From Bdellovibrionales bacterium (GTDB lineage Bacteria; Bdellovibrionota; Bdellovibrionia; Bdellovibrionales; UBA1609), in NCBI GenBank assembly GCA_041391465.1, contig JAWKNX010000014.1, forward strand, positions 14,958 through 78,957: 64,000 nt of DNA. Reading direction: 5' to 3'. Positions 1 through 64,000 of this stretch are shown here, piece after piece. The translations under genes were made by a program, and so were the position numbers. Under the pieces are notes generated by a model. That model made no database searches. It had not been told where the DNA came from and saw nothing but the letters and a program-made list of their open reading frames with translations. The number at the start of each line of letters is the position of its first letter. Positions within the stretch are counted from its first letter, which is position 1.

Positions 1-288
1 GCGGTCTACTCCTCCTGCTGCATAGTAGGCAGGACGAATTAAAAACTCGCCTAAGTGTTGAACGTAGTTGTCGGGCCGACCTTTCTTGGCAAAGTGGAGG
101 AACAACGCCAATCCCAGCGTTGTTCCCCACACAAGCGGATACGGAAAGGAAGTCCCACCAAACACCAAATTCGTAATCGCAAGATTGAAGAAGATGAGAA
201 GCAAATCTGGGAGTTCATATCCAAAGAGTTTGCTTTTCATTTCTAGTGCGCGAGGCACTCTGGTTGTGATGAGCCCTTCTTCTTCCAT
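1..288 (-). CDS. TraL/VirB3-like small type IV secretion membrane protein (first 96 codons; runs off left edge)
   Basis: Not in the ORF track because it is open at position 1. Own translation from ATG at 288 (GGAGGAG Shine-Dalgarno just upstream, 9 nt after the pilin stop) gives MEEEGLITTRVPRALEMKSKLFGYELPDLLLIFFNLAITNLVFGG...KKGRPDNYVQHLGEFLIRP, with no stop to the edge. The position right after a VirB2-type pilin gene fits VirB3/TraL. Confidence 0.45.
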   Translation of the reverse strand, partial: MEEEGLITTRVPRALEMKSKLFGYELPDLLLIFFNLAITNLVFGGTSFPYPLVWGTTLGLALFLHFAKKGRPDNYVQHLGEFLIRPAYYAAGGVDR

Positions 289-297
289 TACTCCTCC

Positions 298-585
298 TTA
301 ACGAACAGTTTGAGCGATAAAGTCCACAATCCCTTGTGCGCCAAAGCCGATAATGCAACCGATGATGGCGTAAGCGATGTGTTGTTTCGCATTTGGATTT
401 CCGGTGAAGAAAGAAATCCCGGCAATCGCAATCCCTATCACCGATAGCAGAGGGAGAATGACTCCCGTAAGCTTTGATTTAATGCCCATCAAACTTGTCT
501 CTAGCCCCGCGTGAGCAAGTTCAGGCATTAAGGTTCCTACTGCGGCGACCAACGCCAATGTCAGCACCATTTGTTTCTTATTCAT
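298..585 (-). CDS. TrbC/VirB2-family conjugative pilin
   Basis: 95 aa. Signal peptide MNKKQMVLTLALVAAVGTLMPELAHA, then two hydrophobic helices ending GFGAQGIVDFI. This is the typical TrbC/VirB2 size and topology. Confidence 0.7.
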   Translation of the reverse strand: MNKKQMVLTLALVAAVGTLMPELAHAGLETSLMGIKSKLTGVILPLLSVIGIAIAGISFFTGNPNAKQHIAYAIIGCIIGFGAQGIVDFIAQTVR

Positions 586-644
586 TCTTGTTCTCCTTCT
601 AAAACTGTTTTGTGACTCTCAAAGAGCTGCGCAAATAATAAAAT

Positions 645-1070
645 TTAAGCCGCCTCTAAAGCTGGAAGCCCCCCATGTGTTGCTGATTCTTCAGGGAAAA
701 TGCTCATATAGATTTTCTTTTCTAGTAGATCAAAATTCAGTTCGATCACGTTTTTACCAGACAGAACCTTGGCGTTACCGACAATGTTCCAAAAGTATTT
801 GTTTTTGCTTGAGCCAGATTTATTAGGCTCTCTCGTCATCAATAGATATTTGGACGAGTCGTCTTTGCTCGGCAGAAGAAAAAACTTATCTTCCAACAAC
901 GTCCAAAGACGAAGCGTATAAATGCCTTGGCCCTCTTTTAAATAGGCCATGCCTACAGTTTTCTTTTTAGAACCACTTTCAGCGCCGTCCACGAAAAGTT
1001 GAAATCGATAGAATTTGGTTGGCTTCATCTTTTCCATTTGAGTATCTAAAACTTCTTTCAGTGCTTTCAT
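645..1070 (-). CDS. hypothetical protein of the transfer module
   Basis: 141-aa ORF, same strand and tightly packed with the T4SS genes. No motif recognised. Confidence 0.45.
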   Translation of the reverse strand: MKALKEVLDTQMEKMKPTKFYRFQLFVDGAESGSKKKTVGMAYLKEGQGIYTLRLWTLLEDKFFLLPSKDDSSKYLLMTREPNKSGSSKNKYFWNIVGNAKVLSGKNVIELNFDLLEKKIYMSIFPEESATHGGLPALEAA

Positions 1071-1230
1071 GTTTGTTTTCTCCTAATAGGTTTTGGTAAA
1101 AATATTTTTCTTTGTTTCTTTTCATCAATTCATCCAGAGTGATCCACTCCGCATGATTTCCATTTCTAACTTGATAAATTCTTTCATCAGATTTGCTCGC
1201 AGATAGTTTTAATAGGTTTAGTAGTTTCAT
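979..1230 (-). CDS. small hypothetical protein (3' end uncertain)
   Basis: 83-aa ORF starting MKLLNLLKLSASK. It overlaps the next gene by 92 nt, so the extent is doubtful. Confidence 0.25.
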   Translation of the reverse strand: MKLLNLLKLSASKSDERIYQVRNGNHAEWITLDELMKRNKEKYFYQNLLGENKHESTERSFRYSNGKDEANQILSISTFRGRR

Positions 1231-1232
1231 CG

Positions 1233-1466
1233 TCAGCCCATTTGGTAGTTTGTCTGATCTTCAAGTGAGTCCCAATTGCAGTAGGTGCAATAAGGAGCTT
1301 CTGTCTGAAGATGAGTAACCCCTCCACATCGAGGGCAAACGTGTTTGCGCCCGACAATGCGAAAAAAAGTTACTTCGTCGTCAGGGATGAAATCGCAATC
1401 ATCCAGCTCCAGAACGTGAAGCTCTTTTCTTTGATTTTTAAACTTTGGCCTGAAGTAGCCATCCAT
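1233..1466 (-). CDS. small zinc-ribbon protein
   Basis: 77 aa with CPRCGG ... CTYC (two CxxC pairs). Same strand as the T4SS genes. Confidence 0.5.
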   Translation of the reverse strand: MDGYFRPKFKNQRKELHVLELDDCDFIPDDEVTFFRIVGRKHVCPRCGGVTHLQTEAPYCTYCNWDSLEDQTNYQMG

Positions 1467-1619
1467 AAATCCTCCTTTCTTTTTCGTTTCACGAGAGGAC
1501 TTAAGAGCAAGCTTGTGCCAAGGTTTTCAGATCACGCAGTTGGCGCGGAAAAAATGAGGCAAGTTTTTAAAATGATTTAGAAATCTAAGTTTCTGGCGAT
1601 TTTATGCCGCTGAGTGAAG

Positions 1620-1670
1620 GGTCTCTCATGCGTGAGAGATGACTGTGAGAAATGAGAGACCTTTGAGAGA
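1620..1670. repeat. TCTCTCA/TGAGAGA palindromic element (one TCTCTCA plus three TGAGAGA units)
   Basis: TCTCTCA at 1622-1628. TGAGAGA at 1633-1639, 1653-1659 and 1664-1670. Alternative hairpins are possible (7-bp stem/4-nt loop, or 9-bp GGTCTCTCA...TGAGAGACC). Lies just after the marR stop. Confidence 0.55.
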
Positions 1671-1679
1671 GACGAAACC

Positions 1680-2231
1680 CTAACTAGCAGTTAGGTCTTC
1701 ATGCTCTTTGCAGATTTTGTGAATATCTTGGAAGCTGAGTTTTTCTTTCGTTAGTCCGCACACAAAATTATTTTGCCCAACATTTTCATTAAACTTGCAA
1801 GACTTGCAAACTCCAAAACCACGAAAGCCATGTTTTTTTTGAATAGTAGTCAACAATACTTTTAGTTCTGGTGCGATAGTATCACTTCCATCAAGATCAA
1901 TAAACTTAGACATTCGCTTAACTACAGATGATCCTTTAGTTGTAAGCGATAGATGAAAGATTCTTTTGTCGACCTTATCCTGATTTTTTCTAATAAATCC
2001 ATTCTCTTCAAGATTGCCAAGACTTTGAGATATGCTTCCCTTTGTCTGACCGAGATATTCAGAAATCGCTTGTGTCGTGTCAGAATATCGATTGCAAACT
2101 GATAGATATTGAAGAATCTCAGCGTGGACGAGTTGAAGACTCTCTTCATTCGCAAATTGCCTCATTAAGTTTCTGTGGAGAGCAAAAACTCTTTCCAGCC
2201 ATTGACTTGTCGCGCCAGGGTTGTCGTTCAT
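1680..2231 (-). CDS. MarR-family transcriptional regulator with C-terminal Cys-rich extension
   Basis: Winged-helix region (AISEYLGQTKGSISQSLGNLEENGFIRK...DKRIFHLSLT). C-terminal tail has CKSC...C...C. Confidence 0.85.
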   Translation of the reverse strand: MNDNPGATSQWLERVFALHRNLMRQFANEESLQLVHAEILQYLSVCNRYSDTTQAISEYLGQTKGSISQSLGNLEENGFIRKNQDKVDKRIFHLSLTTKGSSVVKRMSKFIDLDGSDTIAPELKVLLTTIQKKHGFRGFGVCKSCKFNENVGQNNFVCGLTKEKLSFQDIHKICKEHEDLTAS

Positions 2232-2295
2232 ACTGATATAGTATCGAATCTAAACTTATTTGACAAGCCCTAAGTTATCAGTTAATTTAAATATG

Positions 2296-2310
2296 GTTTA
2301 GATTCTAAAC
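2296..2310. promoter_or_regulatory. candidate MarR operator palindrome GTTTAGA-T-TCTAAAC
   Basis: 7-bp perfect arms in the divergent marR/ahpD-like intergenic region. An extra half-site GAATCTAAAC lies at 2246-2255. Confidence 0.45.
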
Positions 2311-2351
2311 TATATTAACAGCGGCCTTCATCGGCTTAAAAGGAGACACTT

Positions 2352-2888
2352 ATGCCAAGAATTGAACTACAGAACCCACAGAACACAACAGGAGAGAAGA
2401 AAGAAATCCTCGATCAGATTCATTCAGCCTTTGGAACAACCCCGAATATGTTCAAAACTATCGCAAACTCAACCGCCGCTTTAAAAATGATGTGGTCGGC
2501 TTTTGGCGCACTTGGCGGCGGTAAATTAGGTGCAAAACTTGGTGAACAGATCGCTGTAGCAGTTGCAGACATTAATCGCTGTGAATACTGCCTGGCGGCC
2601 CATACTGCTCTCGGAAAAGGTGCGGGATTATCAAATGAAGTTATGTCCCAAGCTCAAGTTGGCAAATCAAATGATCCTAAGACCCAAGCAGCTCTAACTT
2701 TTGCAGTTAAGTTGGTTAAAGAAAGAGCCAATGTTGCACCGGACGATATAGCAGCTCTCAAGAAAGCTGGATATTCAGACGAAGATATTGCGGAAATATT
2801 AGCTCATGTCGCTCTTAATATTTTCACTAACTATACCAATGTTGCATTCGACGTCCCTGTTGACTTCCCGAAGGTGGCACTAAGCTAA
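2352..2888 (+). CDS. carboxymuconolactone decarboxylase / AhpD-like alkylhydroperoxidase family protein
   Basis: 178 aa with the CEYCLAAH (CxxC-x2-H) AhpD-type motif. Confidence 0.8.
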   Translation: MPRIELQNPQNTTGEKKEILDQIHSAFGTTPNMFKTIANSTAALKMMWSAFGALGGGKLGAKLGEQIAVAVADINRCEYCLAAHTALGKGAGLSNEVMSQAQVGKSNDPKTQAALTFAVKLVKERANVAPDDIAALKKAGYSDEDIAEILAHVALNIFTNYTNVAFDVPVDFPKVALS

Positions 2889-3385
2889 TGAAACCGCCAG
2901 AGCTTATTGTTTCTAAATGGCTTAACACCAACCAGAACCTTTCGTTAGAAAAATTGAAGGGCAAGGTTGTTGCTATCCATGCATTCCAAATGCTTTGTCC
3001 TGGGTGTGTCCTACACGGGATACCCCAGGCTCAAAGACTTTATGAAACTTTTAGTCAAGAATTCGTCGAGGTGCTGGGCCTACACACTGTTTTTGAACAT
3101 CACGAAGGAATGCAAGAGGCTTCTTTAAGGGCTTTTTTGCATGAATTTAGAGTTTCATTCGCGGTTGGAATAGATCGACCATCGAAAGGAAGGGATATTC
3201 CAGAGACGATGAATATGTATCAAATGCGTGGGACGCCAACTTGGATCGTCATCGATAAAAAAGGTGAGTTAAAAATCCATTCTTTTGGAAAGATAGACGA
3301 CATCATTCTTGGTGCCGAAGTCTCAAGACTCGCTTTAGAAGATTTACCTTCAAACACTAACATTTTTAAAAAGGATAAAAAATGA
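2888..3385 (+). CDS. thioredoxin-fold redoxin (TlpA/peroxiredoxin-like)
   Basis: LKGKVVAIHAFQMLCPGCVLHG: CPGC active site in a redoxin context. ATGA-type start/stop overlap with the upstream gene. Confidence 0.7.
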   Translation: MKPPELIVSKWLNTNQNLSLEKLKGKVVAIHAFQMLCPGCVLHGIPQAQRLYETFSQEFVEVLGLHTVFEHHEGMQEASLRAFLHEFRVSFAVGIDRPSKGRDIPETMNMYQMRGTPTWIVIDKKGELKIHSFGKIDDIILGAEVSRLALEDLPSNTNIFKKDKK

Positions 3386-4044
3386 AACAGCTATTACTCA
3401 TCTGCACCCTATTCATTAACTTAGTAAATGTCGATGCCGTTTTTGCAAACGAAGCCAACACAAAAATACCCGGCTATGATTTGCACTCAAAGAAATTGGC
3501 AACATCGCCAGTTAGCTTAAAGGATTTAGAATCACTGAAGAAATCACTTCTTTTCGGAGAAGAGGACATCAAGGCATTAAGAATGAGCAAGGCAATTCTA
3601 GCCGATCAAACTGAAGCCATTCTAGATGTATGGTATGGCTTTGTAGCCTCAACTCCTGAGTTGGTCTATTTTTTTAAAAATAATAAAACTGGGCAGCCTG
3701 ATGGTGACTATTTGGCTGCTGTAAGGAAGCGATTTGCACAGTGGATTTTAGATACTGCTGATGCAAATTACGATCAAACCTGGCTTAACTATCAACATGA
3801 AATTGGCCTTCGCCATGCTCCAGCAAAGAAGAATAAAACTGACAAAGCTAATAGCGTTAAGTTGGTAAATTTTAGATACATCCCAGCCCTAACCATCCCT
3901 GTGACGACAACACTGAAGCCCTTTCTGGCAAAGAAAGGTGCTAAGGCTGAAGATGTAGAAAAAATGCACCAAGCCTGGGTTAAATCAGTTTTGCTGCAAA
4001 GTATTCTTTGGAGTCAACCCTACATTAAGAGTGGACAATTCTAA
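3382..4044 (+). CDS. protoglobin-like (globin-sensor-type) domain protein with N-terminal signal peptide
   Basis: MKQLLLICTLFINLVNVDAVFA signal-like N-terminus. EEDIKALR...ILDVWYGFV...YQHEIGLRH resembles the protoglobin/globin-coupled-sensor fold, including an IG-x-x-H proximal-His-like motif. Confidence 0.55.
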   Translation: MKQLLLICTLFINLVNVDAVFANEANTKIPGYDLHSKKLATSPVSLKDLESLKKSLLFGEEDIKALRMSKAILADQTEAILDVWYGFVASTPELVYFFKNNKTGQPDGDYLAAVRKRFAQWILDTADANYDQTWLNYQHEIGLRHAPAKKNKTDKANSVKLVNFRYIPALTIPVTTTLKPFLAKKGAKAEDVEKMHQAWVKSVLLQSILWSQPYIKSGQF

Positions 4045-4054
4045 CGGATAACAA

Positions 4055-4375
4055 ATGTTTGAAAAAGTAACTCTTGATAAGTTTCTCTCGCTTAATGAAT
4101 TGGACAAAACATCCTTGCTCTTTATTAAGGAGCAGGGATGCAGGTACTGTGAAATTGCCGAAAGCGAGATGAGATCTGTAGGCCTTGCAGCGATTTTGCC
4201 AACAATCAACTTTTTTGAGGTCTCAATAAATGATGATCCCTCGGTAACAACAAGACTAGGTTTAACGGGGGTCCCTGCATTTTTTAAAGTCGACCGATCT
4301 GGTAAAAAAAGACTGAGGACTGGATTTGAAGGTATTGCGGGACTTACTAACTTTATATTGTCGAAAATCGAATAG
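4055..4375 (+). CDS. thioredoxin-family protein
   Basis: 106 aa with a CRYC (CxxC) motif after a beta-strand-like stretch and a GVPAFF motif. Confidence 0.65.
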   Translation: MFEKVTLDKFLSLNELDKTSLLFIKEQGCRYCEIAESEMRSVGLAAILPTINFFEVSINDDPSVTTRLGLTGVPAFFKVDRSGKKRLRTGFEGIAGLTNFILSKIE

Positions 4376-4384
4376 TGAGGTTAT

Positions 4385-4684
4385 GTGAATAGAACCGTTT
4401 TTCCCTCTACCAAAAATGAAGTTCTTTACGGACTATTTAAAACTAACCATTCAAAATCAAACGGACCCTATGAGCCCGTTGATTGTGATTTCACCGACGA
4501 TCTCGAATTCGTTTCAATTAAGAAAATTCTTGTTGAAGTAAAATTCTGGAGCATAAATGGTGGCCTTCAAGATAGTTCCGGCTATGTTGTCGATATTTTC
4601 ACCGAAAACAAGGAAGAGTTTATAGTTTTATCTAGTTCTATTCAAATTCGACTCGACCTAATTTTTCAGATCAGGATCATCTGA
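4385..4684 (+). CDS. Rof-like (Rho-binding antiterminator family) small protein
   Basis: YEPVDCDFTDDLEF...GYVVDIFTENKEEFIVL...IRLDLI matches the Rof pattern Y-x-P-x-x-CD-x-x-D-x-LE ... D ... E ... LD. GTG start. Confidence 0.5.
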   Translation: MNRTVFPSTKNEVLYGLFKTNHSKSNGPYEPVDCDFTDDLEFVSIKKILVEVKFWSINGGLQDSSGYVVDIFTENKEEFIVLSSSIQIRLDLIFQIRII

Positions 4685-5463
4685 TGAATAACAGTTGGTG
4701 CTCAGATGATTCTTGCGAAATCAATATAACTCCAGAAGAGGTAGCTTTGCGCAACCTGAGACTCTTTCAAACAAAAATCAAACAAATATGCATAGATCAT
4801 GGACGGAAGCCGGATGCATGCAGGGTTTTGCCAGTCTCAAAGACAATCCCTCAAGAAGTACTACGCTATTTTTGTAAGAATGGAGAAAAAGTATTTGGTG
4901 AAAATAAAGTTCAAGAGCTTGAGAGTAAGTATACTGGTTTAAGTGATCAAGACCCCGAGTGGCACTTCATAGGACATTTGCAATCCAATAAGGTTAAGAA
5001 CTGTATCAAGCTCGCCACAATGGTACATTCAGTTGATCGTCTCAAACTGGCAGTCGAAATGGATAGATGTTTGCAGCGTGCGGGTAAGAGTATGCCCATA
5101 CTTATTCAAGTGAATACTTCGGGCGAAGCCTCAAAGTTCGGAGTTAGTCCAGAGCAGCTTATTGGATTAGCTAGGGAAATTAGAAAATTCGACACATTAA
5201 AAATAAAAGGACTTATGACGCTTGCAGTTTTATCGAGAAGCACGCCACTGGTTCGACGCTGTTTTCAAGAGCTAAAAGCTTTAGCAGAAAGAATCCAGAA
5301 TGAAGCTATTATGGACGTTGATATGTCAGAATTATCGATGGGAATGACTTCAGACTTTGAAGTTGCGGTTCAGGAGGGCGCAACCATAGTTCGGATTGGC
5401 CAGGGTATCTTTGGACCTAGAGGCTTACCTGACTCGCACTACTGGAATGAGGAGTCTAAATAG
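4684..5463 (+). CDS. yggS: YggS-family pyridoxal-phosphate homeostasis protein
   Basis: VLPVSKT (PLP lysine), GENKVQE, WHFIGHLQSNKVK, SMGMTSDF and RIGQGIFG motifs. Confidence 0.85.
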   Translation: MNNSWCSDDSCEINITPEEVALRNLRLFQTKIKQICIDHGRKPDACRVLPVSKTIPQEVLRYFCKNGEKVFGENKVQELESKYTGLSDQDPEWHFIGHLQSNKVKNCIKLATMVHSVDRLKLAVEMDRCLQRAGKSMPILIQVNTSGEASKFGVSPEQLIGLAREIRKFDTLKIKGLMTLAVLSRSTPLVRRCFQELKALAERIQNEAIMDVDMSELSMGMTSDFEVAVQEGATIVRIGQGIFGPRGLPDSHYWNEESK

Positions 5464-5478
5464 TGAGAACAGCTAGTT

Positions 5479-5508
5479 TCTCTCATTTTTGAGAGACTCT
5501 CTCAAAAA
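5479..5508 (+). terminator. hairpin/palindrome after yggS built from TCTCTCA/TGAGAGA units
   Basis: TCTCTCA-TTTT-TGAGAGA (5479-5496) overlaps the palindrome TTTTTGAGAGA-C-TCTCTCAAAAA (5486-5508). No clean T-tract, so terminator function is uncertain. Confidence 0.4.
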
Positions 5509-5670
5509 TGTGGAATCACTTTGGCCCTGACGAGCCCATTGTAGCCATGTAAAAAGTGCAATAGTTCATTTCTTAAACCGTTAGAACAAATAAATAACCC
5601 TTTGGAAAAACTAAAGAATACCCTTCATTTGCCATTTAAATAGCAATGGAATAAATAAGACCTGTTGTTT

Positions 5671-5686
5671 TGGCACAACACTCGCA
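5671..5686 (+). promoter_or_regulatory. sigma-54 (-24/-12) promoter
   Basis: TGGCACAACACTCGCA: GG and GC elements at canonical spacing, about 40 nt upstream of the SBP start. The operon encodes a sigma-54 activator. Confidence 0.6.
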
Positions 5687-5727
5687 ATTAGGAGGACTCA
5701 TCTTGAACTGCCAATAAGGGGTAGCAA

Positions 5728-7221
5728 ATGTTTTTCGGGGGAAGACCATTATCTATTTTTGTAGCGATTGGATTTTTAATCCTCGCCCCAGCTTTTGCCC
5801 AAAATACAACCCCAGCTTACGTCAAAGCGATTTACTCACTCCCGCTTTCACTTGATCCCATTAAAATGAACGACACGGCATCACTGGCCGTTGGAAACTT
5901 AATCTATGATGGGCTTTTGAAGTTTTCTCCGTCGTTGAAGATTGAAGGCGCATTGGCCGATTCATGGTCAACAAGTAAGGACGGAAAAACTCTAACTTTT
6001 AAGCTTAAGAAAAATATCTTTTTTCATAACAATGAGGCCATCACAGCTTTCGATGCTGAGTCTTCGCTCAAACGTGCGCTGGCACCAGAAAGTACAGTTC
6101 GTAAATTTTATGACTCTATCAAGCGGATTCACGCGGTTGATGAGCGCATCCTTGAAATTGAACTGAATTATCCTTTTCCACCGTTCTTGTCGGTGCTTGC
6201 CGGAGCAACAGCAAAAGTTCTGCCGAAATCGAAACTATCTGATCCAAAGTTCTTTGATGCTCCCGTGGGCTCTGGAGCATTTGCGTTTGATTCACTAGAT
6301 CAGGAGAAAAAAGAGATCACGCTTAATGCCTTTGCTCAGTATTACGGTGGGAAGGCAAAGATTGAGCGCATGGTTTTAAAAGAAACTTCAGAAGCTGATG
6401 CTATGAAGTTAGCTCGCAGTGGACAGATGCACGATCTTGCAAGCTGGCCATTAACTGAAACGGATTCTATCTTCACCGAGGGTCAGAAAATATCAAGCCC
6501 AGTGGCCTCGACATGGATCATTGGAATAAACACTCTTAGAGCTCCATTTAATAAACTGAAGGTGCGCCAGTCCTTTAAAGTCAGTTTTCCTGTGGGTGAT
6601 TTTCGTAACAAATTTTATCCCGACTCAGTTAAGGCCAATGGCTACATTCCTAACGGCTTAACGGGCTCTCAGGTAAGAGTTGATCTTTCCGTGAATGTAC
6701 AGCCCTCAAAGGACAAAATTGTAATCGCAGTCCCCGTAGAACTTGCTCGTGCCAATGAAATGAAGGCGATGATTGAAACTTCTATGAAGGCAAAAGGCTG
6801 GAATGTGGAAGTCGCTCTTATGAAGTGGGACTTGCTGATGGAGGGCTACTCCAAGAAGTCCCACCAAGCGTTTCTAGTGGCGATGAACATGGATTATCCT
6901 GATGCTGATTTTCTTTTGAAAAACTTTGAGTCCGACAATTCAGATAATTTTTCTGGTCTCAAAAATAAAAAACTCGATGATTTGATTAAAAAATCTCGCG
7001 CCACTCAGGACAGAGCACTGCGTGAGGTCTATTACAAGGATGCCTTAAAGCTATTAGAGGTTTCAGCCATAACTGTTAATCTATTTCATCCGAGAGCCAA
7101 TTACTGGATTTCAAAGTGCGTAGAAAATTTTAAGCCCAACATTTTGTCGGACGTCTATATTGATTACTCGAAAGTAAGCTTTTCATCGAAGTGCTCATCA
7201 CCACAGGTGGTTTCTCGATGA
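5728..7221 (+). CDS. ABC-type substrate-binding protein, family 5 (peptide/nickel type), secreted
   Basis: 497 aa with a signal peptide. LDPIKMNDTASLAVGNLIYDGLLKF is typical of the SBP_bac_5 N-terminal region. Confidence 0.75.
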   Translation: MFFGGRPLSIFVAIGFLILAPAFAQNTTPAYVKAIYSLPLSLDPIKMNDTASLAVGNLIYDGLLKFSPSLKIEGALADSWSTSKDGKTLTFKLKKNIFFHNNEAITAFDAESSLKRALAPESTVRKFYDSIKRIHAVDERILEIELNYPFPPFLSVLAGATAKVLPKSKLSDPKFFDAPVGSGAFAFDSLDQEKKEITLNAFAQYYGGKAKIERMVLKETSEADAMKLARSGQMHDLASWPLTETDSIFTEGQKISSPVASTWIIGINTLRAPFNKLKVRQSFKVSFPVGDFRNKFYPDSVKANGYIPNGLTGSQVRVDLSVNVQPSKDKIVIAVPVELARANEMKAMIETSMKAKGWNVEVALMKWDLLMEGYSKKSHQAFLVAMNMDYPDADFLLKNFESDNSDNFSGLKNKKLDDLIKKSRATQDRALREVYYKDALKLLEVSAITVNLFHPRANYWISKCVENFKPNILSDVYIDYSKVSFSSKCSSPQVVSR

Positions 7222-8561
7222 AAAGCATTTCACTCTTTAGGCACATCAATAGCTCCCTTAATCCGTATCGCTGGGCCATTTCTGTTGTGGTTGCAGTTTT
7301 AATTTCGGGATTGTTTGCCGTCATCACTTTGGTTCATCGCCTTGACTCCGACAGAAAAATGGCAAAATCGCTATCACCATATCTGGCTACGTTGGTAGAG
7401 TCCTCTGACCGCCCGGAGCTGTTGCGAGTTTTGCATTCCGTTTCTGAGACCACACAGTCAGAGCTAGTCTTAGTTCAAGATGGATTGGTGTTTGCCACAA
7501 GTGGCGAGGTAACAGAACTTGATCGTCCTTTTGTAAAACCAAATACAAAACTGCGTTTCTTTGAAATGGATTTCGGCTTGGATGAAGTAATCACCACAAC
7601 CGCCATTCGTGACGGAGTTGTAATTTATATTCTTTCACCATTGTTGCCGTCCATAAAAAGCACCGTGGGAATTTTTATTGCAGTTTTTGTGGCCAGTATT
7701 TTAATTTCACTCTTTTCGGCTCGGCAAATGAGACGCGCCATTAAAACAGCCCTGCTCCCGATGGATCAGCTTCATGCCGAGATCAGGGGCCTAGTAAGCG
7801 ATATTGCGCCGAACTCGGCGCCTATTCAAATTCGTGAACTTGAGGAAATCAGGAATACAGTATGTTCAACCAAAGTGGCCCTTGAAAATGCCAAAGATCA
7901 ACTTGCCGAAAATAAGGCAAAGAAACTGTCCTCCGATTCTTATAAGCGATTGATTCACGATCTTCATAATCCTGTGGCTGCCTTAAGGCAGATGGCAACA
8001 CTTGCCAATGATGAAGCACAAGACAATGAAACGAAGATTGAGGCTACAATTGCTATGACTCGTCTTGTAGATCAGATTTTAAGTCAGGTTACTGCCGCCA
8101 AGAAAAATCTAGAAGAAGAACCCATTGCGCTTCGTGAGCTTAATATCATTGAGTGCGTTCAAGAGGGTGTTCGCCAAGTGCAATCGCTTAGTGGTGAGAA
8201 ATCTATAATCGCCAATTTTGATTCCGAAGAAGTGAATGTCCCACATGACCCGACTCTTCTTAAACGGGCCATCGTAAATCTTCTTGAAAACGGCATTGAG
8301 GCCGCAAAAAGCCAAGTTCGTATTTCAATAGTGAAAAATAATAATCAAGCCTTTATTCGCGTCTGTGATGATGGGCTTGGAATGGATGAAAATAAAGTTT
8401 CAGTTTACTTTCAAGGGCGTGGTCAATCAGGAAAGGCAAACCGTCAGGCATTTGGTCTTTCATCAACAAACCACATCGTGCGCTCTCATGGCGGTAAGTT
8501 GATTTATAAGCGTAGCGATCTTGGCGGCGCAAGTTTCGAGATTCGTTTGGGGGTAGTATGA
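7218..8561 (+). CDS. membrane sensor histidine kinase
   Basis: Start moved to MKSISLF (AGGTGG Shine-Dalgarno, ATGA overlap with the SBP stop). H-box LIHDLHNPVAAL, N-box NLLENGIEA, G-boxes DDGLGM and GLSS. Confidence 0.85.
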   Translation: MKSISLFRHINSSLNPYRWAISVVVAVLISGLFAVITLVHRLDSDRKMAKSLSPYLATLVESSDRPELLRVLHSVSETTQSELVLVQDGLVFATSGEVTELDRPFVKPNTKLRFFEMDFGLDEVITTTAIRDGVVIYILSPLLPSIKSTVGIFIAVFVASILISLFSARQMRRAIKTALLPMDQLHAEIRGLVSDIAPNSAPIQIRELEEIRNTVCSTKVALENAKDQLAENKAKKLSSDSYKRLIHDLHNPVAALRQMATLANDEAQDNETKIEATIAMTRLVDQILSQVTAAKKNLEEEPIALRELNIIECVQEGVRQVQSLSGEKSIIANFDSEEVNVPHDPTLLKRAIVNLLENGIEAAKSQVRISIVKNNNQAFIRVCDDGLGMDENKVSVYFQGRGQSGKANRQAFGLSSTNHIVRSHGGKLIYKRSDLGGASFEIRLGVV

Positions 8562-9919
8562 ACTTAAAACCAAAAATTCTAGTCTGCGACGATGACGCCG
8601 AGATTTTACGGACCCTGCATTTAAGTCTTCGTTCTAGCTTTGATGTTGTGACCGCAAATAGTGTAGAAAAAGCAAAAAAGCTTGTTCGCGATGATGACTT
8701 TGATGCTGCTGTTATAGATTTGAATTTCGAGGGTCAAGAGGAAGATGGAATCCACCTTCTAGACTTTATGAACAAAGAGTCTGCTGGAACTTTTTTGATT
8801 GTCCTAAGTGGCGATACCAGCACTCGGCGAATCGTTGAGGCGACCAGAAGAAAGCATTTTCAATTTATCGTAAAGGACGAAGGTTGTTACGACATTCTCT
8901 CTAATGCCCTAAAAAATGCCACTCAGCTCAGTGTAGCCAATCGAATGCACGCGCAAATGAAGTTTCTTACTCAATCTGCTGCGGTTAAAAAGGTTCTGAA
9001 AGAAGCTGAACAAATTATCAAGAGCCCCTCTGAATCACCCATTTTGATCTTGGGTGAAACTGGAACGGGTAAAGAATTTTTGGCCCAGCATATTGCGCTT
9101 AACCTAAAAATGAAGGCCGTAACAGCGAACATGGGCTGTATCCCAAAAGAAATGGCCGAAAGTATCTTATTTGGCCACGAGCGCGGCGCCTTCACTGGAG
9201 CCGTAGCGAATCAAACTGGACTTATTGAAACTGCGCATAACGGGATTTTCTTTCTTGATGAAGTTGGAGAATGTTCTTCATCAGTTCAGACAAAACTTTT
9301 GCGAGTTCTTCAAGAAAAAGAAATTCAGCCTCTAGGTTCTAATAAAGTTAAAAAGATCAAAACGCGATTTATTGCAGCCACTCATCGAGATTTAAAAAAA
9401 CTCGTAGTTGATGGAACATTTCGTGAAGATTTACTTAATCGTTTGAACACCTTTATTCTGACGTTGCCGCCTTTGAGAGAACGCCCAGAAGATATTATTT
9501 TTTATGCGAACCTTTTTATAGAAGAATGCTCCCAGGGGAGAGAGCGTTTCTTTTTAACTCCTGATGGTGAAAACGAATTACTAGCCCACCGTTGGAGTGG
9601 AAATATCCGCGAGCTTAGAAACGTAATCGAAAGAATTGTGGTTTTATCAAATAAAACCACAATTGACAGAGCAGCCGTCGTAGAGGCTCTTGGCTATGGT
9701 CATTCGGCTAGCGGGCCAGTTTTGGTCCGAGCTGAGGTTGTAGAAACAAATGCTCGTAAAGATGAAGTCATTAAAACTCTCACCGAGTTCAACGGCAATA
9801 AACGCAAAGCTGCCGTTAGTCTTGGGATTAGTGAGGCGACACTTTACCGCTGGATCAATGATTTAGGCATTAAGAAAACCGTAGGCGCGCAGGCATCCAA
9901 AGAGAAGGTGCTTGCATGA
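8558..9919 (+). CDS. sigma-54-dependent response regulator (NtrC family)
   Basis: Receiver domain, then GETGTGKE Walker A, GHERGAFTGA (GAFTGA loop), FLDEVGE, and a C-terminal Fis-type HTH. Confidence 0.9.
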   Translation: MNLKPKILVCDDDAEILRTLHLSLRSSFDVVTANSVEKAKKLVRDDDFDAAVIDLNFEGQEEDGIHLLDFMNKESAGTFLIVLSGDTSTRRIVEATRRKHFQFIVKDEGCYDILSNALKNATQLSVANRMHAQMKFLTQSAAVKKVLKEAEQIIKSPSESPILILGETGTGKEFLAQHIALNLKMKAVTANMGCIPKEMAESILFGHERGAFTGAVANQTGLIETAHNGIFFLDEVGECSSSVQTKLLRVLQEKEIQPLGSNKVKKIKTRFIAATHRDLKKLVVDGTFREDLLNRLNTFILTLPPLRERPEDIIFYANLFIEECSQGRERFFLTPDGENELLAHRWSGNIRELRNVIERIVVLSNKTTIDRAAVVEALGYGHSASGPVLVRAEVVETNARKDEVIKTLTEFNGNKRKAAVSLGISEATLYRWINDLGIKKTVGAQASKEKVLA

Positions 9920-10692
9920 TTAAAATAACAAGCGTTCCATCTTGCACGACGGCTGCCCCTACATTGTTTTTAATTCCTGGGGGGCCAGGGCTAAGTTCTT
10001 TAACTTTACGAAGTCTTGATATTTTAAATCGAAGCTTCAATCTTCTTTATGTCGATTTTCATGGAACAAATGGGAATCCCTATACGGGTAAAAAATCTTT
10101 TGTGGAGTTATCCTCTAAACTCAACAAAGAGATTCAGAAAGTATCTGGTAAAAAATATGTCCTGGGTCATTCTTATGGCGGATTGTTTGCCGCAAAGGCG
10201 TTTGGGGATGGGGTTGCAGATGGTCTTATTTGTGTAGCCACTCCTTTTTCAAAAAATACTCTATCAAAAGCTGGCGATAACTATCGTGCTCACATGACCG
10301 ATGCTTTGGCTAAAGCAGAGACTCAATGGAGCGAGAGTCAGGATGACAAATCTTTTGCAAGTTGGCTTTCTGAGTATGGTGGCCTTTATTTTAAAAATCC
10401 TGAGGGCAAAGCTCTTCTTCTGAATGATAAAGTTTCGGCTCAGTTCTTTTTGGATAATCGCTCTGATGCTCAATCACTTGAGTCTCTTTTGGCTTCACTT
10501 GCACAAAAGAAGGGCAAGAAAATATTTATCTCAGGAGGCGACGACAGATTGCTGTTGTCAGAAAATTTAAAAATGGATTCTGACCTTGGAGGATTTGAGT
10601 TTTTCAAGGTTCAAAATGCAAGTCACTTTGTGACTTTCGATCAGCCTGAAAAGGTCGCTGGGCTTATCGAAGATTTAGTAATGCGATCATAG
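9916..10692 (+). CDS. alpha/beta hydrolase
   Basis: GHSYGG nucleophile elbow, C-terminal ASHF. ATGA overlap with the upstream regulator gene. Confidence 0.7.
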   Translation: MIKITSVPSCTTAAPTLFLIPGGPGLSSLTLRSLDILNRSFNLLYVDFHGTNGNPYTGKKSFVELSSKLNKEIQKVSGKKYVLGHSYGGLFAAKAFGDGVADGLICVATPFSKNTLSKAGDNYRAHMTDALAKAETQWSESQDDKSFASWLSEYGGLYFKNPEGKALLLNDKVSAQFFLDNRSDAQSLESLLASLAQKKGKKIFISGGDDRLLLSENLKMDSDLGGFEFFKVQNASHFVTFDQPEKVAGLIEDLVMRS

Positions 10693-10700
10693 GGGGTATT

Positions 10701-11054
10701 ATGAAGAAAACATTACAAGCCATAGCTCTGATTTTGGCCATAGGAGCAACAGTTCAGACGATTAAGGCCTACGCACAGGAAGTGGTCTCATTCTCTGCTG
10801 AAGAAGAGCAGCATAAGATCACTCAGCTTATGGAGCTAAGAAAAGAGATGGCAGATAAAGGGCCAAACTTTGTTCCAGAAGAATCTGTATTAAGCTCTGA
10901 GTTTCCTGAGATCACAAATCAAGAACAGCTCAATGAGGCTTATATCCTCCACACGCTTCAGTACATTAAGGCTATCAGTGCAGAAAACACGTTTTTAGAC
11001 ATTCTTAAGCGACCAGAAGTGATGCGATTTATCGGAAGTGAACCAGGAATTTAA
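10701..11054 (+). CDS. secreted hypothetical protein
   Basis: 117 aa with signal peptide MKKTLQAIALILAIGATVQTIKAYA. Confidence 0.45.
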   Translation: MKKTLQAIALILAIGATVQTIKAYAQEVVSFSAEEEQHKITQLMELRKEMADKGPNFVPEESVLSSEFPEITNQEQLNEAYILHTLQYIKAISAENTFLDILKRPEVMRFIGSEPGI

Positions 11055-11589
11055 CGTGCAAAAAGACTTCGGCAAATACTTTGGATCAACAATGATGTTT
11101 GGGTTTGGTGTGTTGGCGTTGTATCGCTGGCATCAAACTCAACTTCTGTTTTTCTTGTTGTTGGTGATTCGAGATTTCGCCGCAGGATATTTTTTCTTAA
11201 AAAGAAATGTAGCCAAAGAAAAAGCGGCGTTAGTTCCAAGCGTGCTGGCCTATATCTCATCGTCAATGCCGCTTTTGTATTTTGGGCCTGTAGCCGCATC
11301 GAAGGCTCTTTTCTTAGGAGCTGACCTTCTATCTATCGCTGGATTCTTGATGGTGGCCTTCGCCACACTTGAACTTGGAACATCTATCGGGGTTACTCCA
11401 GCCAACCGTGGACTGGTTAACAGTGGCATTTATCGCCGTATCAAGCACCCCATGTATCTGGGGTATGTGATTTCAGAAGTAGGCATGGTGCTTTTGAATC
11501 CAGTGAACGCGGCGTTATTGGCCATTTCTGCTTCGCTCTATATTTTTAGAGCGACGTCTGAAAACAGAATCCTCAAAGGATCCAATTAG
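11038..11589 (+). CDS. isoprenylcysteine carboxyl methyltransferase (ICMT/PEMT) family membrane protein
   Basis: Multi-TM protein with the GIYRRIKHPMYLGY motif. The start could instead be the GTG at 11056. Confidence 0.65.
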   Translation: MNQEFNVQKDFGKYFGSTMMFGFGVLALYRWHQTQLLFFLLLVIRDFAAGYFFLKRNVAKEKAALVPSVLAYISSSMPLLYFGPVAASKALFLGADLLSIAGFLMVAFATLELGTSIGVTPANRGLVNSGIYRRIKHPMYLGYVISEVGMVLLNPVNAALLAISASLYIFRATSENRILKGSN

Positions 11590-11665
11590 CCTGTATCTGA
11601 ACCTTCCAATTATCTTAAAAGTATGGATACACACAGACGAAATAGATAAGATGACTTGTTCTAGG

Positions 11666-11679
11666 TTGATCTAGATCAT
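11666..11679. promoter_or_regulatory. FNR/Dnr-type box TTGATCTAGATCAT
   Basis: Palindrome with a TGA-N6-TCA core, centred about 58 nt upstream of the cytochrome c ATG. Confidence 0.6.
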
Positions 11680-11730
11680 ATGTGAAAAGCCAGAATAGAT
11701 TTAAAATAGAATCATTTGAAAGGACTGAAA

Positions 11731-12087
11731 ATGAAAAACCATGTATTTGCACTTCTCTGCGTTCTACTTACTTCTCCAATGGCTTTAGCCGGCAAACCGC
11801 TTCCTTCGTCTCCTGAATTAATTTCCAAAGGACAGGTATCTTACAAAACAAACTGCGCCGTCTGTCATGGTGATAAGGGTGATGGCAATGGGCCAGCAGG
11901 AGCAAGCCTCAACCCCAAAGCAAGAAACTTTATATCTGAGAAATATAAATTTGGATCAAAGCCTGAACAGGTCTTTAAAACAATTAGTGAAGGCTCGAAA
12001 AATACGTCAATGGCTGGATTTGCGCACTTATCTGAAGAGGAAAGATGGGGTTTAACGTATTACGTACTCGGCCTGAAGAAAAAGTAG
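11731..12087 (+). CDS. class I c-type cytochrome, secreted
   Basis: Start set at MKNHVF (AAGGA Shine-Dalgarno). Signal peptide, CAVCH heme site, distal Met region. Confidence 0.8.
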   Translation: MKNHVFALLCVLLTSPMALAGKPLPSSPELISKGQVSYKTNCAVCHGDKGDGNGPAGASLNPKARNFISEKYKFGSKPEQVFKTISEGSKNTSMAGFAHLSEEERWGLTYYVLGLKKK

Positions 12088-12091
12088 ACTG

Positions 12092-13849
12092 CTATTGAGC
12101 CTGATTAATCTTTGCAAACTCCGATTCCAGCAAGGTGCAGAATGATGAAATATGATCAACCGCACCCTCCTTCGATACGGTAAATGGGTTCATCAATGTC
12201 AAACGTAAGAGTTCTAGGTTCTCACAATCACATTCAATTCTTTCTGAGATAGAAAGTTGAGAAATCAGCTTATCAAAATAGTGTTTATTTAATGTTGTCT
12301 TTGATATCCAATACTCTCTGGACTCTTGAATTCGTGAATACAATGTTAAGGTTAGCTGGTTCATTTCGTTTAATGTCTTGGCATTTCCAATCGGTGCAAA
12401 ACACAAAATATTTGTGTCTAGCCCTTGTGGTATATATACATTAAAATTTAATTTTCTAATCTTACTTTCAAAGTCTTTTTTTGCCTGTATGGTTCGTTTA
12501 AGAAGTTTTTTATATCCTCCAGATGAATCGAAAGATTTAATTGACGCATAGGTGGCAACTGCACCCGCTGAAGATCTAGATCCCTCGAGAGTGTAATTTC
12601 CTATGTTTTTTTCCTCACTTACTATATAGGGGCCCGTAAACGATCGCATAAAATAATTTTTTTGATCCTGACAAATAAATGCACCGGATGAATATGGAAC
12701 ATATCCCAATTTATGTGGATCCAAAGTAATAGAGTCAGACATGGCGATTGCTTTTAAGCTTGATTCCAACGCATCAGAAACTAATGATTCGCCTTTATTA
12801 ACTGGATCATTTACCAAACTACCCATAAACCCACCATAAGCGCCATCAACGTGTAACCAAATATCATAGCCCTCGTTGTTTCTGAATTCTTGTAGCACGC
12901 TCGAAATGGAATCAACAGGGTCGACTGTACCCAGCTCGGTCGTTCCAACTATTGCGACAACACCAAGTATGGGACGGCTGCATTTAATTGCCGATTGAAT
13001 TTCTTTTTTTAAGCTCTTTGCACAGGCACGGCCGCTCTGATCTAACTCAATGTACCCAATATTTGATTCTCCCATCCCTAAAAGATGCATAGCTTTTGGC
13101 CAAGAGTAATGCTTACTAGCCGAAACCAAAAGGAGAGGTTCTCCCAAGACAGAGTTGGTTTTTCTTAAAATTTGATCATAGGCATCGCGGCCGTTATTGA
13201 GGATGTAGAACTTTTGTACGTCGGCTTTCGAAGTGTTTTTATCTATCTGGGCAAAATTATTCCATCCCATATGAGCCGATTCGATGAGATTACATTTACC
13301 GAAGGCAACCCCTGTCGCAAGCCAGCGCGCCATTCGTTCACGAGCCCGGAATAAAAATTCAAAATTGGCTACTGTCCCTCCAGATGTGAAATGGCCAACC
13401 CCGTCACTGTAGCCTACGATCTTTTTTAAAAGCCCGATGGCTTCATTTTCCACCTCAGTTCCGACAAACGAAGCTTCCGGTGATATATTATTGGGATTAT
13501 GTAGCAACGTTATAAAATGCCCTAGCAATGCTGGCATACTTATTTCCGAGAACATGTGTCCAATATACCTAGGAGAGAATTTTGGAATTTCGTTTTCAAA
13601 CATTTTAACAATTTCAGATATTATTTTCTTCGTATGCAACTGCTGAGCAATAAACGCATCCAAGCGCTGATCTTCTTCGGAAATAGCTCGACCATCTTTA
13701 AAGTTTATTTGTTTTCGCCAAGCATACCAGCTTTGAAATATTTGTCTCAGAAGTCCTTCAAGCCAGTCCGCATTTTCGGCGGAAGGCCCCAGAAAGAGAC
13801 TCTTAATAGCTACCTCATCGGGTGGACATTTAGCACTTTTCAGAATCAC
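12092..13849 (-). CDS. group II pyridoxal-dependent decarboxylase (tyrosine/glutamate decarboxylase-like)
   Basis: HFTSGGTVANF and DPHKLGYVPYSSG (PLP lysine). The track ORF runs to 13969 but overlaps nnrS by 140 nt. A GTG at 13849 reduces the overlap to 20 nt. Confidence 0.75.
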   Translation of the reverse strand: MILKSAKCPPDEVAIKSLFLGPSAENADWLEGLLRQIFQSWYAWRKQINFKDGRAISEEDQRLDAFIAQQLHTKKIISEIVKMFENEIPKFSPRYIGHMFSEISMPALLGHFITLLHNPNNISPEASFVGTEVENEAIGLLKKIVGYSDGVGHFTSGGTVANFEFLFRARERMARWLATGVAFGKCNLIESAHMGWNNFAQIDKNTSKADVQKFYILNNGRDAYDQILRKTNSVLGEPLLLVSASKHYSWPKAMHLLGMGESNIGYIELDQSGRACAKSLKKEIQSAIKCSRPILGVVAIVGTTELGTVDPVDSISSVLQEFRNNEGYDIWLHVDGAYGGFMGSLVNDPVNKGESLVSDALESSLKAIAMSDSITLDPHKLGYVPYSSGAFICQDQKNYFMRSFTGPYIVSEEKNIGNYTLEGSRSSAGAVATYASIKSFDSSGGYKKLLKRTIQAKKDFESKIRKLNFNVYIPQGLDTNILCFAPIGNAKTLNEMNQLTLTLYSRIQESREYWISKTTLNKHYFDKLISQLSISERIECDCENLELLRLTLMNPFTVSKEGAVDHISSFCTLLESEFAKINQAQ

Positions 13850-14984
13850 ACTCTCCCATAAAAAGGACTGTTCGCAGAAACAATCCCCAAATAAACAATC
13901 CCAACAGGAAAAAAGTTGCAGCCAGAGCATAAAAATGAAGAATGAGTTCCCCACTGAAAAGTGGTCCAATGGCTCTAAAGACTGTGGCAGTCAAGAAAGC
14001 AAAAAAGAATGCTAAAATAGCATTTGCTGATTTTTCCAACTCTAGATTTGCGCCACCATGAGCTAAGGATACTCGAACTGAAACCAAAAAGGTTAAAGAT
14101 GCAATACCCGCTATGTAAAGAATATGAATTAGATGCATTTTATAAGTTGGAAAAAAAAGAATTAAAAAATAACTTAATGGAAACATGAAGGCAGCTGTTG
14201 AAATCGAGATGCCAAGATTCGATTTTTCAGACATCGGCTTTAAAAACCTAAAGTTCTTCAACAGCACAAAACTCATTGTTAATGCACGAATGAGTATTCC
14301 TAGTTCACTTGATAAAAATACTTCAATGAGAAATGATCCGTTAAAAACGACTGCTTCTGTAAAAAACATCTGATGGCTTAATTCATTAACCTCGGCTGGG
14401 GATAAAGCCATGGATTTTCGTGTTAAAACTGGAATAAGCCTACTTCCCAAACCTATAATTAAGTTCAGGACAAATCCTTCGTATAAAAAGAGCTTGCCGA
14501 GCGCTAGCACACTAATAAATCCAAAATTTGAAAACAGGACAAGCACGGATCCAGTTAAGCCAGACACTAACCCGAGCGGGATAAAAATGAATCCAGTTGG
14601 AAGCTCTCGATCCTTCATTTTTAATTTTCTTCTAACAAAAAATGAAATCAAAAAGGTGAACATTCCTGTAGAAACCAAGAATGTAAAAGGATCATGACCC
14701 AAAAAGCTACATATCATAAAAAGCATAACAAGACCGCTGGCGATACTTTTTTCTAATAAACTTGCAGATTGAGTTCCCGTCATTCTGGGTACTGCCGTCA
14801 TAAGAAATCCAGACACATAGCTAAAAACGAAGCCAAGAATCATGATTTGTGAGTGGGTTTTTATTGGATATTCTGCAATGATTCCCAAGTAGAATAGAAT
14901 CCATTGTCCAACCCCTACAATTGAACAAAGAGCCCCTAGAATAAAAAGACCTTTATATGGTTCTGATCGGAAAAATCGCTTCAT
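13830..14984 (-). CDS. nnrS: NnrS-family heme-copper membrane protein (NO-stress associated)
   Basis: 384 aa, about 12 TM segments. The N-terminal region ...HSQIMILGFVFSYVSGFLMTAVPRMTG matches the NnrS signature. Confidence 0.75.
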   Translation of the reverse strand: MKRFFRSEPYKGLFILGALCSIVGVGQWILFYLGIIAEYPIKTHSQIMILGFVFSYVSGFLMTAVPRMTGTQSASLLEKSIASGLVMLFMICSFLGHDPFTFLVSTGMFTFLISFFVRRKLKMKDRELPTGFIFIPLGLVSGLTGSVLVLFSNFGFISVLALGKLFLYEGFVLNLIIGLGSRLIPVLTRKSMALSPAEVNELSHQMFFTEAVVFNGSFLIEVFLSSELGILIRALTMSFVLLKNFRFLKPMSEKSNLGISISTAAFMFPLSYFLILFFPTYKMHLIHILYIAGIASLTFLVSVRVSLAHGGANLELEKSANAILAFFFAFLTATVFRAIGPLFSGELILHFYALAATFFLLGLFIWGLFLRTVLFMGECDSEKC

Positions 14985-15029
14985 AATCCTGCCTATTAGC
15001 AGACTACGATAACTAGCTTAAAAAAGCTT

Positions 15030-15043
15030 ATGATTTAGATCAG
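15030..15043. promoter_or_regulatory. FNR/Dnr-type box ATGATTTAGATCAG
   Basis: Centred about 52 nt upstream of the nnrS ATG. Overlaps the stop codon of the upstream Crp/Fnr gene. Confidence 0.55.
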
Positions 15044-15738
15044 GGCTCTAGATGCTTCAAAAGTTTTTCAACGTAAATAATTTCGGTTCCCTTGTCAGAG
15101 GGTCGATAGATGGTGCCATCGTCTTGCCAGTCTCGCATAGATCTAATAACACTCTCGACGGCAACACCAAGGGCGTCGGCTATTTCTTGACGGGTAAGAC
15201 TTAAAGATAAGGTTTGGTTCGAGTTCTCGGAATCTTGATCTAAGTGACGCATCAAAAGATTTGCGATACGAACTCGTAACGGCGAAGTCGACATTGTCTT
15301 ATCATCTTGAATATTGCTCATTCGCCGGTAAAGCAGGCTATTAAGCCTGCTTTGTATATTGACATCAGACTGCCAATACTGCTTAAAAGTTGACTTTGGA
15401 ATACAAACAATACGAGTGGGGCCCATGGACTTTGCAGATATAGGATAAATAGCTCTTTCATTTTGGTTCATCAACAACGCCCCGACAACATCACCTTGGA
15501 CAGCAAAATGCATGATTATATCTTCGCCGCGAGGGCTATGCCGGAGAAGTTTTATAGCACCGTCCAAAACGATACAAAAACTTTGAGCAGTATCACCGGC
15601 CCTAAAGAAAAACTCCCGATGCTTTAAGCTCTTGGTAACTGCACCAAACGCAGCTTTCTCAACGAAACTACGGTTAAGACCTTTGAACAATTCAAAAGAA
15701 GACAGTTTTTCATAATCTACAGAAACTAAGCCGGCCAT
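15040..15738 (-). CDS. Crp/Fnr-family regulator, Dnr/NnrR-like (no FNR Cys cluster)
   Basis: cNMP-binding-like beta-roll plus C-terminal HTH TRQEIADALGVAVESVIRSM. Lacks the N-terminal Cys motif. Confidence 0.85.
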   Translation of the reverse strand: MAGLVSVDYEKLSSFELFKGLNRSFVEKAAFGAVTKSLKHREFFFRAGDTAQSFCIVLDGAIKLLRHSPRGEDIIMHFAVQGDVVGALLMNQNERAIYPISAKSMGPTRIVCIPKSTFKQYWQSDVNIQSRLNSLLYRRMSNIQDDKTMSTSPLRVRIANLLMRHLDQDSENSNQTLSLSLTRQEIADALGVAVESVIRSMRDWQDDGTIYRPSDKGTEIIYVEKLLKHLEP

Positions 15739-15781
15739 AGACAGAACCTTAACCTAAAGCGTTATTTCTGTCTATTTAAGA

Positions 15782-16072
15782 TTACTCTTTTGGCTGTGCA
15801 CCACAACAGCCGCAGCAACTCTCTTTCCCAAGAGATGCCTGTGATTTTCGCTCAATCAGATAGGCCGCGTCGCCCTTCGATGCATTGCTCGCTCTGACCC
15901 AGCGATACCCATTTAAACCGGACGAGGACAGCTCCGATTCAATTTCGCCTGGATTACGATCGTCGGAGAATGAAAAGGCAGAGCCTTCGCTTAACCCCTC
16001 GATCATCGCGTATAAAAGGGCTTGCCGATACTTCGGAGCAAAAATCTTTAGGTCAATTGTTGGAATATTCAA
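15782..16072 (-). CDS. DUF2249-like protein with C-terminal CCGCCG tail
   Basis: Start set at the in-frame TTG at 16072 (AAGGAGGA Shine-Dalgarno), after the upstream gene stop at 16092. IDLKIF...LSEGSAFSFSDDRNP...YRW resembles DUF2249. The tail is ESCCGCCGAQ. Confidence 0.55.
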   Translation of the reverse strand: MNIPTIDLKIFAPKYRQALLYAMIEGLSEGSAFSFSDDRNPGEIESELSSSGLNGYRWVRASNASKGDAAYLIERKSQASLGKESCCGCCGAQPKE

Positions 16073-16091
16073 ACATCCTCCTTTATTGAGT

Positions 16092-16433
16092 TTAAAACTT
16101 ATATCCAATGCCCAATGCCGAATACCATACAGAACCATAGTAATATGAAGGGATGGCTAGAAACATCTTATCTCGTCCTACAAACAAGCCAGCACCTAAG
16201 ATGGGAGACCACTCATTGACAGAACTGTTGTGTCTAATTGAGGGGAAAAAGCTAAGTCCTCCAAAATAACCCTTATATTCGAATTTGACATTTGGACCAC
16301 CGAAGTTAAGAAAGGAATTCCCTGAGTTGAAAGCTACACTTGGCATACCAAATATTTTGAGTTCGTCATCAGCATAAGAATGATTTGAGGCCGAAAACAA
16401 TAGCACCAGACAAAATAAGTATTTAAGCATCAC
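16092..16433 (-). CDS. small secreted, Gly/aromatic-rich beta-barrel-like protein
   Basis: 113 aa with a signal peptide. Alternating aromatic/Gly pattern, ends in ...GIGYKF (outer-membrane-like C-terminal Phe). Confidence 0.45.
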   Translation of the reverse strand: MMLKYLFCLVLLFSASNHSYADDELKIFGMPSVAFNSGNSFLNFGGPNVKFEYKGYFGGLSFFPSIRHNSSVNEWSPILGAGLFVGRDKMFLAIPSYYYGSVWYSALGIGYKF

Positions 16434-16486
16434 TTGCAGAACCCTCGCCTCTAGAACAGCCTACAAGACGATTGACCAGAGCACTT

Positions 16487-16500
16487 ATGACCTAGGTCAT
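16487..16500. promoter_or_regulatory. FNR/Dnr-type box ATGACCTAGGTCAT (perfect palindrome)
   Basis: In the divergent intergenic region: about 42 nt from the crp2 ATG and about 60 nt from the 16433 ATG. Confidence 0.6.
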
Positions 16501-16535
16501 TAACTATTTAAATAATAAAATACTACCCTTTAAGT

Positions 16536-17222
16536 ATGAATGAAGCCTCGGAATTATCATATCTTAAGAAAAAAATCGCGGAAGTCCTTAGTCTTGATAT
16601 TGATCTCAATGACGATCTCTTTAGATTAGCTTCGATTGTCAATTTAGCACAAGGTCAAGTTCTCTTTACCCAAGGAGAGTTAGCTCAGAACTGTTTTTTA
16701 ATACTTTCGGGGAGCTTGAGAATTTCCTTAAAAATAAATAGTTCAGAATCTACCGTTGCAATTCTTTCGAAAGGAGAATTCGGTGGCGTCTTGTTAATGA
16801 GCAACAGCTCTTCATATTTTCCAGGATCTGTGATAGCTTTAACTCAATCTTGCGTACTCTTAATTCCAAAAGAAACATATGTTACTGCCTGGACAAGAAA
16901 CCCCAAGGCCTTAAACATAATTAATAATTGTGTTCATAAAAGAATGCAGTACCTGCAGGAAGATAAAGCACTCCAACAATTAGATGTGGAAAATCGTCTG
17001 ATTGCTTTTCTACATAGGCACTATCTTGAAAAGAAGGACTTGATATCAAAAAAAATTACTCGTAAAGATATCTCCCTAGCCATCGGTGCTAAAACGGAAA
17101 CAGTTATTAGAGCCTTGAAAAAGCTTGAACGAAATGGTCTCGTCAAAACAGAAAAATCAGTGATAAGCATTTTAGATAGATCATATTTTACGCGTGCGAT
17201 GAATTATGAGAGCAGAAAATGA
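16536..17222 (+). CDS. second Crp/Fnr-family regulator, Dnr/NnrR-like
   Basis: Beta-roll plus HTH RKDISLAIGAKTETVIRALK. No N-terminal Cys cluster. Confidence 0.8.
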   Translation: MNEASELSYLKKKIAEVLSLDIDLNDDLFRLASIVNLAQGQVLFTQGELAQNCFLILSGSLRISLKINSSESTVAILSKGEFGGVLLMSNSSSYFPGSVIALTQSCVLLIPKETYVTAWTRNPKALNIINNCVHKRMQYLQEDKALQQLDVENRLIAFLHRHYLEKKDLISKKITRKDISLAIGAKTETVIRALKKLERNGLVKTEKSVISILDRSYFTRAMNYESRK

Positions 17223-17841
17223 TCTCGTTAACTTCTTTAAAAATGAACATGACGTTCTAATAAGCTGTTTCGAAAAACATTTCTCAATTGCGAAGTCTTC
17301 TTACAATTGGAAGTCGCTATATTCAATTTGTAAGTCCCAATTCGAAGAGAATCACCATGCAAAAGAAGAGCAATTTATCTTCGATGCCGTTAGGAATAAC
17401 AGCAAAATCAAATCCGGTGGCCCACTCTGCACCTATTTCTTTGATTTTCACATGACAAATCCATCACTTCGTCGCGCCATGGAATCAACAAAGAAACTGA
17501 CGGACCTCAATCTTGAGCCGGAATGGTCTCTGCAGATGAAAGAGATAAGGAATCTCAATCTTCCCCTAGTAATTCCAGGCGAGGACCATGAAGCAGGAAG
17601 AATTATTCTTCGGGGTATAGAAAACCTATTTTCACGAGGGCCTTCTGATCAGATTCACGCGAACATTGAAATTTTATTCAAAACATACATTGATATTCAG
17701 AAGGAGCACTTTGATCGCGAGGAAAACTGTTTTTTCATAATGTGTAAACAATTAATTTCACCTGAGAAGTGGGAGCAAATCTATGTCAAAATGTGTAGTC
17801 AGTACCCAATAATTTCAGATACTAATTTAACTATCACTTAG
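17206..17841 (+). CDS. hemerythrin-like (HHE cation-binding) domain protein
   Basis: Repeated His/Glu motifs: NEHDVL, NHHAKEEQFIF, DHEAGR, KEHFDREEN. Overlaps the crp2 stop. Confidence 0.55.
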   Translation: MRAENDLVNFFKNEHDVLISCFEKHFSIAKSSYNWKSLYSICKSQFEENHHAKEEQFIFDAVRNNSKIKSGGPLCTYFFDFHMTNPSLRRAMESTKKLTDLNLEPEWSLQMKEIRNLNLPLVIPGEDHEAGRIILRGIENLFSRGPSDQIHANIEILFKTYIDIQKEHFDREENCFFIMCKQLISPEKWEQIYVKMCSQYPIISDTNLTIT

Positions 17842-17852
17842 CTGCGAAAAAA

Positions 17853-18431
17853 TTATTTTCCCTTATCTCTGGACAGCGCGGCTTCCAAAGCCCTCACCAA
17901 TGGCTCCGAACTCGAATTCAGACTGTTTATCGAAGCCAAAATTTCTCCCTTCGGATTAACCAGTGTAATTACATTGCTATGAGAAAAATCACCCTCTCCA
18001 ATGCTCTTATAACTAATTCCTAAAACAACAGCCAATTGCCGCGCATCGCCCTCTGATTCCGCAGCAAGCATTTTCCATTGAGAAGGGTCCAATTTTCGTA
18101 AGGCCTGATACTTCTTCAGACTTTCTGGCCTGTCATTTGCGACGTCAAATGAAGCTAAAGTAAATTTCAAACCGTTAAAATTTTTTTTGCTGAAGTCTTT
18201 TTCGATACTTTGCAGCTTCGATATTGTCATTGGGCAGGCGTGAGCACACTTTGTATAGATCATCGTGATCAAAGTATATGAACCTGCGTTAACTGAAATT
18301 CCTGTTTTTGAATTCGCTGTGTCCCGCCAGTTTGTTTTGAGATCGTACAAGGACTCTGCCATAGCCGTTAAGCCTACAGAAGTAAAAATTGCAACAAGTG
18401 TAACGATTTTTTTTAATTCTATAGTTTTCAT
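17853..18431 (-). CDS. SCO1/SenC-family copper chaperone
   Basis: Signal/anchor, thioredoxin fold with CAHACP (CxxxC) and a downstream conserved His (FSHSN). Confidence 0.8.
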   Translation of the reverse strand: MKTIELKKIVTLVAIFTSVGLTAMAESLYDLKTNWRDTANSKTGISVNAGSYTLITMIYTKCAHACPMTISKLQSIEKDFSKKNFNGLKFTLASFDVANDRPESLKKYQALRKLDPSQWKMLAAESEGDARQLAVVLGISYKSIGEGDFSHSNVITLVNPKGEILASINSLNSSSEPLVRALEAALSRDKGK

Positions 18432-18447
18432 ATACTCCTAACTTTCT

Positions 18448-19212
18448 TCATTTTGCACATCGAAATCCCAAGTTCCATATCGAACTCTTTCCTTTCAATC
18501 CCGATCTGAAGGCGAAACGCATAAAAGCTGCATAGTTTTTCTTATCAGCGGAAGAAAGTGCTCCCGCTCCACAAAACATGTCTTTGTTAAATGATCCGTC
18601 TTCGCGACTTTCACCAGTTACAAAGTTTGAATTAAAGTCGTCAACCCACTCCCAGACGAGTCCATGCATATCCCAAACTCCGTAGATATTTTTATAGATA
18701 CTGCCGATATCTTTTAGTCTTTCTCCCTGCGGCTCTCCATACCAATTCAAAATTCTTCGCAAAAAATTTTCCTCTTTGTTTGCATCTTTTATTTCTTCCG
18801 ATGCCGCGGCAACGTATTCCCACTCGTTTGTGGTCGGTAGTCTTAGGCCCTTAGATTTGCAGTACGCCCGTGCTGCAAACCAAGATACGCATGTAATGGG
18901 AGCCTTGGGGGGCAAAGAATCTAGGTCATTAAGATAGTAGTCGTCTTTAAACAGTCCGGACACCCTTTCTTTGGTCCATTCAGGATTGTCATTCAAAAAT
19001 TTTTTGAATTCCCCAACCGTTACTTGATGATCCTGTATTCTAAATTCTCGAATATGAATGACAGGCTTGCTTAAAGGTTTTTTAGTTTTTTTAGAAACAG
19101 GCGTGAGCCAAAACGCTTCAATTTTTCCGGATGGAACGACCACAAGATCAGCAGCTTCTGTAAAACTGATTGAAAATAAAGTTAATAAAAAGCCGCCAAT
19201 AAGCCACATCAT
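18448..19212 (-). CDS. nirV: formylglycine-generating-enzyme-fold protein, NirV-like
   Basis: FGE-sulfatase motifs (ITCVSWFAARAYC, RLPTTNEWEY, HGLVWEWV). Lies immediately downstream of nirK, as nirV does. Confidence 0.7.
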   Translation of the reverse strand: MMWLIGGFLLTLFSISFTEAADLVVVPSGKIEAFWLTPVSKKTKKPLSKPVIHIREFRIQDHQVTVGEFKKFLNDNPEWTKERVSGLFKDDYYLNDLDSLPPKAPITCVSWFAARAYCKSKGLRLPTTNEWEYVAAASEEIKDANKEENFLRRILNWYGEPQGERLKDIGSIYKNIYGVWDMHGLVWEWVDDFNSNFVTGESREDGSFNKDMFCGAGALSSADKKNYAAFMRFAFRSGLKGKSSIWNLGFRCAK

Positions 19213-20628
19213 TTAGTGCTCGCCTGGTTCTTCTTTTTTAACTGGGACCGCGCTTACTTCTGATTTTTTAAAAGTCTTCTTTTTATTTCCCCAAGAATGC
19301 GAAATGTATGTCAAAACATTTGCAATGTCTTCGTCGCTCATTCCAAGAGCCGGCATCACCCCGTTGTAAGGAGCCCCATTCACAGTAATCGCTCCCTTTT
19401 TTCCATTTTTAACAACATCAATGGCTCGCTTCCAATCCGCATTGAAGTAGTCTGAATTGGCAAGAGGGGGAAAGGCACCAGGAATTCCCTTACCGTCCAT
19501 CTGATGACAAGCAGCACAGTTTTGTTGGTAAACGTTTTTACCGAGCTTCAGCTGATCCTCTAAATTCAGAGCTTTCGAGATAACTTCTTTGTCAGTCACC
19601 TTTTGAATTGCACCGCCCTCAGGCAAGTACACATTATCAGCCGTCTTACCCGAGTAAATTTCTTTATTTTCAGGTCCTTCGACTTTCATCAAACCTAAAG
19701 AGCCCTTGTTGAAAGTTCTAAATATCGAATGGTCCACCAATACTAAATTACTGGGAACCTCTACTTTGTATTCAACTATTGCCGATCCACCGGCCGGCAC
19801 CAGAGTCGTTTGTATATTTGTATTAAATTCCGAAGATCCCTCTCGATAGACTTTATCAAAAATTTCGCCAATGACGTGAAATGACGAGACCAAGTTGGGT
19901 CCACCATTTCCCACATACAATCTAATAGTTTCACCGACCTTTGCTTTTAATGCATTCTCACCTGTCATCGAACTTGTCGATCCATTGAAAACAACATACG
20001 TTGGTCTTTCGTCTATTGCTTTCTCCATATCAAAAGGTTGATAGCCTTGCTTTCCAAATTTACCTTTCGTATAGAAGTCGCCCTGCATGACATAGTATTC
20101 CCGATCAACCTTTGGCATACCCTCTTTAGGCTCTACCAAAATTAAACCATACATGCCGTTCGCAATATGCATTCCAACAGGTGCAGTAGCACAGTGATAA
20201 ACATACAGACCTTTGTTTATTGCCTTAAATGAAAAAACGCTTTCATGACCAGGCAAGGTTAGTGAAGCTGCCGCGCCACCACCCTGTCCGGTCACTGCAT
20301 GTAAGTCGATGTTGTGTGGCATCTTAGAGGAAGGATGATTTTTAAGATGAAACTCAATGGAATCACCTTCCCTAACGCGAATGAAGCTTCCAGGGACAGT
20401 GCCACCAAAAGTCCAAAAGGTATAGTCGACGCCATCAGCAATTTTCATTTTCTTTTCGATAACCTCAAGATTAACAATCAATTTTGCGGGTGATTTTCTT
20501 GTTATTGGTGGAGGCACGTTTGGAGGTGCTGTCAAAACTGCGATCCCACCGGTCTCTGCTGAAACAGCGAATGCTATGGTGTGTATCAATGTTGTCAATA
20601 CAACTAATGCTAAATTATTTTTCTTCAT
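19213..20628 (-). CDS. nirK: copper-containing nitrite reductase fused to a C-terminal c-type cytochrome
   Basis: [16 protein letters not shown] and [20 protein letters not shown] (type 1/2 Cu ligands). C-terminal roughly 100 aa has CAACH. Confidence 0.9.
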
Positions 20629-20707
20629 ATCTTATACTCCGATCATGAGTAATCAAATGATCACCTAACACAATAGTAAGTATAAGACGCATTGGAGTCA
20701 TTCAGAT

Positions 20708-20721
20708 ATGATCGAGATCAT
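20708..20721. promoter_or_regulatory. FNR/Dnr-type box ATGATCGAGATCAT
   Basis: Palindrome centred about 86 nt upstream of the nirK ATG. Confidence 0.55.
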
Positions 20722-20868
20722 GTGTGGAAAATAAATTACAAACTAAAGCCCAAGCAAACTTTTAGAATCACATGATTTTTTTAATTGGATCTACAAACTT
20801 TGGACTTAAGTCTAACAAACGATTTGTACATTCATCTCATTATGTAACTGCTCACTTTTTATCGAAAC

Positions 20869-20906
20869 TTAAAAAACAGGGGGTCCAATCTTTGGACTGT
20901 ACCCCC
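20869..20906 (-). terminator. rho-independent terminator after nrdD
   Basis: Minus strand: GGGGG..GTCCAA-AGA-TTGGACCCCC hairpin followed by a T6 tract, about 25 nt after the nrdD stop. Confidence 0.6.
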
Positions 20907-20928
20907 AAGAAATCTTTTTAAATTTTTG

Positions 20929-22755
20929 CTAAATCGAGATTTGCGACTCTACTTCAACTCTTTTTGAGAAAGCTCGATGGTACGCCCGACGTTCATGCTC
21001 TTTTCTTCTTCCCGCTCCAAAGGAAGTGACTCGTTTAAGGTATCCGATGACCCGAGTTGCATAGTCAATATTCACTGAACCGCACTCACTACACGAATAT
21101 GTAGTTCGTTTATCTATATGATCGCAATCGTTGCAAATGGTGCTTTTTACGTTGGTGCAAAAGTAATTACAACCACTGACTGCAGCCAATCTGATTATTT
21201 TTTCATACTGCAACTTCGTTAGAGACTCGTCCAGATTTAGGTGCAAGGCGGAGCCTCCATCGAGAAAACGAGTCATTCTTTCACCATGGAGTTCGAACTT
21301 CTCAAGCGGATTTATTTCGATGTCCTCTACGCGGTAAAAGTATGAATTATAGCAATCCCGCGAGACTTGATATCCATCCTTTTTGTCCCAAGCCGCATTC
21401 TTGACCCCTAGATTTTCGGCAGGAACAAACTCGGTGTTGAATTTGTAGCCTGTCTCCGTAGCACGACTTCTGTTTAAGTCATAAATTGTCTTCAACTGAT
21501 TGGATACAAAATCTAAGTATTGGGCGTTGTTTGAGATATCGTATCCAAGGTATTCCGCTGCCTCAACCATGCCATTAATACCAATAGTTAGATATTGTTT
21601 ATCTAGGGAGATAAAACCTGCGTCGTAAACTGTTAACAAACCAGCGGATTTAAATTCCTCCATCAGCTTTCTATAGGCAATTTGGTAATTTTGAACTTTT
21701 GATATCTCAAATGTAAGGTCTCTTCCATCCTGAATAAGGCGATTAAAATTTAAAGTAATAACATTTATACTCCCTGTCGCCACGCCGCCAGCACCCAAGG
21801 TGTATGAAAATTCTTTTGATGAAACCTCACTTCGAAGACGACAGCAGCTAGCGAGACTATCGGCACTTTCTGAAAGATACATAAAGAACGAGTTTCCTTG
21901 GGAAAGCTCTTTTGAGCACAAAGAAAGATATTCTTTATCTCTTGGCTCTTTTCCGTCAGTGAGCATAGCTACGGTGACTACTGGAAAGGTAAGTATCGAC
22001 TTTTTTCTTTCGTCATTAAACCAACGAAGAAAAAATTTTTGCAACTCATTTACTGAGGACCAATTTGGGCTATCTCCATCAGGAAAAACGAAGTTCTCAA
22101 ATAGAGATTCAAAATAGTAGCGATCATATACCGAAATATTCCAAAAAACAGACTGATATCCGCGGGCGGCAGCAGGTTGGTTGATTGAGTACACAACTTG
22201 CTGCATATAAGAGGAAACCTCAGTCGAGAAAGATTTCAAGTAATTATCACCGAATTGTTTGCGCGCGAAATAGTCGAAATATGCGAGAAACTCAACTGTT
22301 GCTACCGCACCGGCAAATTGTGAGCTTACTGCAAATACAAAGTTAATAAACGTACCGCAAAATGAACCAAGGTGCTTTGGCGCTTTAGATTCGCCGCCAA
22401 GCTTAGTTAATCCATCAATGAGCAAGGGGTACATGCTGACTGAAACACAATACGGTTTTAATGAAGTCTCGTCGTGAACGTATATTTCATGCTTTTCAAT
22501 TTGTCGTACATATTCAGCTGCCAATTCTGGAGAAAAAAGTTCAGCAATTTTTCTGGATACCATTGCCCGATTGATTTGAATATTAATGTCTTTATTGATT
22601 TCGGCTTCGAGGGTAGCAATATTTTTCGTTGTAACATTCGCATTTGCGTCAAGCTTCGAGCCATCCGCTGCATTACCAGCTTTTAAGTACTGATCTATAA
22701 ACTCAAGTTTATTATTCAATTGTTTAGTATCTAGTCGAATCATGATCCCCTCCAT
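20929..22755 (-). CDS. nrdD: anaerobic ribonucleoside-triphosphate reductase (class III)
   Basis: 608 aa. C-terminal Zn site CNDC...CSEC and glycyl-radical motif ATRVIGYLKRV. Confidence 0.9.
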   Translation of the reverse strand: MEGIMIRLDTKQLNNKLEFIDQYLKAGNAADGSKLDANANVTTKNIATLEAEINKDINIQINRAMVSRKIAELFSPELAAEYVRQIEKHEIYVHDETSLKPYCVSVSMYPLLIDGLTKLGGESKAPKHLGSFCGTFINFVFAVSSQFAGAVATVEFLAYFDYFARKQFGDNYLKSFSTEVSSYMQQVVYSINQPAAARGYQSVFWNISVYDRYYFESLFENFVFPDGDSPNWSSVNELQKFFLRWFNDERKKSILTFPVVTVAMLTDGKEPRDKEYLSLCSKELSQGNSFFMYLSESADSLASCCRLRSEVSSKEFSYTLGAGGVATGSINVITLNFNRLIQDGRDLTFEISKVQNYQIAYRKLMEEFKSAGLLTVYDAGFISLDKQYLTIGINGMVEAAEYLGYDISNNAQYLDFVSNQLKTIYDLNRSRATETGYKFNTEFVPAENLGVKNAAWDKKDGYQVSRDCYNSYFYRVEDIEINPLEKFELHGERMTRFLDGGSALHLNLDESLTKLQYEKIIRLAAVSGCNYFCTNVKSTICNDCDHIDKRTTYSCSECGSVNIDYATRVIGYLKRVTSFGAGRRKEHERRAYHRAFSKRVEVESQISI

Positions 22756-23100
22756 GAAGAAAATAATAGTTAAGATTTTCGTTTGTTTTTAAATTAATTA
22801 ATTTTTGATTTGTAGTGGGCGAGGTCAATGGGCCGAAATTTGCTAGGTACGGTCCATATTTTAAGTAATCGAGCAGGTTCAAAATCGGCTGACCTACTTG
22901 TTGCATTTCGAGCCCTGTATACAAGGCTGTTTTTAAATCATAAGACTTTATACGATTTAATAACTGCTCTAATCCAGACTCATCCCATTCGCCTCCAAGA
23001 AATAGAACACAGGATATATATTCTCTATATTTTTCAAGATCTTTATCTAGCGACTCCAACGTAAGTTCTTGACCAGAAAATGAAGACCACAAATCACTTG
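22724..23100 (-). pseudogene. nrdG: nrdG (class III RNR activase), C-terminal fragment cut off by IS insertion
   Basis: ...DLWSSFSGQELTLESL...LFLGGEW... continues in frame from the N-terminal fragment at 24652-24760 once the IS and one CACTTG copy are removed. Confidence 0.85.
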
Positions 23101-24651
23101 GGCCTGTTGAAAAACCCTACGTGTCGAAGGTTGCCAAAAATTTTATAAATCAAAAAACTCTTTGAAAATCTTCGACGGAGTTTTTTGATATGCAAGGTCA
23201 TCAATCGTACCAGCCTCAGCTTTTTTCTGTATTCAATATGGAAGACCTGATTCCGCCGAGTCATTTGTTGCGCGAAGTTGACAAAAAGATTGATTTTGAG
23301 TTCGTCCGAGAAATTACAGCTGAGCTTTATTGCGCAAATAATGGTCGCCCATCAATTGATCCAGTTTTGTTTATTCGTATTTGTTTATTGATGACGCTCT
23401 ATAATATTCCCTCTGATCGTCAGGTCTGTGAAGAAATTCGGTATAACCTAGCTTACCGTTGGTTTTGTAGGCTTTCGATCGAAGACGAGGTTCCTGATCA
23501 CTCGAGTCTCACGCGCATTCGTGACCGTCTTGGCGAAGAGACGTTCAAAAACATTTTCGATCATGTCGTAAGACTCTGTATCGAGAAGGGGTTTGTCAGT
23601 GGAGAAAAGGTCATGATGGATGGCTCTTTCATAAAGGCCGATGCTGCATTAAACTCGCTGGTTCCGAAAGAAACTGATGCGCCCGAGAGCAACGTCGTCG
23701 ATATTATAGGAAATAAACCATCAAAATATATCAAGGGGAAAAAGTTTTCGAACGAAACACATGTGAGTAAAACAGATCCCGATTGCGCCCTTGCTGGAAA
23801 AGTTGGTGAGCCCAAACGTCTTCGTTATAAAGTACATGAGACTATAGACCGTGATAGCCGAGTTATTCTTGATGCACATATTACTGATGGCAGCGAAGTT
23901 GATGGAAAACAGATGTTCAGCCGTATCGATCATATCGAAGAAACATTTGGCGCGATGATCGCAGAGTTCACAGGAGATCGCGGTTATGGCTACGGAGCCA
24001 ATTTACAAGAATTGGAAAATCGGCAGATAAAGTCATTTGTTCCAAACTTTCATGCCGATGTCGGCGGCCACCTTGAAGACAAAGGGTTTAGGTACAATAA
24101 AGAAAAAGATACCGTCACGTGTCCCGAAGGCCTTGAGCTGGAGTTTAGTGTTATGGCGGATTCGAAGCGGGAAAATGATAGCTGTCGAATTTTCACAATG
24201 AAGAAGGGCAAATGTCGAACTTGCCCGAGGCTCGCGCAGTGCCTACCAAAATCACCGGAGGCAGAACAAAGTTACAGAAAGAGAATTACGGTAAACCTTC
24301 ACAATGAAATTCAAGAAAAGACTAAAGCCCGAGAAAAGAGCTGGGAGTTCAGATTGGTTCGGGGCGAACGACAATGGAAGATGGAGGGTATTTTTGCCGA
24401 AGCAAAAGATAACCATGGTTTAGATCGCGCTCGATACCGCGGGCGAGCGAAAGTTCAAATCCAAGCGTACATGATTGCAGTGGTGCAGAATATCAAGCGC
24501 ATGATGGGTAACGGCCCGGTAGCCGAAATAGGACTACGACTGGCCGCGAATGCGGCTAGGCCGATCGGCCAAACCAAATTTGGTGAAAAACTGCGAATAT
24601 TTTTTCAAATTTTTTTGAATCCTTGTTTTGCCTGACGTTTTTCAACAGGCC
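23101..24651 (+). mobile_element. IS1182-family insertion sequence (1551 bp) with 6-bp target-site duplication
   Basis: Terminal inverted repeats GGCCTGTTGAAAAAC (15/15) at both ends. CACTTG is duplicated at 23095-23100 and 24652-24657. Single transposase ORF. Confidence 0.85.
23190..24635 (+). CDS. IS1182-family (IS5-like DDE) transposase
   Basis: 481 aa. N-terminal GRPSIDPVLFIRICLLMTLYNIPSDRQ...YNLAYRWFC...PDHSSLTRIR (InsH-type N-domain). C-terminal DDE region ending ...RARYRGRAKV. Confidence 0.85.
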   Translation: MQGHQSYQPQLFSVFNMEDLIPPSHLLREVDKKIDFEFVREITAELYCANNGRPSIDPVLFIRICLLMTLYNIPSDRQVCEEIRYNLAYRWFCRLSIEDEVPDHSSLTRIRDRLGEETFKNIFDHVVRLCIEKGFVSGEKVMMDGSFIKADAALNSLVPKETDAPESNVVDIIGNKPSKYIKGKKFSNETHVSKTDPDCALAGKVGEPKRLRYKVHETIDRDSRVILDAHITDGSEVDGKQMFSRIDHIEETFGAMIAEFTGDRGYGYGANLQELENRQIKSFVPNFHADVGGHLEDKGFRYNKEKDTVTCPEGLELEFSVMADSKRENDSCRIFTMKKGKCRTCPRLAQCLPKSPEAEQSYRKRITVNLHNEIQEKTKAREKSWEFRLVRGERQWKMEGIFAEAKDNHGLDRARYRGRAKVQIQAYMIAVVQNIKRMMGNGPVAEIGLRLAANAARPIGQTKFGEKLRIFFQIFLNPCFA

Positions 24652-24760
24652 CACTTGAATGGCATCCAGCACATCTCAAGGGGCATCCTGTTATCTGGTA
24701 CGCCAATGAAATTTCTGTGGGGATTTCTTGAAATACTATCTGACGGCTACTATATCTCAT
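24652..24760 (-). pseudogene. nrdG: nrdG N-terminal fragment carrying the radical-SAM Cys motif
   Basis: Own translation: MRYSSRQIVFQEIPTEISLAYQITGCPLRCAGCHSS, then it runs into the IS end. CxxxCxxC is the activase cluster motif. Confidence 0.8.
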
Positions 24761-24860
24761 GTACTCATTACAGGGCAGCCACTACAGGTAGTCAATTTAC
24801 TGAAAACAATATCGACCTGCGTATGATTAGCGTCAGATACGGGTCTAGCTCGACGCCAAT

Positions 24861-24986
24861 TTAGCTTGCGCCAAGCAAGCATAAACCGCACATTCCCAAT
24901 GTCGCCATAAAGATACCCATTGCCGCCGCTGATACCAACACAAGTCCAGTAAAACTAGAAATCACTATATGTTTAACTAAGGTCAT
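24861..24986 (-). CDS. possible 41-aa hydrophobic peptide upstream of nrdG
   Basis: Own translation: MTLVKHIVISSFTGLVLVSAAAMGIFMATLGMCGLCLLGAS. AGGAGA Shine-Dalgarno upstream. Too short for the ORF track. Confidence 0.3.
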   Translation of the reverse strand: MTLVKHIVISSFTGLVLVSAAAMGIFMATLGMCGLCLLGAS

Positions 24987-25080
24987 AAGCTCTCCTGTGA
25001 ATTTAAGTGTAACCTGATAGGACCTATATTCTTATGACTCCCGTCATACCAGTGACCTTCCCCCTAAAAATTGAATGATA

Positions 25081-25094
25081 CTGATTTAGATCAT
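25081..25094. promoter_or_regulatory. FNR/Dnr-type box CTGATTTAGATCAT
   Basis: Between the nrdJ pseudogene stop and the small-ORF/nrdG/nrdD unit, about 100 nt upstream of the small ORF. Confidence 0.55.
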
Positions 25095-25143
25095 AGCTGC
25101 TTCTTCGTAATTTAGCCCTACCATTTCTTGACGATCAACGGCC

Positions 25144-27726
25144 TCAATTACACTTGCTGCCTCCGCAATCAATGCATATAAAGCATCCCTCCCTGAGTTG
25201 AATGTTATTCGAATTGCAATCTGAACACTTAATGCCTTTAATTTCTGTCATATACTTTTTTAGAGTGCGTGCGATCGCCTTTGAAAAAGATGTAATGTTC
25301 CCCTCGCTCTTAATAAGTTGGGAAACGATAAACGCAATATCAGCGCCATGGCGGAGAGCTGTAGAAATCATTCGAGTTAGTGCCTCCTGCTCATCCGATT
25401 CAAAGAATTTACTTATATTTTCTATAGCCCAACCATCATCAGTTTCTAAATTGTAAATACCTGAGCCAGCTTTAATTAGTTTCCCCTTTTTAGGTTTAGG
25501 CGGAAGTAAAAGACGATCCTGTTTCATAGCAAAAACCTCATACGGATCACCATCGAGCAGTCCGACGACAACAACCCACTTTTGACCGCTAGTTGTAAGC
25601 GGGTGAATTTCACAATCTAACGACTTTGGTCGTGGAGTCGCTTGGGTCCGCTTCACGCCTAAGTTTTTCTGCACGGCTGTGCTTTCAGAAGAAAGCACAG
25701 CCATCATTGTGCCCTCTCGATAAGACGTACAACCCTTTATTGTCCTAGTCTGGTATACTTCCATATAAAGTCGCTTAAAATCATCATACGGATAGTCCTT
25801 AGATATATTCACGGTCTTGGACATGGCCGAATCAATATATTTTGAGAAAACCTCCATAGTTCGCACGTGATCATCAATTGATAGTTGGTATGAAGTTGCT
25901 GCCCAATCTGCATCAGGGTCCCAGGTCTTCATTTTGGTGTGATACTTGACAGCATAGTCTTGAATTGGTGACTCCTTCAAAAGACCTCGAGAGGCATCAA
26001 ATTTCCAAACTTGATTGTTAACCTTCGTAACTAAAATATCTTCACCGCCCTCTTTAACTCCAGTCCCATTCAGTAGTGCCCGGCTGCAGCTCAAATGTTT
26101 TCTCTCAGTTTATATTATTAGCACTGTCAATCCAATAGGAGCAAACGGTTGAATTGAGGTTCGAATATACTCGGTCATAAAAAGAGGTTCGAGACCACCA
26201 GATACATTATTCTGCCAGGACGGAGCTGTTTCCTGTAGGCTGAACGTTGAAAGCAAATGACTATTACGCAGTCCATATCGACGAATTTTTCCATTGTTTC
26301 TGGATTAAGTCGTTGTACAAACTGCCCAGCTAAGTATTTTTCACTTTCAAATGCGGGAAGGCCCCTTCTTTAGCTAGAAGCGCTGATGCTGAATATGCTT
26401 CATTCATCATAAAATCACAAAGCTCTTCTGTTAACTTCAGAGCCTTTTTTGAACCATAGCGAACTCTTTAGCATCATAAGAGCCGAACCATAGCCCAACA
26501 CACCCAAACCAATGCGACGTTTGTTTAATAGATTTTCTCTTTGTTCTAATAGCGGCACTAGTGTCTTGTCATTAACGTTATCCATAAAACGTACGGCTGT
26601 ATGAATGGACTCTTTAAGTTTAACTGTATCCCAAGTGCCCTGTTCGGCATCTATAAACTGTGTTAAATTAAGTGACCCAAGTAAGCAACATCCTCCGACT
26701 GGCAAGACCTGTTCGCCGCATGGTTTGTCGCATTGATATACTCGAGATAATATAAATTGTTGAGCCTATTAATAGTATCAGAGAACAAAACGCCCGGCTC
26801 ATTACGATTGTATGTCGACTTCATAATTAGGTCCCACAACTCTCCGGCGTTTTCGTACGTTTTGTACTTTTTAACGGGTAGCCCTCGGCTTTTCCAAGAC
26901 GTCAAGTTTCCATCCCAATACTTCTTGTATTCGCTTGGAACGAGCTCATAGTCTGGAAACTCAAGATGCCAAGGCAAAGAGTCTTGCACGGCGGTCATAA
27001 AATTATCGTCAACCAGAACTGACATGTTAAACTTTGTCAGGCGATTCGGAGTTTGTTTGGCAGTTATAAACTCCTCAATATCCGGGTGGAATAGGGACAT
27101 TGTCACCATCTGGGCACCTTTGCGAATTTTCGTTTTTCCTTTTGTAGTATTTTTATTGAAGCCACTCCCAGCCGTAATAACTGAGCTTTGAGTATCCCAC
27201 ATTTCAAGCAATTTTACCGCACCTGGCGAGTCCCCACCAATACCACTTACGTACGCACCACGCGGTCGCAAAACATCGGCACAAAAGCCATACCCCCCCT
27301 CGGACTTTAGAATCAAAGCCTGTCGCTTGAGTTCGTCCATAATACTATCCATTGAGTCTTGGTTTTCACCGCGAAAGCCGCTTACAAAGCAATTAATATA
27401 CGTCGTACCTTGAAGCCCAGTTCCTGCATTAGAAGTAATACGCCCACCAGGAACGAACTTGAAACCTTCAAGCAGATCAAGAAATTTATTCGCCCAAAAA
27501 ATTTGATTCTCGGTCTTTTCCACTGAGGCTAAATCTTTTGCAATAGCAAATGACGATCATTAATATCGGTCTCTCCCGCAAACTTGTAGGTAAGGTTAAA
27601 AACCTCCTCAGAAAAATCATTTGTAAATATTGTATTTCTTTTAGCCAAAATTAGCTCTCGTGACGATAAGCCCGCGACTGATGTTTTATTTATCTTTTTA
27701 TCTTCTTCTACATGGTCAGTATGCAC
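25144..27726 (-). pseudogene. nrdJ: class II (adenosylcobalamin-dependent) ribonucleotide reductase, multiply frameshifted
   Basis: Four track ORFs (27529-27726, 26663-27523, 26415-26705, 25144-26094) plus unlisted pieces are collinear with NrdJ: FVPGGRITSNAG, GGYGF..LRPRG, and NATN-PCGEQ broken by a 1-nt loss. C-terminal Zn ribbon CSDC...CIDC. At least five frame changes. Confidence 0.8.
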
Positions 27727-27824
27727 CGTGCCCCCTATGAACGTATTATATAAAAATTGTATTACAAATAATCTTACATCCTAGTTTATTATTTTTTAAA
27801 ATTGAGAAAGGACTCGTTGCGTTT

Positions 27825-27838
27825 ATGATCAAGGTCAT
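27825..27838. promoter_or_regulatory. FNR/Dnr-type box ATGATCAAGGTCAT
   Basis: About 105 nt upstream of the nrdJ start. Overlaps the hemJ stop codon. Confidence 0.5.
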
Positions 27839-28266
27839 AAGACCGGCTTCAGAAAAACTAAAACCATGATCAAAATAAGAATGGCTGTCGGAATCTCGTT
27901 TAATATTCGACATTGTCTTGAATTCAAGACTCGTCGCCCACAGGCAAGTTGGCGATAAATATAGTAGGAAAACGTATGGTAGCCAAGTAGAACAAAAACT
28001 GCGATTAACTTTATTTGCATCCAAGTTTGCGTTAAAAGTGAGAAGCTTTTCATAATCATTAAAATACCAAAAAAAATCACCAGAATAGCTGCGGGAAGCA
28101 TGATAAATAAAAGCAGCTTTCTCTCCATGGTTTCAAAAACCCTGCGGGTTTCAACAGACCTCCAATTTTCAATGTGATATACAAAGAGTCGAAATATATA
28201 AAATAGACCTGCAAACCAACTTACTATGAAGATCAAATGAAGTGCTTTTAGAAAGTCATAGTCCAT
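27835..28266 (-). CDS. hemJ: HemJ-type protoporphyrinogen IX oxidase (UPF0093 membrane protein)
   Basis: 143 aa, 4 TM. N-terminus FLKALHLIFIVSWFAGLFYIFRLFVYH matches the HemJ signature. Confidence 0.7.
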   Translation of the reverse strand: MDYDFLKALHLIFIVSWFAGLFYIFRLFVYHIENWRSVETRRVFETMERKLLLFIMLPAAILVIFFGILMIMKSFSLLTQTWMQIKLIAVFVLLGYHTFSYYIYRQLACGRRVLNSRQCRILNEIPTAILILIMVLVFLKPVL

Positions 28267-28271
28267 AACAA

Positions 28272-29615
28272 TTAAACGCCGGATGAGTATGTATTTACAA
28301 TTTGCTCTTGATTCAAGTACTCATCTAATGAAGCACAAATATTTCGTATAAATGGTCGCCCACGCTCTGTAATTGACAGTTCATTTAATTTCAATTCAAC
28401 AAGCCCATCACTGAGAAAGGATCGCAGCTTACCGAGCAAAAATTCATTACTTACAATCGCAGTCTTTTGTTTAGTCATTAGATTTAAAATTTGGCCCTGA
28501 ACAAGTTTATCATTTTCACTTAGTTTATGACTGCGAAGCGCAGTAAAATCCATTTTCTTCAAATTATCTAGGTATACACTATACTCTTTCTGATTTTGTC
28601 TAAAGCCTACGGCGGTGCTAGAAATAGCACTAACGCCTAGGCCCAGCACTAAGTCGGTTTCATACTCTGTATAACCCATAAAATTGCGATGTAATGTGCC
28701 TGCCACTAGAGATTTCGCCATCGAGTCTGTCGGTAAAGAAAAATGATCAATGCCAACTTCGACGTATCCTGCATTTAAGAGTAGATGTCTAGATAGTTCA
28801 TATAAATCTCGTTTGACTTGGCCGCGGGGCAAATCCTCATCCTTAAACAAGTGTTGAGCTGGTTTTATCCATGGCACAACAGCAAGGCTATAAAGAGCAA
28901 TGCGTTCTGGCAAAAGACAAATCACTTTTTCAATAGTCTCTCGGATACTGTTTTTGGTTTGGCCCGGTAAGCCATAAATTAGGTCAAAATTTGTGGACTT
29001 GTAGCCCAATTCCCTTGCCTGGCGCAAACACTCTTCTACGCAACTGAGCGGCTGTATTCGGTTAATTAATGTCTGTACTTTTTCATTAAAGTCCTGAACC
29101 CCAATTGAAACCCTGTTAAGCCCGAACTTCTTTAATACCTCTAGGTGCTCACGCCTACAACGTCGCGGATCTACCTCAACAGCCCCTTCAACCTCTCCAT
29201 CGGACCATTTTAAATGAGCAAATAAGGTACTCAATATTTTGTTTAAGTTCTCAGGAGAAAAAAAGGTCGGTGATCCACCCCCAAGATGCAGCTGCCTTAA
29301 GGGGGCCATCTTAATATCTGGTACTTTCTGAATATACCAAGACAACTCTTCTTCTAGGGCTTGGATATATACAATTTCTTTCTTGTGATCCTTTGTAATT
29401 ATATTGTTGCAGCCACAGAAAGTACACAGCGTTTCACAGAATGGAAGATGAAGGTATAGGCTCCAATTAGCACTGTCTTTAGAAAAAACTGAGCGCAAGC
29501 TAGCTACCCACTCATCGGTATCTAAGTTATTCTTCCAGTTGGGTATTGCTGGATAGCTGGTATATCTTGGGACCGGGATGTCATACTTTTTGATGAGCGA
29601 AAAAAAATGATCCAT
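28272..29615 (-). CDS. hemN: oxygen-independent coproporphyrinogen III oxidase (radical SAM)
   Basis: 447 aa with PRYTSYP, CETLCTFCGC (CxxxCxxC) and a GGGSPTF motif. Confidence 0.9.
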   Translation of the reverse strand: MDHFFSLIKKYDIPVPRYTSYPAIPNWKNNLDTDEWVASLRSVFSKDSANWSLYLHLPFCETLCTFCGCNNIITKDHKKEIVYIQALEEELSWYIQKVPDIKMAPLRQLHLGGGSPTFFSPENLNKILSTLFAHLKWSDGEVEGAVEVDPRRCRREHLEVLKKFGLNRVSIGVQDFNEKVQTLINRIQPLSCVEECLRQARELGYKSTNFDLIYGLPGQTKNSIRETIEKVICLLPERIALYSLAVVPWIKPAQHLFKDEDLPRGQVKRDLYELSRHLLLNAGYVEVGIDHFSLPTDSMAKSLVAGTLHRNFMGYTEYETDLVLGLGVSAISSTAVGFRQNQKEYSVYLDNLKKMDFTALRSHKLSENDKLVQGQILNLMTKQKTAIVSNEFLLGKLRSFLSDGLVELKLNELSITERGRPFIRNICASLDEYLNQEQIVNTYSSGV

Positions 29616-29648
29616 GGCATACGTTAAATCAACTTGGATTGAGTTGCA

Positions 29649-29662
29649 TTGACCTAGATCAT
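29649..29662. promoter_or_regulatory. FNR/Dnr-type box TTGACCTAGATCAT
   Basis: In the hemN/DGC divergent region, about 41 nt from each start codon. Confidence 0.6.
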
Positions 29663-29697
29663 ACTTGCTTTCTTAAAAAGCCTGATAAAATCACTTT

Positions 29698-30081
29698 ATG
29701 ACATTAAAAATACCTACGGTTTACTCTTGCTCTGGATGCTCTTCTGCCGCTCAAATGGCGAACCATCTTGCAATTCAATTGGATCGCATTGGTGAAGCCC
29801 AAATGAGCTGTATTGCAGGGGTTGGTGGAGACGTTGGATCTCTAGTGCGTGCTGCAAAAAATTCTGAATTTATCATCACTATAGATGGATGCCCGCTGAA
29901 ATGTTGTCAGGCTTGTCTCCGCAAGCATCAGCTAAAGGCCAAAATGCAAATCGTATTATCAGACTACAAAATTGAAAGGAGACTTCATCAAGACTTCTCC
30001 CAAGAGGAAGCGAAGCATCTATTGCTGAACATTCGCGAAAGATTAAAGACCATTCGAAATTCTGAAGGAAATTGTGAATAA
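29698..30081 (+). CDS. DGC-domain putative zinc-binding protein
   Basis: SCSGCSSAAQMAN ... IDGCPLKCC resembles the DGC family pattern. Confidence 0.6.
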   Translation: MTLKIPTVYSCSGCSSAAQMANHLAIQLDRIGEAQMSCIAGVGGDVGSLVRAAKNSEFIITIDGCPLKCCQACLRKHQLKAKMQIVLSDYKIERRLHQDFSQEEAKHLLLNIRERLKTIRNSEGNCE

Positions 30082-30123
30082 CGGCGGAAATTGAATGCCA
30101 ATTTGAATTTGAAAAAATCTTTT

Positions 30124-30927
30124 TCATGGAAAGCAGCTACTGTCTTTGGCCAATGTCCAGTCCCAAGAATTAAACCCCAACATTAAAAGCTTCACGGCAG
30201 CGACCACCATTACAACTCCAAGTACCTTCTGAATTTTATTGTTCGAAAACTTAGACACACCAAAGTGGGTGCCCACAATTGCACCTAAAATCACGGCAAC
30301 TACCCAAAGTGCCGATAGTCTGAAGTCGAAAAATTGACTTGATTTAAAAATTCCAGCCAAAGCGAAAATTGAATTGGCTAGAACAAAAACGACTGACAAG
30401 CCTGCGGCTTTTTTCGGATCAGCCCAATTCATCTTAAGAATTAGAGGGGTAAAAAAGACGGCTCCGCCGGTACCCGTAATTCCGGATAGACACCCAATCA
30501 CTCCACCCCAAAATAAAGACGCAAACAACGACGCTTCTTTCATGGATGCAGATTCACTTTTGACAGAGCGACTAAGTAAGAGTTTTGAGCCGGAAAATAG
30601 TAAGACCAAACCCAGTGCAAGGTAGAAATACTTTTTTTCTACATTTAATTGAGCAGCCCAATAAGCTGATGGCATAGAGGTGATTAGAAATGGACCTACG
30701 ACTTTAAGATTTACTAGTCCAGCCTTTTGAAAACGATATAGCCCAATCGAACCCACAACTAGATTTAGCATCAATGAAGTCGGCCTCATTAATACAGGGG
30801 CAATATTAAAAAGTGCCATCACTGCAGAATAACCACTGGCGCCCGCATGACCTACAGAAGAGTATACGACTGCTACGACAAAAAACAAAAATGCCATTAT
30901 TAGGTGATCGATCTGCACGGCGTCCAT
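30124..30927 (-). CDS. TauE/SafE-family (DUF81) anion exporter membrane protein
   Basis: 267 aa, about 8 TM, Gly-rich repeats (GHAGASG, GTGGAVF). Confidence 0.75.
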   Translation of the reverse strand: MDAVQIDHLIMAFLFFVVAVVYSSVGHAGASGYSAVMALFNIAPVLMRPTSLMLNLVVGSIGLYRFQKAGLVNLKVVGPFLITSMPSAYWAAQLNVEKKYFYLALGLVLLFSGSKLLLSRSVKSESASMKEASLFASLFWGGVIGCLSGITGTGGAVFFTPLILKMNWADPKKAAGLSVVFVLANSIFALAGIFKSSQFFDFRLSALWVVAVILGAIVGTHFGVSKFSNNKIQKVLGVVMVVAAVKLLMLGFNSWDWTLAKDSSCFP

Positions 30928-30929
30928 AC

Positions 30930-31271
30930 TTAAATGCTTTTGTCCTTTGATCTTTTTTCTTCATGACGCAACCTTTTGTCTTTGTCCCATCGGTCTACCT
31001 GCAAGCTGATTCCATCGACAATAATATCTTTATTACTTGAGCTAGAAAATAGAATATCACTGTCCTTTAGGGTCAACCCTACAACTAACTTTTGACCCTC
31101 TGAATGAACGTAAGAAGTTGATGAAGCTGTGTCGAAACAAATGCTTACTTGAAAAACAAAAGATCCAAAACTAAACGACTGGATTAAGCGCCTAGTGTTT
31201 TTCCAATTTGTGATGTCTTCTTCATTAAGTCGAATGCGAACTTCTTTATCGAGTCTGATATTCATAGACAC
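30930..31271 (-). CDS. hypothetical protein
   Basis: 113-aa ORF in operon position between moeB-fusion and tauE-like genes. No motif recognised. Confidence 0.4.
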   Translation of the reverse strand: MSMNIRLDKEVRIRLNEEDITNWKNTRRLIQSFSFGSFVFQVSICFDTASSTSYVHSEGQKLVVGLTLKDSDILFSSSSNKDIIVDGISLQVDRWDKDKRLRHEEKRSKDKSI

Positions 31272-32823
31272 TCCTTTTTGAGCACTGAATATTTTTATAA
31301 TTCATTTTCTGAAGTATTTCCTTAGCCCTCTCTGCTCGCACGCCAGCCTTACAAATTAAAATAACCTCACGATCCAAAGTAAAATCAGGGACCCTACCGT
31401 TCTCAAGCTCACTCAAAGGAAGATGGCTACTGCCTTCGATATGAAACTCGCTCCACTCATTTTTTTCTCTCACATCAACTAACAACGCAGAGGATCTATA
31501 ATTACAGTCGACCGGATTGGCCTCAAAAATTGCATCTTCGTTAAAGGTGGCTTTATGACATTGGCATGTTGGGCGAAGATTAATTCTAAGACTTCGATAA
31601 CTGTAGTCATAAAAATTGTAAAAGTTCACTCTACCAATGAGGGGAGTCAATTCGTCATTTCGACTTATTAGGACTTTCATTGCCTCCATGGCTTGAAGGG
31701 ATCCAATGGTTCCAACGACTGGGCCAATGACCCCAGCTTCGGCACAATTCTGAATTTTTGATTTGGGAACTGAAGGGTATAAACACCTGTAACAGGCCCC
31801 CTTAGAGCTCCAGAAAACACCAACTTGGCCCTCAAACTGAGAAATTGCACCGTAAATCATTGATTTGTCATACAAAGCGCAGACATCGTTGATTAAAAAT
31901 TTGCTTTCGAAGTTGTCTGTGCAATCTATGATCAAATCAGATGTCGCGAACAAATCTAAAGCCAATTTTTTATCTAAGAAAACCGGAACAGAACTTACAT
32001 CCACTTCATGGTTAATCATCTTAATCTTTTGTGATAATACTTCTGCTTTATTTTTTCCAATGTCATCATCGGTAAATAGAATTTGTCGATGCAGATTCGT
32101 GATACTTACTGTATCACCATCGACAATTTTAATGCCTCCAACCCCCATAGCTGCCAGATATTGGGCCACAGGATGCCCAAGACCACCAGCACCAATGATT
32201 AGTACTTTAGAGCTTAAAAGCTTAACCTGCCCTGCGTTTCCAATCTGAGGTAAGATCGTTTGTCTAATGTATCGCTGCATTCCAGTCCTCCGGCGTATTA
32301 AGGTTTGCGAAAAACTTTCTGGCTCTGGACCAATCTCGTTTACCTCAAGTTTATTAAAAAGAGTTTTGAATGAATTTCGGTGACAAGTCTCTTCAGTCGT
32401 TTTGATTTCTTCCATAAATTTGATTACTGCGCTTAGATCATAAATGACAAATGGGAGCTGCTGACCTTTAAACTTTGTAATTGGATGATCATATTTAGAA
32501 TGAAGAAGTTTTCTTAAAATATCCTCGGTTAAGAATGGCATATCAACTGGAACCACTAGAAGAGCCTGGTTTCGCTTATTTTTAAGCAAATGGTGAATCA
32601 CAGAGCGCAGACCCTCCATCGGACCCATGTTAGGCTCAATATCTTTAACGTGTAGATATTCCGGACGATCACCACTTACAATGACGTGGCCTTCGCCAAG
32701 AAGGGCCACTAACTTTTTAAACTGGCTGTGCAACAAGCTGACTCCACCAACAGGCAGCAAAGCTTTATCTTGCTTCATGCGAGTGGATTTCCCTCCCGCA
32801 AGAATGACCCCTACCATTTTCAT
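31246..32823 (-). CDS. moeB: MobA - MoeB/ThiF - rhodanese triple-domain fusion (Moco guanylyltransferase + MoaD adenylyltransferase/sulfurtransferase)
   Basis: Start set at MKMVGVILAGGKSTRM (MobA). Mid-region GAGGLGHPVAQYLAAMGVG..NLHRQ and CYRC (MoeB). C-terminal LLVDVRE...ICKAGVR (rhodanese Cys). Confidence 0.8.
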   Translation of the reverse strand: MKMVGVILAGGKSTRMKQDKALLPVGGVSLLHSQFKKLVALLGEGHVIVSGDRPEYLHVKDIEPNMGPMEGLRSVIHHLLKNKRNQALLVVPVDMPFLTEDILRKLLHSKYDHPITKFKGQQLPFVIYDLSAVIKFMEEIKTTEETCHRNSFKTLFNKLEVNEIGPEPESFSQTLIRRRTGMQRYIRQTILPQIGNAGQVKLLSSKVLIIGAGGLGHPVAQYLAAMGVGGIKIVDGDTVSITNLHRQILFTDDDIGKNKAEVLSQKIKMINHEVDVSSVPVFLDKKLALDLFATSDLIIDCTDNFESKFLINDVCALYDKSMIYGAISQFEGQVGVFWSSKGACYRCLYPSVPKSKIQNCAEAGVIGPVVGTIGSLQAMEAMKVLISRNDELTPLIGRVNFYNFYDYSYRSLRINLRPTCQCHKATFNEDAIFEANPVDCNYRSSALLVDVREKNEWSEFHIEGSSHLPLSELENGRVPDFTLDREVILICKAGVRAERAKEILQKMNYKNIQCSKRSVYEYQTR

Positions 32824-33289
32824 GATGATCAACCTTTCTATGCTGACAAAGTGCATGACCGCGAACCCAATCTGTTTCACCATTTTCGTAAAACTCTTTT
32901 TTCCAAATTGGAGCGCGAACTTTTATTTCTTCAATAATGTATCTTGTTATCCTGTAAGCCTCATCGCGGTGGCCTGTTGTCGCAAAGATGACGACACTGG
33001 CTTCGCCAACTTCGACCTTGCCATGTCGATGAACAATTAAAATATTTGCATCGGTGCACCACTTATCTTGGGCCTCTTTCGCAATATCAAAGAATGTTTT
33101 TTCACAAAGTGGAATAAAACAGTCGTATTCCATTTTTATAACGGTCTTTCCTAAATTTAAATTTCTGACAATGCCTACAAATGAATTCATTGCACCATGA
33201 CCAAGCGAAGGCTTGAAGCTGATGAGCTCACTCATATCCAGTGAACTTGTTGTAACCCTGACATCAATATTACCCATGTCAGCCCCCAC
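32765..33289 (-). CDS. moaE: molybdopterin synthase catalytic subunit with His/Cys-rich C-terminal tail
   Basis: GAMNSFVGIVRN...MEYDCF...APIWKKE. The roughly 40-aa tail (CQHRKVDHHENGRGHSCGREIHSH) overlaps the next gene by 59 nt. Confidence 0.75.
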   Translation of the reverse strand: MGADMGNIDVRVTTSSLDMSELISFKPSLGHGAMNSFVGIVRNLNLGKTVIKMEYDCFIPLCEKTFFDIAKEAQDKWCTDANILIVHRHGKVEVGEASVVIFATTGHRDEAYRITRYIIEEIKVRAPIWKKEFYENGETDWVRGHALCQHRKVDHHENGRGHSCGREIHSHEAR

Positions 33290-33545
33290 AAACTGGCGGC
33301 AATAATGCCAAGTGATTCAGATCCTTGATGATGTCGTCTTCGGCAAGGACTTCAGATTCCGTTGCAAGTGCAGACTCATAAACAAGGTTAGAATCTTTAA
33401 ATTCTGAGGACAAACTCTGAATCTCGCATTTAACTATTTCCTTAAGCTGGGCCACAGTAAGGTGGCTTGGAACTTGAACCTTCATGCCTCCGGATGAAAC
33501 AAATTGTCGAAATGCTCCAAACAGTCTAATTTCAATTTCGTTCAT
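33279..33545 (-). CDS. moaD: molybdopterin synthase sulfur-carrier subunit
   Basis: 88 aa, ubiquitin-like size, ending in ...PPVCGG (C-terminal Gly-Gly). Confidence 0.75.
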   Translation of the reverse strand: MNEIEIRLFGAFRQFVSSGGMKVQVPSHLTVAQLKEIVKCEIQSLSSEFKDSNLVYESALATESEVLAEDDIIKDLNHLALLPPVCGG

Positions 33546-34786
33546 AAAGTATATACCTCCACTTTAGTTCCTTTCTTAACAATCGATCCAGCCTCGGGGA
33601 ATACCACCCACGCATTCGAACGAATAAATGGACTCACCATAAAAGAAGCTTGTCCTTGTAGAGCCTCGACTCGTGTTTCTGGATGTTGAAAATCAACTTT
33701 TGCTTTGAAAAAACATTTTAATCCCTCTGGCTTTTTCATATCAGAATCTAAAATTGCCTTAATTGGGATTTCAGTAGACCCTAACAGTAAAAAATCTAGA
33801 AACGGCTTTACAAAAAACTTTAAGCCAACAGCAGTAGATACTGGATTTCCAGGCACGCCAAAAATAAAACGAATTCTGCCATTATAGTTAAGTGAAGCGA
33901 ATAAAACAGGCTTACCTGGTCTTATTGCACATTTATGAAAGTGAATTTCTGCACCCAAGTTTTCTAGTACAGGTCTTACAAAATCATGAACGCCCATACT
34001 AACGGCCCCAGTACTAATTAAAATATCACAGTCATCGTCGAATATTTTTTTCAGCTCCTGAACATAAAGTTCGGGATCATCTTGAATAATTCCATAATTT
34101 CTAACCTTTAAGTAAGGAACAGAGATCGCTGCTTCTAGATAAACACCAGTTGAATTGCGAATTTGGCCCGGCCTAAGCTCTTTAGTATCATGAGGAACAA
34201 TTTCCTTACCCGTTGAGAGTATCCCAACATTAATTGCTTTCTTAACCTTCACTAGGGAAACCCCTTGGGATGCAAGTGATAGCAAATGCTCGTTTGATAT
34301 GCGCATGCCTTTTGTAAATAAAATATCGCCGATTTTAGTGTCTTCTCCCTTTCGACGGATGTTGTCTCCAATTTTAGGTTTTGTCTTTAGTCTGATGAAC
34401 TCGTTACCAGACCCATCCTTTTTTTGCTCCACATCTTCAACTCGAACCACGGAATCAAAATAGGCATCAGGAATCGGCGCTCCTGTCATAATTTGAATTG
34501 CACTAAATACTTTTTTTACACTGATGTTACTATCGCCGGCACTAATCAGTGTTTGGACTGGAATCCAATCACCACTTCGTTCACTCTCGCTGTCAAGAGC
34601 TGCGACATTGACGGCAAATCCATCCATTGCGGAATTGTCAAACGGAGGATTGTTTTCTGCCGCAACTATGTCTTCCGCTAGAATACGACCGACAGATTGA
34701 TTCAATTGTATAGTTTCCGTTTGTGTGTGCGGGTACTTCACAGACATTTTTTTTAAAATTGCTAAACTCTCGTCATACATTATCAT
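33542..34786 (-). CDS. moeA: molybdopterin molybdotransferase
   Basis: 414 aa with FDNSAMDGFAV, STGKEI, ISTGAVSMG and GNPVS motifs. Confidence 0.9.
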   Translation of the reverse strand: MIMYDESLAILKKMSVKYPHTQTETIQLNQSVGRILAEDIVAAENNPPFDNSAMDGFAVNVAALDSESERSGDWIPVQTLISAGDSNISVKKVFSAIQIMTGAPIPDAYFDSVVRVEDVEQKKDGSGNEFIRLKTKPKIGDNIRRKGEDTKIGDILFTKGMRISNEHLLSLASQGVSLVKVKKAINVGILSTGKEIVPHDTKELRPGQIRNSTGVYLEAAISVPYLKVRNYGIIQDDPELYVQELKKIFDDDCDILISTGAVSMGVHDFVRPVLENLGAEIHFHKCAIRPGKPVLFASLNYNGRIRFIFGVPGNPVSTAVGLKFFVKPFLDFLLLGSTEIPIKAILDSDMKKPEGLKCFFKAKVDFQHPETRVEALQGQASFMVSPFIRSNAWVVFPEAGSIVKKGTKVEVYTL

Positions 34787-34804
34787 TGTTAAACTCCTTT
34801 ATAT

Positions 34805-35776
34805 TTAATGATGGGATTCTCCACGCATCATTCTCACGGCATGAGGTATCAGAGAGCCAACACAGTCAAGACCCTGCTTAACAGCCTTCGGACTGCCGGG
34901 AAAAAGAACAACTAGGACATTTTTCACAACATACGCCGATGATCGAGATAACCACGCAGCTTTCGTGTAATGAGAACCAAACTGTCTTTGAAGCTCACCA
35001 AAGCCGACAAGTTCTTTCGACGAAATATCTTTGATAGTATCAGGGGTGATGTCGCGATTAGAAATGCCCGTACCACCAGTTAGTAGAAGAATATCCACTT
35101 TTCTTTCTACAGACTCATTAACGAGCCTTCGAAGAGCTTCAGGTTCATCCGGTATAATTTTGTAGAACTCTTCTTTTCCCGATCTTTTTGAGCAAAACTC
35201 TCTTAGCAGAGTGCCAGATTGATCATCGTAAATACCTTGACTGGCACGATCACTAAGAGTTCCCACGGAAAATCTAAGTCCCTGAAAAGAATTGTCACAC
35301 GTGGGAGGGCTCTTCTGGGCCGAGGCCAATTTGGGATGCGTCCACACTCCTGACTTTCCACCTTCTTTTTTCTGCAAATAGACATCCGTGATTTCAATAA
35401 CAGGATCAACGGCTTTCGCTAAATCGTAAATAGTCAATAAACAGACATTTAGGCCTGTTAAAGCTTCCATTTCTACGCCTGTTTTAGCACTGCAAATGAC
35501 CTCACAACTGGCATGCACTTCAGTCTCTTCAATTTCAAACCAGATCCTTACTGAATCCAGAATCAGCGGATGACAAAGCGGCAGAAGATTCGATGTGTTT
35601 TTCGCGGCCATAATCCCAGCCACTTCCGCAATAGAAAGAATGTTTCCCTTTGGCGAGTCTCCTTTGAGTATCATTTGCATCGTGACGGGACTCAGACGAA
35701 TTGTGCCCGTAGCAACGGCTTTACGACGAGTAGTTTCTTTATCGCCCACATCAATCATTCGATAATTTTGTTTCAT
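34805..35776 (-). CDS. moaC: MoaC - MoaB/MogA fusion (cPMP synthase + MPT adenylyltransferase-like domain)
   Basis: N-terminal half AGIMAAKNTSNLLPLCHPL (MoaC). C-terminal half TLSDRASQG...LLLTGGTGISNRD (MogA/MoaB fold). Confidence 0.85.
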   Translation of the reverse strand: MKQNYRMIDVGDKETTRRKAVATGTIRLSPVTMQMILKGDSPKGNILSIAEVAGIMAAKNTSNLLPLCHPLILDSVRIWFEIEETEVHASCEVICSAKTGVEMEALTGLNVCLLTIYDLAKAVDPVIEITDVYLQKKEGGKSGVWTHPKLASAQKSPPTCDNSFQGLRFSVGTLSDRASQGIYDDQSGTLLREFCSKRSGKEEFYKIIPDEPEALRRLVNESVERKVDILLLTGGTGISNRDITPDTIKDISSKELVGFGELQRQFGSHYTKAAWLSRSSAYVVKNVLVVLFPGSPKAVKQGLDCVGSLIPHAVRMMRGESHH

Positions 35777-36748
35777 TCATCCTCCAATCGCAGAAAGGCT
35801 ATGCATGTTGCCGTATACGTTTTGATGCAATCTGTGGCCTTCGGGCTTAAATTTAAGCGCACAAGCAATCATTTCTTTAAGCTCGAAACGATCACTCGAA
35901 CTCTGTAATAAATGGCGAAGCGACACATCTCCCTGGCCAAAAAGACAAAGCCGCAGGCCCCCAGTAGAGGAGACTCTGAGTCGATTGCATGCCAAACAAA
36001 AGTCTTTACTGTATGGAGATATGAAGCCGATTTTTCCAAGAAACTCTGGATGGCCAAATTCTTTTGCCGGGCCGCTTGCGGGGCCCGATTGCTGAGCCTC
36101 CCAGCCACCTCTCAATAAAGTTTGCTCAAAAGTTGAAACAGGCAGGTGGTGTTTTCTAAAGTATTCTTGATTATCGCCTGTACGCATGAGTTCAATAAAA
36201 CGAATTGAAATTTGTCGTGATTGAGCGAATTTGAGAAATTCTGGGAATTCGACGTCATTCAAATCTTTTAAAAGAACACAATTTAACTTTATACTTTTAA
36301 ATCCCATATGAATGGCACGATCAACTACTCGTTTTATCGACTCACACTTGTCTGCTCCGCAAATCGATTGAAATTTTTCTTTGATCAATGAATCTACACT
36401 TACATTCAGACAATCTAAGCCTGCGCTTCGAAGGACTTCCAGATCTCGCTCAAGTCTAAATCCATTTGTGGTCAAAGCCACCTGCGAAATGCCGACTTCG
36501 TTTTTAAGTGCGTAGATGATTTTTACCAAATCAGGGCGAAGTGTAGGCTCGCCACCCGTGAGACGAATTTTTTCAATGCCCAGTTCTTTAAAAGCTGATG
36601 CAAGATTAATAATCTCGTCAAGCTCCAAACTTTTAGGCGAACAACCCCTGTAGCCATTCGGAAGGCAGTAGCTGCACTTGAAATTGCACTTTTCGGTTAG
36701 TGAAAGTCGAAGGTATTTAAATTTTCTAGAAAAGCTATCTACTAGCAT
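35777..36748 (-). CDS. moaA: GTP 3',8-cyclase (radical SAM)
   Basis: LRLSLTEKCNFKCSYC, LTGGEPTLR, C-terminal CxxC-x13-C (CLACNRLRVSSTGGLRLC). Confidence 0.9.
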   Translation of the reverse strand: MLVDSFSRKFKYLRLSLTEKCNFKCSYCLPNGYRGCSPKSLELDEIINLASAFKELGIEKIRLTGGEPTLRPDLVKIIYALKNEVGISQVALTTNGFRLERDLEVLRSAGLDCLNVSVDSLIKEKFQSICGADKCESIKRVVDRAIHMGFKSIKLNCVLLKDLNDVEFPEFLKFAQSRQISIRFIELMRTGDNQEYFRKHHLPVSTFEQTLLRGGWEAQQSGPASGPAKEFGHPEFLGKIGFISPYSKDFCLACNRLRVSSTGGLRLCLFGQGDVSLRHLLQSSSDRFELKEMIACALKFKPEGHRLHQNVYGNMHSLSAIGG

Positions 36749-36866
36749 TTTTTCTCCTTTCCAATCGGGAGGCTATCGAGTTTCCTCTTTAACCTTGGCG
36801 AATCTTTGTTCGCGGCCCAGTCACCATATTGATTTCCAAGTTAGGTAACTGAGCTCGGAGTGGAAT
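36749..36866 (-). promoter_or_regulatory. probable Moco (molybdenum cofactor) riboswitch in the moaA leader
   Basis: Minus-strand RNA: ..CACUCCGAGCUC..CUUGG..GCGAA-CAAAGA-UUCGC-CAAGG..AGCCUCCCGAUUGGAAAGGAGAAAAAAUG. The CUCCGAGC, GCCUCCC and GGAAAGGAG blocks match my recollection of the moaA (Moco RNA) motif, with the RBS inside the closing helix. Confidence 0.6.
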
Positions 36867-37559
36867 CTATTTGTTTATCGCAACTGATCCACCACAACAC
36901 ATCGTCTCTGGTTCAGCTTGGCCAGTAAACCAACTTGCTCTTTCAGGTTGAGCACCTATTCTTTTGCATTCATTTGTTACGACCATATCAACCCACGCTA
37001 AAATGCTTTTATAAGATTCCGAAGTCGCCACACCATCTCTTTCTAGAATTGCCGGTATAAATCTTCCTAAATGGGAATTCATGAATTTCCTCATTCCATC
37101 AGTTACAACTTCACAACCACGAAGATCTTTTGTCTCACTTAAGTAAATATACTTCATCACTAGTAGGCTATAGAACTCGAGCTCAACTGATAAATGGTCA
37201 ACCATGTCTTTATCGCCATTACTGTCCATCTCAAATCCAAAGGCCCTATAGAATCCTGCGATGTCGGAAAGCTCGGTAGCTTTGTACATCGCTCTTTCTC
37301 TGCCATACTCAGTTTCATAAAGCGGATTTAGGGACTTTGAGTGGTCAAAAATAGAAATATACTCTGACCTTAAGTCATTTAATGCGGCCTCATCTGTACT
37401 TAATACTTCGAGTCTGTTCTTTAAATCTTCTGGTAGCACAATTGTATCATCTTCCATCAACTCTCTCAGTGCAGACTGAAAGTTACTGTCTGGATAAGAG
37501 GTGAGAATCGACGCTAAAACTATTTGGCCAGGTAAAATGTTAGTATTTAGTATACTCAT
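36867..37559 (-). CDS. TorD/NarJ-family redox-enzyme maturation chaperone
   Basis: 230 aa, all-helical, SEYISIFD...NPLYETEY pattern. Position after the gamma subunit, as in type II DMSO reductase operons. Confidence 0.65.
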   Translation of the reverse strand: MSILNTNILPGQIVLASILTSYPDSNFQSALRELMEDDTIVLPEDLKNRLEVLSTDEAALNDLRSEYISIFDHSKSLNPLYETEYGRERAMYKATELSDIAGFYRAFGFEMDSNGDKDMVDHLSVELEFYSLLVMKYIYLSETKDLRGCEVVTDGMRKFMNSHLGRFIPAILERDGVATSESYKSILAWVDMVVTNECKRIGAQPERASWFTGQAEPETMCCGGSVAINK

Positions 37560-37570
37560 ATGCTCCTCTT

Positions 37571-38419
37571 CTACTTTTCTAAAATATTAAATGGAGTCCA
37601 CATCATCGTGAGTGACTTGATTGCTCCAATTTCTTTCTTTCCGCCCTGCCAGACCGCAAAAGCGACATGACTTTTTTTACCAATCAGCAGCTTTGATCCA
37701 TTTTCATAAATTAGAGGTCTTGCAATATATGCCGTCCACTCACCATTATTCCACTCGCCATACCCTTGTGCTAAATGCGAGTCAGACACGGCGGAAGATC
37801 CAAAGCCTTCAGCAAATATTTCGTCAACCCCTGACTTAGGGAACGATTGGGGATTTCCAGCAGCAGTCCCTCCTACGAAAGATTCCTTTTGATCCTTAGA
37901 TGCTTCTTTAAAATTTCCTTTTTGTTTGAAGTCCATGGGGTACATGTCAGCGGTCATATTGGGATAGATCTGATCGATTGTTTTTTTTCCTTTTTTTGCG
38001 TCGACCTGATACTGATACTTCCAATGAAAGAGATGTACAGGATCATCTTTTCCACCCATCATGATAGGTGGCGGAACTTCGTTATTCTTAATAGGAAACT
38101 GAAGGGCCACGGCATCAGAAAATGTCGCAAGCTTTTCAGACTCACTTACCTCGCTGTCCTTCCATTTCATTCGAAAGACAATCCATTTCCCATCGTGAAC
38201 AGCGGTTACATTAATCAGCGACGTTTCAGTATTTTTAGGCTTAGGTGCCACCATGGGTTGTCCCATCAAGTTAATTACTTGATCAGGACTTGCCATTTTC
38301 CAAAGAGTTTCATCTTTATAGTCTTTAGAAAGGTCACCCGCTATTTTCTTTACGTCAATATCAGCATTACATTCAAAGCTGATTAGTATTAATATACTGA
38401 CAAATAAGTTTAATTTCAT
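37571..38419 (-). CDS. gamma subunit, ethylbenzene-dehydrogenase-like heme-b domain, secreted
   Basis: Start set at MKLNLFVSILILISFECNA (GAGG Shine-Dalgarno, after the beta stop). DGKWIVFRMKWKD...DAVALQFP resembles the EB_dh domain of NarC/SerC/EbdC/NxrC-type subunits. Confidence 0.7.
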   Translation of the reverse strand: MKLNLFVSILILISFECNADIDVKKIAGDLSKDYKDETLWKMASPDQVINLMGQPMVAPKPKNTETSLINVTAVHDGKWIVFRMKWKDSEVSESEKLATFSDAVALQFPIKNNEVPPPIMMGGKDDPVHLFHWKYQYQVDAKKGKKTIDQIYPNMTADMYPMDFKQKGNFKEASKDQKESFVGGTAAGNPQSFPKSGVDEIFAEGFGSSAVSDSHLAQGYGEWNNGEWTAYIARPLIYENGSKLLIGKKSHVAFAVWQGGKKEIGAIKSLTMMWTPFNILEK

Positions 38420-38426
38420 AAAAACC

Positions 38427-39557
38427 TCATGGAGTGTTATTTCTTGAAGTTCCATACTTTTCATCAAAAGCAGGACGCGAGTAAATTTGCTCTGTGACTG
38501 GCACGTTTATAATTTCATCGCCCTTCTCATCATAAGCATAGGCAAATCCATTTTTTACGTTAAAGTCATGAATAATTCGATCTGTGCTTCCCATAAGTAC
38601 AAGAAGTCCCTGCGCGATCGGGTCGTCTTTCAATTTACGATAAGTCTCAATAGCACTATCCACATTCGGACCAAACATCTGAGTAAGATACTCTCTATCT
38701 GCATGGATCGGTGGTATGTAATAGATATTTGGTTCCAACCCAAGTTGAGGATAGTACGGTAACGCTAAACCAGTTTTGTGCACCAAGTAATCAACCGGAT
38801 TGCTTCCTCTTGATTTCCACGGTGGATTAATAAATCCCATGATTCTAATTTTACCGATACAATTTGTGACACAGCGGGGCTGATAACCTTGCTCAACAAA
38901 CGGATAACATCCAATGCATTTTTCACTAATACGAGAATGGGCATTGTACATTGATTTTTTGTATGGGCAGGCTTTCACGCACTCTCCGTATCCCTTGCAT
39001 CTCGATTGATCAATTAGAACCACTCCGTCTTCTTGTCTCTTGTAAATTGCTTTACGCGGACAGGCTGCAAGACAAGCTGGGTAAGTGCAGTGTGCACATG
39101 TCCTTGGAAGGTAAAAAAACCATTTGTCATGCTGAAGAGATATGTAGTCGCCCTTATTGACTTGTCCTGCACAATCGTCTTCTCCGTGATTTGGATACAT
39201 CCAGTCTTGATCTTCTGGCGCGAAATGGGCGGCGCGCTCGTGACTTTCAGCGGCCTCAAATATTGTTTTACCGTAATATGGCTTTTTCTTCTCCCATTCC
39301 TGATGCCCAAGTCTCTCAAGAACTTTCACATCCCAGGCCAGGGGGTAGGATCCGTAGGGTTTTGTCTCGACATTATTCCAAAACATGTACTCTTGACCTT
39401 TTCCACTGGTCCAGGTTGTTTTGCATGCCAGCGTACAAGTCTGGCATGCAATGCACTTGTTTAGGTCAAATACGATAGCCCATTGCTTTTTAGGCCTGTT
39501 CTCATCGTAGGGATAATCCATTTCTCTATTGATCTGCCAATTTTTTACTTTTGCCAT
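38427..39557 (-). CDS. beta subunit, four-cluster iron-sulfur protein (NarH/NxrB-like)
   Basis: CIACQTCTLACK, CAHCTYPACLAACP, CKGYGECVKACP, CIGCYP ... C cluster motifs. Confidence 0.9.
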   Translation of the reverse strand: MAKVKNWQINREMDYPYDENRPKKQWAIVFDLNKCIACQTCTLACKTTWTSGKGQEYMFWNNVETKPYGSYPLAWDVKVLERLGHQEWEKKKPYYGKTIFEAAESHERAAHFAPEDQDWMYPNHGEDDCAGQVNKGDYISLQHDKWFFYLPRTCAHCTYPACLAACPRKAIYKRQEDGVVLIDQSRCKGYGECVKACPYKKSMYNAHSRISEKCIGCYPFVEQGYQPRCVTNCIGKIRIMGFINPPWKSRGSNPVDYLVHKTGLALPYYPQLGLEPNIYYIPPIHADREYLTQMFGPNVDSAIETYRKLKDDPIAQGLLVLMGSTDRIIHDFNVKNGFAYAYDEKGDEIINVPVTEQIYSRPAFDEKYGTSRNNTP

Positions 39558-39578
39558 ATTTCCTCCGATGTCTTCGAC

Positions 39579-42500
39579 CTAAGATTTTTTCTTTTTCATA
39601 AAGCCGCCTTTTAAATACTTCTTCATGGCTTTGTTTTCATAGGTTGGTCGAAACCCAAGTTCTGCGGGTCTAAACTTTCCTTTCCCATCTAGTCCACCAG
39701 CTTCAGCTTTGGTGATTTTCACAAATGCTTCTCTTGGGGCTCCGTTTACACAATGAATATCGGCCTCAAAACCCTTTCCAATTCCCTGTCCAAACATCGA
39801 TTTATGAACTAACGTCTCTGTCTGTAGGGTCGGTCTCAACCACGCCCTTGTTGCACTTTGATGACTTCCATATCTGTACATGGCTTGATAATTGGTTTCG
39901 GGTGATTTCGCCAATCCATCAGGACGAGTCTCATGTCCTTTTACGCTACCAAACGTTGCTCCGTACATATTGTGCCAGGTGCGGGCAATGCCCCTAGGTG
40001 TTCCCGGGTAGTAACGTGCCCTCAAAAGCAAACGTGCGACTTTATACTCATCGGTTCCTTTTTTCCAACCACGGAAAGGACGGTCCTCTGGGTCGGCATC
40101 AATGTAGACATAGTCTCCATCATTTACATTAATAGCTTTAGCATCCAATGGATTAATGTCGACATAACCTTCGACCACAAACGGCAGTCTCTTATCATGC
40201 CTGTACACATCTCCAAAAGGACCAAATAAGACAGAGTTAAAGTCGGTATCAATCGGCGTCGAATGCGCCCCGTGACGATATTTGGGTGTATGATAGACAT
40301 GCGAGTACTGAAGCTTGAGCTTTAGTGGATGCTTAGACTTCAGCGTCTCATCGACCGTCTTAATCACATTTCTGACCTGTCTTGTTTCGCTGGACAAATC
40401 ACTTGATGAAAACCCCCAATCTTCAGGGCTTGTTGGTCGAATAGCTTCATGCTTTTCAGCGACAATTACATTCGGTTCGTGGTGAGTCGAATCGACAGGC
40501 TCACGATGGACCACAAGATTTTCGCCGTGCTCAATGAATTCGGGCTCGAATCTGTAGAACTCAAGCCTTCCAGATTTAGTATGCCAAGGCACCTCACCCA
40601 ATGCTTGTTCATAAGACGAAATTCGTGGGTAGGTTCTCATATTCATCAGAGCGGGAATTCCCTTTTTGGCATTAAAATGAAGATCTTCAAACTTGTTTCC
40701 ACTTAATGAGTCGGACGCATCAATAATTCGCTGCAAATATTCTCCGACATCATTGTTCCAAACAAATTTAAAGCCATCCTCCAATCGAGACTCTCCAATA
40801 TGCTTACCGAGAGCCTTTGAAACACCGGCAATGATTTCAATATCTGATTTTGTGTCAAAAATTCTCGGAAGTGGTGTCTCGGGGTAAACCTGAGCAAATG
40901 GATTTGTACATGACCCAGTAAGATCTGGCATTTTCGTTTCAGCCCAACTATCGCAGGCGTAAACAATATCAGCGTACTCACAAGATCCTGTCCACCACCA
41001 ATCAGCATAGGCAATGAATTCAACTTTTGGCAGTGTGTTCATAACAACATCGTAATGCCATTTAATATTGCCAATTACAGAGTTTGAATTATTGAGCCAC
41101 ATTAGCTTCGTTGGAGTCGGCATATGACCTTCTCCGGTGAACATTTTCTTCCCGATCTTTAGCGGGCGCTGTCCATAGTTAAAATAGTGAATAGATTCGT
41201 AGTGGGAGTACTTCTTAATTTTGGGCTTTCCGCCCTTATTTAGATTAAGATTAAATGGATCTTCTGATGCGTATACTGGTTCACCACCAATAATTGAAGA
41301 TCGATAGTTGCCAGCATAGCTGCCGACATTCCCCCCAGGAAAGCCGACATTTCGAGTCAACGCCGCGACTAAGAAAATGGCTCTATCTTTTAAATCCGCA
41401 TTGAAAAATTGATTGGGACCCATACCGGTAGCAAATAAGGTTTTCTCTTTGTTTTCCGAAATCAATTTCGCAAATTTTAAAACACCCTCAACAGGAGCCC
41501 CAGTAATCGCGCTTGTTTTGGCAGGTGTAAAGTTTTTGTTGAGGTACTCACGCATCAAATGAAAGCCAGATCTAACCTTTACACTTTTTCCATCCAGAAG
41601 TTTTACTGTGGTTTCGACATTCAGTTTAGGAGAAATTCCTAGTTTTTCAAAATTTTTACCAAAATCGTCGCGTGTGACTACTTTCTTTTGCCCTCGTTTG
41701 TCGATGACCACATAGGGCTGGAACTCTCCCTTCATTGATTCAGATGCGAACTGTTTTAGTTTGTCTTTGGACTTTTCACCCTCTTTAACGAATTGAATTG
41801 ACTTCAGATCTGGCTCGACGAATCCCTTAATGAAATCTTTTGGACGCAGCGGCTCTAGGGTATCCATTCGAATTAAAAATGGTAGGTCGGTATTTTTGGC
41901 AACCCAATTAGCATCATACTGATTTTTGCTGATAATCACTTGAGCTAAACCCAAAGCAAATGCTGGGTCTGAGCCCGGTCGAATAACCACGACCTCATCA
42001 CACTTAGAAGCAGTAGCACTGTACTCGACGGTTACTGTTGCGATCTTTGCACCTTTAAGCCTGGCCTCTGTCATCCAATGAGAATCTGGCATCTTAGTGG
42101 TTATCCAGTTCATCCCCCAAGGAATGATAAGTTTCGCGTGTTCTGTCGAAAATAAGTCAAAGTCGTTTGTTTGTGAGCCTGTCACCATTGGGTGACCAGG
42201 AGGCAAATCGGTATGCCAACTGTATGAATCCCAACCCCTTGCCCCATGGGATTTTTCCGGAGATACGTTGCGAAGTTTTGAGTCCATTAACGCTAATAAG
42301 TTGGCAAATCGATACATTCCGAAGAGTCTCGTCGCACCTAGAAACGCCATGCCACCTCGGAACTTCAGAGTTTGCGTTCCAGATCCTTCCATTGCATGAA
42401 TCATTTCTTCGTCGTAACCTTGCGCTGTTAAATACTTTTCTCCTTGTGCTCCGTTATATGTTTTAGCGATATTTTCAATGGCCTGGGCCGAAATTTTATT

Positions 42501-43046
42501 GATTTCGTCCCAACTGACACGAAGCCATTTATCTTTACCCCTTTGAAAAAATTTGGGATCTGGTTTACCTGTAGCTGCATCCCTTGGAAATCCAGAATCC
42601 ACCCATTCTTTAAATCCTCTACGAACCATAGGAGCTTTAACCCTGCGATCACCATAGACTCGTCGAACCAGAGCCAGGCCTTTTTGACAAATACGTGGGT
42701 CCCATCGATGTGAAGATTGGTTCCCGTACAAGTCTTTGGCTTTTCCATAGCCAAAAGAGGGACCAATTCTTAAAACAACGCCGTTTTTGGTATAAGCTCG
42801 TAGTAAGCAGTTGTGCGTGTCATTCGGTGCACATAGAAAGTGATATTCACTGTCGGTCTTGAATATATCTCGATATACTTTTTCCCAATCTCGATTTGGA
42901 TACTGAGCCAACGGATTATCAATAATTGTTGGTTTGAAATACTTTAGAGGTCCACCGAAGACATTGGTACTAGCTAGAACTGTCGCACCAACGGCTGTGC
43001 CCTTCAGAAAAGTTCTTCGCGTTAATTCTTTTTTTTGATCAGACAT
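39579..43046 (-). CDS. Tat-exported NarG/NxrA-like molybdopterin oxidoreductase alpha subunit (type II DMSO reductase family)
   Basis: 1155 aa. Twin-arginine signal [20 protein letters not shown]-terminal His/Cys cluster region [12 protein letters not shown]...C. Molybdopterin-binding-domain length and layout. Confidence 0.85.
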
Positions 43047-43055
43047 ATAAACTCC

Positions 43056-43379
43056 TCATATGTTGTAAATCTCTCCTGTAAATATTGATAACACCGCGGT
43101 TTCTGGCCACTCTTCACTCAAGTGTGCCTGCAGAAGGCCGTTGTTACTTAAAGACAATCGAAAGTTTTTATTCGTATCTTCACTACGAAGACGAATGCCC
43201 TCGGGGAGGGATTCAACTGTCATCTCGAAATTATTTATTTTAATTTTAGCCTTTGTATGAACTGAGAACGCAGCCAAATGGCCAATCGTAATAATGTTCT
43301 TATCTTGAGAGTTCTCGGCAAGATCTGATTGTTTAGGAACAAGATTTTTAAAAAATTCTCTCCGTGAATTGTTAATCAT
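43056..43379 (-). CDS. hypothetical 107-aa protein with a twin-arginine-like motif but no hydrophobic core
   Basis: MINNSRREFFKNLVPKQSDLAENSQ... The rest is beta-rich. Translationally coupled in the nar-like operon. Confidence 0.45.
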   Translation of the reverse strand: MINNSRREFFKNLVPKQSDLAENSQDKNIITIGHLAAFSVHTKAKIKINNFEMTVESLPEGIRLRSEDTNKNFRLSLSNNGLLQAHLSEEWPETAVLSIFTGEIYNI

Positions 43380-44167
43380 GCTCGCTCCCCATAGACAGCA
43401 ACTGGACTTGCGTCTTTTAAATTGAAGAACGGAAATTTTTCCTTAACCAGCTTTTCTAAATGAGATCGGTAAATAGTACCTGCTGACCCACACGTTAAGT
43501 TCTCTTTGGGCTCAAGTTTGTAGAGAAGGTTTTTTTCAGACAATCCAAGAAATTTAAGGTCAATTTTCATTTCACTAAATTTTTGCTGAATAGCCTCAAG
43601 ATCTAATCTGAGATTCTCTGGTAATGCGCCCCACTTGTTTGAGTTTGACCAAATCGCATCAGTAGGGCTCGATTCTTCATCAAAAAAAACATCAATACAT
43701 TCATCATCATTGACTGCGACCGAGCTATTTCGAACAAATCCAACTTCATCGCTGATTCCAACGACCAAGCCGTCAATAGCTTCTCTCCAATATTGGCAAT
43801 AACGATGGCCGATTTGACGACCGAAAGTACAACCTTTTCGATTGAGAACTTGGGCCGATGGTTTTGTTTCCCATGTACCCTGGAAACATGGAGAACCAAG
43901 CTTTCCAACGTAAGTGGTAAAATCACTTTTTTCCCATGCTAAGTTTTTAGATTTTTGGTAGCTTCGTCCAAGATTTCTTGAATTTAAAAAAACTGACTTT
44001 AGTAGCTCATCGAATTTTTCTTCTTCTAGACTATTTATATCTAATAAGAATTCGTCTTCTCTTACTCTGCTTTCAAGAACTTCTCTAAAGGCGTACTCTC
44101 GAGCAGCTTTCCATCTTGCTCCTAAATCTTGCACTGTGCTTTCTACATAGTCTTGAGAATTCTCCAT
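43376..44167 (-). CDS. hypothetical 263-aa Cys-containing protein
   Basis: ORF tightly coupled to tatA (TGAGATG junction) and to the next ORF. Cys residues in CFQG..C..C..ECID..C. No family recognised. Confidence 0.45.
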   Translation of the reverse strand: MENSQDYVESTVQDLGARWKAAREYAFREVLESRVREDEFLLDINSLEEEKFDELLKSVFLNSRNLGRSYQKSKNLAWEKSDFTTYVGKLGSPCFQGTWETKPSAQVLNRKGCTFGRQIGHRYCQYWREAIDGLVVGISDEVGFVRNSSVAVNDDECIDVFFDEESSPTDAIWSNSNKWGALPENLRLDLEAIQQKFSEMKIDLKFLGLSEKNLLYKLEPKENLTCGSAGTIYRSHLEKLVKEKFPFFNLKDASPVAVYGERA

Positions 44168-44168
44168 C

Positions 44169-44384
44169 TCAGCCCTCTTCTCTATTCAAAATTTGGGGCC
44201 TTTCTGACGAGCCTGATATCTGTCTACGGTCAATCTCCTCACCATTTGTGTCTTGAAGCCCTTTTTTGAAATTAGAAATTGTTTTGCCCAACGCTTGACC
44301 AAGAGAAGGCAGTCGACTTGGTCCAAAAAAAAGAAGAGCGATTCCCCCAATAAGTAAAATTTCAGTCATCCCAAGTCCACCCAT
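44169..44384 (-). CDS. tatA: TatA/E-family twin-arginine translocase subunit
   Basis: Start set at MGGLGMTEILLIGGIALLFFGPSRLPSLGQALGKTISNFKKG (TAGGAG Shine-Dalgarno). The long upstream extension in the track contains the FNR-like box. Confidence 0.8.
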   Translation of the reverse strand: MGGLGMTEILLIGGIALLFFGPSRLPSLGQALGKTISNFKKGLQDTNGEEIDRRQISGSSERPQILNREEG

Positions 44385-44450
44385 AGCAACTCCTAATATT
44401 CTCAAGTGGTTTTCACTGTCAGATACTACGGGAGATAGAATTGAATGCTT

Positions 44451-44464
44451 ATGACTTAGATCAC
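44451..44464. promoter_or_regulatory. FNR/Dnr-type box ATGACTTAGATCAC
   Basis: Centred about 73 nt upstream of the tatA ATG, at the head of the tatA-nar-like operon. Confidence 0.55.
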
Positions 44465-44703
44465 ATGGAAGAAGCTTAACAAACGACATGAGTAGAAATT
44501 GAGCTTGGGTATGCGGTCACTCGAAATTCGTTGTTTTTTATCTGAGGACCCTACACTGGCATAAAGTCTTGAAATAACTATCAATTACTTGAAAGTTAAA
44601 AAATTCTGGAACCAAATGCCTCGGCTTCAAAAAATGCAAATTATAATGGACTATTTACCAGTCCTTAATGGCTTTTTAGTGGCCTTGAGTAAATATCTGC
44701 TAT

Positions 44704-45352
44704 GCATACGCATCGCCTTAGGCCAATTGGATGCCTTCGATTCCATGATAAGCTGAAACTGAGCTTTGCGGACATGGTTGATGATCTGGGGTAGATTGCC
44801 ACTGGCTACTGCTGCAAGGCCAATACAACTGCGATTTTGATAAGACTATTCATTTAATCCTCCTACTTTTTCGTTTTTCTTTTGTTTGGTTAGCTTTGAT
44901 GATTCTTCTGACCACGCACGGACGCCACGTTTTACCAGTCGACTTGGAATCTTTTGGTGATTCAGTTCAGCAGCGATGGCATTGCCTGACATTCCCGATT
45001 GGTGAAGCTTTAAAATTTTTCTGACAATAATCTGCTCTTTGGGGTCAATGAGAAGTTGCCCATCAAGGTAAGCGTAGCCGTATGGTGTGTGACCACCGCG
45101 CTTAGTATGTAGTCGATCTATGTGGCGAGCATTTCCATTGAGGATTTCTCAGTGACATTCCGCTTTGGTAAGAGCTTCGCGAACAGTAGATTTCGGTATT
45201 CCTGGTAGCTACCATATCGCGAATTGAGAGACCTTTTTCGTAGAGAGGAGCGCATTTTTCATAGAATTCGTGCTGGTGTTCTAGGAGAAAGTTCAATAAA
45301 ATCATGATGATGGTGGGGTTCGCTTGTCGATTGATTAGGTCCACCATTTTTT
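44704..45352. repeat. ~650-bp direct repeat, copy A (decayed)
   Basis: Aligns by eye with 52679-53336 in the same orientation, roughly nine of ten positions identical, with several small indels. Confidence 0.8.
44862..45347 (-). pseudogene. recombinase-domain gene remnant (frameshifted copy of 52838-53416)
   Basis: The 45102-45347 track ORF carries YEKCAPLYEKGLSIRD, then loses frame. Downstream pieces still encode GYAYLDGQLLIDPKEQ-like sequence in other frames. The small peptide ORF (ATG at 44852) is also frameshifted. Confidence 0.7.
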
Positions 45353-45452
45353 AAATAACCAGCGTCCAGTGCTGGCAGCTCGTAAGTTTGCAGGAATATC
45401 ACTGGGCCAAAATTTTTAAGAAGGTGTTCGCCTATCCATTGAGTTGGTTAGA

Positions 45453-45476
45453 TGGTGGCGAGAGTCGAACCCCTCG
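45453..45476 (-). other. tRNA/tmRNA 3'-end-like remnant (possible old attachment-site scar)
   Basis: Minus strand reads CGAGGGGTTCGACTCTCGCCACCA: a T-loop-like GTTCGACT and a terminal CCACCA. No 5' half or acceptor complement was found nearby. Confidence 0.25.
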
Positions 45477-45581
45477 TTCAGATTTCTCTCCAGCATAAAT
45501 GTGGTCACATTGCATCTCTGTTAGAAAGCTATTCCGGGTGACTGTGGTTCCAACCCGAATGCTCCAAGATATCTCCGTATT

Positions 45582-45989
45582 TCAATAGAGCCTTATGTAT
45601 TCTTTCATGCCCATTTTTCTCGTCACCTTTTTTAATAGATTGGCTCCCTCAGAATTTCCAGCCAAAATAGGATGGATTGCGGCATCTGCATCTGGAGCGC
45701 CAGCTTGCAGCTTTTTAAAAATATCCTGCACGACGGATTCGACACGAGCGCCAGTTGTGACCACTTTTTTCTTTTTTTCGGAGGCGGACCCTGTCTTGTT
45801 TAATTCTTGCATCGCACTTAAGATAGAATTCATTCTTTCTTTTAATGCTTCATCTGCAATAAATTTTTTATCTGGCTTCACTTCTGTTATAGTGGTCCTA
45901 TCTCCATGGCTATGGTGGTTTTTTTCTGCAGCATAGCTCTGGCCGCTGAATACAAAGCTCAAAACTGCTGAAATTAAAATCGCCTTCAT
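45582..45989 (-). CDS. secreted hypothetical protein
   Basis: 135 aa, signal peptide, His-rich patch NHHSHGD. Confidence 0.45.
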   Translation of the reverse strand: MKAILISAVLSFVFSGQSYAAEKNHHSHGDRTTITEVKPDKKFIADEALKERMNSILSAMQELNKTGSASEKKKKVVTTGARVESVVQDIFKKLQAGAPDADAAIHPILAGNSEGANLLKKVTRKMGMKEYIRLY

Positions 45990-46011
45990 GACTTTTCTCC
46001 TTTTAATATAT

Positions 46012-46422
46012 TTATAAAATCACTTTTTTCGATTTCGCCACAAATACGCCCAGCAAAAACACACTCGCTGTCATGCTGACTGCGCCGACCAAGACAAAAA
46101 TCGGTGATGCGTTAAGAATAAGTTCCATCAAAATTCCCACCGGCATTAAGATGCCAATAACACCCAACCACGACACGATTTTCTTTTGTTGATCACCGAT
46201 GTCTAATTTGAAAAGAAGATACCCAATCAGTATATTCAAAAAAGCAAAAAGGTTGCCGTGTACATGCGCAAGTCTGGCCTCGAAATGTTTCCCATTGCCA
46301 TATGCTGCAGCCCACTCTGCAGCATCAGCTGCGAAGTCTCGCCAATAAATAAGTAAAAATCCATAAAGCATAAAACCGGCCATAATGAACAATCCAACAA
46401 CTATATTTTTCTTTCCGTACAT
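46012..46422 (-). CDS. 4-TM membrane protein with conserved His pair
   Basis: 136 aa. HFEARLAHVHGNLFAF lies between TM helices. Confidence 0.45.
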   Translation of the reverse strand: MYGKKNIVVGLFIMAGFMLYGFLLIYWRDFAADAAEWAAAYGNGKHFEARLAHVHGNLFAFLNILIGYLLFKLDIGDQQKKIVSWLGVIGILMPVGILMELILNASPIFVLVGAVSMTASVFLLGVFVAKSKKVIL

Positions 46423-46432
46423 TTCCGTCTCC

Positions 46433-46729
46433 TTATTTTATTAATATCATTTTTGAGTTTTCTAAAGCAGTAATTTCGTGCTCTTGACTTGGTGGGATCT
46501 TAACAAAGTCCTGGCTGTTCAATATGCACTTCGTTCCATCAATCTGGAACTCAACACTTCCTTCCAAGACCAACAGAAATGCTGGTGTCGCGGTGCTGTG
46601 TTTTTCAAGCTTTTGATTTGCCAATAAACCAATGCCCACGGCCTTGAAGCCTTCTGCAAAGAGTACATTGATTGATTTGCCCTCTTTTTTGTATAGGACC
46701 ATGTCTTTAATTGAACCTCTCGTGCTCAC
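46433..46729 (-). CDS. cupin-domain protein
   Basis: 98 aa. LEKHSTATPAFLLVLEGSVEF...IPPSQEHEI is a cupin two-motif pattern. Confidence 0.6.
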   Translation of the reverse strand: MSTRGSIKDMVLYKKEGKSINVLFAEGFKAVGIGLLANQKLEKHSTATPAFLLVLEGSVEFQIDGTKCILNSQDFVKIPPSQEHEITALENSKMILIK

Positions 46730-47166
46730 GTATGACTCCTTTGTTGTAAATGCTTATTTTTTATTAATAGGAAGGATGCAAACGCCCAAATGGAGACCCT
46801 TAGTGTCATCGCAATTAATGTTCTGGTCTCGTAAAGTCCACCAGCTAATATGTGCACTAAGAGTGCCGCTAAAATTACTGCGGAAGATCCTGCTATAATA
46901 AGGGACAAGCGTCTGGTCCAAATTGCACTTATAAAAACGCCTATACCTGCGGCGATATAGAAAAAACCCGCGAGGAAGTTAAACCACAACACAAAGGGCA
47001 CATAATTGCCAGCCTCAGCTTTTGCGGTAGAGTCAAAAAACAAAACTGAACCACCCTCTTTAATTGTTAAAAGGCCGAACAATATTAAAAATGCAGCCAA
47101 CACGTAAATCCATAGTGGTCTTTGATGATTTAATTTTTTCACAATTTTCTTTCTGGGCACACTCAA
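46726..47166 (-). CDS. membrane protein
   Basis: 146 aa, 4 predicted TM helices. Overlaps the cupin start. Confidence 0.45.
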   Translation of the reverse strand: MSVPRKKIVKKLNHQRPLWIYVLAAFLILFGLLTIKEGGSVLFFDSTAKAEAGNYVPFVLWFNFLAGFFYIAAGIGVFISAIWTRRLSLIIAGSSAVILAALLVHILAGGLYETRTLIAMTLRVSIWAFASFLLIKNKHLQQRSHT

Positions 47167-47175
47167 GAACCCCGT

Positions 47176-47748
47176 TCACAATAAGTTGAATTGTTTTAGT
47201 AAATCCTTTTTGAAATCTTCGTTGATCGGGCTATCACCGATCCAAATTCGTAAAAACGCCAAAGCGAACTCCGGTCCATCAATCGAACCTTCCTTTTGAC
47301 CATTAAGTTGAAAAATCAGCCGGTCCTTTTCAAAAGTAATTGCCAAAAGGTCACTCTTTTTGACATCAGAAATGAGTCTTTCCAGTCCCGCAGCCTTCTC
47401 TTTAATTTCAGGGCAAGAAGTTACACAATTTTTCATCAATTCCTCGGTCCAAGTCGTCGCGATGGTTTTAGCTGAGACGTTTTTTAAAAAATGAAGCCGC
47501 AGTTGTTTTCGCCCCGCCATTTTTTCGATTGCCAAAGGTTCAGAAATAGGCCGAGGCAGATAAAATCCTGCGACCAAGACACGGATTCCTAAGAAAGTCA
47601 CCTTTCGAAGGGCCAGGCCATTCAGAGTCAATCGTTCATTTTCTACTTTGACTTCTTGGGGAAACTCAAACCCCTCAAATTGAACAGCTTTTGCTTGTCC
47701 AGAAAGTGTAACCGAAATGATTAGACCGATGAAAAACAATTTCATCAT
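47176..47748 (-). CDS. chalcone-isomerase-like (fatty-acid-binding fold) periplasmic protein
   Basis: Signal peptide. LTLNGLALRKVTFLGIRVLVAGFYL resembles the chalcone isomerase-like family N-terminal motif. Confidence 0.55.
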   Translation of the reverse strand: MMKLFFIGLIISVTLSGQAKAVQFEGFEFPQEVKVENERLTLNGLALRKVTFLGIRVLVAGFYLPRPISEPLAIEKMAGRKQLRLHFLKNVSAKTIATTWTEELMKNCVTSCPEIKEKAAGLERLISDVKKSDLLAITFEKDRLIFQLNGQKEGSIDGPEFALAFLRIWIGDSPINEDFKKDLLKQFNLL

Positions 47749-48422
47749 GTTGTAACCACACTCAAAATACCATCCTTGATTTGGACTCTTGTTTTTGCAT
47801 ATTCGTCTAGAACAGGGTCGTGAGTAGCAAACAAGAAAGTGACTTTTTTCTCCTCGTTGAGTTGTCGCATGAATTCCAGAATCGAACGCGTGGTTTTCGA
47901 GTCTAAATTTGCAGTCGGTTCATCAGCGATGACAATTTCAGGTTCTGTGACCATGGCACGGGCGATGGCCACACGCTGCCTTTGCCCCCCAGAAAGTTCA
48001 TCGGGCCGGTGATGCCGATGCTCGTACAACCCCGTCTTCACTATCCAGTCAGTTACCCGAAGTTTTTTTTCCTCGTGAGAAATGTCCTTTCGAATCATGA
48101 GGGGAACCATTACATTTTCTTCAACGGTCAAAACTGGATTTAAATTGAATGACTGAAAGATGAACGAAATAGTTCTTGATCGCAGGGTAGCCAGTTCATC
48201 AAAATCAGCATAACTAACTTTTTGACCGTTCAGGTACACCTCACCATCGGTGGGATTATCAAGTAGACCCACAATATTCAATAGCGTCGACTTACCTGAT
48301 CCCGAAGGGCCGCGAATCAAAACAAAATCAGATTTCTTGAATATGAAGCTGACTCCCTTGAGTGCCTCAACAAAGGTCTTTCCAGTTTCATAGTTTTTAG
48401 TCACATTCTTAAGTTCGATCAT
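47745..48422 (-). CDS. ABC transporter ATP-binding protein (MacB/LolD type)
   Basis: [35 protein letters not shown]-loop ATHD. Confidence 0.9.
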
Positions 48423-48433
48423 AGACCCTCCAA

Positions 48434-49690
48434 TTAAAATGTATACTTTAAATCCGCTGTCGCTTGTGTGTCGAAGTTGCGATACTGATATTGTGATCCT
48501 GTTCCACCTTGCATTTTGGTGAAACTAAGGCCCGCTAAAAGTTTATCCGTAGCAAGATACTCTAGTCGGGCAATGCTTAAAAGCGAGTCATCCTCTAAGC
48601 TTTTAATACCTGAAATCGTGAAGTTGTATTTTTTTTTGATCTCAGGGAATGTAACGCTCGTGATTAAATATTTTTGCCTAATAAATGGTGATTGCAAATT
48701 TGTGTTTCCAGCGAACTGGGACGGCGACAACGATCTGAGTCGCATCATTTGATTAAACTCATCAGAATTGAGCCCCTGACCATTTTCGAAATATTCAAGT
48801 CGTACAGAGAAGTCTTCGCTCGCTTCATAACCGAAACCTGCCAAACTCTGAACAGGGTAGTCTTTTTTTGTGTTGTTATATCGCGTAATTTCTTCTTGGG
48901 TGCCAAGCTCGACATACATCTTATACTTATTAAGTAAAAGAGTTTGTACTGATGTGCCTGCTCGATTTGTGCCTAGGTATCGCCCGACCATAAGACTGAC
49001 ATCAATTCCGGAGAATTGATAAAGTCCTCTGATGGCACCCTCATTGCTGTTTTGCTTGGAATCGGGCAAGCCTTCTAAGGTTTCACTTTGCACGGGCAGT
49101 ATTAAGAAATCGATACTTCCATTGATTTTTTGATACGAAAGGCGACCAAGCCAGACACCCTTTCGATCTTCTCGTTGACCCGGTAAATTCGTATTTGAAT
49201 ATATGAAATCACTGGGAGATATCAGTAATCCAGGAGATCTCCGATTGCGTTCTTTTCCAATAAAATACTGCGCGCTGTCACTCAGGCGGGAGCGAAAGCC
49301 GACTTGATTGAGAAAAAGAGAGCCTTCTTTGTCCTTATCATCATAATTCACAACAGCATCGACTATCAAAAAACTCTCGTTTAGAATTTTGAAATCACCA
49401 GAAAAGCTTAATTGGCCATTTGGAAAGTGGATTTGATCGTTGGTGCTTCCGGAAGTTTGAGTGCCATCAATTAGCAAATATGTCCTTGTTCTGCCTCTAT
49501 TAAACCAAGAGTTCTGAGGATCGGAAGTCGTAGTCTCAGTAGAAGTAGCCTCAGACATTTGAGTTTCATCGGCTAACCCGGCGGCTTCTTCGAGATCCAC
49601 ATCCGAATTATCTGCCCCTAGGGCTGTGAGTCCACCTAGAAAAATAAGACCACTCAAAAAGAAGATCATGAGTCGAAGATAACTTTTCAT
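48434..49690 (-). CDS. secreted, probably outer-membrane beta-barrel protein
   Basis: 418 aa, signal peptide, alternating beta-strand pattern, C-terminal ...ADLKYTF. Confidence 0.5.
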   Translation of the reverse strand: MKSYLRLMIFFLSGLIFLGGLTALGADNSDVDLEEAAGLADETQMSEATSTETTTSDPQNSWFNRGRTRTYLLIDGTQTSGSTNDQIHFPNGQLSFSGDFKILNESFLIVDAVVNYDDKDKEGSLFLNQVGFRSRLSDSAQYFIGKERNRRSPGLLISPSDFIYSNTNLPGQREDRKGVWLGRLSYQKINGSIDFLILPVQSETLEGLPDSKQNSNEGAIRGLYQFSGIDVSLMVGRYLGTNRAGTSVQTLLLNKYKMYVELGTQEEITRYNNTKKDYPVQSLAGFGYEASEDFSVRLEYFENGQGLNSDEFNQMMRLRSLSPSQFAGNTNLQSPFIRQKYLITSVTFPEIKKKYNFTISGIKSLEDDSLLSIARLEYLATDKLLAGLSFTKMQGGTGSQYQYRNFDTQATADLKYTF

Positions 49691-50415
49691 ATTTCTTTAC
49701 CTAGATTATCAACGACAAATCGGCCATCTGGAATTTTATTTTCAAGTTGAAGTTCGATGATTTGCATTTCTGATTTTAGTTTAGTAATCACATTTTCCAT
49801 GACCAATTTAGCGGGCCTTGTAATGTTGCCGAAAGTCTTAACAGATCCGTATTTGCAAATTTTCAAGAGAGTTCCTTTTGAGTCGTAAAAATACTGCTGT
49901 ACGGGTTGTGTTGTTGTTTTGTCGATCCATATGCGCATTTTTGCATACGCTGCCTCACTGTTCTTAGCAACAAGGTCGATAATAAACTGATTTTTAGTTT
50001 CTTTTGCAATCGATGCATTGTACTGCGCTAGCCAATCTACTCGCATGACATCAGCATTGGAAAAGTCACCACCGGCAAAGCTCTCTCTGTCTGCGACACG
50101 AACTGCCCTTGCCACGCTTGGCATATAGGTCCAAATTGTATCTTTCAGTCGTAAGGTTTCGCGGCCCTTCTCCCTTTCTGGTTTTAAGAAGTAACCATGA
50201 CTATGATTTACATCTTTGACGCTAAAGCGGACATCGTACTGAGCAATGGTTCCGTCTAAACGGTAGTTTGTAAATTGATAAAGAGACTTGAAATTTGGTG
50301 GGGACAAATTTTTTTCGACTTTAGTAATGATTTCTGTCGCAGATTCAGCCTTTGCTGGATGAGCTGTAAAAATTAAACTCGCCCCAAGGGAAAGTGCCAA
50401 GATTATCTTTGTCAT
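49687..50415 (-). CDS. LolA-like outer-membrane lipoprotein-sorting family protein
   Basis: Start set at MTKIILALSLGASLIF (GAGGAGGA Shine-Dalgarno). Size, signal peptide and position between the MacB-type permease and a barrel protein fit the family. Confidence 0.5.
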   Translation of the reverse strand: MTKIILALSLGASLIFTAHPAKAESATEIITKVEKNLSPPNFKSLYQFTNYRLDGTIAQYDVRFSVKDVNHSHGYFLKPEREKGRETLRLKDTIWTYMPSVARAVRVADRESFAGGDFSNADVMRVDWLAQYNASIAKETKNQFIIDLVAKNSEAAYAKMRIWIDKTTTQPVQQYFYDSKGTLLKICKYGSVKTFGNITRPAKLVMENVITKLKSEMQIIELQLENKIPDGRFVVDNLGKEI

Positions 50416-50461
50416 TTGATCCTCCTCGCGCAATTAACTCACTCTGGTTTCAATCAACACT

Positions 50462-51787
50462 TTAGTTACTAGTCAGCGCCTGCACGGGTTTCATTTTACT
50501 GGCCCGATAAGCAGGTACAAAACTAGCGCCTAATGCAGAAAACAGAGCTAAGAAAAACACTTTCAATAGAAACCCAATCGTGATCGTTGGATATAAAACG
50601 GTTGTGATAGTCTGACCCGGAAGGGCAAACGTTAGGCCGTAATTATTCAAGAATAGCAAAATTGAAACGGCTAGGATCATTCCGGTCATGCCACCAATAA
50701 GGCCAATCACGGCGGACTCGATCAAAAATTGAAGAGTAATATGAAATCGACGATATCCTAAGGCCATCAAAGTCCCAATTTCGCGCGTGCGTTCCATTAC
50801 GGTCATCAGGGACGTGTTAACAATTGCTGAAATAACGATTGAAAACACAATGAACATGACAAGATTAAAAATTACATTTTGAAGGTTGAGTGAGTCTCGC
50901 AGAATTCCTGCAAGCTCGATCCATGTTTGAACCGTTAAGTTGGGGTCTAACTTTTCCTTCAATTTTGTTCTTACTATTTCAGAGTCGGCATTTTCTTTGA
51001 TACGTATGGCGATTTCCGAGGCTTGCCCTTGAATTCCGGCAGCTTTTTGGAGAGTGTTAAAATCCATCCAGGCCATTCTGGCTTGGGCTCCGGGCATGGC
51101 AAAATCGACAACGCCAACCAATGTAGCCACAAGCGCTTGTTGCATGTTATCTTTATCTTGAAGTAGAATAACGATCTCGTCGCCTATCTCAGCATTGAGG
51201 CCTCTCATAAGACTCGGGGTGACCATTAACTGATGATTGCCCACTGCTTTGGGATGTGCTTTTGCTTCGGAGGCTTTTTCGTCCAGACCCGTTGCCTCAC
51301 TCAGGTCATCATCGGCAATGGACGAGGCCTCTTTCTCAAGACTTGAATCAATCATTTTTCCTTTTAATAGAGAGTCTTTAAAGCGGGGAACAACTTGAAA
51401 CTCTGTTTGTGAAGAAAAACTATTGATGATGACAGGCGTGGTAGACTGACTTTTTTGGTGATTCAAAAGGGCCATCACCTTCAATCGAGGAGTAACCTCA
51501 ACTACGCCGTCGGTATTTTTTAGCAAATCCGTTGTTTCAACTGTGTAGGGAATGAGTATTTTATAGGGATTGGCCTCAAGAGAGTCCTCGTAACCTAAAC
51601 GATGAATTTGAACATCCCCATGCATTTTTCGGGTGAGCCCGCTTTTGATTTCATTTTGAAGTCCATCTAAAAGCCCGCGAATTCCAACCACGACAAAGAC
51701 GCCAATAAATACAGTGATGATAGTAATCAGGGCTCTTCGCGTGTTGCGACCCACGTTTCGAATGGCGACTTTAATTAGATCAAACAT
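50462..51787 (-). CDS. FtsX/MacB-type ABC transporter permease
   Basis: Start set at MFDLIKVAIRNVGRN (AGGTGAGG Shine-Dalgarno). Large periplasmic loop, then C-terminal FtsX 3-TM bundle (RTREIGTLMALGY). Confidence 0.8.
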   Translation of the reverse strand: MFDLIKVAIRNVGRNTRRALITIITVFIGVFVVVGIRGLLDGLQNEIKSGLTRKMHGDVQIHRLGYEDSLEANPYKILIPYTVETTDLLKNTDGVVEVTPRLKVMALLNHQKSQSTTPVIINSFSSQTEFQVVPRFKDSLLKGKMIDSSLEKEASSIADDDLSEATGLDEKASEAKAHPKAVGNHQLMVTPSLMRGLNAEIGDEIVILLQDKDNMQQALVATLVGVVDFAMPGAQARMAWMDFNTLQKAAGIQGQASEIAIRIKENADSEIVRTKLKEKLDPNLTVQTWIELAGILRDSLNLQNVIFNLVMFIVFSIVISAIVNTSLMTVMERTREIGTLMALGYRRFHITLQFLIESAVIGLIGGMTGMILAVSILLFLNNYGLTFALPGQTITTVLYPTITIGFLLKVFFLALFSALGASFVPAYRASKMKPVQALTSN

Positions 51788-51821
51788 TGTAACCTCACCT
51801 TGTTTTGTGATCTCTTTGCGA

Positions 51822-51873
51822 GTATAGTGCACTATACAACTGCCTTATCGGAAAGTATAGTAAATACTATACT
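51822..51873. promoter_or_regulatory. two palindromic candidate TetR operators sharing a GTATAGT half-site
   Basis: GTATAGTGCACTATAC (51822-51837, perfect 16-mer) and AGTATAGTA-AA-TACTATACT (51854-51873), in the tetR/permease divergent region. Confidence 0.55.
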
Positions 51874-51929
51874 TCGACAGGCGGGAAATAGAATTCTGGC
51901 TCGTTAGATCAGAACAGCAGGAGTTAACT

Positions 51930-52592
51930 ATGCGAAACCCAAAGGAAATTAATTTTGAGACCTTGGCCGAGGAGGCGACTCGTTATGACCAGGCGTTGTC
52001 TCAAAAAGAGAAATCAATTATAGCGGCTGCTGAAATTCTTTTCTCTGAGAAGGGCGCTTCTGATACTCCAACGGCAGAGATTGCCAAAAAGGCTGGCGTC
52101 ACAGAACGAACCCTTTTTCGCTATTTTCCATCTAAAGATGATTTACTAAAAAGGGTGATGTTTCCGCTGCTACTAAAAACTGTTTTCCCTTTACAGATCA
52201 GCAAAATGAAGTCTCTTTTCAAAAGCTCTGAACTTGGAATTGAGGGAATGTTTACAAAAATATTTCAAGATCGATTGGAGGTGGCTCGGGAAAATAAAGG
52301 CAAAATTCGATTCATGCTTATTGAAGTATTAAAAAACACAGACCTTAGAGAGCGGGTTATTGGTTTGTGGGAGAAAGAGGTCTGGTCTGAAGCTATTGCG
52401 TCCATTGAGGGTTTGCAAAAATCTGGACAAATTCGAAAAAATTTAAAATCAGACACAGTCGCTCGCACTTTGTTTTCGATCATTATGGCATATGTTTTAG
52501 CGAAACATGTCATGGGCTCTTCGCCAAAATGGAATGATCAAGAAGAACTCGACCAAATTTTAGACATTCTATTAAATGGCATTAAACCCTAA
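51930..52592 (+). CDS. TetR-family transcriptional regulator
   Basis: N-terminal HTH TPTAEIAKKAGVTERTLFRYFPSKDDL. Confidence 0.85.
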   Translation: MRNPKEINFETLAEEATRYDQALSQKEKSIIAAAEILFSEKGASDTPTAEIAKKAGVTERTLFRYFPSKDDLLKRVMFPLLLKTVFPLQISKMKSLFKSSELGIEGMFTKIFQDRLEVARENKGKIRFMLIEVLKNTDLRERVIGLWEKEVWSEAIASIEGLQKSGQIRKNLKSDTVARTLFSIIMAYVLAKHVMGSSPKWNDQEELDQILDILLNGIKP

Positions 52593-52666
52593 TGTCTTTA
52601 TTTTCATCCAGAAAAATTTGTATACTCCTAGCGGGCTGTACTTCTGGATATAGGGCAGGGACTTTG

Positions 52667-52828
52667 TTACCTACTCGGCATACGCACCGCCTTAGGCCAA
52701 TTGGAAGCCTTGGATTCCATGATGAGCTGAAATTGAGCCCTGCGAACTTGGTTGATGATCTTGGGTAGATTGCCACTAGCTACAGTGGCAAAGGCCAATA
52801 CGACTGCGATTTTGATAAGACTATTCAC
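52667..52828 (-). CDS. possible 53-aa secreted peptide downstream of the recombinase-domain gene
   Basis: Own translation from GTG at 52828 (AGGAGGA Shine-Dalgarno): (M)NSLIKIAVVLAFATVASGNLPKIINQVRRAQFQLIMESKASNWPKAVRMPSR. The homologous ORF in copy A has an ATG start but is frameshifted. Confidence 0.4.
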   Translation of the reverse strand: MNSLIKIAVVLAFATVASGNLPKIINQVRRAQFQLIMESKASNWPKAVRMPSR

Positions 52829-53336
52829 TTGATCCTCCTACTTTTTCGTTTTCTTTGTTTGGTTAGCTTTGATGATTCTTCTGACCACGCAAGGACGCCA
52901 CGTTTTGCCAGTGCGACTTGGAATCTTTTGGCAATTCAATTCGGTAGCAATGGCATTACCTGACATCCCTGATTGGTGAAGCTTTAAAATTTTTCTGACA
53001 ATGATTTGTTCTTTTGGATCAATAAGAAGTTGCCCATCAAGATAAGCGTAGCCGTATGGTGTGTGTCCGCCTCGCTTAGTATGTAGTCGATCTATGTGGC
53101 GAGCATTTCCATTGAGGGGATTTCTCAGTGACACCCCACTCTTTGTAAGAGCTTCGCGAACAGTAGATTTCGGTATTCCTGTGCGCTCTTCTATATCTCG
53201 AATAGAGAGGCCCTTTTCGTATAAAGGGGCGCATTTCTCGTAAATTCGTGATTGTGTTCTAGGGGAAAGTTCAATAAAATCGTGATGATGATTGGGTTCG
53301 TTTGTCCATTGGGCTCCACCACCAAATTTTTCAACT
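52679..53336. repeat. ~650-bp direct repeat, copy B (intact genes)
   Basis: Partner of 44704-45352, offset about 7975 bp, same orientation. Confidence 0.8.
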
Positions 53337-53416
53337 GGTGAGTCCCCCGAAAAGGGGGAAAACCTAAACCCTTTAAACCATGAACTAAAACAGGAGGCCC
53401 GCAGACGCGAGTTCAC
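52838..53416 (-). CDS. HTH + serine-recombinase 'recombinase' domain protein lacking the catalytic resolvase domain
   Basis: LYEKGLSIRDIEERTGIPKSTVREAL (HTH), then PYGYAYLDGQLLIDPKEQIIVRKILKLHQSGMSGNAIATELNCQKIPSRTGKTWRPCVV (large-serine-recombinase middle domain). No Ser-catalytic N-domain. Confidence 0.65.
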   Translation of the reverse strand: MNSRLRASCFSSWFKGFRFSPFSGDSPVEKFGGGAQWTNEPNHHHDFIELSPRTQSRIYEKCAPLYEKGLSIRDIEERTGIPKSTVREALTKSGVSLRNPLNGNARHIDRLHTKRGGHTPYGYAYLDGQLLIDPKEQIIVRKILKLHQSGMSGNAIATELNCQKIPSRTGKTWRPCVVRRIIKANQTKKTKK

Positions 53417-53458
53417 CTGGGGATCGTTAGCCGAAATTAGCGAACGTTAATCGGCTTA

Positions 53459-53486
53459 GCCCCACATTTGCCCCATTCTTGCCCCA
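53459..53486. repeat. three GCCCCA direct repeats at exact 11-bp phasing
   Basis: GCCCCA at 53459, 53470 and 53481, in the divergent region between the recombinase-domain gene and the HTH gene. Confidence 0.5.
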
Positions 53487-53622
53487 CGTTTTTTAAGTGT
53501 GAAATTGCAAAACTACACGCTTAGAAAATTCAAAGAGGGAGTAAGAAAACCAAGTCAGTTTTCAAACAGTTAGAGTTCCATGCCTATGTGAAATGTGCCT
53601 ACACACATAGAAAGGAACTACT

Positions 53623-54168
53623 ATGTCTAAGAAAAGCGGTCAAAAACACAAAACCAAAGAGAGTCGTACACTCCAATTTCTGCGCCAGCAAGCTGGGCTG
53701 AGCACGCGAGGTGCAGCAAAAGCCTCTGGCCTGAAAGATGGAATCATCAACCACCTGGAGCACGGACGGGTTCGTGTGCATCCCCATCATTTGGAGGCAT
53801 TGCTCCCAGCATATGGAGCTACACGAAAAACGTACGAGATGTTCGCCTCTGGCAAGGTGCCTTTGCCTCAAGATTTGAGGAAAGAGTGCCTGGAAATCGT
53901 CAAAGAAATGTCCCCAGAGCAGTTGCAAACAGCTCATCCCGTACTCAATCCCTTTCAAAGAATAACTAGGAGGTTTCACATGATTACTTTATTGCTAAGA
54001 CTAATGCTCATCGCTGCTCTTTTGCAGTTTGGAATTTCATTGTCAGAATTTGAGTTCTGCTGGTCACGCCAATGTGTCCAGCAGATCGAAAAACACTCTA
54101 GGGATGTCTTGAAGATTGACTGGAAACCGATTGTTGTGTTTCCAGAGGAGGCAAGAAGATTCAGATAA
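53623..54168 (+). CDS. XRE-type HTH protein, possibly with a nested small membrane protein
   Basis: LQFLRQQAGLSTRGAAKASGLKDGIINHLEHGR is an HTH. An in-frame TAGGAGG-N6-ATG at 53979 starts the hydrophobic MITLLLRLMLIAALLQ... Confidence 0.55.
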   Translation: MSKKSGQKHKTKESRTLQFLRQQAGLSTRGAAKASGLKDGIINHLEHGRVRVHPHHLEALLPAYGATRKTYEMFASGKVPLPQDLRKECLEIVKEMSPEQLQTAHPVLNPFQRITRRFHMITLLLRLMLIAALLQFGISLSEFEFCWSRQCVQQIEKHSRDVLKIDWKPIVVFPEEARRFR

Positions 54169-54220
54169 AATTGGTTAATTTTATAAAACTGTTCCATAAT
54201 AACCTCCTGTTGGGGTTATT

Positions 54221-55011
54221 GTGGCAGTTCCAGAAAAACTCTATAAATACTATTCTTTTGATTCCAATGGTTATTGGCGAGCACCTTAAGGACAAAATAT
54301 CTGTACTTCAATACATATGAAAACTTCAATGATCCGTATGAATTTTATTTTAAAACCAATTCCTGAAGGATCATTTGAGGAAAAATTAAACATCTGAAAG
54401 ATGCAAACCCCGGCAATGAGTTTATCGCCAGCTTGGATACGATAGATAAGCTAGACGACTATATTAGAAAATTAAAGACCAATAACATTTGGGGCACCTT
54501 GAAACCATTATTTCAACACTTTGGCATCAGTTGTTTTAGTAGAACACCTGACATCATGTTAATGTGGTCTCATTACACCCGTAGTCACTCTGGTTTTTGT
54601 CTCGAATTTGATGTGAAGGCTTTAAATGAGTGTGCACAATCAGAAGATAAAATAAATTGGGTAGAAGTTGATTATGTTGAGCAGGTTCCAGAGTACAGCA
54701 TATTTAAGGCCCCCAAATATAGTGAAATTGTTGGGAAAAAGTCTAAAGACTGGGAATATGAAAGTGAGGTTCGGGCACTAAGGCTGCCAACGAATTATCA
54801 TTTTCCTGCAGAAGTTATAACTGGAATAATCTTCGGGCTCAATGGAATAAATCAGCCTGAAGATTCACCAGCTAAAAAGTATATAGAGGAATTAAAATCG
54901 TACCTAAACAAGGACTTCACGCACCTACAAGACTCTATATTTTTAGCAAAAAAAGACATCTCCACATATAAAATCAACATAGAGCGCCTTAGTTGGGAGT
55001 TTCTTTACTAA
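54221..55011 (+). pseudogene. DUF2971-family gene with a frameshifted 5' third
   Basis: 54433-55011 carries GISCFSRTPDIMLMWSHYTRSHSGFCLEFD. Upstream frames read PEKLYKYYSFDSNGY, then YFNTYENFNDPYEFYF, then IPEGSFEEKLN, in three different frames. Confidence 0.65.
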
Positions 55012-55025
55012 ATTAGAATGCTTGA

Positions 55026-55463
55026 TCAATAGTCTCCATCCTCACACTGCAGGCAAGTAAGGCCAATATTTCTCCACATCTGAACGACCTTTTTCCTGTC
55101 ATCAACAACAAATAGTGGCGAATATCTTGGGTTAATTTGAGTGTCAAAAATTTCCTTTTTAATAACTCGGTCGTCCCGATAGTCACCTTTTTGGCGAAAA
55201 AACACTTCATTAAAAAATATATTGTTCTCGTGCAGCCATCTAAAAGTGACCTCTTTAAACTCATCACTCCGGCCAGAAACAATAACAATATGATACTTGT
55301 CTTTAAATAAATCGATAAGTTCTCGACACCACAAATTAACGGAATCTATACTCATATTAGAATTAAATTTATCCCAGTCGTTATCTTCTAAGAGCATTTT
55401 TCTGCGATGATCTACATTAGCTAACGTGCCGTCAAGATCAACAATAATACAATTCGTTTTCAC
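55026..55463 (-). CDS. HAD-superfamily phosphatase of the polynucleotide kinase-phosphatase (PNKP) type
   Basis: IIVDLDGTLANVDHRR (DxDGT), IVIVSGR, DYRDDRVIKKE, VVDDRKKVVQMWRNIGLTCLQ: the pattern of T4 Pnkp-like 3'-phosphatase domains. GTG start 5 nt after the upstream stop. Confidence 0.65.
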   Translation of the reverse strand: MKTNCIIVDLDGTLANVDHRRKMLLEDNDWDKFNSNMSIDSVNLWCRELIDLFKDKYHIVIVSGRSDEFKEVTFRWLHENNIFFNEVFFRQKGDYRDDRVIKKEIFDTQINPRYSPLFVVDDRKKVVQMWRNIGLTCLQCEDGDY

Positions 55464-55468
55464 AAACT

Positions 55469-58185
55469 TTACTCCAACACTTCAGCTTCAGGGAGCTTTT
55501 CAACTTTCCCTTTTCGGGATTTTACAGTCTCTTCTTTTCTCTTATTTATTCGCTTAACGAATTCATTTACCTTTTCAACATCCTCTAAAATTGTCTTTGT
55601 AGGTGGGCGATCATCAGAGAGAGGAAGAGACTTATCATGTCCAATCATATATTCTGAACACTTTGACATTTCAAAATACAACTGTTCAAAATCTTCATCT
55701 TCTACCAAAACCCCATTCAACCTCTGCGTTTGAATACCTTGTCCAAATCTTGTGATGACTTCATTTAAGAGCACCTCTTCAACAGCTCGCTCCCAAGTTT
55801 CCCTCAGCCGGCCATATATTATACCAGCTCGCTCATTGTAATCTTCCTTCTCGGCGTTCAACCCCTTGAGTTCTTCAACATCAGACCTTAGCGTTTTCAA
55901 ACGATTTTTAACATTCTGAGCATGCCATGGATTACTGTTAAAAATCACACCCGGGTAAGATCCATCCTTGCGTATGTTTTGCAAATGAGTGGGCACGCCA
56001 AACTCTTTGGCAAAGTATTCCAAATCAAATAAAAATGCTATGTCATGAGTAAACACGACGACCTGTCTGCTGCCAGCTTCTTGAACAAGTCTCTTTGCAA
56101 TCTTCTTCCTAAACTGATGATCTAGTGATGTAACGGGATCGTCTAAAATTATTCCATTTTCATGTTTCGCTGTTTCTAGCTCTGCCAATAATCCTGCTAG
56201 CGAAGCGATCTTTTGCTCGCCCTCGCTTAATATCGATTCCAGCTTACATCGTTGAGGCATGTTCGCCCCGCGAAGGCTCAATTGAAACGTTGGCTTACCT
56301 TCCCTGGTAGAAGAGTCAACAAACAAAGGGATTTTTTCACCACCCAATTTCGATAACTCTACAGATAAAGATTTTAAGAAACTATCCTTCAAAGAGTTCG
56401 TGATAATTGAATTTCCTTTCCTAGAAATCGGTGCATAATCCAAAGATTTTATCAGGGTTTTGTACTTTTCAAGATCGTTTAAATAATCTATGTAATTACA
56501 AATATCACTGATTCTGCTGTTAGCAATTTTTAGCGATGCAAGCTCAACGCTCTCCTTTTTTAAACCCTTAAGATATTCTGGGTTGATAGTTTTCTCAATT
56601 TCTAGTTTCTTTTCACCAAGTGCGACGCCAGCCTTCTTTAAAAACTTTTGAAGAGAGCTTTCTGAAGATTCCGATTGTGTTTCATCTTCTATTTCGAAGT
56701 CTATAAGACCCACCGCTTCATTTACGATCTCGGATAACGAATCTTCATTTTCCCCTTCCGGAGCATTTTCCTTTAGAACTTGAATCATGCGGGTTCTAAC
56801 CGACGATACGGAGTTGACATAGCTTGTGATTCTCTCCAAATCCTCGCTTGCTATTTCAGAATAACTAAGCTTCAGCGAATTGAGAGTTGTCTGAATTTTT
56901 AACTCAAGACCTTCTAGAAATGCGATGGACTTGTCTACCTTGCTATTCGTCTCATCAAGACTTTTTTTCAACTTACCTTCGACAAAAGCTGCAAAAGTCT
57001 GCATATTCTCTTTCGCTGCACCACTCAATTCTTGCTGACAAAGAACGCATTTTCCATCTAGGTTGGGAAATTCGGTGCCGTGGTAACAACTTTTTTCTGA
57101 AACTCTTTTGCAGCATTGTACATTGTACGCCAGAATTCATTGCCCGTTCCCTGAAGCATATTTTCATTCTCAAACTTCTTTGATAGGTCGTCCAAAGCGC
57201 TTTTCGTAGTTTTCTTATCCTCTTGGAGTTGAAAAATACTCGTTATTTTTTCGGATGTAAAAGTCTGTTCAATGGTTTTCAGGCTTGACGTTAACTCCGA
57301 TAGATTTGCGATTTCCTTTTCTACTATTTTGATTTTCTTTTTTACTTCTTCTTCATTTGCCTCAACTATCTTTTTAGATACCTCATGAGCCTTTTTTCGT
57401 GCTCATCTGTCCACTGCAACTCATCAGTAATCTTTTTCTTTTTCTGTTGATTTGTTGATACTTTTAATTTTCTTCAATACTTCCGAAGACTCGTCAATTT
57501 TATCTGTGTTTATCGATATCTCTTTAGGCTTTAGGGCTTCAATTTGCTTTTTTACTTCAACAATGCAATCTATCAGCTTTTTAAAAACATCAGTTCCATA
57601 TGGCAGGTAAATTAACTCATTTTTATCGTTTACCTGAATTTTTCCGCATTTGTTATCGTACACTACCAGCTGATCGAGAGGCCCCCCTCGATACTGCCCA
57701 TCGATCCATTCAACCGCCTGGTCCTTGTTATTTACGGAAAAGTGAACAGTCGCTTTGCTTGGACCCTTTTTGTCTTCAGAAAAAACATTGGGCAATATAC
57801 TATCAACTTCCCTGGCCTTGCAGCACTTTTTAAGAATCCTACTGTAGCCGGACTTGCCAGATCCGTTTTCTCCATAGACGATAGTCAGGCCGTTGAATGC
57901 AAATTGCAGCTTTGCTTGCGGGGTTAAGGCATTCACATTTGTGGGTGATTCAATCTTTTTTAGAACGACTTTTGTCTTTGCGGAATTTTCTGTCGTAACG
58001 AAACTTGCCTTATCAATTTTTATAGGGGTGAAATCAGTCTTCTCCAAATATCCGTTTTGATGAAGTAATATCTCTTTTATTTCATTCACATCATCACTGG
58101 TAAAATCACCATTGTCTAAAACTCTACGTACAATGTCTTGCTTCCAATCCTCCTGAGTTACAGCCCAGTCAATTATTTCATTCAT
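55469..58185 (-). pseudogene. RloC/PrrC-like AAA_13 ABC-type ATPase with CxxC hook, three frameshifts
   Basis: 57424-58185: Walker A VYGENGSGKSG. 57029-57423 is readable only by switching frame three times. 55469-57060: GKCVLCQQEL, LSEGEQKIASLAG, IILDDPVTSLD, VVFTHD, and a C-terminal RLRETWERAVEE...MIGHDKS. Confidence 0.7.
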
Positions 58186-58192
58186 ATGGACA

Positions 58193-60019
58193 TCATTTCT
58201 CCTCATAAAACTTTGCAAAGTCATTATCATTGAAGGTAGGTCTCTTAGTTTTCATGGCGGAAATTTTTGACAAGCTGACTGTTACTGTGGTCCCTGCGCC
58301 AAGCTCCGATTCAATATTTAAAGTTCCATTCCACTTTCTTAAAATGTGAGTTGCATGTTGAAGGCCAAGACCTCGCCCTTCCCGCCTTTAAATGAAAGGG
58401 GTTCACTTCCTAGCCTGTTCAGATATCTTCGGGTATACCGCACTCCTTCATCTGAAATGGCGATTTTGCAGTTCTCGCCATCATCAAAATATTTCAATAT
58501 TACTTCACCACCGGAGGGACCATATGATTCGGTTGCATTATTGACTAAGTTTGAAATAATTGATTTCAATTCAATGGCATCTATGTCTACGAATTCTTCA
58601 TTGATTTTTCCTTCATTCCTTAGTCGAATCTTTATATTCGGGTTTTCAGAAAAATTCTAAGCGCTTTTGATTTACAGTTTCTTCCAAAAATACGGGAAGA
58701 AATAGAACGTCTTCATTCTTGTTCTTCCGATCAAATTCAAAATCCCCAGATTCATTTGTCTTACTTAGCTTTTCTGAAAGCCCCTTGATTTCTTTTACAG
58801 AATTCTTTAGGACACGTTTCATCCGCTCAGGTACTCCAGTCAAAGTAGGCAACATCATTTCAATTGCTAAAATTGGCGAGCGAATATTGTGGGCTACGTC
58901 TCTAGCCATTTGAACTTTGGCTTGAACTCGTTCAGCTTCGATGACCTTTTCTCGGGATTTCTCCATTGCTCCCAACAGATTATCAAACTCACGGGTCAAA
59001 TACGCAACTTCATCTTTTCCCTTTAAGTTTATGCGATCACCAAGTTGGCCGTGGTCTTTAATTTTACGAACCTTAGACACCGCCTTTTCAATATTGCGCA
59101 CAAGACGGCGAGATAGAAAACGACTGATTCCCAAGGCCAAGAGGAGGTTAAAGAATAATAGCGTGACACTTGCCTTTGTAGTGGAGGCAAGCATTGCGTT
59201 TAGCTCGCTCTTAGACACTTCAGACTCTAAGACATAGTAGTATTCACCATTGATTGAAGTTCCCGATTTATCACACTGTGAACAGCTCGGGTGACTTGAT
59301 GTAACCTTTGAATAGAACTTAAAACTATCTGATGACTCCGCTGTTTCAAAATTTGTAGGGAAATTTGCGTTCTCTTTTTCAAATTTTACATCTTTGGCCG
59401 CAAACCGACCAAATGGCGTGCCTTTTGGTGAATACAAAGCCATAGACATGACATTTTTATCAGCTCCAATTGCTTCTGCGAGAGTGCGAGCAATAAAATC
59501 AATCCTAACTCCAACTTCAATAATGCGTGTTCGGTCTCTGTTTGCAATAGACAGGAACTTATAGGGTTTAGGTTCCGGATTTGGCTGGATAACTGGGGTT
59601 GCATGAAACTTTTTGGCTCCCTGTATCAGTTTTATGTATTCATCAGAAAATGAAAATAAATTTGGAATTAACGAAGGATCTTCATTTGTTGAACGAATGA
59701 ATTTTCCATTGCGATCCGTAACAAAAATGTGGGTAACATTCAGCTCTGACCTCATGGCCTTTAGTTCTTCAGTCGATAGCAGTCCTCTTTCTGCATCACG
59801 AGCAGCCACCATATTTGCGGCATTAAGCATGAGTTGTTCAGTGTTGGAATCAAGGCGTGTTAGAGTATCCCCCAATATTTTCGTCAATACGGAATACTGG
59901 GAAATGAACTTATCTTTGGTGTTAGTGCTTACGAAGTAGTGTGCTGTCCAAATGATGCCCCCGCCTACAATAAATGTAGCAGCAAAGACTGATATAAATA
60001 TCTTTTTGGAAAACCTCAC
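58193..60019 (-). pseudogene. sensor histidine kinase (periplasmic sensor, HAMP, HisKA, HATPase) with about four frameshifts in the catalytic domain
   Basis: 58646-60019 is intact through the H-box ARDVAHNIRSPILAI. The HATPase part is spread over frames: SIISNLVNNA, DEGV(G)IPEDI scrambled, GRGLGLQHATHILRKWNGTLNIESELGAGTTV read in a third frame. Confidence 0.7.
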
Positions 60020-60023
60020 TAAA

Positions 60024-60623
60024 TTACCTCTCTTGTCCTGGCTCCCTAGTAAATCTCTGAATGTCGTTTCTCAAGTGAGGGAAAAGTTCAGTCATTTGTT
60101 CTCTTGTGCCAATTTCAAAGTCTTCAAACTCAAATCCTGGGGCAACGGTTGTCCCCAGTAGAGCCCAGCTTCCACCATCTACAAGTCGTAGTGCTTGCCA
60201 AACTCCTTTTGGTACGACGACTTGGGGAGTCTCTCCTGCAAGTATGTCATTGCCTAAAATGAACTTTTGTAGGTTTCCTTGGTCGTCAAATTGAATCATT
60301 TCTACTGGGTCGCCACCATAAAAGTGAAAAACCTCATCACTTTTGATTCTGTGAATCGCGGAGAAGCTGTCAGCAGTAACCATATAGTAAATCGCGGTAC
60401 TGATTGATCTGCCTGTTTCTGCATCAATTCCAAAAGTTCTAGCTGGCAATTTTTCGCCTTCGCTTCTATATGTTTCTCGATAATAACCACCTTCTTCTGG
60501 CAATGGGGTTAAGTCGAGTTTGTCTATTATCTCTTGTGCAGTTGGCATTTCATCTCCTCCTTTTGCTATGGGGCTAAAGCTAATCATCGTCAGCGCAATG
60601 GCGTAGAAAATATTTAACTTCAT
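60024..60623 (-). CDS. cupin_5 (DUF985) protein with signal peptide
   Basis: LTPLPEEGGYYRETYRS and FHFYGGDP motifs. N-terminal MKLNIFYAIALTMISFSPIAKG. Confidence 0.65.
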   Translation of the reverse strand: MKLNIFYAIALTMISFSPIAKGGDEMPTAQEIIDKLDLTPLPEEGGYYRETYRSEGEKLPARTFGIDAETGRSISTAIYYMVTADSFSAIHRIKSDEVFHFYGGDPVEMIQFDDQGNLQKFILGNDILAGETPQVVVPKGVWQALRLVDGGSWALLGTTVAPGFEFEDFEIGTREQMTELFPHLRNDIQRFTREPGQER

Positions 60624-62092
60624 AGTTCCCCCTGTTTCTCGCGTCCCAATGGTTGCGATCTATAAAATGGTAAATGTGACTTTGTGGCAGCCACTTTTTT
60701 ATCTGCTTTAAGTCCTAACTCTTGAATGCGTCTAAAGACCGTTGTTCGGCCAACCCCAATTTTATTTGCAATTTCACGTATGTTTCCATTTGCCGCTTCC
60801 AGTGCGGCTCTAAAGTATTCCCGACTTGCTGTTACAAAGAACTCTTTGTATTTTTCCGGAGTAAGATCAGAAGGCATATCGGGCAGAGAGCATGTGATTT
60901 GCCTTAATCTATAGGCAGAGTTCTTAGGCGCTTGAATGGAAATGTCGTCATATTCAATTTGCTCAGATGATCTTCGCCGAGCAGAAATACATGCCCGCTC
61001 AATGATGTTCCTAAGTTCTCGAATGTTGCCAGGCCAATCATAGTCACCGAGTGCTCTGATAGCTTTGTCATCTATCTTGTAGTTTGCACCACCTATTTGC
61101 AGTGTAAAGAGTCTAGCCAAATCAGGAATGTCTTCCATTCGCAGCCTTAAAGGTGCGGTTTCAATTCTAACTACATTCAGGCGATGATAGAGGTCTTCAC
61201 GGAACTTTCCATCAGCGATCATTTGCTCTAAATCTTTGTTGGTGGCAGCGATTACACGGCACTTAACTTTTATTGTGCGGTCATCACCCACACGGGTAAA
61301 TTCACCTTCTTGAATCACTCGAAGCAGGCGAACTTGAGCAGACAAAGGCATTTCGCCAATCTCATCAAGAAAGAGATCACCGTTGTGGGCTAATTCAAAG
61401 CGGCCGGGTCGGTCTTGCGTGGCTCCCGTGAATGAACCTTTTTTATGACCGAAGAGTTCACTTTCCAAAAGGTTTTCTGGAATGGCACCACAATTAATTG
61501 CAACAAACGGTCTTTTCCCATCGTCTTCAATGGCATTTAATCGACGGGCAATAAGTTCTTTGCCGGTTCCACTTTCACCAGTAATTAAAACGTGCGCCGA
61601 AGTGCCTCGTAAATCCAAAATGCTTTCTCTAAGTTGCATAGTTGCTGGACTCTTCCCAACGATTTCATATCGGAAAGCATCTTTAACCTGTTGCTCTAAA
61701 GTTATTAATCTTCTGTTCGAAGCGGCTTTTGAAACAGCCACAGGAATTCGCACCAACAAATCAGGAATAATGTTGTCTGTCTTAATCACGTAGTCATCAG
61801 CACCCAGAGCAATGCAGCGTTTTACGGTGCTGAAATCTGAATCAGAAGTAAGCATGATAACTACTGCATTGGGGTTTATGTCTTTGATCTCAGAAATGAG
61901 GCTAATTCCATCGCCATCTGGAAGCCCCTTGTCTAGAATGACAACATCAAAGGCTGACTTCTGAAGTGCTTGTTTTGCAGATTGGATATCAGAAACACCG
62001 TGGACATCATTATAGACGCCGAGAAGCTGTGTGACCGCATCTCGGAAGGACTCCATATCTTCAACTAGCAATATCTTGAAATTTGCTTTCAC
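60620..62092 (-). CDS. sigma-54-dependent response regulator (NtrC family)
   Basis: Start set at GTG (V)KANFKILLVEDM (GGAGGGG Shine-Dalgarno). GESGTGKE, GHKKGSFTGA, FLDEIGE, C-terminal Fis-type HTH. Confidence 0.85.
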   Translation of the reverse strand: MKANFKILLVEDMESFRDAVTQLLGVYNDVHGVSDIQSAKQALQKSAFDVVILDKGLPDGDGISLISEIKDINPNAVVIMLTSDSDFSTVKRCIALGADDYVIKTDNIIPDLLVRIPVAVSKAASNRRLITLEQQVKDAFRYEIVGKSPATMQLRESILDLRGTSAHVLITGESGTGKELIARRLNAIEDDGKRPFVAINCGAIPENLLESELFGHKKGSFTGATQDRPGRFELAHNGDLFLDEIGEMPLSAQVRLLRVIQEGEFTRVGDDRTIKVKCRVIAATNKDLEQMIADGKFREDLYHRLNVVRIETAPLRLRMEDIPDLARLFTLQIGGANYKIDDKAIRALGDYDWPGNIRELRNIIERACISARRRSSEQIEYDDISIQAPKNSAYRLRQITCSLPDMPSDLTPEKYKEFFVTASREYFRAALEAANGNIREIANKIGVGRTTVFRRIQELGLKADKKVAATKSHLPFYRSQPLGREKQGEL

Positions 62093-62289
62093 CCCAAATC
62101 CCCTCCAGCAAAGGCTTTGCAGGTGTAGCACAATTTTTAAACAAGTCCCAAATATTTTTTATAGTGTTTCAAAGTTGGGACTATTGGTGTTTTATGTTTG
62201 GGATTTCACTCTTAAAAATCCATTTAATTGCCTCTCATGCTGATTAGACGCATCAATAATAAAGCAATGCATTAAGAAAAATTCCTTAA

Positions 62290-62910
62290 TCAGTTAACAG
62301 TTTTCCACTCTTTAAAACTTTGAATCAGGATTTGAGAAGATGAGTGAATAAACAGTAGCGACATTCCTGATGCAATTACAAGGTCAGGTATTCCAGAATT
62401 TAAAACAGATGAGATGATTGCCGCAACAATAACACCAATATTGCCTATGGCATCGTTTCTTGAGCAGAGCCAAACCGATCGAACATTAGCATCACCATCT
62501 TTGTACTTTATCAACAATAATACGCTGGCCACATTCGCACCCAGAGCAAAAAATCCTATTAAGCCCATGATTTCTGTTTTAGGGGTAACGGGAGAGAGAA
62601 ACTCCAATGCCGTAGAAATAGCCACCCAAAGACCCATTCCCAACAAACTAAGCCCCTTTAATGCAGATACACCAACTTTAATGTTTTTTGATGAATCAAT
62701 AGCGAACAGGAAAGTGCATAAGTTAGTGTATCTCCCAAAAAATCTAGAGCGTCGGCCTTTAAGGCTTGAGATTTAGACAAAAAGCCACCGGATATTTCAA
62801 CAAAAAACAAACATTAGAGCATTTAGAAAAATTATCATCCAAAGTCGTCTTTTGTATTCCTTAGACGCTCCATCAAATTTTACGTCACTTCCGCAACACG
62901 ACGATCCCAT
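62290..62910 (-). pseudogene. cation-diffusion-facilitator-like metal exporter, frameshifted
   Basis: ATG at 62910 gives MGSSCCGSDVKFDG...LWMIIFLNALMFVF, then stops. Other frames continue VVEISGGFLSKSQALKADALDFLGDTLTYA, then join the 62290-62646 ORF. An A6/T6 run at 62802-62807 lies at one break. Confidence 0.6.
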
Positions 62911-62949
62911 TAAAAATCCTTTCTTGAGGCCAGCTACATATTATTATAA

Positions 62950-62970
62950 AACCTCTAGTTACTAGAGGTT
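62950..62970. promoter_or_regulatory. MerR-type operator AACCTCTAG-TTA-CTAGAGGTT
   Basis: Perfect 9-bp inverted repeat between the divergent CDF remnant and the merR-family gene. Resembles metal-MerR operators (CTCTAG/CTAGAG type). Confidence 0.6.
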
Positions 62971-62987
62971 CAAGCCCGGAGTTAAAA

Positions 62988-63407
62988 ATGTATTCAATTG
63001 GTCAACTGTCTGAAATGACTAAAGTTAAAGTGCCCACAATTAGGTTTTATGAAGAGAAAAAGCTGATTAAACCCACAAGGCGTTCAGAGGGCAATCAAAG
63101 AAGATATTCTCAAGAGGAGGCGGAAAAACTTAGTTTTATTAAACATGCCAGAGATTTGGGGCTAGGGCTGGATTCTGTGAAGAAACTTATTGAACTTAAC
63201 AATCACCCCGAGAAAAATTGTCGTGCGGCAAACCAGATTGCTGAAAGTCATCTTCTTCTCATCAAAGAAAAAATTAAAAAATTAAAATGCCTTGAAAAAG
63301 AATTACAGAGAATCTCGAATGGATGTAATTCGGGTGCAAAAGTAAAAGAATGTTACGTTATTAAATCCCTAAGCGAGCACAAGCTTTGTGCTAACAAGAA
63401 GCATTAA
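62988..63407 (+). CDS. MerR-family (metal-responsive type) transcriptional regulator
   Basis: MYSIGQLSEMTKVKVPTIRFYEEKKLIKP...NQRRY N-terminal HTH. C-terminal Cys residues (C..C...C). Confidence 0.85.
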   Translation: MYSIGQLSEMTKVKVPTIRFYEEKKLIKPTRRSEGNQRRYSQEEAEKLSFIKHARDLGLGLDSVKKLIELNNHPEKNCRAANQIAESHLLLIKEKIKKLKCLEKELQRISNGCNSGAKVKECYVIKSLSEHKLCANKKH

Positions 63408-63447
63408 ATTAGACGGCTAGCAAAAGCCGCCTAATCGTAAATGATCT

Positions 63448-64000
63448 TTAGTGACTCATTCCTGAATCTACAACCTTCATTTTACTTTCCAATAGTCGAT
63501 AAACAATAGGCAAAACAATGAGTGTCAGGATTGTTGCTGAGATAATTCCTCCTACAACTACCGATGCCAAGGGTCTTTGCACTTCAGCGCCACTGCCTGT
63601 CGATAGCATCATAGGTAGAAACCCAAATGCAGCCGCCGATGCGGTCATTAGAACTGGCCTCAGTCTCATCTTAGTTCCCTGCTGAATCAACTCATCTCCA
63701 GTCAAGCCATCGAGCTTGAGTTTGTTAAAATAGCTCACAAGGACAACACCATTAAGTACAGCGATACCAGAAAGTGCAATAAAGCCAATGGCGGCGGAAA
63801 TGCTAAAATTTAGACCATTGAGCATTAAACCGATGACACCACCGACTAAGGCCATAGGAATACAGCCGAAAATGATAAAGGTTTGAGTCAAACTCTTAAA
63901 TGCCATAAAAATCATTACGAAAACTAAAAGTAAGGCCAAAGGCACAACAACCATCAATCGATTTCTTGCTTTCTCTAAGTTCTTAAAGCTTCCACCCCAT
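63448..64000 (-). CDS. RND-family efflux pump inner-membrane subunit (CzcA/CusA-like), C-terminal part; continues past right edge
   Basis: The frame stays open to position 64000 (own check). TM-rich C-terminus with RLRPVLMTASAAAFGFLPM and SATILTLIVLPIVY. Confidence 0.8.
   Translation of the reverse strand, partial: WGGSFKNLEKARNRLMVVVPLALLLVFVMIFMAFKSLTQTFIIFGCIPMALVGGVIGLMLNGLNFSISAAIGFIALSGIAVLNGVVLVSYFNKLKLDGLTGDELIQQGTKMRLRPVLMTASAAAFGFLPMMLSTGSGAEVQRPLASVVVGGIISATILTLIVLPIVYRLLESKMKVVDSGMSH

Follow-up and report, generated by a model that had tools for sequence, protein, structure and literature searches.

Ten copies of a palindrome of 14-16 bp stand at promoters of nitrite/nitrate-respiration and anaerobic genes in the window, by which we mean the whole 64-kb stretch of DNA analysed here, this being the part of the genome of an uncultured, Bdellovibrio-like MAG that our scan covers. 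In our judgement, it is very probable that these palindromes are operators (consensus tATGAyCTAGrTCATa) of a Bdellovibrionota-specific branch of the CRP/FNR family, with two genes, crp1 and crp2, as its members in the window. What we observe are the sites themselves, a placement that is not random, conservation ahead of first genes in orthologous operons, a fixed geometry relative to -10 hexamers and the co-inheritance of box and recognition helix. The preliminary description of this DNA had likewise read the palindromes as FNR-box-type operators (TGA-N6-TCA core) and the N-oxide and anaerobic genes behind them as their regulon, and both points hold. In other words, the system would be a switch of an ordinary type whose DNA code is slightly altered.

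Eight palindromes had been listed previously, and all eight 14-mers are present with the sequences and positions then given; the true total, however, is ten, the additional boxes lying at 24823-24836 and 25034-25047. Searching for the consensus WTGAYYTAGRTCAY with at most one mismatch gave 13 strand matches, corresponding to eight sites, against 0.71 +/- 0.82 in shuffled sequences (maximum 3 in 100 shuffles), an 18-fold excess. A matrix built from the eight sites scored these same sites at 17.0-21.6 bits and the next best position in the 64 kb at 10.9, which is a circular test. For a non-circular test, a 16-bp matrix was derived from 37 sites in 19 other Bdellovibrionota genomes, close relatives being left out; its consensus, TATGATCTAGATCATA, also has the central CTAG, and it found exactly 10 positions in the window at 12 bits or more, compared with 1.1 in shuffles, the next best again scoring 10.9. 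The arms TGAY and RTCA are fixed, while the central four nucleotides vary, and the flanks of the copies have no sequence in common. Both GATC and CTAG occur within boxes. The core TGAY-N4-RTCA is matched 11 times in the window, ten times in non-coding DNA, in line with the earlier statement that the sites are intergenic or at gene ends (those at 15030 and 27825 overlap stop codons); the site at 44451 falls within the longest open reading frame, but tatA itself begins with the ATG at 44384. The eleventh match, at 51717, lies inside a gene for an FtsX/MacB-type permease and was set aside as a chance match. Matrix scans of the 64 kb gave no further site upstream of the ABC, thiol or metal genes, where none had been noticed before either.

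Re-measured, the spacing between box centres and start codons bears out the range of 40-105 nt given earlier. Box 1, TTGATCTAGATCAT (11666..11679), stands 58.5 nt before the cytochrome c ATG at 11731, with a predicted -10 hexamer TAAAAT at 11702-11707, and has an orthologous counterpart upstream of cytochrome c in the relative L001. Box 2, ATGATTTAGATCAG (15030..15043), overlaps the crp1 stop codon and serves nnrS together with a PLP-decarboxylase gene; the nnrS ATG (14984) is 52.5 nt away, a distance found also in L001 and L023, and the predicted -10 is TAGTCT at 15006-15001. Box 3, ATGACCTAGGTCAT (16487..16500), is a perfect palindrome between divergent units with -10 hexamers on both sides (16524-16529 and 16463-16458). 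Its rightward unit comprises crp2 and a hemerythrin-like gene (ATG 16536, 42.5 nt, a leaderless geometry), its leftward unit genes for a signal-peptide protein, a DUF2249-like protein and Crp1 (GTG 16433, 60.5 nt), and the arrangement recurs in L001, L014, L017, L019 and L021. As for the DUF2249 label, given earlier to 15782-16138, the product has no Pfam match even at E<=1, and the sole support is one homologue named DUF2249 by JGI. Box 4, ATGATCGAGATCAT (20708..20721), precedes nirK, nirV-like and SCO1/SenC genes (nirK ATG 20628, 86.5 nt; predicted -10 TATACT, 20684-20679), the identity of NirK being given by TIGR02376 at 370 bits (cut-off 296). Box 7, TTGACCTAGATCAT (29649..29662), is common to two divergent units and has leaderless geometry in both directions: leftward lie hemN and a hemJ-like gene (ATG 29615, 40.5 nt; -10 TAACGT, 29626-29621; HemN by TIGR00538 at 383 bits, cut-off 325) and rightward the DGC gene (ATG 29698, 42.5 nt; -10 TAAAAT, 29686-29691). 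Finally, box 8, ATGACTTAGATCAC (44451..44464), is 73.5 nt before the tatA ATG at 44384, with a predicted -10 TAGTAT at 44428-44423. Here tatA heads a long minus-strand array that continues with two unknown genes and genes for a Tat-exported NarG-like subunit, a NarH-like protein, an EB_dh haem subunit and a NarJ-like chaperone. In the orthologous operon of L026 a box stands before the first gene, at 73.5 nt from the called and 52.5 nt from the re-estimated start; in L024, which is 98% identical, the DNA upstream of the tatA operon differs and a valid box, CTGATCTCGATCAT, is retained.

This placement is conserved well beyond the window. In 326 kb of contigs from 18 other Bdellovibrionota genomes, only 12.6% of which is intergenic, 20 of the 23 matches at 16 bits or more are intergenic. 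A box precedes the first gene of the operon at 8/9 nirK, 9/10 nrdG, 6/6 DGC, 10/14 DUF2249-like, 7/12 nnrS and 4/6 HiPIP loci; before internal genes of the relatives, namely nrdD (0/11), nirV (0/7) and SCO1 (0/7), there is none. Distances are kept as well: the nrdG box lies at 68.5-69.5 nt in seven genomes (the relatives being L009, L014, L017, L019, L021 and L025), and the DGC box at 41.5 nt in L015, L025, L026 and L027. The box persists across relatives of 32-65% GC, boxes stand before regulator genes too, and the regulon of L021 includes qNorB.

The likely readers of the boxes, judging from the sequences, are the two local CRP/FNR paralogs: crp1 (15040..15738, minus strand; 232 aa; HTH LTRQEIADALGVAVESVIR) and crp2 (16536..17222, plus strand; 228 aa; HTH ITRKDISLAIGAKTETVIR), whose products are 24% identical and combine the Pfam domains cNMP_binding and HTH_Crp_2. 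As had been noted previously, both share the E-x-V-I-R helix (E-S/T-V-I-R), and neither has the Cys cluster of FNR, there being two non-conserved Cys in Crp1 and three in Crp2; without an N-terminal cluster, they are not [4Fe-4S] O2 sensors. The HTH LTRQEIADxLGVAVESVIR is unchanged from 98% down to 40% identity, all box-adjoining paralogs carry E-[ST]-[VI]-[IV]-R, and all paralog matches bearing organism names are from Bdellovibrionota. That said, the number of paralogs sharing this helix is two to four per genome, and the box is therefore not attributable to one protein. ATGATCTAGATCAT is a candidate target sequence for Crp1/Crp2. At the outer position of the half-site, 107 of 134 cases have A and 6 have T, and Ser-212 of FNR is among three residues making major contacts to the FNR box TTGATCTAGATCAA (PMC4505428). 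The outer A is consistent with a substitution where FNR has this serine, the link between Ile and A being a correlation.

E. coli FNR, with its class II promoters, is among the closest known systems. The window regulators, too, have a cNMP-like sensor domain followed by a Crp-type HTH; the box is a 14-bp palindrome with a TGAT-N4-ATCA core and a preferred CTAG centre (PMC4505428); its predicted position at -41.5 replaces the -35 element; and hemN, nrdDG and nar are common targets. In contrast, the outer base is A where FNR has T, the helix is E-x-x-I-R rather than E-x-x-S-R, and similarity is weak (FNR, 5E44: E of 3e-4 with a single sequence, 6e-14 with a profile).

The preliminary description had gone further and called the regulon Dnr/NnrR-type, with NO/haem-type sensors as the likely readers; on this view, haem-based NO sensors activate denitrification genes at FNR-type boxes. 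We regard this as unlikely. Classical targets, nirK and nnrS, are indeed present, as is qNorB in L021, the FNR Cys cluster is missing, and among structures of characterised function Dnr (3DKW) scores best with the family profile of Crp1 (1.6e-19). However, Dnr does no better than CRP, the profile giving 73.3 bits for Dnr, 72.2 for E. coli CRP and 80 for an uncharacterised Ruegeria protein; a single-sequence search ranks CRP above Dnr, Crp2 matches Dnr at just 1e-5, after Thermus Crp and NtcA, and no curated NCBIfam equivalog cut-off is approached. The helix again differs (E-x-x-I-R here, E-x-x-S-R there), and so does the box, ATGAT..ATCAT as against CTTGAT..ATCAAG for DNR and TTGCG..CGCAA for NnrR (PMC1274295). 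What is more, hemN, nrdDG, nar and Moco-linked genes, typical FNR/Anr targets, are also in the regulon.

Compared with the Anr/Dnr cascade of Pseudomonas, which with the beta-proteobacterial DNR regulons uses the box CTTGATnnnnATCAAG (PMC1274295), the window system shares the use of several paralogs with one recognition helix and one box type, regulator genes behind boxes, nirK and norB among the targets and, with Dnr, the absence of the Cys cluster; it differs in the outer base and helix residue, and its paralogs are Bdellovibrionota-specific and have no specific kinship to Dnr. The alpha-proteobacterial NnrR, with its box ctTTGcgnnnncgCAAag (PMC1274295), controls nirK, nor and nnrS, the last of which is in the window regulon also, but has TTGCG arms where ours are ATGAY and belongs to another lineage. 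Co-evolution of regulator and motif has been described for HcpR/HcpR2 and other CRP/FNR cases (Rodionov et al. 2005, PMC1274295), where, as here, a helix substitution is paired with a base change in the palindrome arm in a nitrosative/anaerobic regulon. In the window, however, the change is at the equivalent of FNR-212/CRP-184 and not at CRP R180/E181, the box is ATGAT rather than TGTGA, TTGAC or GTAAC, and the regulon seen has no hcp gene.

One could also argue that the main reader is another CRP/FNR protein encoded outside the window, for instance an O2-sensing, Cys-rich paralog, and that crp1 and crp2 are mere members of the regulon. Namely, L014, L017 and L019 have a third type of paralog with five conserved Cys and the helix E-S-V-I-R in the position equivalent to crp2, and the visible portion of the genome is 64 kb. 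We nevertheless find this improbable, since the helix of Crp1 and Crp2 is identical to that of every box-linked paralog, Crp1-type genes occur in 18/18 of the loci found, with boxes nearby, and no Cys-rich paralog is encoded in the window.

As for the binding paralog, activation rather than repression, and the signal, we infer the following mechanism. A regulator dimer, Crp1 or Crp2, would sit on each box through its E-S/T-V-I-R helix. Of 134 site-directions, 53 have the hexamer TAnnnT 22-23 nt 3' of the box, a rate about 10 times the 4% background, the window hexamers having been verified, and this spacing places the box centre at -41.5, as predicted from -10-like hexamers and start codons. 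By this geometry the box would occupy -48 to -35, the place of a -35 element, and the bound regulator would recruit RNA polymerase to the -10 hexamer in class II fashion, as at FNR-dependent promoters of the FF-41.5 type (PMC4505428). In 16/134 cases, as against 1%, the ATG of a reading frame of 80 aa or more is found at 40.5-42.5 nt from the centre of the box. In crp2, hemN and DGC transcription is predicted to start at the start codon, which suggests leaderless mRNAs. One symmetric box could drive two back-to-back promoters, as for crp2 and the small-gene-crp1 unit and for hemN and DGC. The regulon would take in the copper nitrite reductase gene nirK with the nirV-like and SCO1/SenC genes, nnrS with the PLP decarboxylase, cytochrome c, the Tat-exported Nar-like molybdoenzyme operon, hemN with the hemJ-like gene, the DGC-domain protein, class III and class II ribonucleotide reductases and both regulator genes, the latter implying positive feedback. 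Low O2 and/or NO is the probable signal, which would be perceived without an FNR-type Fe-S cluster. The hemerythrin-like gene (17206..17841, plus strand) overlaps the end of crp2, is translationally coupled to it and adjoins Crp paralogs in 12 loci, and in L028 and L029 such a gene adjoins distant E-x-x-I-R regulators; its product may take part in sensing, as a candidate O2/NO-sensing partner.

It is quite improbable, in comparison, that the boxes are repressor operators at which the bound regulator blocks overlapping promoters under non-inducing conditions. Repression is known for CRP/FNR proteins, in the predicted promoters the box and the -35 region overlap, and the boxes at 25081 and 27825 have no -10 at activating distance; but repressor sites need no fixed phasing, and the fixed 22-23 nt spacing is a signature of class II activation. 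That the palindromes are not transcription factor sites at all, and instead chance occurrences, clustered Dam/CTAG restriction-type sites, ends of repeat elements or recombination sites, is scarcely credible. In its favour are GATC and CTAG inside boxes and the ending of close-relative homology at or beside two of them (L024 at 44454, L025 20 nt from 25081); against it are the excess over shuffles, the exclusively promoter-proximal positions with distances kept before orthologous genes whatever the GC content, the fixed arms around a variable centre and the unrelated flanks.

Under the preferred reading of the boxes as CRP/FNR operators, the nrd loci call for separate comment. The small ORF, nrdG and nrdD had been described as one unit, which proved to be broken: an insertion sequence of 1.56 kb (23094..24658, plus strand; 22-nt inverted repeats; DUF772/DDE_Tnp_1_6 transposase, 23190-24635) interrupts nrdG and cuts nrdD and the 3' part of nrdG off from the boxes at 24823, 25034 and 25081. 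What is more, nrdG and the small ORF each have a box of their own. Box CTGACGCTAATCAT (24823..24836, minus strand; 13.2 bits with the independent matrix) is 69.5 nt before the nrdG ATG at 24760, with a predicted -10 TAAATT at 24799-24794, and box ATGACTCCCGTCAT (25034..25047; 14.4 bits with the same matrix) is 54.5 nt before the ATG (24986) of the hydrophobic, conserved 41-aa ORF, with a predicted -10 TACACT at 25011-25006; in L025 an identical box stands at equal distance from a 41-aa gene that is called there. Box 5, CTGATTTAGATCAT (25081..25094), lies 47 bp upstream of the latter box and 101.5 nt from the 41-aa ORF, and no -10 was found on either side of it. In L025 a box identical to it stands 41.5 nt from a divergent DGC gene; rightward of the box the two sequences agree for 20 nt, after which that of the window departs into the 3' end of the nrdJ pseudogene. 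By this comparison, box 5 probably belonged, at -41.5, to a DGC promoter that a rearrangement has removed, and is now an orphan. Box 6, ATGATCAAGGTCAT (27825..27838), overlaps the stop codon of the HemJ-like gene about 105 nt before nrdJ, and no canonical -10 was found for it; before intact nrdJ in relatives, a box stands at 107.5 nt (L019) and 85.5 nt (L007). In the window nrdJ is, as previously recognised, a pseudogene, with at least four frameshifts, and both the class III and the class II ribonucleotide reductase are inactivated.

All eight 14-mers that the preliminary description had read as a Dnr/NnrR-type anaerobic regulon were recovered letter for letter at the positions it gave them. 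With up to one mismatch, the consensus proposed for them matches 13 times over both strands, and these matches are the eight sites themselves, compared with 0.71 ± 0.82 matches (maximum 3) in 100 dinucleotide shuffles. When a matrix is built from the eight sites, they score 17.0-21.6 bits against 10.9 for the next best position in 64 kb; since this test is circular, we trained an independent 16-bp matrix only on boxes of 19 other genomes, with the close relatives excluded. Its consensus is TATGATCTAGATCATA. With this matrix, exactly ten window positions score 12 bits or more, where 1.1 would be expected, i.e. the eight noted sites and two extra boxes at 25034-25047 (ATGACTCCCGTCAT) and 24823-24836 (CTGACGCTAATCAT on the minus strand). 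Weaker matches at 13037, 18916, 34939, 10157 and 12571 were rejected, as each falls inside an ORF that carries a Pfam domain; those of them that are in the score lists have 11 bits or less. The bare core, TGAY-N4-RTCA, is matched 11 times in the window, 10 of these being non-coding; the core match at 51717, which lies inside a MacB/FtsX permease gene, has no -10 element and scores 8.1 bits, was set aside as a chance match. An Rfam search over the whole window returned a Moco riboswitch alone and no match at the boxes.

A protein-profile search using one genome per species yielded 18 loci, all from Bdellovibrionota and with 32-65% GC, to which additional contigs were joined from exact protein look-ups. 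These 18 loci cover 326 kb, of which 12.6% is intergenic; out of 23 matches at 16 bits or more, 20 are intergenic, the remaining three lying in high-GC DNA where long ORFs are over-called. The boxes stand in front of operon-first genes, namely nirK (8/9), nrdG (9/10), the DGC gene (6/6), DUF2249-like genes (10/14), nnrS (7/12), HiPIP (4/6), nrdJ (2/2), a 41-aa ORF (2/2) and, in locus L021, norB, and not in front of the internal genes nrdD (0/11), nirV (0/7) and SCO1 (0/7). Their distances are conserved as well, at 68.5-69.5 nt for nrdG in seven genomes, 52.5 nt for nnrS in three and 41.5-42.5 nt for the DGC gene in five. In L024, a close relative whose nar operon is 98% identical to that of the window, homology ends inside the box that starts at 44451, at position 44454, and the DNA upstream is unrelated and carries integrase-like and HNH-like genes, yet a valid box, CTGATCTCGATCAT, is retained before the nar operon. 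Since this box was kept while the DNA upstream of it was replaced, the box itself seems to be under selection. More generally, in L024 and in the second close relative, L025, homology ends in a box or no more than 20 nt from one, and operon modules seem to have been reshuffled at their boxes. A metagenome scan with the nar-operon protein encoded at 43376-44167 found one locus only, 98% identical.

The boxes are also regularly placed with respect to other promoter elements. Namely, a TAnnnT hexamer (consensus tTAnaCT) follows the 14-mer by 22-23 nt in 53 of 134 site-directions, against 4% of random intergenic positions; in the window, the gene-ward hexamer is found at 8 of the 10 boxes, and two shared boxes have hexamers on both sides. 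At this spacing, the box is predicted to occupy -48 to -35, with its centre at -41.5, and the hexamer -12 to -7, which is how class II FNR-dependent promoters, FF-41.5 among them, are arranged (PMC4505428). Judged in silico, the predicted promoters are of the class II (-35-overlapping), activator-dependent type. Furthermore, in 16 of the 134 directions, against a background of 1%, the distance between the box centre and an ATG that opens an ORF of 80 codons or more is 40.5-42.5 nt: the genes concerned are crp2, hemN and the DGC gene in the window, and crp2, nnrS, the DGC gene, the PLP decarboxylase gene and hemerythrin genes in its relatives. On the simplest reading, such genes would give leaderless mRNAs beginning at the A of the ATG, and, because the spacing of box, -10 and ATG is so rigid, leaderless mRNAs are predicted for several genes of the regulon. 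The promoter geometry is notably rigid and, on this reading, partly leaderless.

The window belongs to an uncultured bacterium of the Bdellovibrionota; its DGC-domain protein is 100% identical to one from a Bdellovibrionales MAG, and an exact look-up of Crp1 in public assemblies gave no record. Window genes were called with Pfam and NCBIfam. The island opens with a cytochrome c gene (11731-12087) and, on the minus strand, nnrS followed by a gene for a tyrosine-decarboxylase-like PLP enzyme (14984-12092, the PLP gene being 12092-13969). Just upstream of the island, at 7191-9919, there are a histidine kinase and a sigma-54-dependent response regulator, with no box. The two regulator genes are crp1 (15738-15040, minus strand), with same-direction genes for a signal-peptide protein and a DUF2249-like small protein upstream, and crp2, with an overlapping hemerythrin-like gene (together 16536-17841); since both crp1 and crp2 lie behind the box at 16487, positive feedback is expected. 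For the gene labelled DUF2249 and the other small ORFs, Pfam gave no match even at E<=1; a homology search brought up only 22 relatives of the former, one of them named DUF2249 by JGI. Further units are nirK (with a cytochrome c domain), a nirV-like gene and SCO1/SenC (20628-17853), nrdD (22755-20929), hemN with a hemJ-like gene (29615-27835) and the gene for the DGC-domain protein (29698-30081). From tatA (44384), a minus-strand array runs through a Tat-exported NarG-like protein, a NarH-like protein, an EB_dh haem subunit and a NarJ-like chaperone, and then through the Moco riboswitch (36738-36872, minus strand, 85.5 bits, between the NarJ-like gene and moaA) and Moco biosynthesis genes to a TauE-like gene (30124). 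With the riboswitch in this position, the Moco biosynthesis genes 3' of the nar-like operon are under their own cis-control. Given the Tat signal on the NarG-like subunit and the EB_dh haem partner, the enzyme is thus a periplasmic member of the type II DMSO-reductase family, with nitrate as its putative substrate. Between tatA and the NarG-like gene (43056-44167, minus strand) there are also proteins of 263 and 107 aa without family assignment, both kept in L024 and in another locus, L026.

Around nrdG, the earlier unit assignments had to be revised. The gene, which had been taken as part of a small-ORF-nrdG-nrdD unit, is interrupted by a 1.56-kb insertion sequence at 23094-24658, with 22-nt inverted repeats (23094-23115 and 24637-24658) and a DUF772/DDE_Tnp_1_6 transposase (23190-24635). 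Of nrdG, the N-terminal part with CxxxCxxC is found at 24760-24659 and the remainder at 23092-22724; the frame is regained when the insertion sequence is taken out together with a single copy of the 3-bp repeat ATT, and the insertion separates nrdD from its promoter boxes. The reading of nrdJ (25144-27741) as a pseudogene was borne out by at least four frame changes relative to an 860-aa orthologue in L019. With nrdG split and nrdJ out of frame, both O2-independent ribonucleotide reductases are inactive while their boxes are intact, and this suggests that the source population is losing strictly anaerobic growth and keeping nitrite and nitrate reduction. Between nrdJ and nrdG, where a single box had been described, there are three. 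L025 has the three equivalent boxes in intact order, at 69.5 nt from nrdG, at 54.5 nt from the 41-aa ORF and, in the case of the counterpart of the box at 25081, at 41.5 nt upstream of a divergently oriented DGC gene. Past the box at 25081, identity between the window and L025 continues for 20 nt, after which the window goes over into the 3' end of nrdJ (break at approximately 25114), for which reason this box is best read as a putative orphaned promoter box, although it could alternatively be an upstream tandem site, 47 bp from the box at 25034. The 41-aa ORF itself (24861-24986, minus strand), upstream of nrdG, is hydrophobic and Cys-containing and has a good Shine-Dalgarno sequence and its own box; its position is conserved in L025, where it is called as a gene.

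What proteins would read these boxes? Both Crp1 and Crp2 match PF00027 and PF13545 above the cut-offs, i.e. they combine a cNMP-binding-like beta-roll with a Crp-type HTH, and all their PDB matches are CRP/FNR-family proteins; the two share 24% identity. The HTH sequence LTRQEIADxLGVAVESVIR does not vary among 31 homologues of Crp1, whose identity goes down to 40%, and in every locus the paralogs adjoining boxes carry E-[ST]-[VI]-[IV]-R. The boxes, with 5-bp arms and TGA/TCA cores 6 bp apart, are co-inherited with the regulators and are their predicted binding sites. All regulator homologues that bear an organism name belong to Bdellovibrionota, and only 69 clusters at 50% identity are found at E<=1e-30 in 1.84 billion representatives; G-x3-E-x-x-I-R occurs in 102 of the best 150 such clusters. 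The E-x-x-I-R branch is small but real. Two of three sampled distant members with E-T-A-I-R, in L028 and L029, adjoin hemerythrin genes and have ATGAT-N4-ATCAT boxes; the third (two contigs of one locus, L030/L031) has no boxes near the gene and is uninformative.

The preliminary description had assigned the regulon to Dnr/NnrR. Against solved structures, the family profile scores 80.4 bits with an uncharacterised Ruegeria protein, 73.3 with Dnr and 72.2 with CRP, while in single-sequence searches Crp1 finds CRP (39 bits) ahead of Dnr (37.5) and Crp2 finds Dnr at 1e-5. The score thus does not set Dnr apart from CRP, and the boxes differ from both published ones, so that the Dnr/NnrR label is not supported. 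In particular, the DNR box before nir/nor/nos is CTTGATnnnnATCAAG (PMC1274295), whereas the boxes before nirK, nnrS and norB read tATGAy-N4-rTCATa. The NnrR box before nir/nor/nnrS is TTGCG-N4-CGCAA (PMC1274295), whereas here TTGCG/CGCAA arms are absent and the box before nnrS is ATGATTTAGATCAG. Neither Crp1 nor Crp2 approaches any NCBIfam equivalog cut-off. As for FNR proper, its [4Fe-4S] cluster is held by four ligand cysteines, three N-terminal and one central. Crp1 has two cysteines and Crp2 three, none of them conserved in the family alignment or in the orthologues, in agreement with the earlier statement that an FNR-type Cys cluster is lacking. The FNR recognition helix makes its contacts through E209-x-x-S212-R213 and reads TTGAT-N4-ATCAA (PMC4505428); here Ile takes the place of Ser, with Glu and Arg retained (helix E-S/T-V-I-R), and the arms are ATGAY. 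Without the cluster, and with a different helix and box, FNR proper was rejected. CRP contacts cAMP through G71/E72 and R82/S83, and a cAMP-binding CRP was dismissed because the 'GEL' of CRP aligns with a family-invariant 'GAL', replacing the contacting Glu by Ala, the Arg/Ser positions falling in a variable stretch. On these grounds (Cys cluster, Ala for Glu, profile scores, NCBIfam and differing published boxes), we file Crp1 and Crp2 as a probable unnamed branch of the CRP/FNR superfamily, working like FNR/Dnr and being neither Dnr nor NnrR.

The only difference of the box from the FNR consensus is the outermost base of the arm, which is A in 107 and T in 6 of 134 half-sites; the canonical TTGAT-N4-ATCAA is not enriched in the non-coding DNA of the genomes examined. 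This pairing of a helix change with an altered box base is the same kind of co-variation as has been described for HcpR and its relatives (PMC1274295). We conclude that this is a genuine regulon of FNR type, well conserved, in an unstudied phylum and with a shifted recognition code. The original observation thus stands and is extended, with several units reassigned, while the subfamily label and the sensing mechanism put forward with it, NO/haem sensing of Dnr type, are not supported.

Which signal, then, is sensed? Typical NO-responsive targets (nirK, nnrS, norB) and typical low-O2 targets (hemN, nrdDG, nrdJ, nar) occur together in the regulon, a combination that fits one box shared by several paralogs, in the manner of Anr and Dnr. 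The hemerythrin-like gene (17206-17841) is translationally coupled to crp2, and hemerythrin-like genes also lie beside E-x-x-I-R regulators in distant loci (2190-2735 in L028 and 7285-7704 in L029); purely as a hypothesis, the hemerythrin-like protein is a candidate O2/NO sensor or modulator. In addition, a third type of Crp paralog, in which five Cys are conserved and the helix is again E-S-V-I-R, occupies the position equivalent to crp2 in L014 (13551-14246), L017 (2310-2993) and L019 (15902-16591) and is absent from the window; it may be an Fe-S O2 sensor. Taking these elements together, we tentatively advance, at somewhat less than even confidence, the idea that the window samples a sizeable undescribed CRP/FNR branch with Ile at the FNR Ser-212 position (G-x3-E-x-x-I-R), which would read tATGAT-N4-ATCATa instead of TTGAT-N4-ATCAA, have 2-4 paralogs of the same specificity per genome, receive its O2/NO signal via a genetically coupled hemerythrin-like di-iron protein and not through its own Fe-S or haem, and be hard-wired to leaderless class II promoters of one rigid geometry of box centre, -10 and start codon.

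To our knowledge, N-oxide and low-oxygen regulation in Bdellovibrio-like bacteria has no published description, and the searchable literature held nothing relevant on Bdellovibrio denitrification regulation, Bdellovibrio leaderless mRNAs or the box motif. Our results provide a testable regulatory map of N-oxide respiration and low-oxygen adaptation in these bacteria. What is more, the combination of the Ser-to-Ile helix with A in place of T at the discriminating FNR-box base extends the CRP/FNR recognition code by one entry, and this pairing can be tested with two oligonucleotides and one point mutant. The regulon, a textbook mechanism in a lineage-specific form, leaves known principles in place. 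Finally, the tyrosine-decarboxylase-like PLP enzyme turns up repeatedly in the regulon: its gene lies 3' of nnrS in the window, L001 and L023, while in L010, L017 and L019 it is preceded by a box of its own, at 41.5-54.5 nt.

Follow-up and report, generated by a model that had tools for sequence, protein, structure and literature searches.

A minus-strand operon in a 64,000-nucleotide stretch of a Bdellovibrionales genome (hereafter the window) probably encodes a periplasmic respiratory nitrate reductase of the NXR/pNAR type, an alpha-beta-gamma heterotrimer serving anaerobic nitrate respiration; we put the probability of this reading at roughly 70%. The enzyme is of a known and widespread kind, and the operon adds a new member from a predatory-type bacterium (Pseudobdellovibrionaceae). 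If the reading is right, the host most likely respires nitrate without oxygen.

Subunits, cofactor ligands and export signals

The operon runs tatA, two genes for proteins of 263 and 107 aa, alpha, beta, gamma and a NarJ/TorD-type chaperone, directly followed by a complete set of molybdenum-cofactor (Moco) genes. The original prediction had recognized alpha, beta, gamma and the chaperone, all of which lie on the minus strand where it placed them; its upper boundary, 44384, is a real coordinate (the start of tatA), but tatA itself and the two genes after it had gone unmentioned.

44169-44384, minus strand: tatA, Tat translocase subunit, 71 aa (PF02416, E 4.5e-17; TIGR01411 over cutoff)
43376-44167, minus strand: p263, cytoplasmic Cys-rich protein, 263 aa, clade-specific accessory gene
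43056-43379, minus strand: p107, 107 aa, N-terminal SRRxFF Tat-like motif without a hydrophobic core
39579-43046, minus strand: alpha, Mo-bisMGD catalytic subunit, 1155 aa (PF00384), Tat signal
38427-39557, minus strand: beta, 376 aa (Fer4_11), four Fe-S motifs, no signal peptide
37571-38419, minus strand: gamma, EB_dh-fold haem-b protein, 282 aa (PF09459, E 2.6e-25), Sec signal MKLNLFVSILILISFECNA
36867-37559, minus strand: NarJ/TorD-type assembly chaperone, 230 aa (PF02613, E 8.9e-15)

Homology to the Kuenenia NXR structure is full-length for all three subunits: alpha matches KsNXR-A (NxrA, PDB 7B04_B) at 908 bits (E 1e-271), beta matches 7B04_A at 383 bits and gamma matches 7B04_C at 81 bits. 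The alpha motif TRRTFLKG fits the Tat consensus S/T-R-R-x-F-L-K. Its FS0 ligands, C72-x3-D76-x3-C80 plus C120, form an unusual 3Cys/1Asp set, and alignment showed that the Mo-ligand Asp280 is kept, within Y275-x4-D280-x11-Q292-T, as is Asn75, for which a substrate-positioning role in NAR and NXR has been proposed (PMC8387239). In the translation of beta we read four Cys groups, CIACQTCTLAC, CAHCTYPACLAACP, CKGYGECVKACP and CIGCYP...CVTNC, the third with Tyr where NarH has Trp, i.e. of the 3Fe-4S type; TIGR03478 scores 268 bits on beta, under its cutoff of 480.7. Beta is presumably co-exported with alpha. Gamma most likely starts at ATG 38419 rather than at an overlapping TTG at 38467, and inspection of its translation found no hydrophobic segments beyond the signal peptide. 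Met121 and Lys268 of gamma align with the KsNXR-C haem ligands Met155 and Lys305, and these positions are kept in 72 (Met) and 68 (Lys) of 73 gamma homologues. The chaperone scores 68.8 bits with TIGR03482, under cutoff.

As predicted, no NarI- or NarK-like gene is present: window ORFs of at least 120 aa hold no NarI, NarK/MFS, Nor or Nos domains. The missing membrane quinol-oxidizing subunit had been implied to be something of an oddity, and that part was overstated. Kuenenia NXR is itself soluble and periplasmic and has the same layout without such a subunit (PMC8387239), and the Nitrotoga NxrC has no transmembrane helix (PMC6050957), gamma being likewise soluble here. Lack of NarI and NarK is normal for soluble periplasmic members of the NXR-type family, and NarK is not needed because the active site is periplasmic. 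An orthologous Tat-exported NarG-NarH-NarJ-Orf7 (haem b) cluster serves nitrate-dependent methane oxidation in Methanoperedens, with a Rieske/cytochrome b complex and cytochrome c as the proposed electron route (PMC4683180, PMC7327174).

Accessory genes and the conserved 14.3-kb block

Gene calls for L001, a locus 99% identical to this one, include tatA at the same length of 71 aa. Sequence searches of Pfam, NCBIfam and the PDB returned no match for p263; a homologue search gave 59 proteins, all from sources labelled as Bdellovibrionota-type organisms, that share five invariant Cys and a CQYWREAIDGL motif. An AF2 model of p263 (pLDDT 90) matched Bet3/V4R/H-NOX-like folds only weakly. In 32 loci of the Bdellovibrionota and Myxococcota clade p263 sits immediately upstream of alpha, against 0 of about 50 other loci, and it marks this subclade. 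Family and PDB searches with p107 were without match as well. This gene is confined to 9-10 loci of Bdellovibrionota type, each time with p263 on one side and alpha on the other, and its AF2 model from a single sequence (pLDDT 42) is unusable.

30124-36748, minus strand: Moco gene set, small ORF and TauE-family permease (Pfam, L001/L002 gene calls, family clustering)

The co-oriented Moco genes are moaA, a moaC-moaB fusion, moeA, moaD, moaE and a mobA-moeB(ThiF)-rhodanese gene; the small ORF and the permease then complete a conserved block of 14.3 kb. Colinearity with L001 and L005 extends from 44454 to 30175/30165, at about the end of tauE, and the flanks beyond differ. All genes are intact, with operon proteins 96-100% identical to L001 and 79-98% to L005; the G+C of the block is uniform with the remaining window, and the vicinity includes recombinase fragments and an IS element. 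Because the block occupies different neighbourhoods in close relatives, it behaves like a transferable nitrate-respiration cassette.

Phylogenetic placement

We placed alpha in a neighbour-joining (NJ) tree of 112 sequences and 1124 columns (100 bootstraps), built on simple corrected distances rather than by maximum likelihood. Alpha falls inside the long-form periplasmic NXR/pNAR clade with 100% support, and this clade is split at 100% from the sampled shorter (~980-1200 aa) type II relatives (Thermincola, Halorussus, Ammonifex) and E. coli NarG. Within it, alpha groups with Ca. Methanoperedens nitroreducens, Thioploca and Thioalkalivibrio; the anammox NXRs form the sister group, again split at 100%. 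Alpha is 57.7% identical to the Ca. M. nitroreducens "NarG", 40.6% to the Kuenenia protein (41% to the anammox NXRs) and 27.5% to E. coli NarG. A subclade of Bdellovibrionota and Myxococcota that includes alpha has 100% support, and gene order is kept across it at alpha identities of 64-83%; the close relatives are all MAGs. Kitzinger et al. (2018) described a sister clade of the Nitrospira and anammox NXRs, and alpha's group, in a tree that lacks Nitrotoga, Hydrogenobacter, Nitrospira and Nitrospina references, is equated with it on the basis of the literature (PMC6050957).

Genomic context, candidate electron donor and probable function

A second set of features bears on physiology, and here the neighbours named in the original prediction (NirK, NnrS, two CRP/FNR regulators and a cytochrome c) are all present.

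13830-20628, no strand assigned: denitrification/NO-stress neighbourhood (Pfam matches) with nnrS, two CRP/FNR genes, a hemerythrin-domain protein, SCO1, a NirV-like FGE-sulfatase protein and a NirK-cytochrome c fusion
13830-14984: NnrS
15040-15738 and 16536-17222: the two CRP/FNR regulators
19213-20628: NirK-cytochrome c fusion
11716-12087, plus strand: small monohaem class I cytochrome c (PF13442, PF00034), with box TTGATCTAGATCAT at 11666-11679
44452-44463, minus strand: FNR/Dnr-type box TGATCTAAGTCA upstream of tatA

The FNR-like box announced at 44451 is there, but its palindrome is imperfect, the right half reading GTCA for ATCA. A -10 element, TAGTAT (44423-44428), predicts a transcription start, and the box is centred about 41.5 nt upstream of it. 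Perfect palindromes stand at the same place in L001 (TGATCTCGATCA; 98% nucleotide identity) and L005 (TGATCTGGATCA; 88%); box and -10 element are conserved in both, the upstream flanks are unrelated, and similarity between the genomes starts at about the box (blastn boundary 44454). TGAT-N4-ATCA boxes also precede the genes for the cytochrome c, nnrS (15031) and nirK (20709), and a TGAC-N4-ATCA variant precedes a hemN-like gene. The window holds five TGAT-N4-ATCA sites against 2.0 expected, a mild enrichment that 7 of 100 shuffles also reach. The nrdD and oxygen-independent hemN-like genes of the window indicate an anaerobic lifestyle.

Genes that turn up repeatedly no more than 10 kb from the operon in the 31 closest loci are those for Moco synthesis, a small cytochrome c (8 loci, the window included), CRP/FNR (7), NorB (4), NorC (3), NirK (3) and NnrS (3); membrane quinol dehydrogenases are not among them. 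In seven related loci, homologues of the cytochrome c are encoded at a distance of 1.3-7.7 kb from the operon, lending support to the earlier suggestion that this protein is a candidate partner. In a Bdellovibrio sp. genome the operon is flanked by a NIT-domain (nitrate/nitrite-sensing) chemoreceptor and modABC. The recurrent nirK, nnrS, norBC and CRP/FNR genes, the small cytochrome c and the conserved box favour anaerobic nitrate reduction with a soluble cytochrome c donor, and strengthen a case that had been argued from context.

The heterotrimer would hold Mo-bisMGD and FS0 in alpha, four Fe-S clusters in beta and one Met/Lys-ligated haem b in gamma. Judging from their families, the NarJ/TorD chaperone would aid cytoplasmic cofactor loading of alpha, in which Cys-rich p263 may have a further part; folded alpha would then pass through Tat, with a contribution from the operon-encoded TatA, carrying beta along, and gamma would leave through Sec. 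Electrons would run from a quinol:cytochrome c oxidoreductase with genes at another genomic site (the window encodes none) through a soluble c-type cytochrome to the gamma haem, the Fe-S chain and Mo, where nitrate would be reduced to nitrite in the periplasm; the nearby-encoded NirK-cytochrome c fusion would convert nitrite to NO. A class II FNR/Dnr-type promoter would drive expression under low oxygen or NO.

The physiological role might instead be that of a nitrite oxidoreductase, or the enzyme might run both ways: nitrite would be oxidized in the periplasm, with a terminal oxidase receiving the electrons by way of gamma and cytochrome c, and this would serve detoxification or supply additional energy. 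The original prediction held that the sequence does not reveal the direction, and the sister clade of Kitzinger et al. bears this out, holding both the nitrite oxidizer Nitrotoga and nitrate reducers that, its authors suggest, might also oxidize nitrite (PMC6050957). KsNXR runs both ways (PMC8387239), true NXRs share the high-potential Met/Lys haem b and the 3Cys/1Asp FS0, and a periplasmic orientation with a cytochrome c partner fits either direction. We nevertheless consider nitrite oxidation unlikely: the nirK, nnrS, nrdD, hemN-like and CRP/FNR neighbourhood and the FNR/Dnr-type box speak of denitrification and anaerobiosis, norBC and nirK recur beside the operon in relatives, neither window nor flanks carry carbon-fixation or nitrifier-type genes, and Methanoperedens, whose organism-level function is the best documented in the tree, reduces nitrate (PMC4683180).

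[quoted passage not shown] The Ser, Clr, Pcr, Ddh and Ebd operons do share the layout of Tat-exported alpha, Fe-S beta, EB_dh gamma and TorD-like delta, sequence gives no direct reading of substrate, and the best NCBIfam matches are generic type II subfamily and EbdABCD models, but these all fall far under cutoff (alpha 277 against 984.75; EbdA 146 against 2000). [quoted passage not shown] Moreover, the long-form alphas (~1150 aa) make up a 100%-supported clade for whose characterized members the literature gives nitrate or nitrite as substrate (PMC8387239, PMC4683180), Asn75 is kept, and the window showed no chlorite dismutase domain. The unrelated flanks of the 14.3-kb block, the recombinase fragments and IS element, the degenerate half-site in the window's promoter box and the lack of a quinol-oxidizing partner in the window would suit a recently acquired, poorly integrated or silent cassette, its enzyme intact and without respiratory use for want of an electron-donating module. 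This, too, is improbable given the intact genes and their identity to L001 and L005, the gene order kept across the subclade, the uniform G+C, and the presence in the window of denitrification genes preceded by boxes of this type.

Gene content and predicted export of the operon

The original prediction described a Tat-exported NarG/NxrA-type molybdoenzyme encoded without a membrane quinol-oxidising subunit, and Pfam and NCBIfam searches identified the components it had named. They lie in a single co-oriented gene string on the minus strand, running from tatA through two further genes (p263 and p107, of 263 and 107 aa) to the alpha, beta and gamma subunits of the predicted enzyme and a chaperone.

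Genes of the operon (window positions)
44384-44169, minus strand: tatA, 71 aa, TatA_B_E (Pfam/NCBIfam)
44167-43376, minus strand: p263 ORF, 263 aa
43379-43056, minus strand: p107 ORF, 107 aa
43046-39579, minus strand: alpha subunit, 1155 aa, Molybdopterin domain and Tat signal TRRTFLKG
39557-38427, minus strand: beta subunit, 376 aa, Fer4_11
38419-37571 (most likely extent), minus strand: gamma subunit, 282 aa, EB_dh
37559-36867, minus strand: chaperone, 230 aa, Nitrate_red_del
Directly downstream, same strand: Moco genes moaA, moaC-moaB fusion, moeA, moaD, moaE and mobA-moeB-rhodanese, then a TauE-family permease

The twin-arginine signal of alpha (TRRTFLKG) is matched by both PF10518 and TIGR01409 and looks functional; gamma begins with an N-terminal Sec signal (MKLNLFVSILILISFECNA), and beta carries no signal. 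A Tat-exported alpha, a Sec-exported gamma and a signal-less beta together mark the periplasmic members of the long-form NXR/pNAR clade, and predict the same orientation here. Neither NarI, MFS/NarK, Nor nor Nos domains were found in any window ORF of at least 120 aa, and PF02665 and MFS genes are missing both from the window and from the 10-kb surroundings of the operon in the 31 nearest related loci. The missing NarI and NarK are expected for this architecture and constitute no anomaly; with a predicted periplasmic active site, they set the locus apart from canonical respiratory NarGHI, which is recognised by NarI, a cytoplasmic active site and NarK.

The genomic context cited in support of nitrate reduction is also present in the window: a NirK-cytochrome c fusion, NnrS, two CRP/FNR regulators and a 123-aa cytochrome c, accompanied by a NirV-like protein, SCO1, nrdD and a HemN-like radical-SAM enzyme. 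NirK (19213-20628) ends in a class I cytochrome c domain, and therefore has an electron-donor domain fused to the enzyme; a NirV-like gene with an FGE-sulfatase domain and the SCO1 gene follow it. A protoglobin-domain protein (3382-4044) and a hemerythrin-domain protein (17206-17841) share the window with these denitrification genes and may be gas (O2/NO) sensors or handlers of NO stress.

Family assignment and phylogenetic placement

All three subunits found their best solved-structure match in the nitrite oxidoreductase of Kuenenia stuttgartiensis (KsNXR; PDB 7B04), with 908 bits for alpha over its full length (residues 7-1151), 383 bits for beta and 81 bits for gamma. Matches of alpha to PcrA (163 bits), EbdA (124 bits) and E. 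coli NarG (~120 bits) were partial, which bears out the earlier reading of the subunits as NXR/pNAR-type. The NCBIfam models for type II DMSO reductases (TIGR03479/03478/03477/03482) were the best or near-best matches, all well below their curated cutoffs (score/cutoff: alpha 277/984.75, beta 268/480.7, gamma 111/169.85, chaperone 68.8/152.3), which argues that the enzyme belongs to a divergent branch. Judging by the scores, the models may have been built around a narrower set of proteins, our guess being the shorter Ser/Clr/Ddh/Ebd-like enzymes, and the window enzyme appears to be a divergent relative lying outside it.

We mapped the residue roles assigned in the KsNXR structure paper (PMC8387239) onto the window proteins. 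The Mo ligand is retained as Asp280 of alpha (Y275-SWHT-D280, within Y-x4-D-x11-QT), which aligns with Asp275 of KsNXR-A in a column that is Asp in 112/112 aligned alpha sequences; the original prediction had proposed an alignment of this ligand. The substrate-facing Asn75 is likewise kept. At the site of FS0, the N-terminal [4Fe-4S] cluster, alpha has C72-APN-D76-THN-C80 plus C120, and D76 aligns with D71 of KsNXR-A. Met and Lys of gamma align with the haem-b ligands M155 and K305 of KsNXR-C and recur in 72/73 and 68/73 homologues of gamma, respectively. By alignment, then, the enzyme would have a 3Cys/1Asp FS0 and Met/Lys haem-b ligation. [quoted passage not shown]

Relatives of alpha occur in at least 594 genomes in a scan of species-representative genomes, and over 120 database proteins share at least 69% identity with it, their named sources being Oligoflexia, Bdellovibrio and Pseudobdellovibrionaceae MAGs. 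The closest are from Pseudobdellovibrionaceae MAGs (99% and 97% identity), followed by other Bdellovibrionota (72-83%) and Myxococcota/Polyangiaceae (65-69%). Candidatus Methanoperedens nitroreducens, Thioploca, Thioalkalivibrio thiocyanoxidans and many candidate phyla follow at 55-58%; pairwise values are 57.7% for Methanoperedens, 55% for Thioploca, 40.6% for Kuenenia and 27.5% for E. coli NarG. Operon copies of the Bdellovibrionota type, with identities of up to 98%, also sit on contigs in MAGs labelled Bifidobacteriales, Planctomycetota, Cloacimonadota, Obscuribacterales and Heliobacteriaceae (loci L011, L012, L019, L020, L060 and L076); these contigs are probably mis-binned, the alternative being recent transfer. 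Our literature search on this enzyme in Bdellovibrionota returned metagenome surveys and, among the papers examined, no dedicated description.

A phylogeny of alpha, as called for in the original prediction, was built as a neighbour-joining tree of 112 sequences (1124 trimmed columns, 100 bootstraps), with anammox NxrA (Kuenenia, Brocadia, Jettenia, Scalindua) and E. coli NarG as references; the placement of Nitrospira, Nitrospina, Nitrotoga and Hydrogenobacter relative to its groups is taken from the literature, verified sequences of these being outside the tree. Long-form enzymes (~1150 aa) formed a clade at 100%, apart from NarG and from the shorter (~980-1200 aa) Thermincola-, Halorussus- and Ammonifex-type proteins. 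This clade splits, again at 100%, into an anammox-NXR group and a second group in which window alpha joins Methanoperedens, Thioploca, Gaiellaceae and a Natronococcus plasmid copy. Nested in the second group is a Bdellovibrionota+Myxococcota clade (34 sequences, 100% support) containing a Bdellovibrionota-type subclade (15 sequences, 100% support). Length, full-length homology and tree position all point to membership of window alpha in the long-form periplasmic NXR/pNAR clade, as had been anticipated, and a p263 homologue directly upstream together with at least 64% alpha identity puts it in the Bdellovibrionota+Myxococcota subclade. It appears to lie outside the anammox NXR lineage as sampled here, with 40.6-41.5% identity to the Kuenenia, Brocadia, Jettenia and Scalindua proteins, and Nitrospira and Nitrospina, the verified sequences of which the tree lacks, fall outside this comparison. 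The enzyme class is thus known; new is an uncharacterised representative in the Bdellovibrionota+Myxococcota subclade.

This topology fits the published picture, in which Methanoperedens, Nitrotoga, anammox bacteria and the Nitrospirota/Nitrospinota oxidisers form one major clade (PMC10732223), and a 'sister clade' of the Nitrospira/Nitrospina/anammox NXRs unites Nitrotoga NXR with NARs of known nitrate reducers, including the Hydrogenobacter enzyme, a characterised periplasmic NAR (Kitzinger et al. 2018, PMC6050957).

Among named systems, the Methanoperedens cluster (NarG-NarH-NarJ-Orf7, MPEBLZ_02035-02038) shares the major tree group, a Tat-exported alpha of ~1150 aa with the FS0 and WHTD Mo-Asp motifs, a signal-less beta, a secreted haem-b gamma, a NarJ-type chaperone, the lack of NarI and cytochrome c as the proposed electron supply (PMC4683180). 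Its gene order, however, is alpha-beta-chaperone-gamma, its gamma is just 27% identical, p263 and p107 homologues are absent, its host is an archaeon, and it goes on with NapH-like and HCO-II-like membrane proteins (PMC4683180), of which we found no homologue here. KsNXR-ABC is homologous over the full length of all three subunits and shares the Mo-ligand Asp, the Asn, the 3Cys/1Asp FS0, the Met/Lys haem b and a soluble complex without a membrane subunit (PMC8387239), but falls in the other major tree group (40.6% alpha identity), is located in the anammoxosome as tubules with NXR-T, no NXR-T-like cytochrome being present in the window operon, and has nitrite oxidation as its physiological direction. 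Nitrotoga fabula NXR and Hydrogenobacter thermophilus NAR, compared by description (PMC6050957), are likewise periplasmic with a Tat alpha and a Sec gamma, which in Nitrotoga lacks a transmembrane helix and is accompanied by a chaperone in the locus; their 'sister clade' mixes nitrate reducers with one nitrite oxidiser. Nitrotoga has Y-x4-D-x11-QM where window alpha has QT (PMC6050957).

E. coli NarGHI shares with the window enzyme the superfamily, an Asp Mo ligand, a four-cluster beta and a NarJ-type chaperone, but its NarG (27.5% alpha identity) faces the cytoplasm with no functional Tat export, has a His ligand in FS0 (HGVNCTGSC), and requires the dihaem membrane protein NarI and the NarK transporter, neither of which was found in the window. 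The Ser/Clr/Pcr/Ddh/Ebd enzymes resemble it in operon layout, export logic and an EB_dh haem-b gamma that is Met/Lys-ligated as in EBDH. SerABC/ClrABC-type enzymes exchange electrons with periplasmic cytochromes and not directly with quinol, a further likeness to the electron route proposed here. The alphas of the Ser/Clr/Pcr/Ddh/Ebd enzymes, by contrast, measure ~900-980 aa, and matches to them are partial and far below family cutoffs.

Likely physiological role and its alternatives

Clade membership predicts that the window enzyme interconverts nitrate and nitrite. Methanoperedens is the relative in the tree with the best-documented function at the organism level: its NarG (Tat)-NarH-NarJ-Orf7 (haem b) cluster is highly transcribed during nitrate-dependent methane oxidation, with electrons proposed to come from a Rieske/cytochrome b complex via c-type cytochromes (PMC4683180, PMC7327174). 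The gene neighbourhood points the same way. For the 31 closest loci, we clustered every ORF lying up to 10 kb from alpha and recovered p263 in 29/31 and MoaA in 17/31, with the other Moco genes, beta, gamma and the chaperone likewise recurrent. CRP/FNR regulators occurred in 7/31 loci, NorB in 4/31, and NorC, NirK and NnrS in 3/31 each. A small monohaem cytochrome c was found in 8/31, including the window (11716-12087), where it lies 31 kb away; no membrane quinol dehydrogenase was recurrent within this 10-kb range. The operon of one Bdellovibrio sp. genome has modABC, a CRP/FNR gene and a NIT-domain chemoreceptor gene on its flanks.

Upstream of tatA lies a putative FNR/Dnr-type site (TGATCTAAGTCA, 44452-44463); a TAGTAT -10 element predicts a transcription start ~41.5 nt away. 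In the same position, two related loci carry a perfect palindrome (TGATCTCGATCA; L001, 98% nt identity) and TGATCTGGATCA (L005, 88% nt identity); both keep the -10 element, and the genomes start to resemble each other near the box. TGAT-N4-ATCA boxes lie upstream of the genes for the cytochrome c, NnrS and NirK as well, and the hemN-like gene is preceded by a close TGAC-N4-ATCA variant; enrichment of the core in the window is modest (5 observed vs 2.0 expected). The canonical FNR motif TTGAT-N4-ATCAA, allowing one mismatch, is not enriched there (4 found vs 6 expected), a canonical search with two mismatches misses the operon box, and a scan for consensus promoters and terminators gave counts not above those in shuffled sequence. 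The case for the box as a putative regulatory site comes solely from the TGAT-N4-ATCA core and the comparison across genomes. An orphan box, TGATTTAGATCA, lies at 25082-25093.

Because of the function in Methanoperedens, the neighbourhood genes and the promoter evidence, we regard anaerobic periplasmic nitrate reduction under FNR/Dnr control as the most likely role of the enzyme (probability about 0.7). By analogy with the enzyme family, the chaperone would assist Moco insertion into alpha, alpha and beta would be exported jointly via Tat and gamma via Sec, and electrons would enter through a soluble cytochrome c, passing to haem b, the Fe-S chain and finally Mo.

The enzyme might also run in reverse. 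KsNXR works in both directions, and the literature puts Nitrotoga in the sister clade, so that an enzyme that physiologically oxidises nitrite, or works both ways, deserves consideration; we judge this rather unlikely because the context is denitrifying and anaerobic. A broader proposal, that Bdellovibrionota and Myxococcota enzymes are at least part-time nitrite oxidoreductases, that p263 is a new dedicated maturation or redox-sensing factor tuning them, and that Tat, enzyme and Moco genes travel as a self-sufficient 14-kb cassette, strikes us as a long shot when taken jointly. Part-time nitrite oxidation, if true, would give predatory or micropredatory bacteria a lithotrophic side income or a means of nitrite detoxification. 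The operon layout shared with Ser/Clr/Pcr/Ddh/Ebd raises another oxyanion or an organic substrate, but the clade placement, the weak and partial Pcr/Ebd similarity and the lack of a cld gene leave this very little room, and there is a barely larger chance that the operon is a silent, recently acquired cassette, given that its genes are intact and strongly conserved.

Surveys of nitrite oxidation commonly rely on NXR-type genes as markers. The window locus is part of a large uncharacterised branch, with relatives in at least 594 species genomes, whose distinct Bdellovibrionota+Myxococcota subclade occurs in a denitrification context; nxr-like genes of this kind are variously annotated as nitrate reductase or nitrite oxidoreductase and should not be taken to indicate nitrification. 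If the enzymes are functional, periplasmic nitrate respiration would be open to members of the Pseudobdellovibrionaceae and to many Myxococcota, which bears on the persistence of predatory bacteria in anoxic sediments and wastewater.

Candidate accessory proteins and the conserved cassette

The most original element of the locus is p263, a cytoplasmic, uncharacterised protein with five invariant Cys and a CQYWREAIDGL motif. It had no Pfam, NCBIfam or PDB sequence match, including by family profile search. Its AF2 model is confident (pLDDT 90), and Foldseek returned weak Bet3/V4R/H-NOX-like matches with a query TM of ~0.33, too weak to assign function. The p263 profile matched 32 loci, every one of them within the Bdellovibrionota+Myxococcota clade and with the match directly upstream of alpha, and none of ~50 other loci. 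We hypothesise that p263 is a dedicated maturation or sensing factor; such a strictly co-occurring, Cys-rich protein could be a new accessory factor for the enzyme class, a proposal concrete enough to test. The neighbouring protein, p107, has an SRRxFF motif without a hydrophobic core and is confined to a subset of Bdellovibrionota. A cluster-less Rieske/NirD-like fold gained no support for it (hhalign against E. coli NirD, probability 1%), and a single-sequence structure model was unusable (pLDDT 42).

Three genomes, those of the window, L001 (98% nt identity) and L005 (88%), share a colinear 14.3-kb block that runs from the box through tauE (44454-30175). It contains tatA, the genes for the enzyme and its chaperone, and the complete Moco pathway. 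Similarity ends on both sides and the flanks are unrelated among the three, which suggests a transferable cassette; the block looks like a self-sufficient, possibly mobile module. The gene that closes it encodes a TauE/SafE-family anion permease (30124-30927) and recurs downstream of Moco genes in 5 related loci. Within the block, MobA (NTP_transf_3), MoeB/ThiF and rhodanese form one 545-aa ORF (31246-32883), whereas the same region of L001, 98% identical, is called as two overlapping genes (186 and 344 aa); the discrepancy reflects either a genuine fusion or else an indel or a sequencing difference.

Fragments of serine-recombinase/resolvase-like genes (44490-45350 and 52838-53416) lie close by on the upstream side of the operon and comprise an 81-aa ORF (45102-45347) and a 192-aa ORF with Recombinase and HTH_7 domains; at the corresponding place L001 has an HNH endonuclease gene instead. 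Also nearby in the window, an IS-type DDE transposase (DUF772 and DDE_Tnp_1_6; 23190-24635) adjoins a class II ribonucleotide reductase that appears as two separate fragments (26663-27523, and 25144-26094 with TSCPD) and may be disrupted or frameshifted.

A search of a plasmid collection yielded one haloarchaeal (Natronococcus) homologue of alpha at 45% identity, the other matches listed being canonical NarG or other molybdoenzymes at ~23-27%. The homologue, on Natronococcus occultus SP4 plasmid 2 (NC_019976.1, 114873-118321; L084), is a long-form NXR-type alpha (98% query coverage) that lacks a gene annotation in the plasmid table. No EB_dh gamma was detected at this locus; a 4Fe-4S beta and a TorD-family chaperone follow alpha, with ric and a gene for cbb3-type oxidase subunit I close by.
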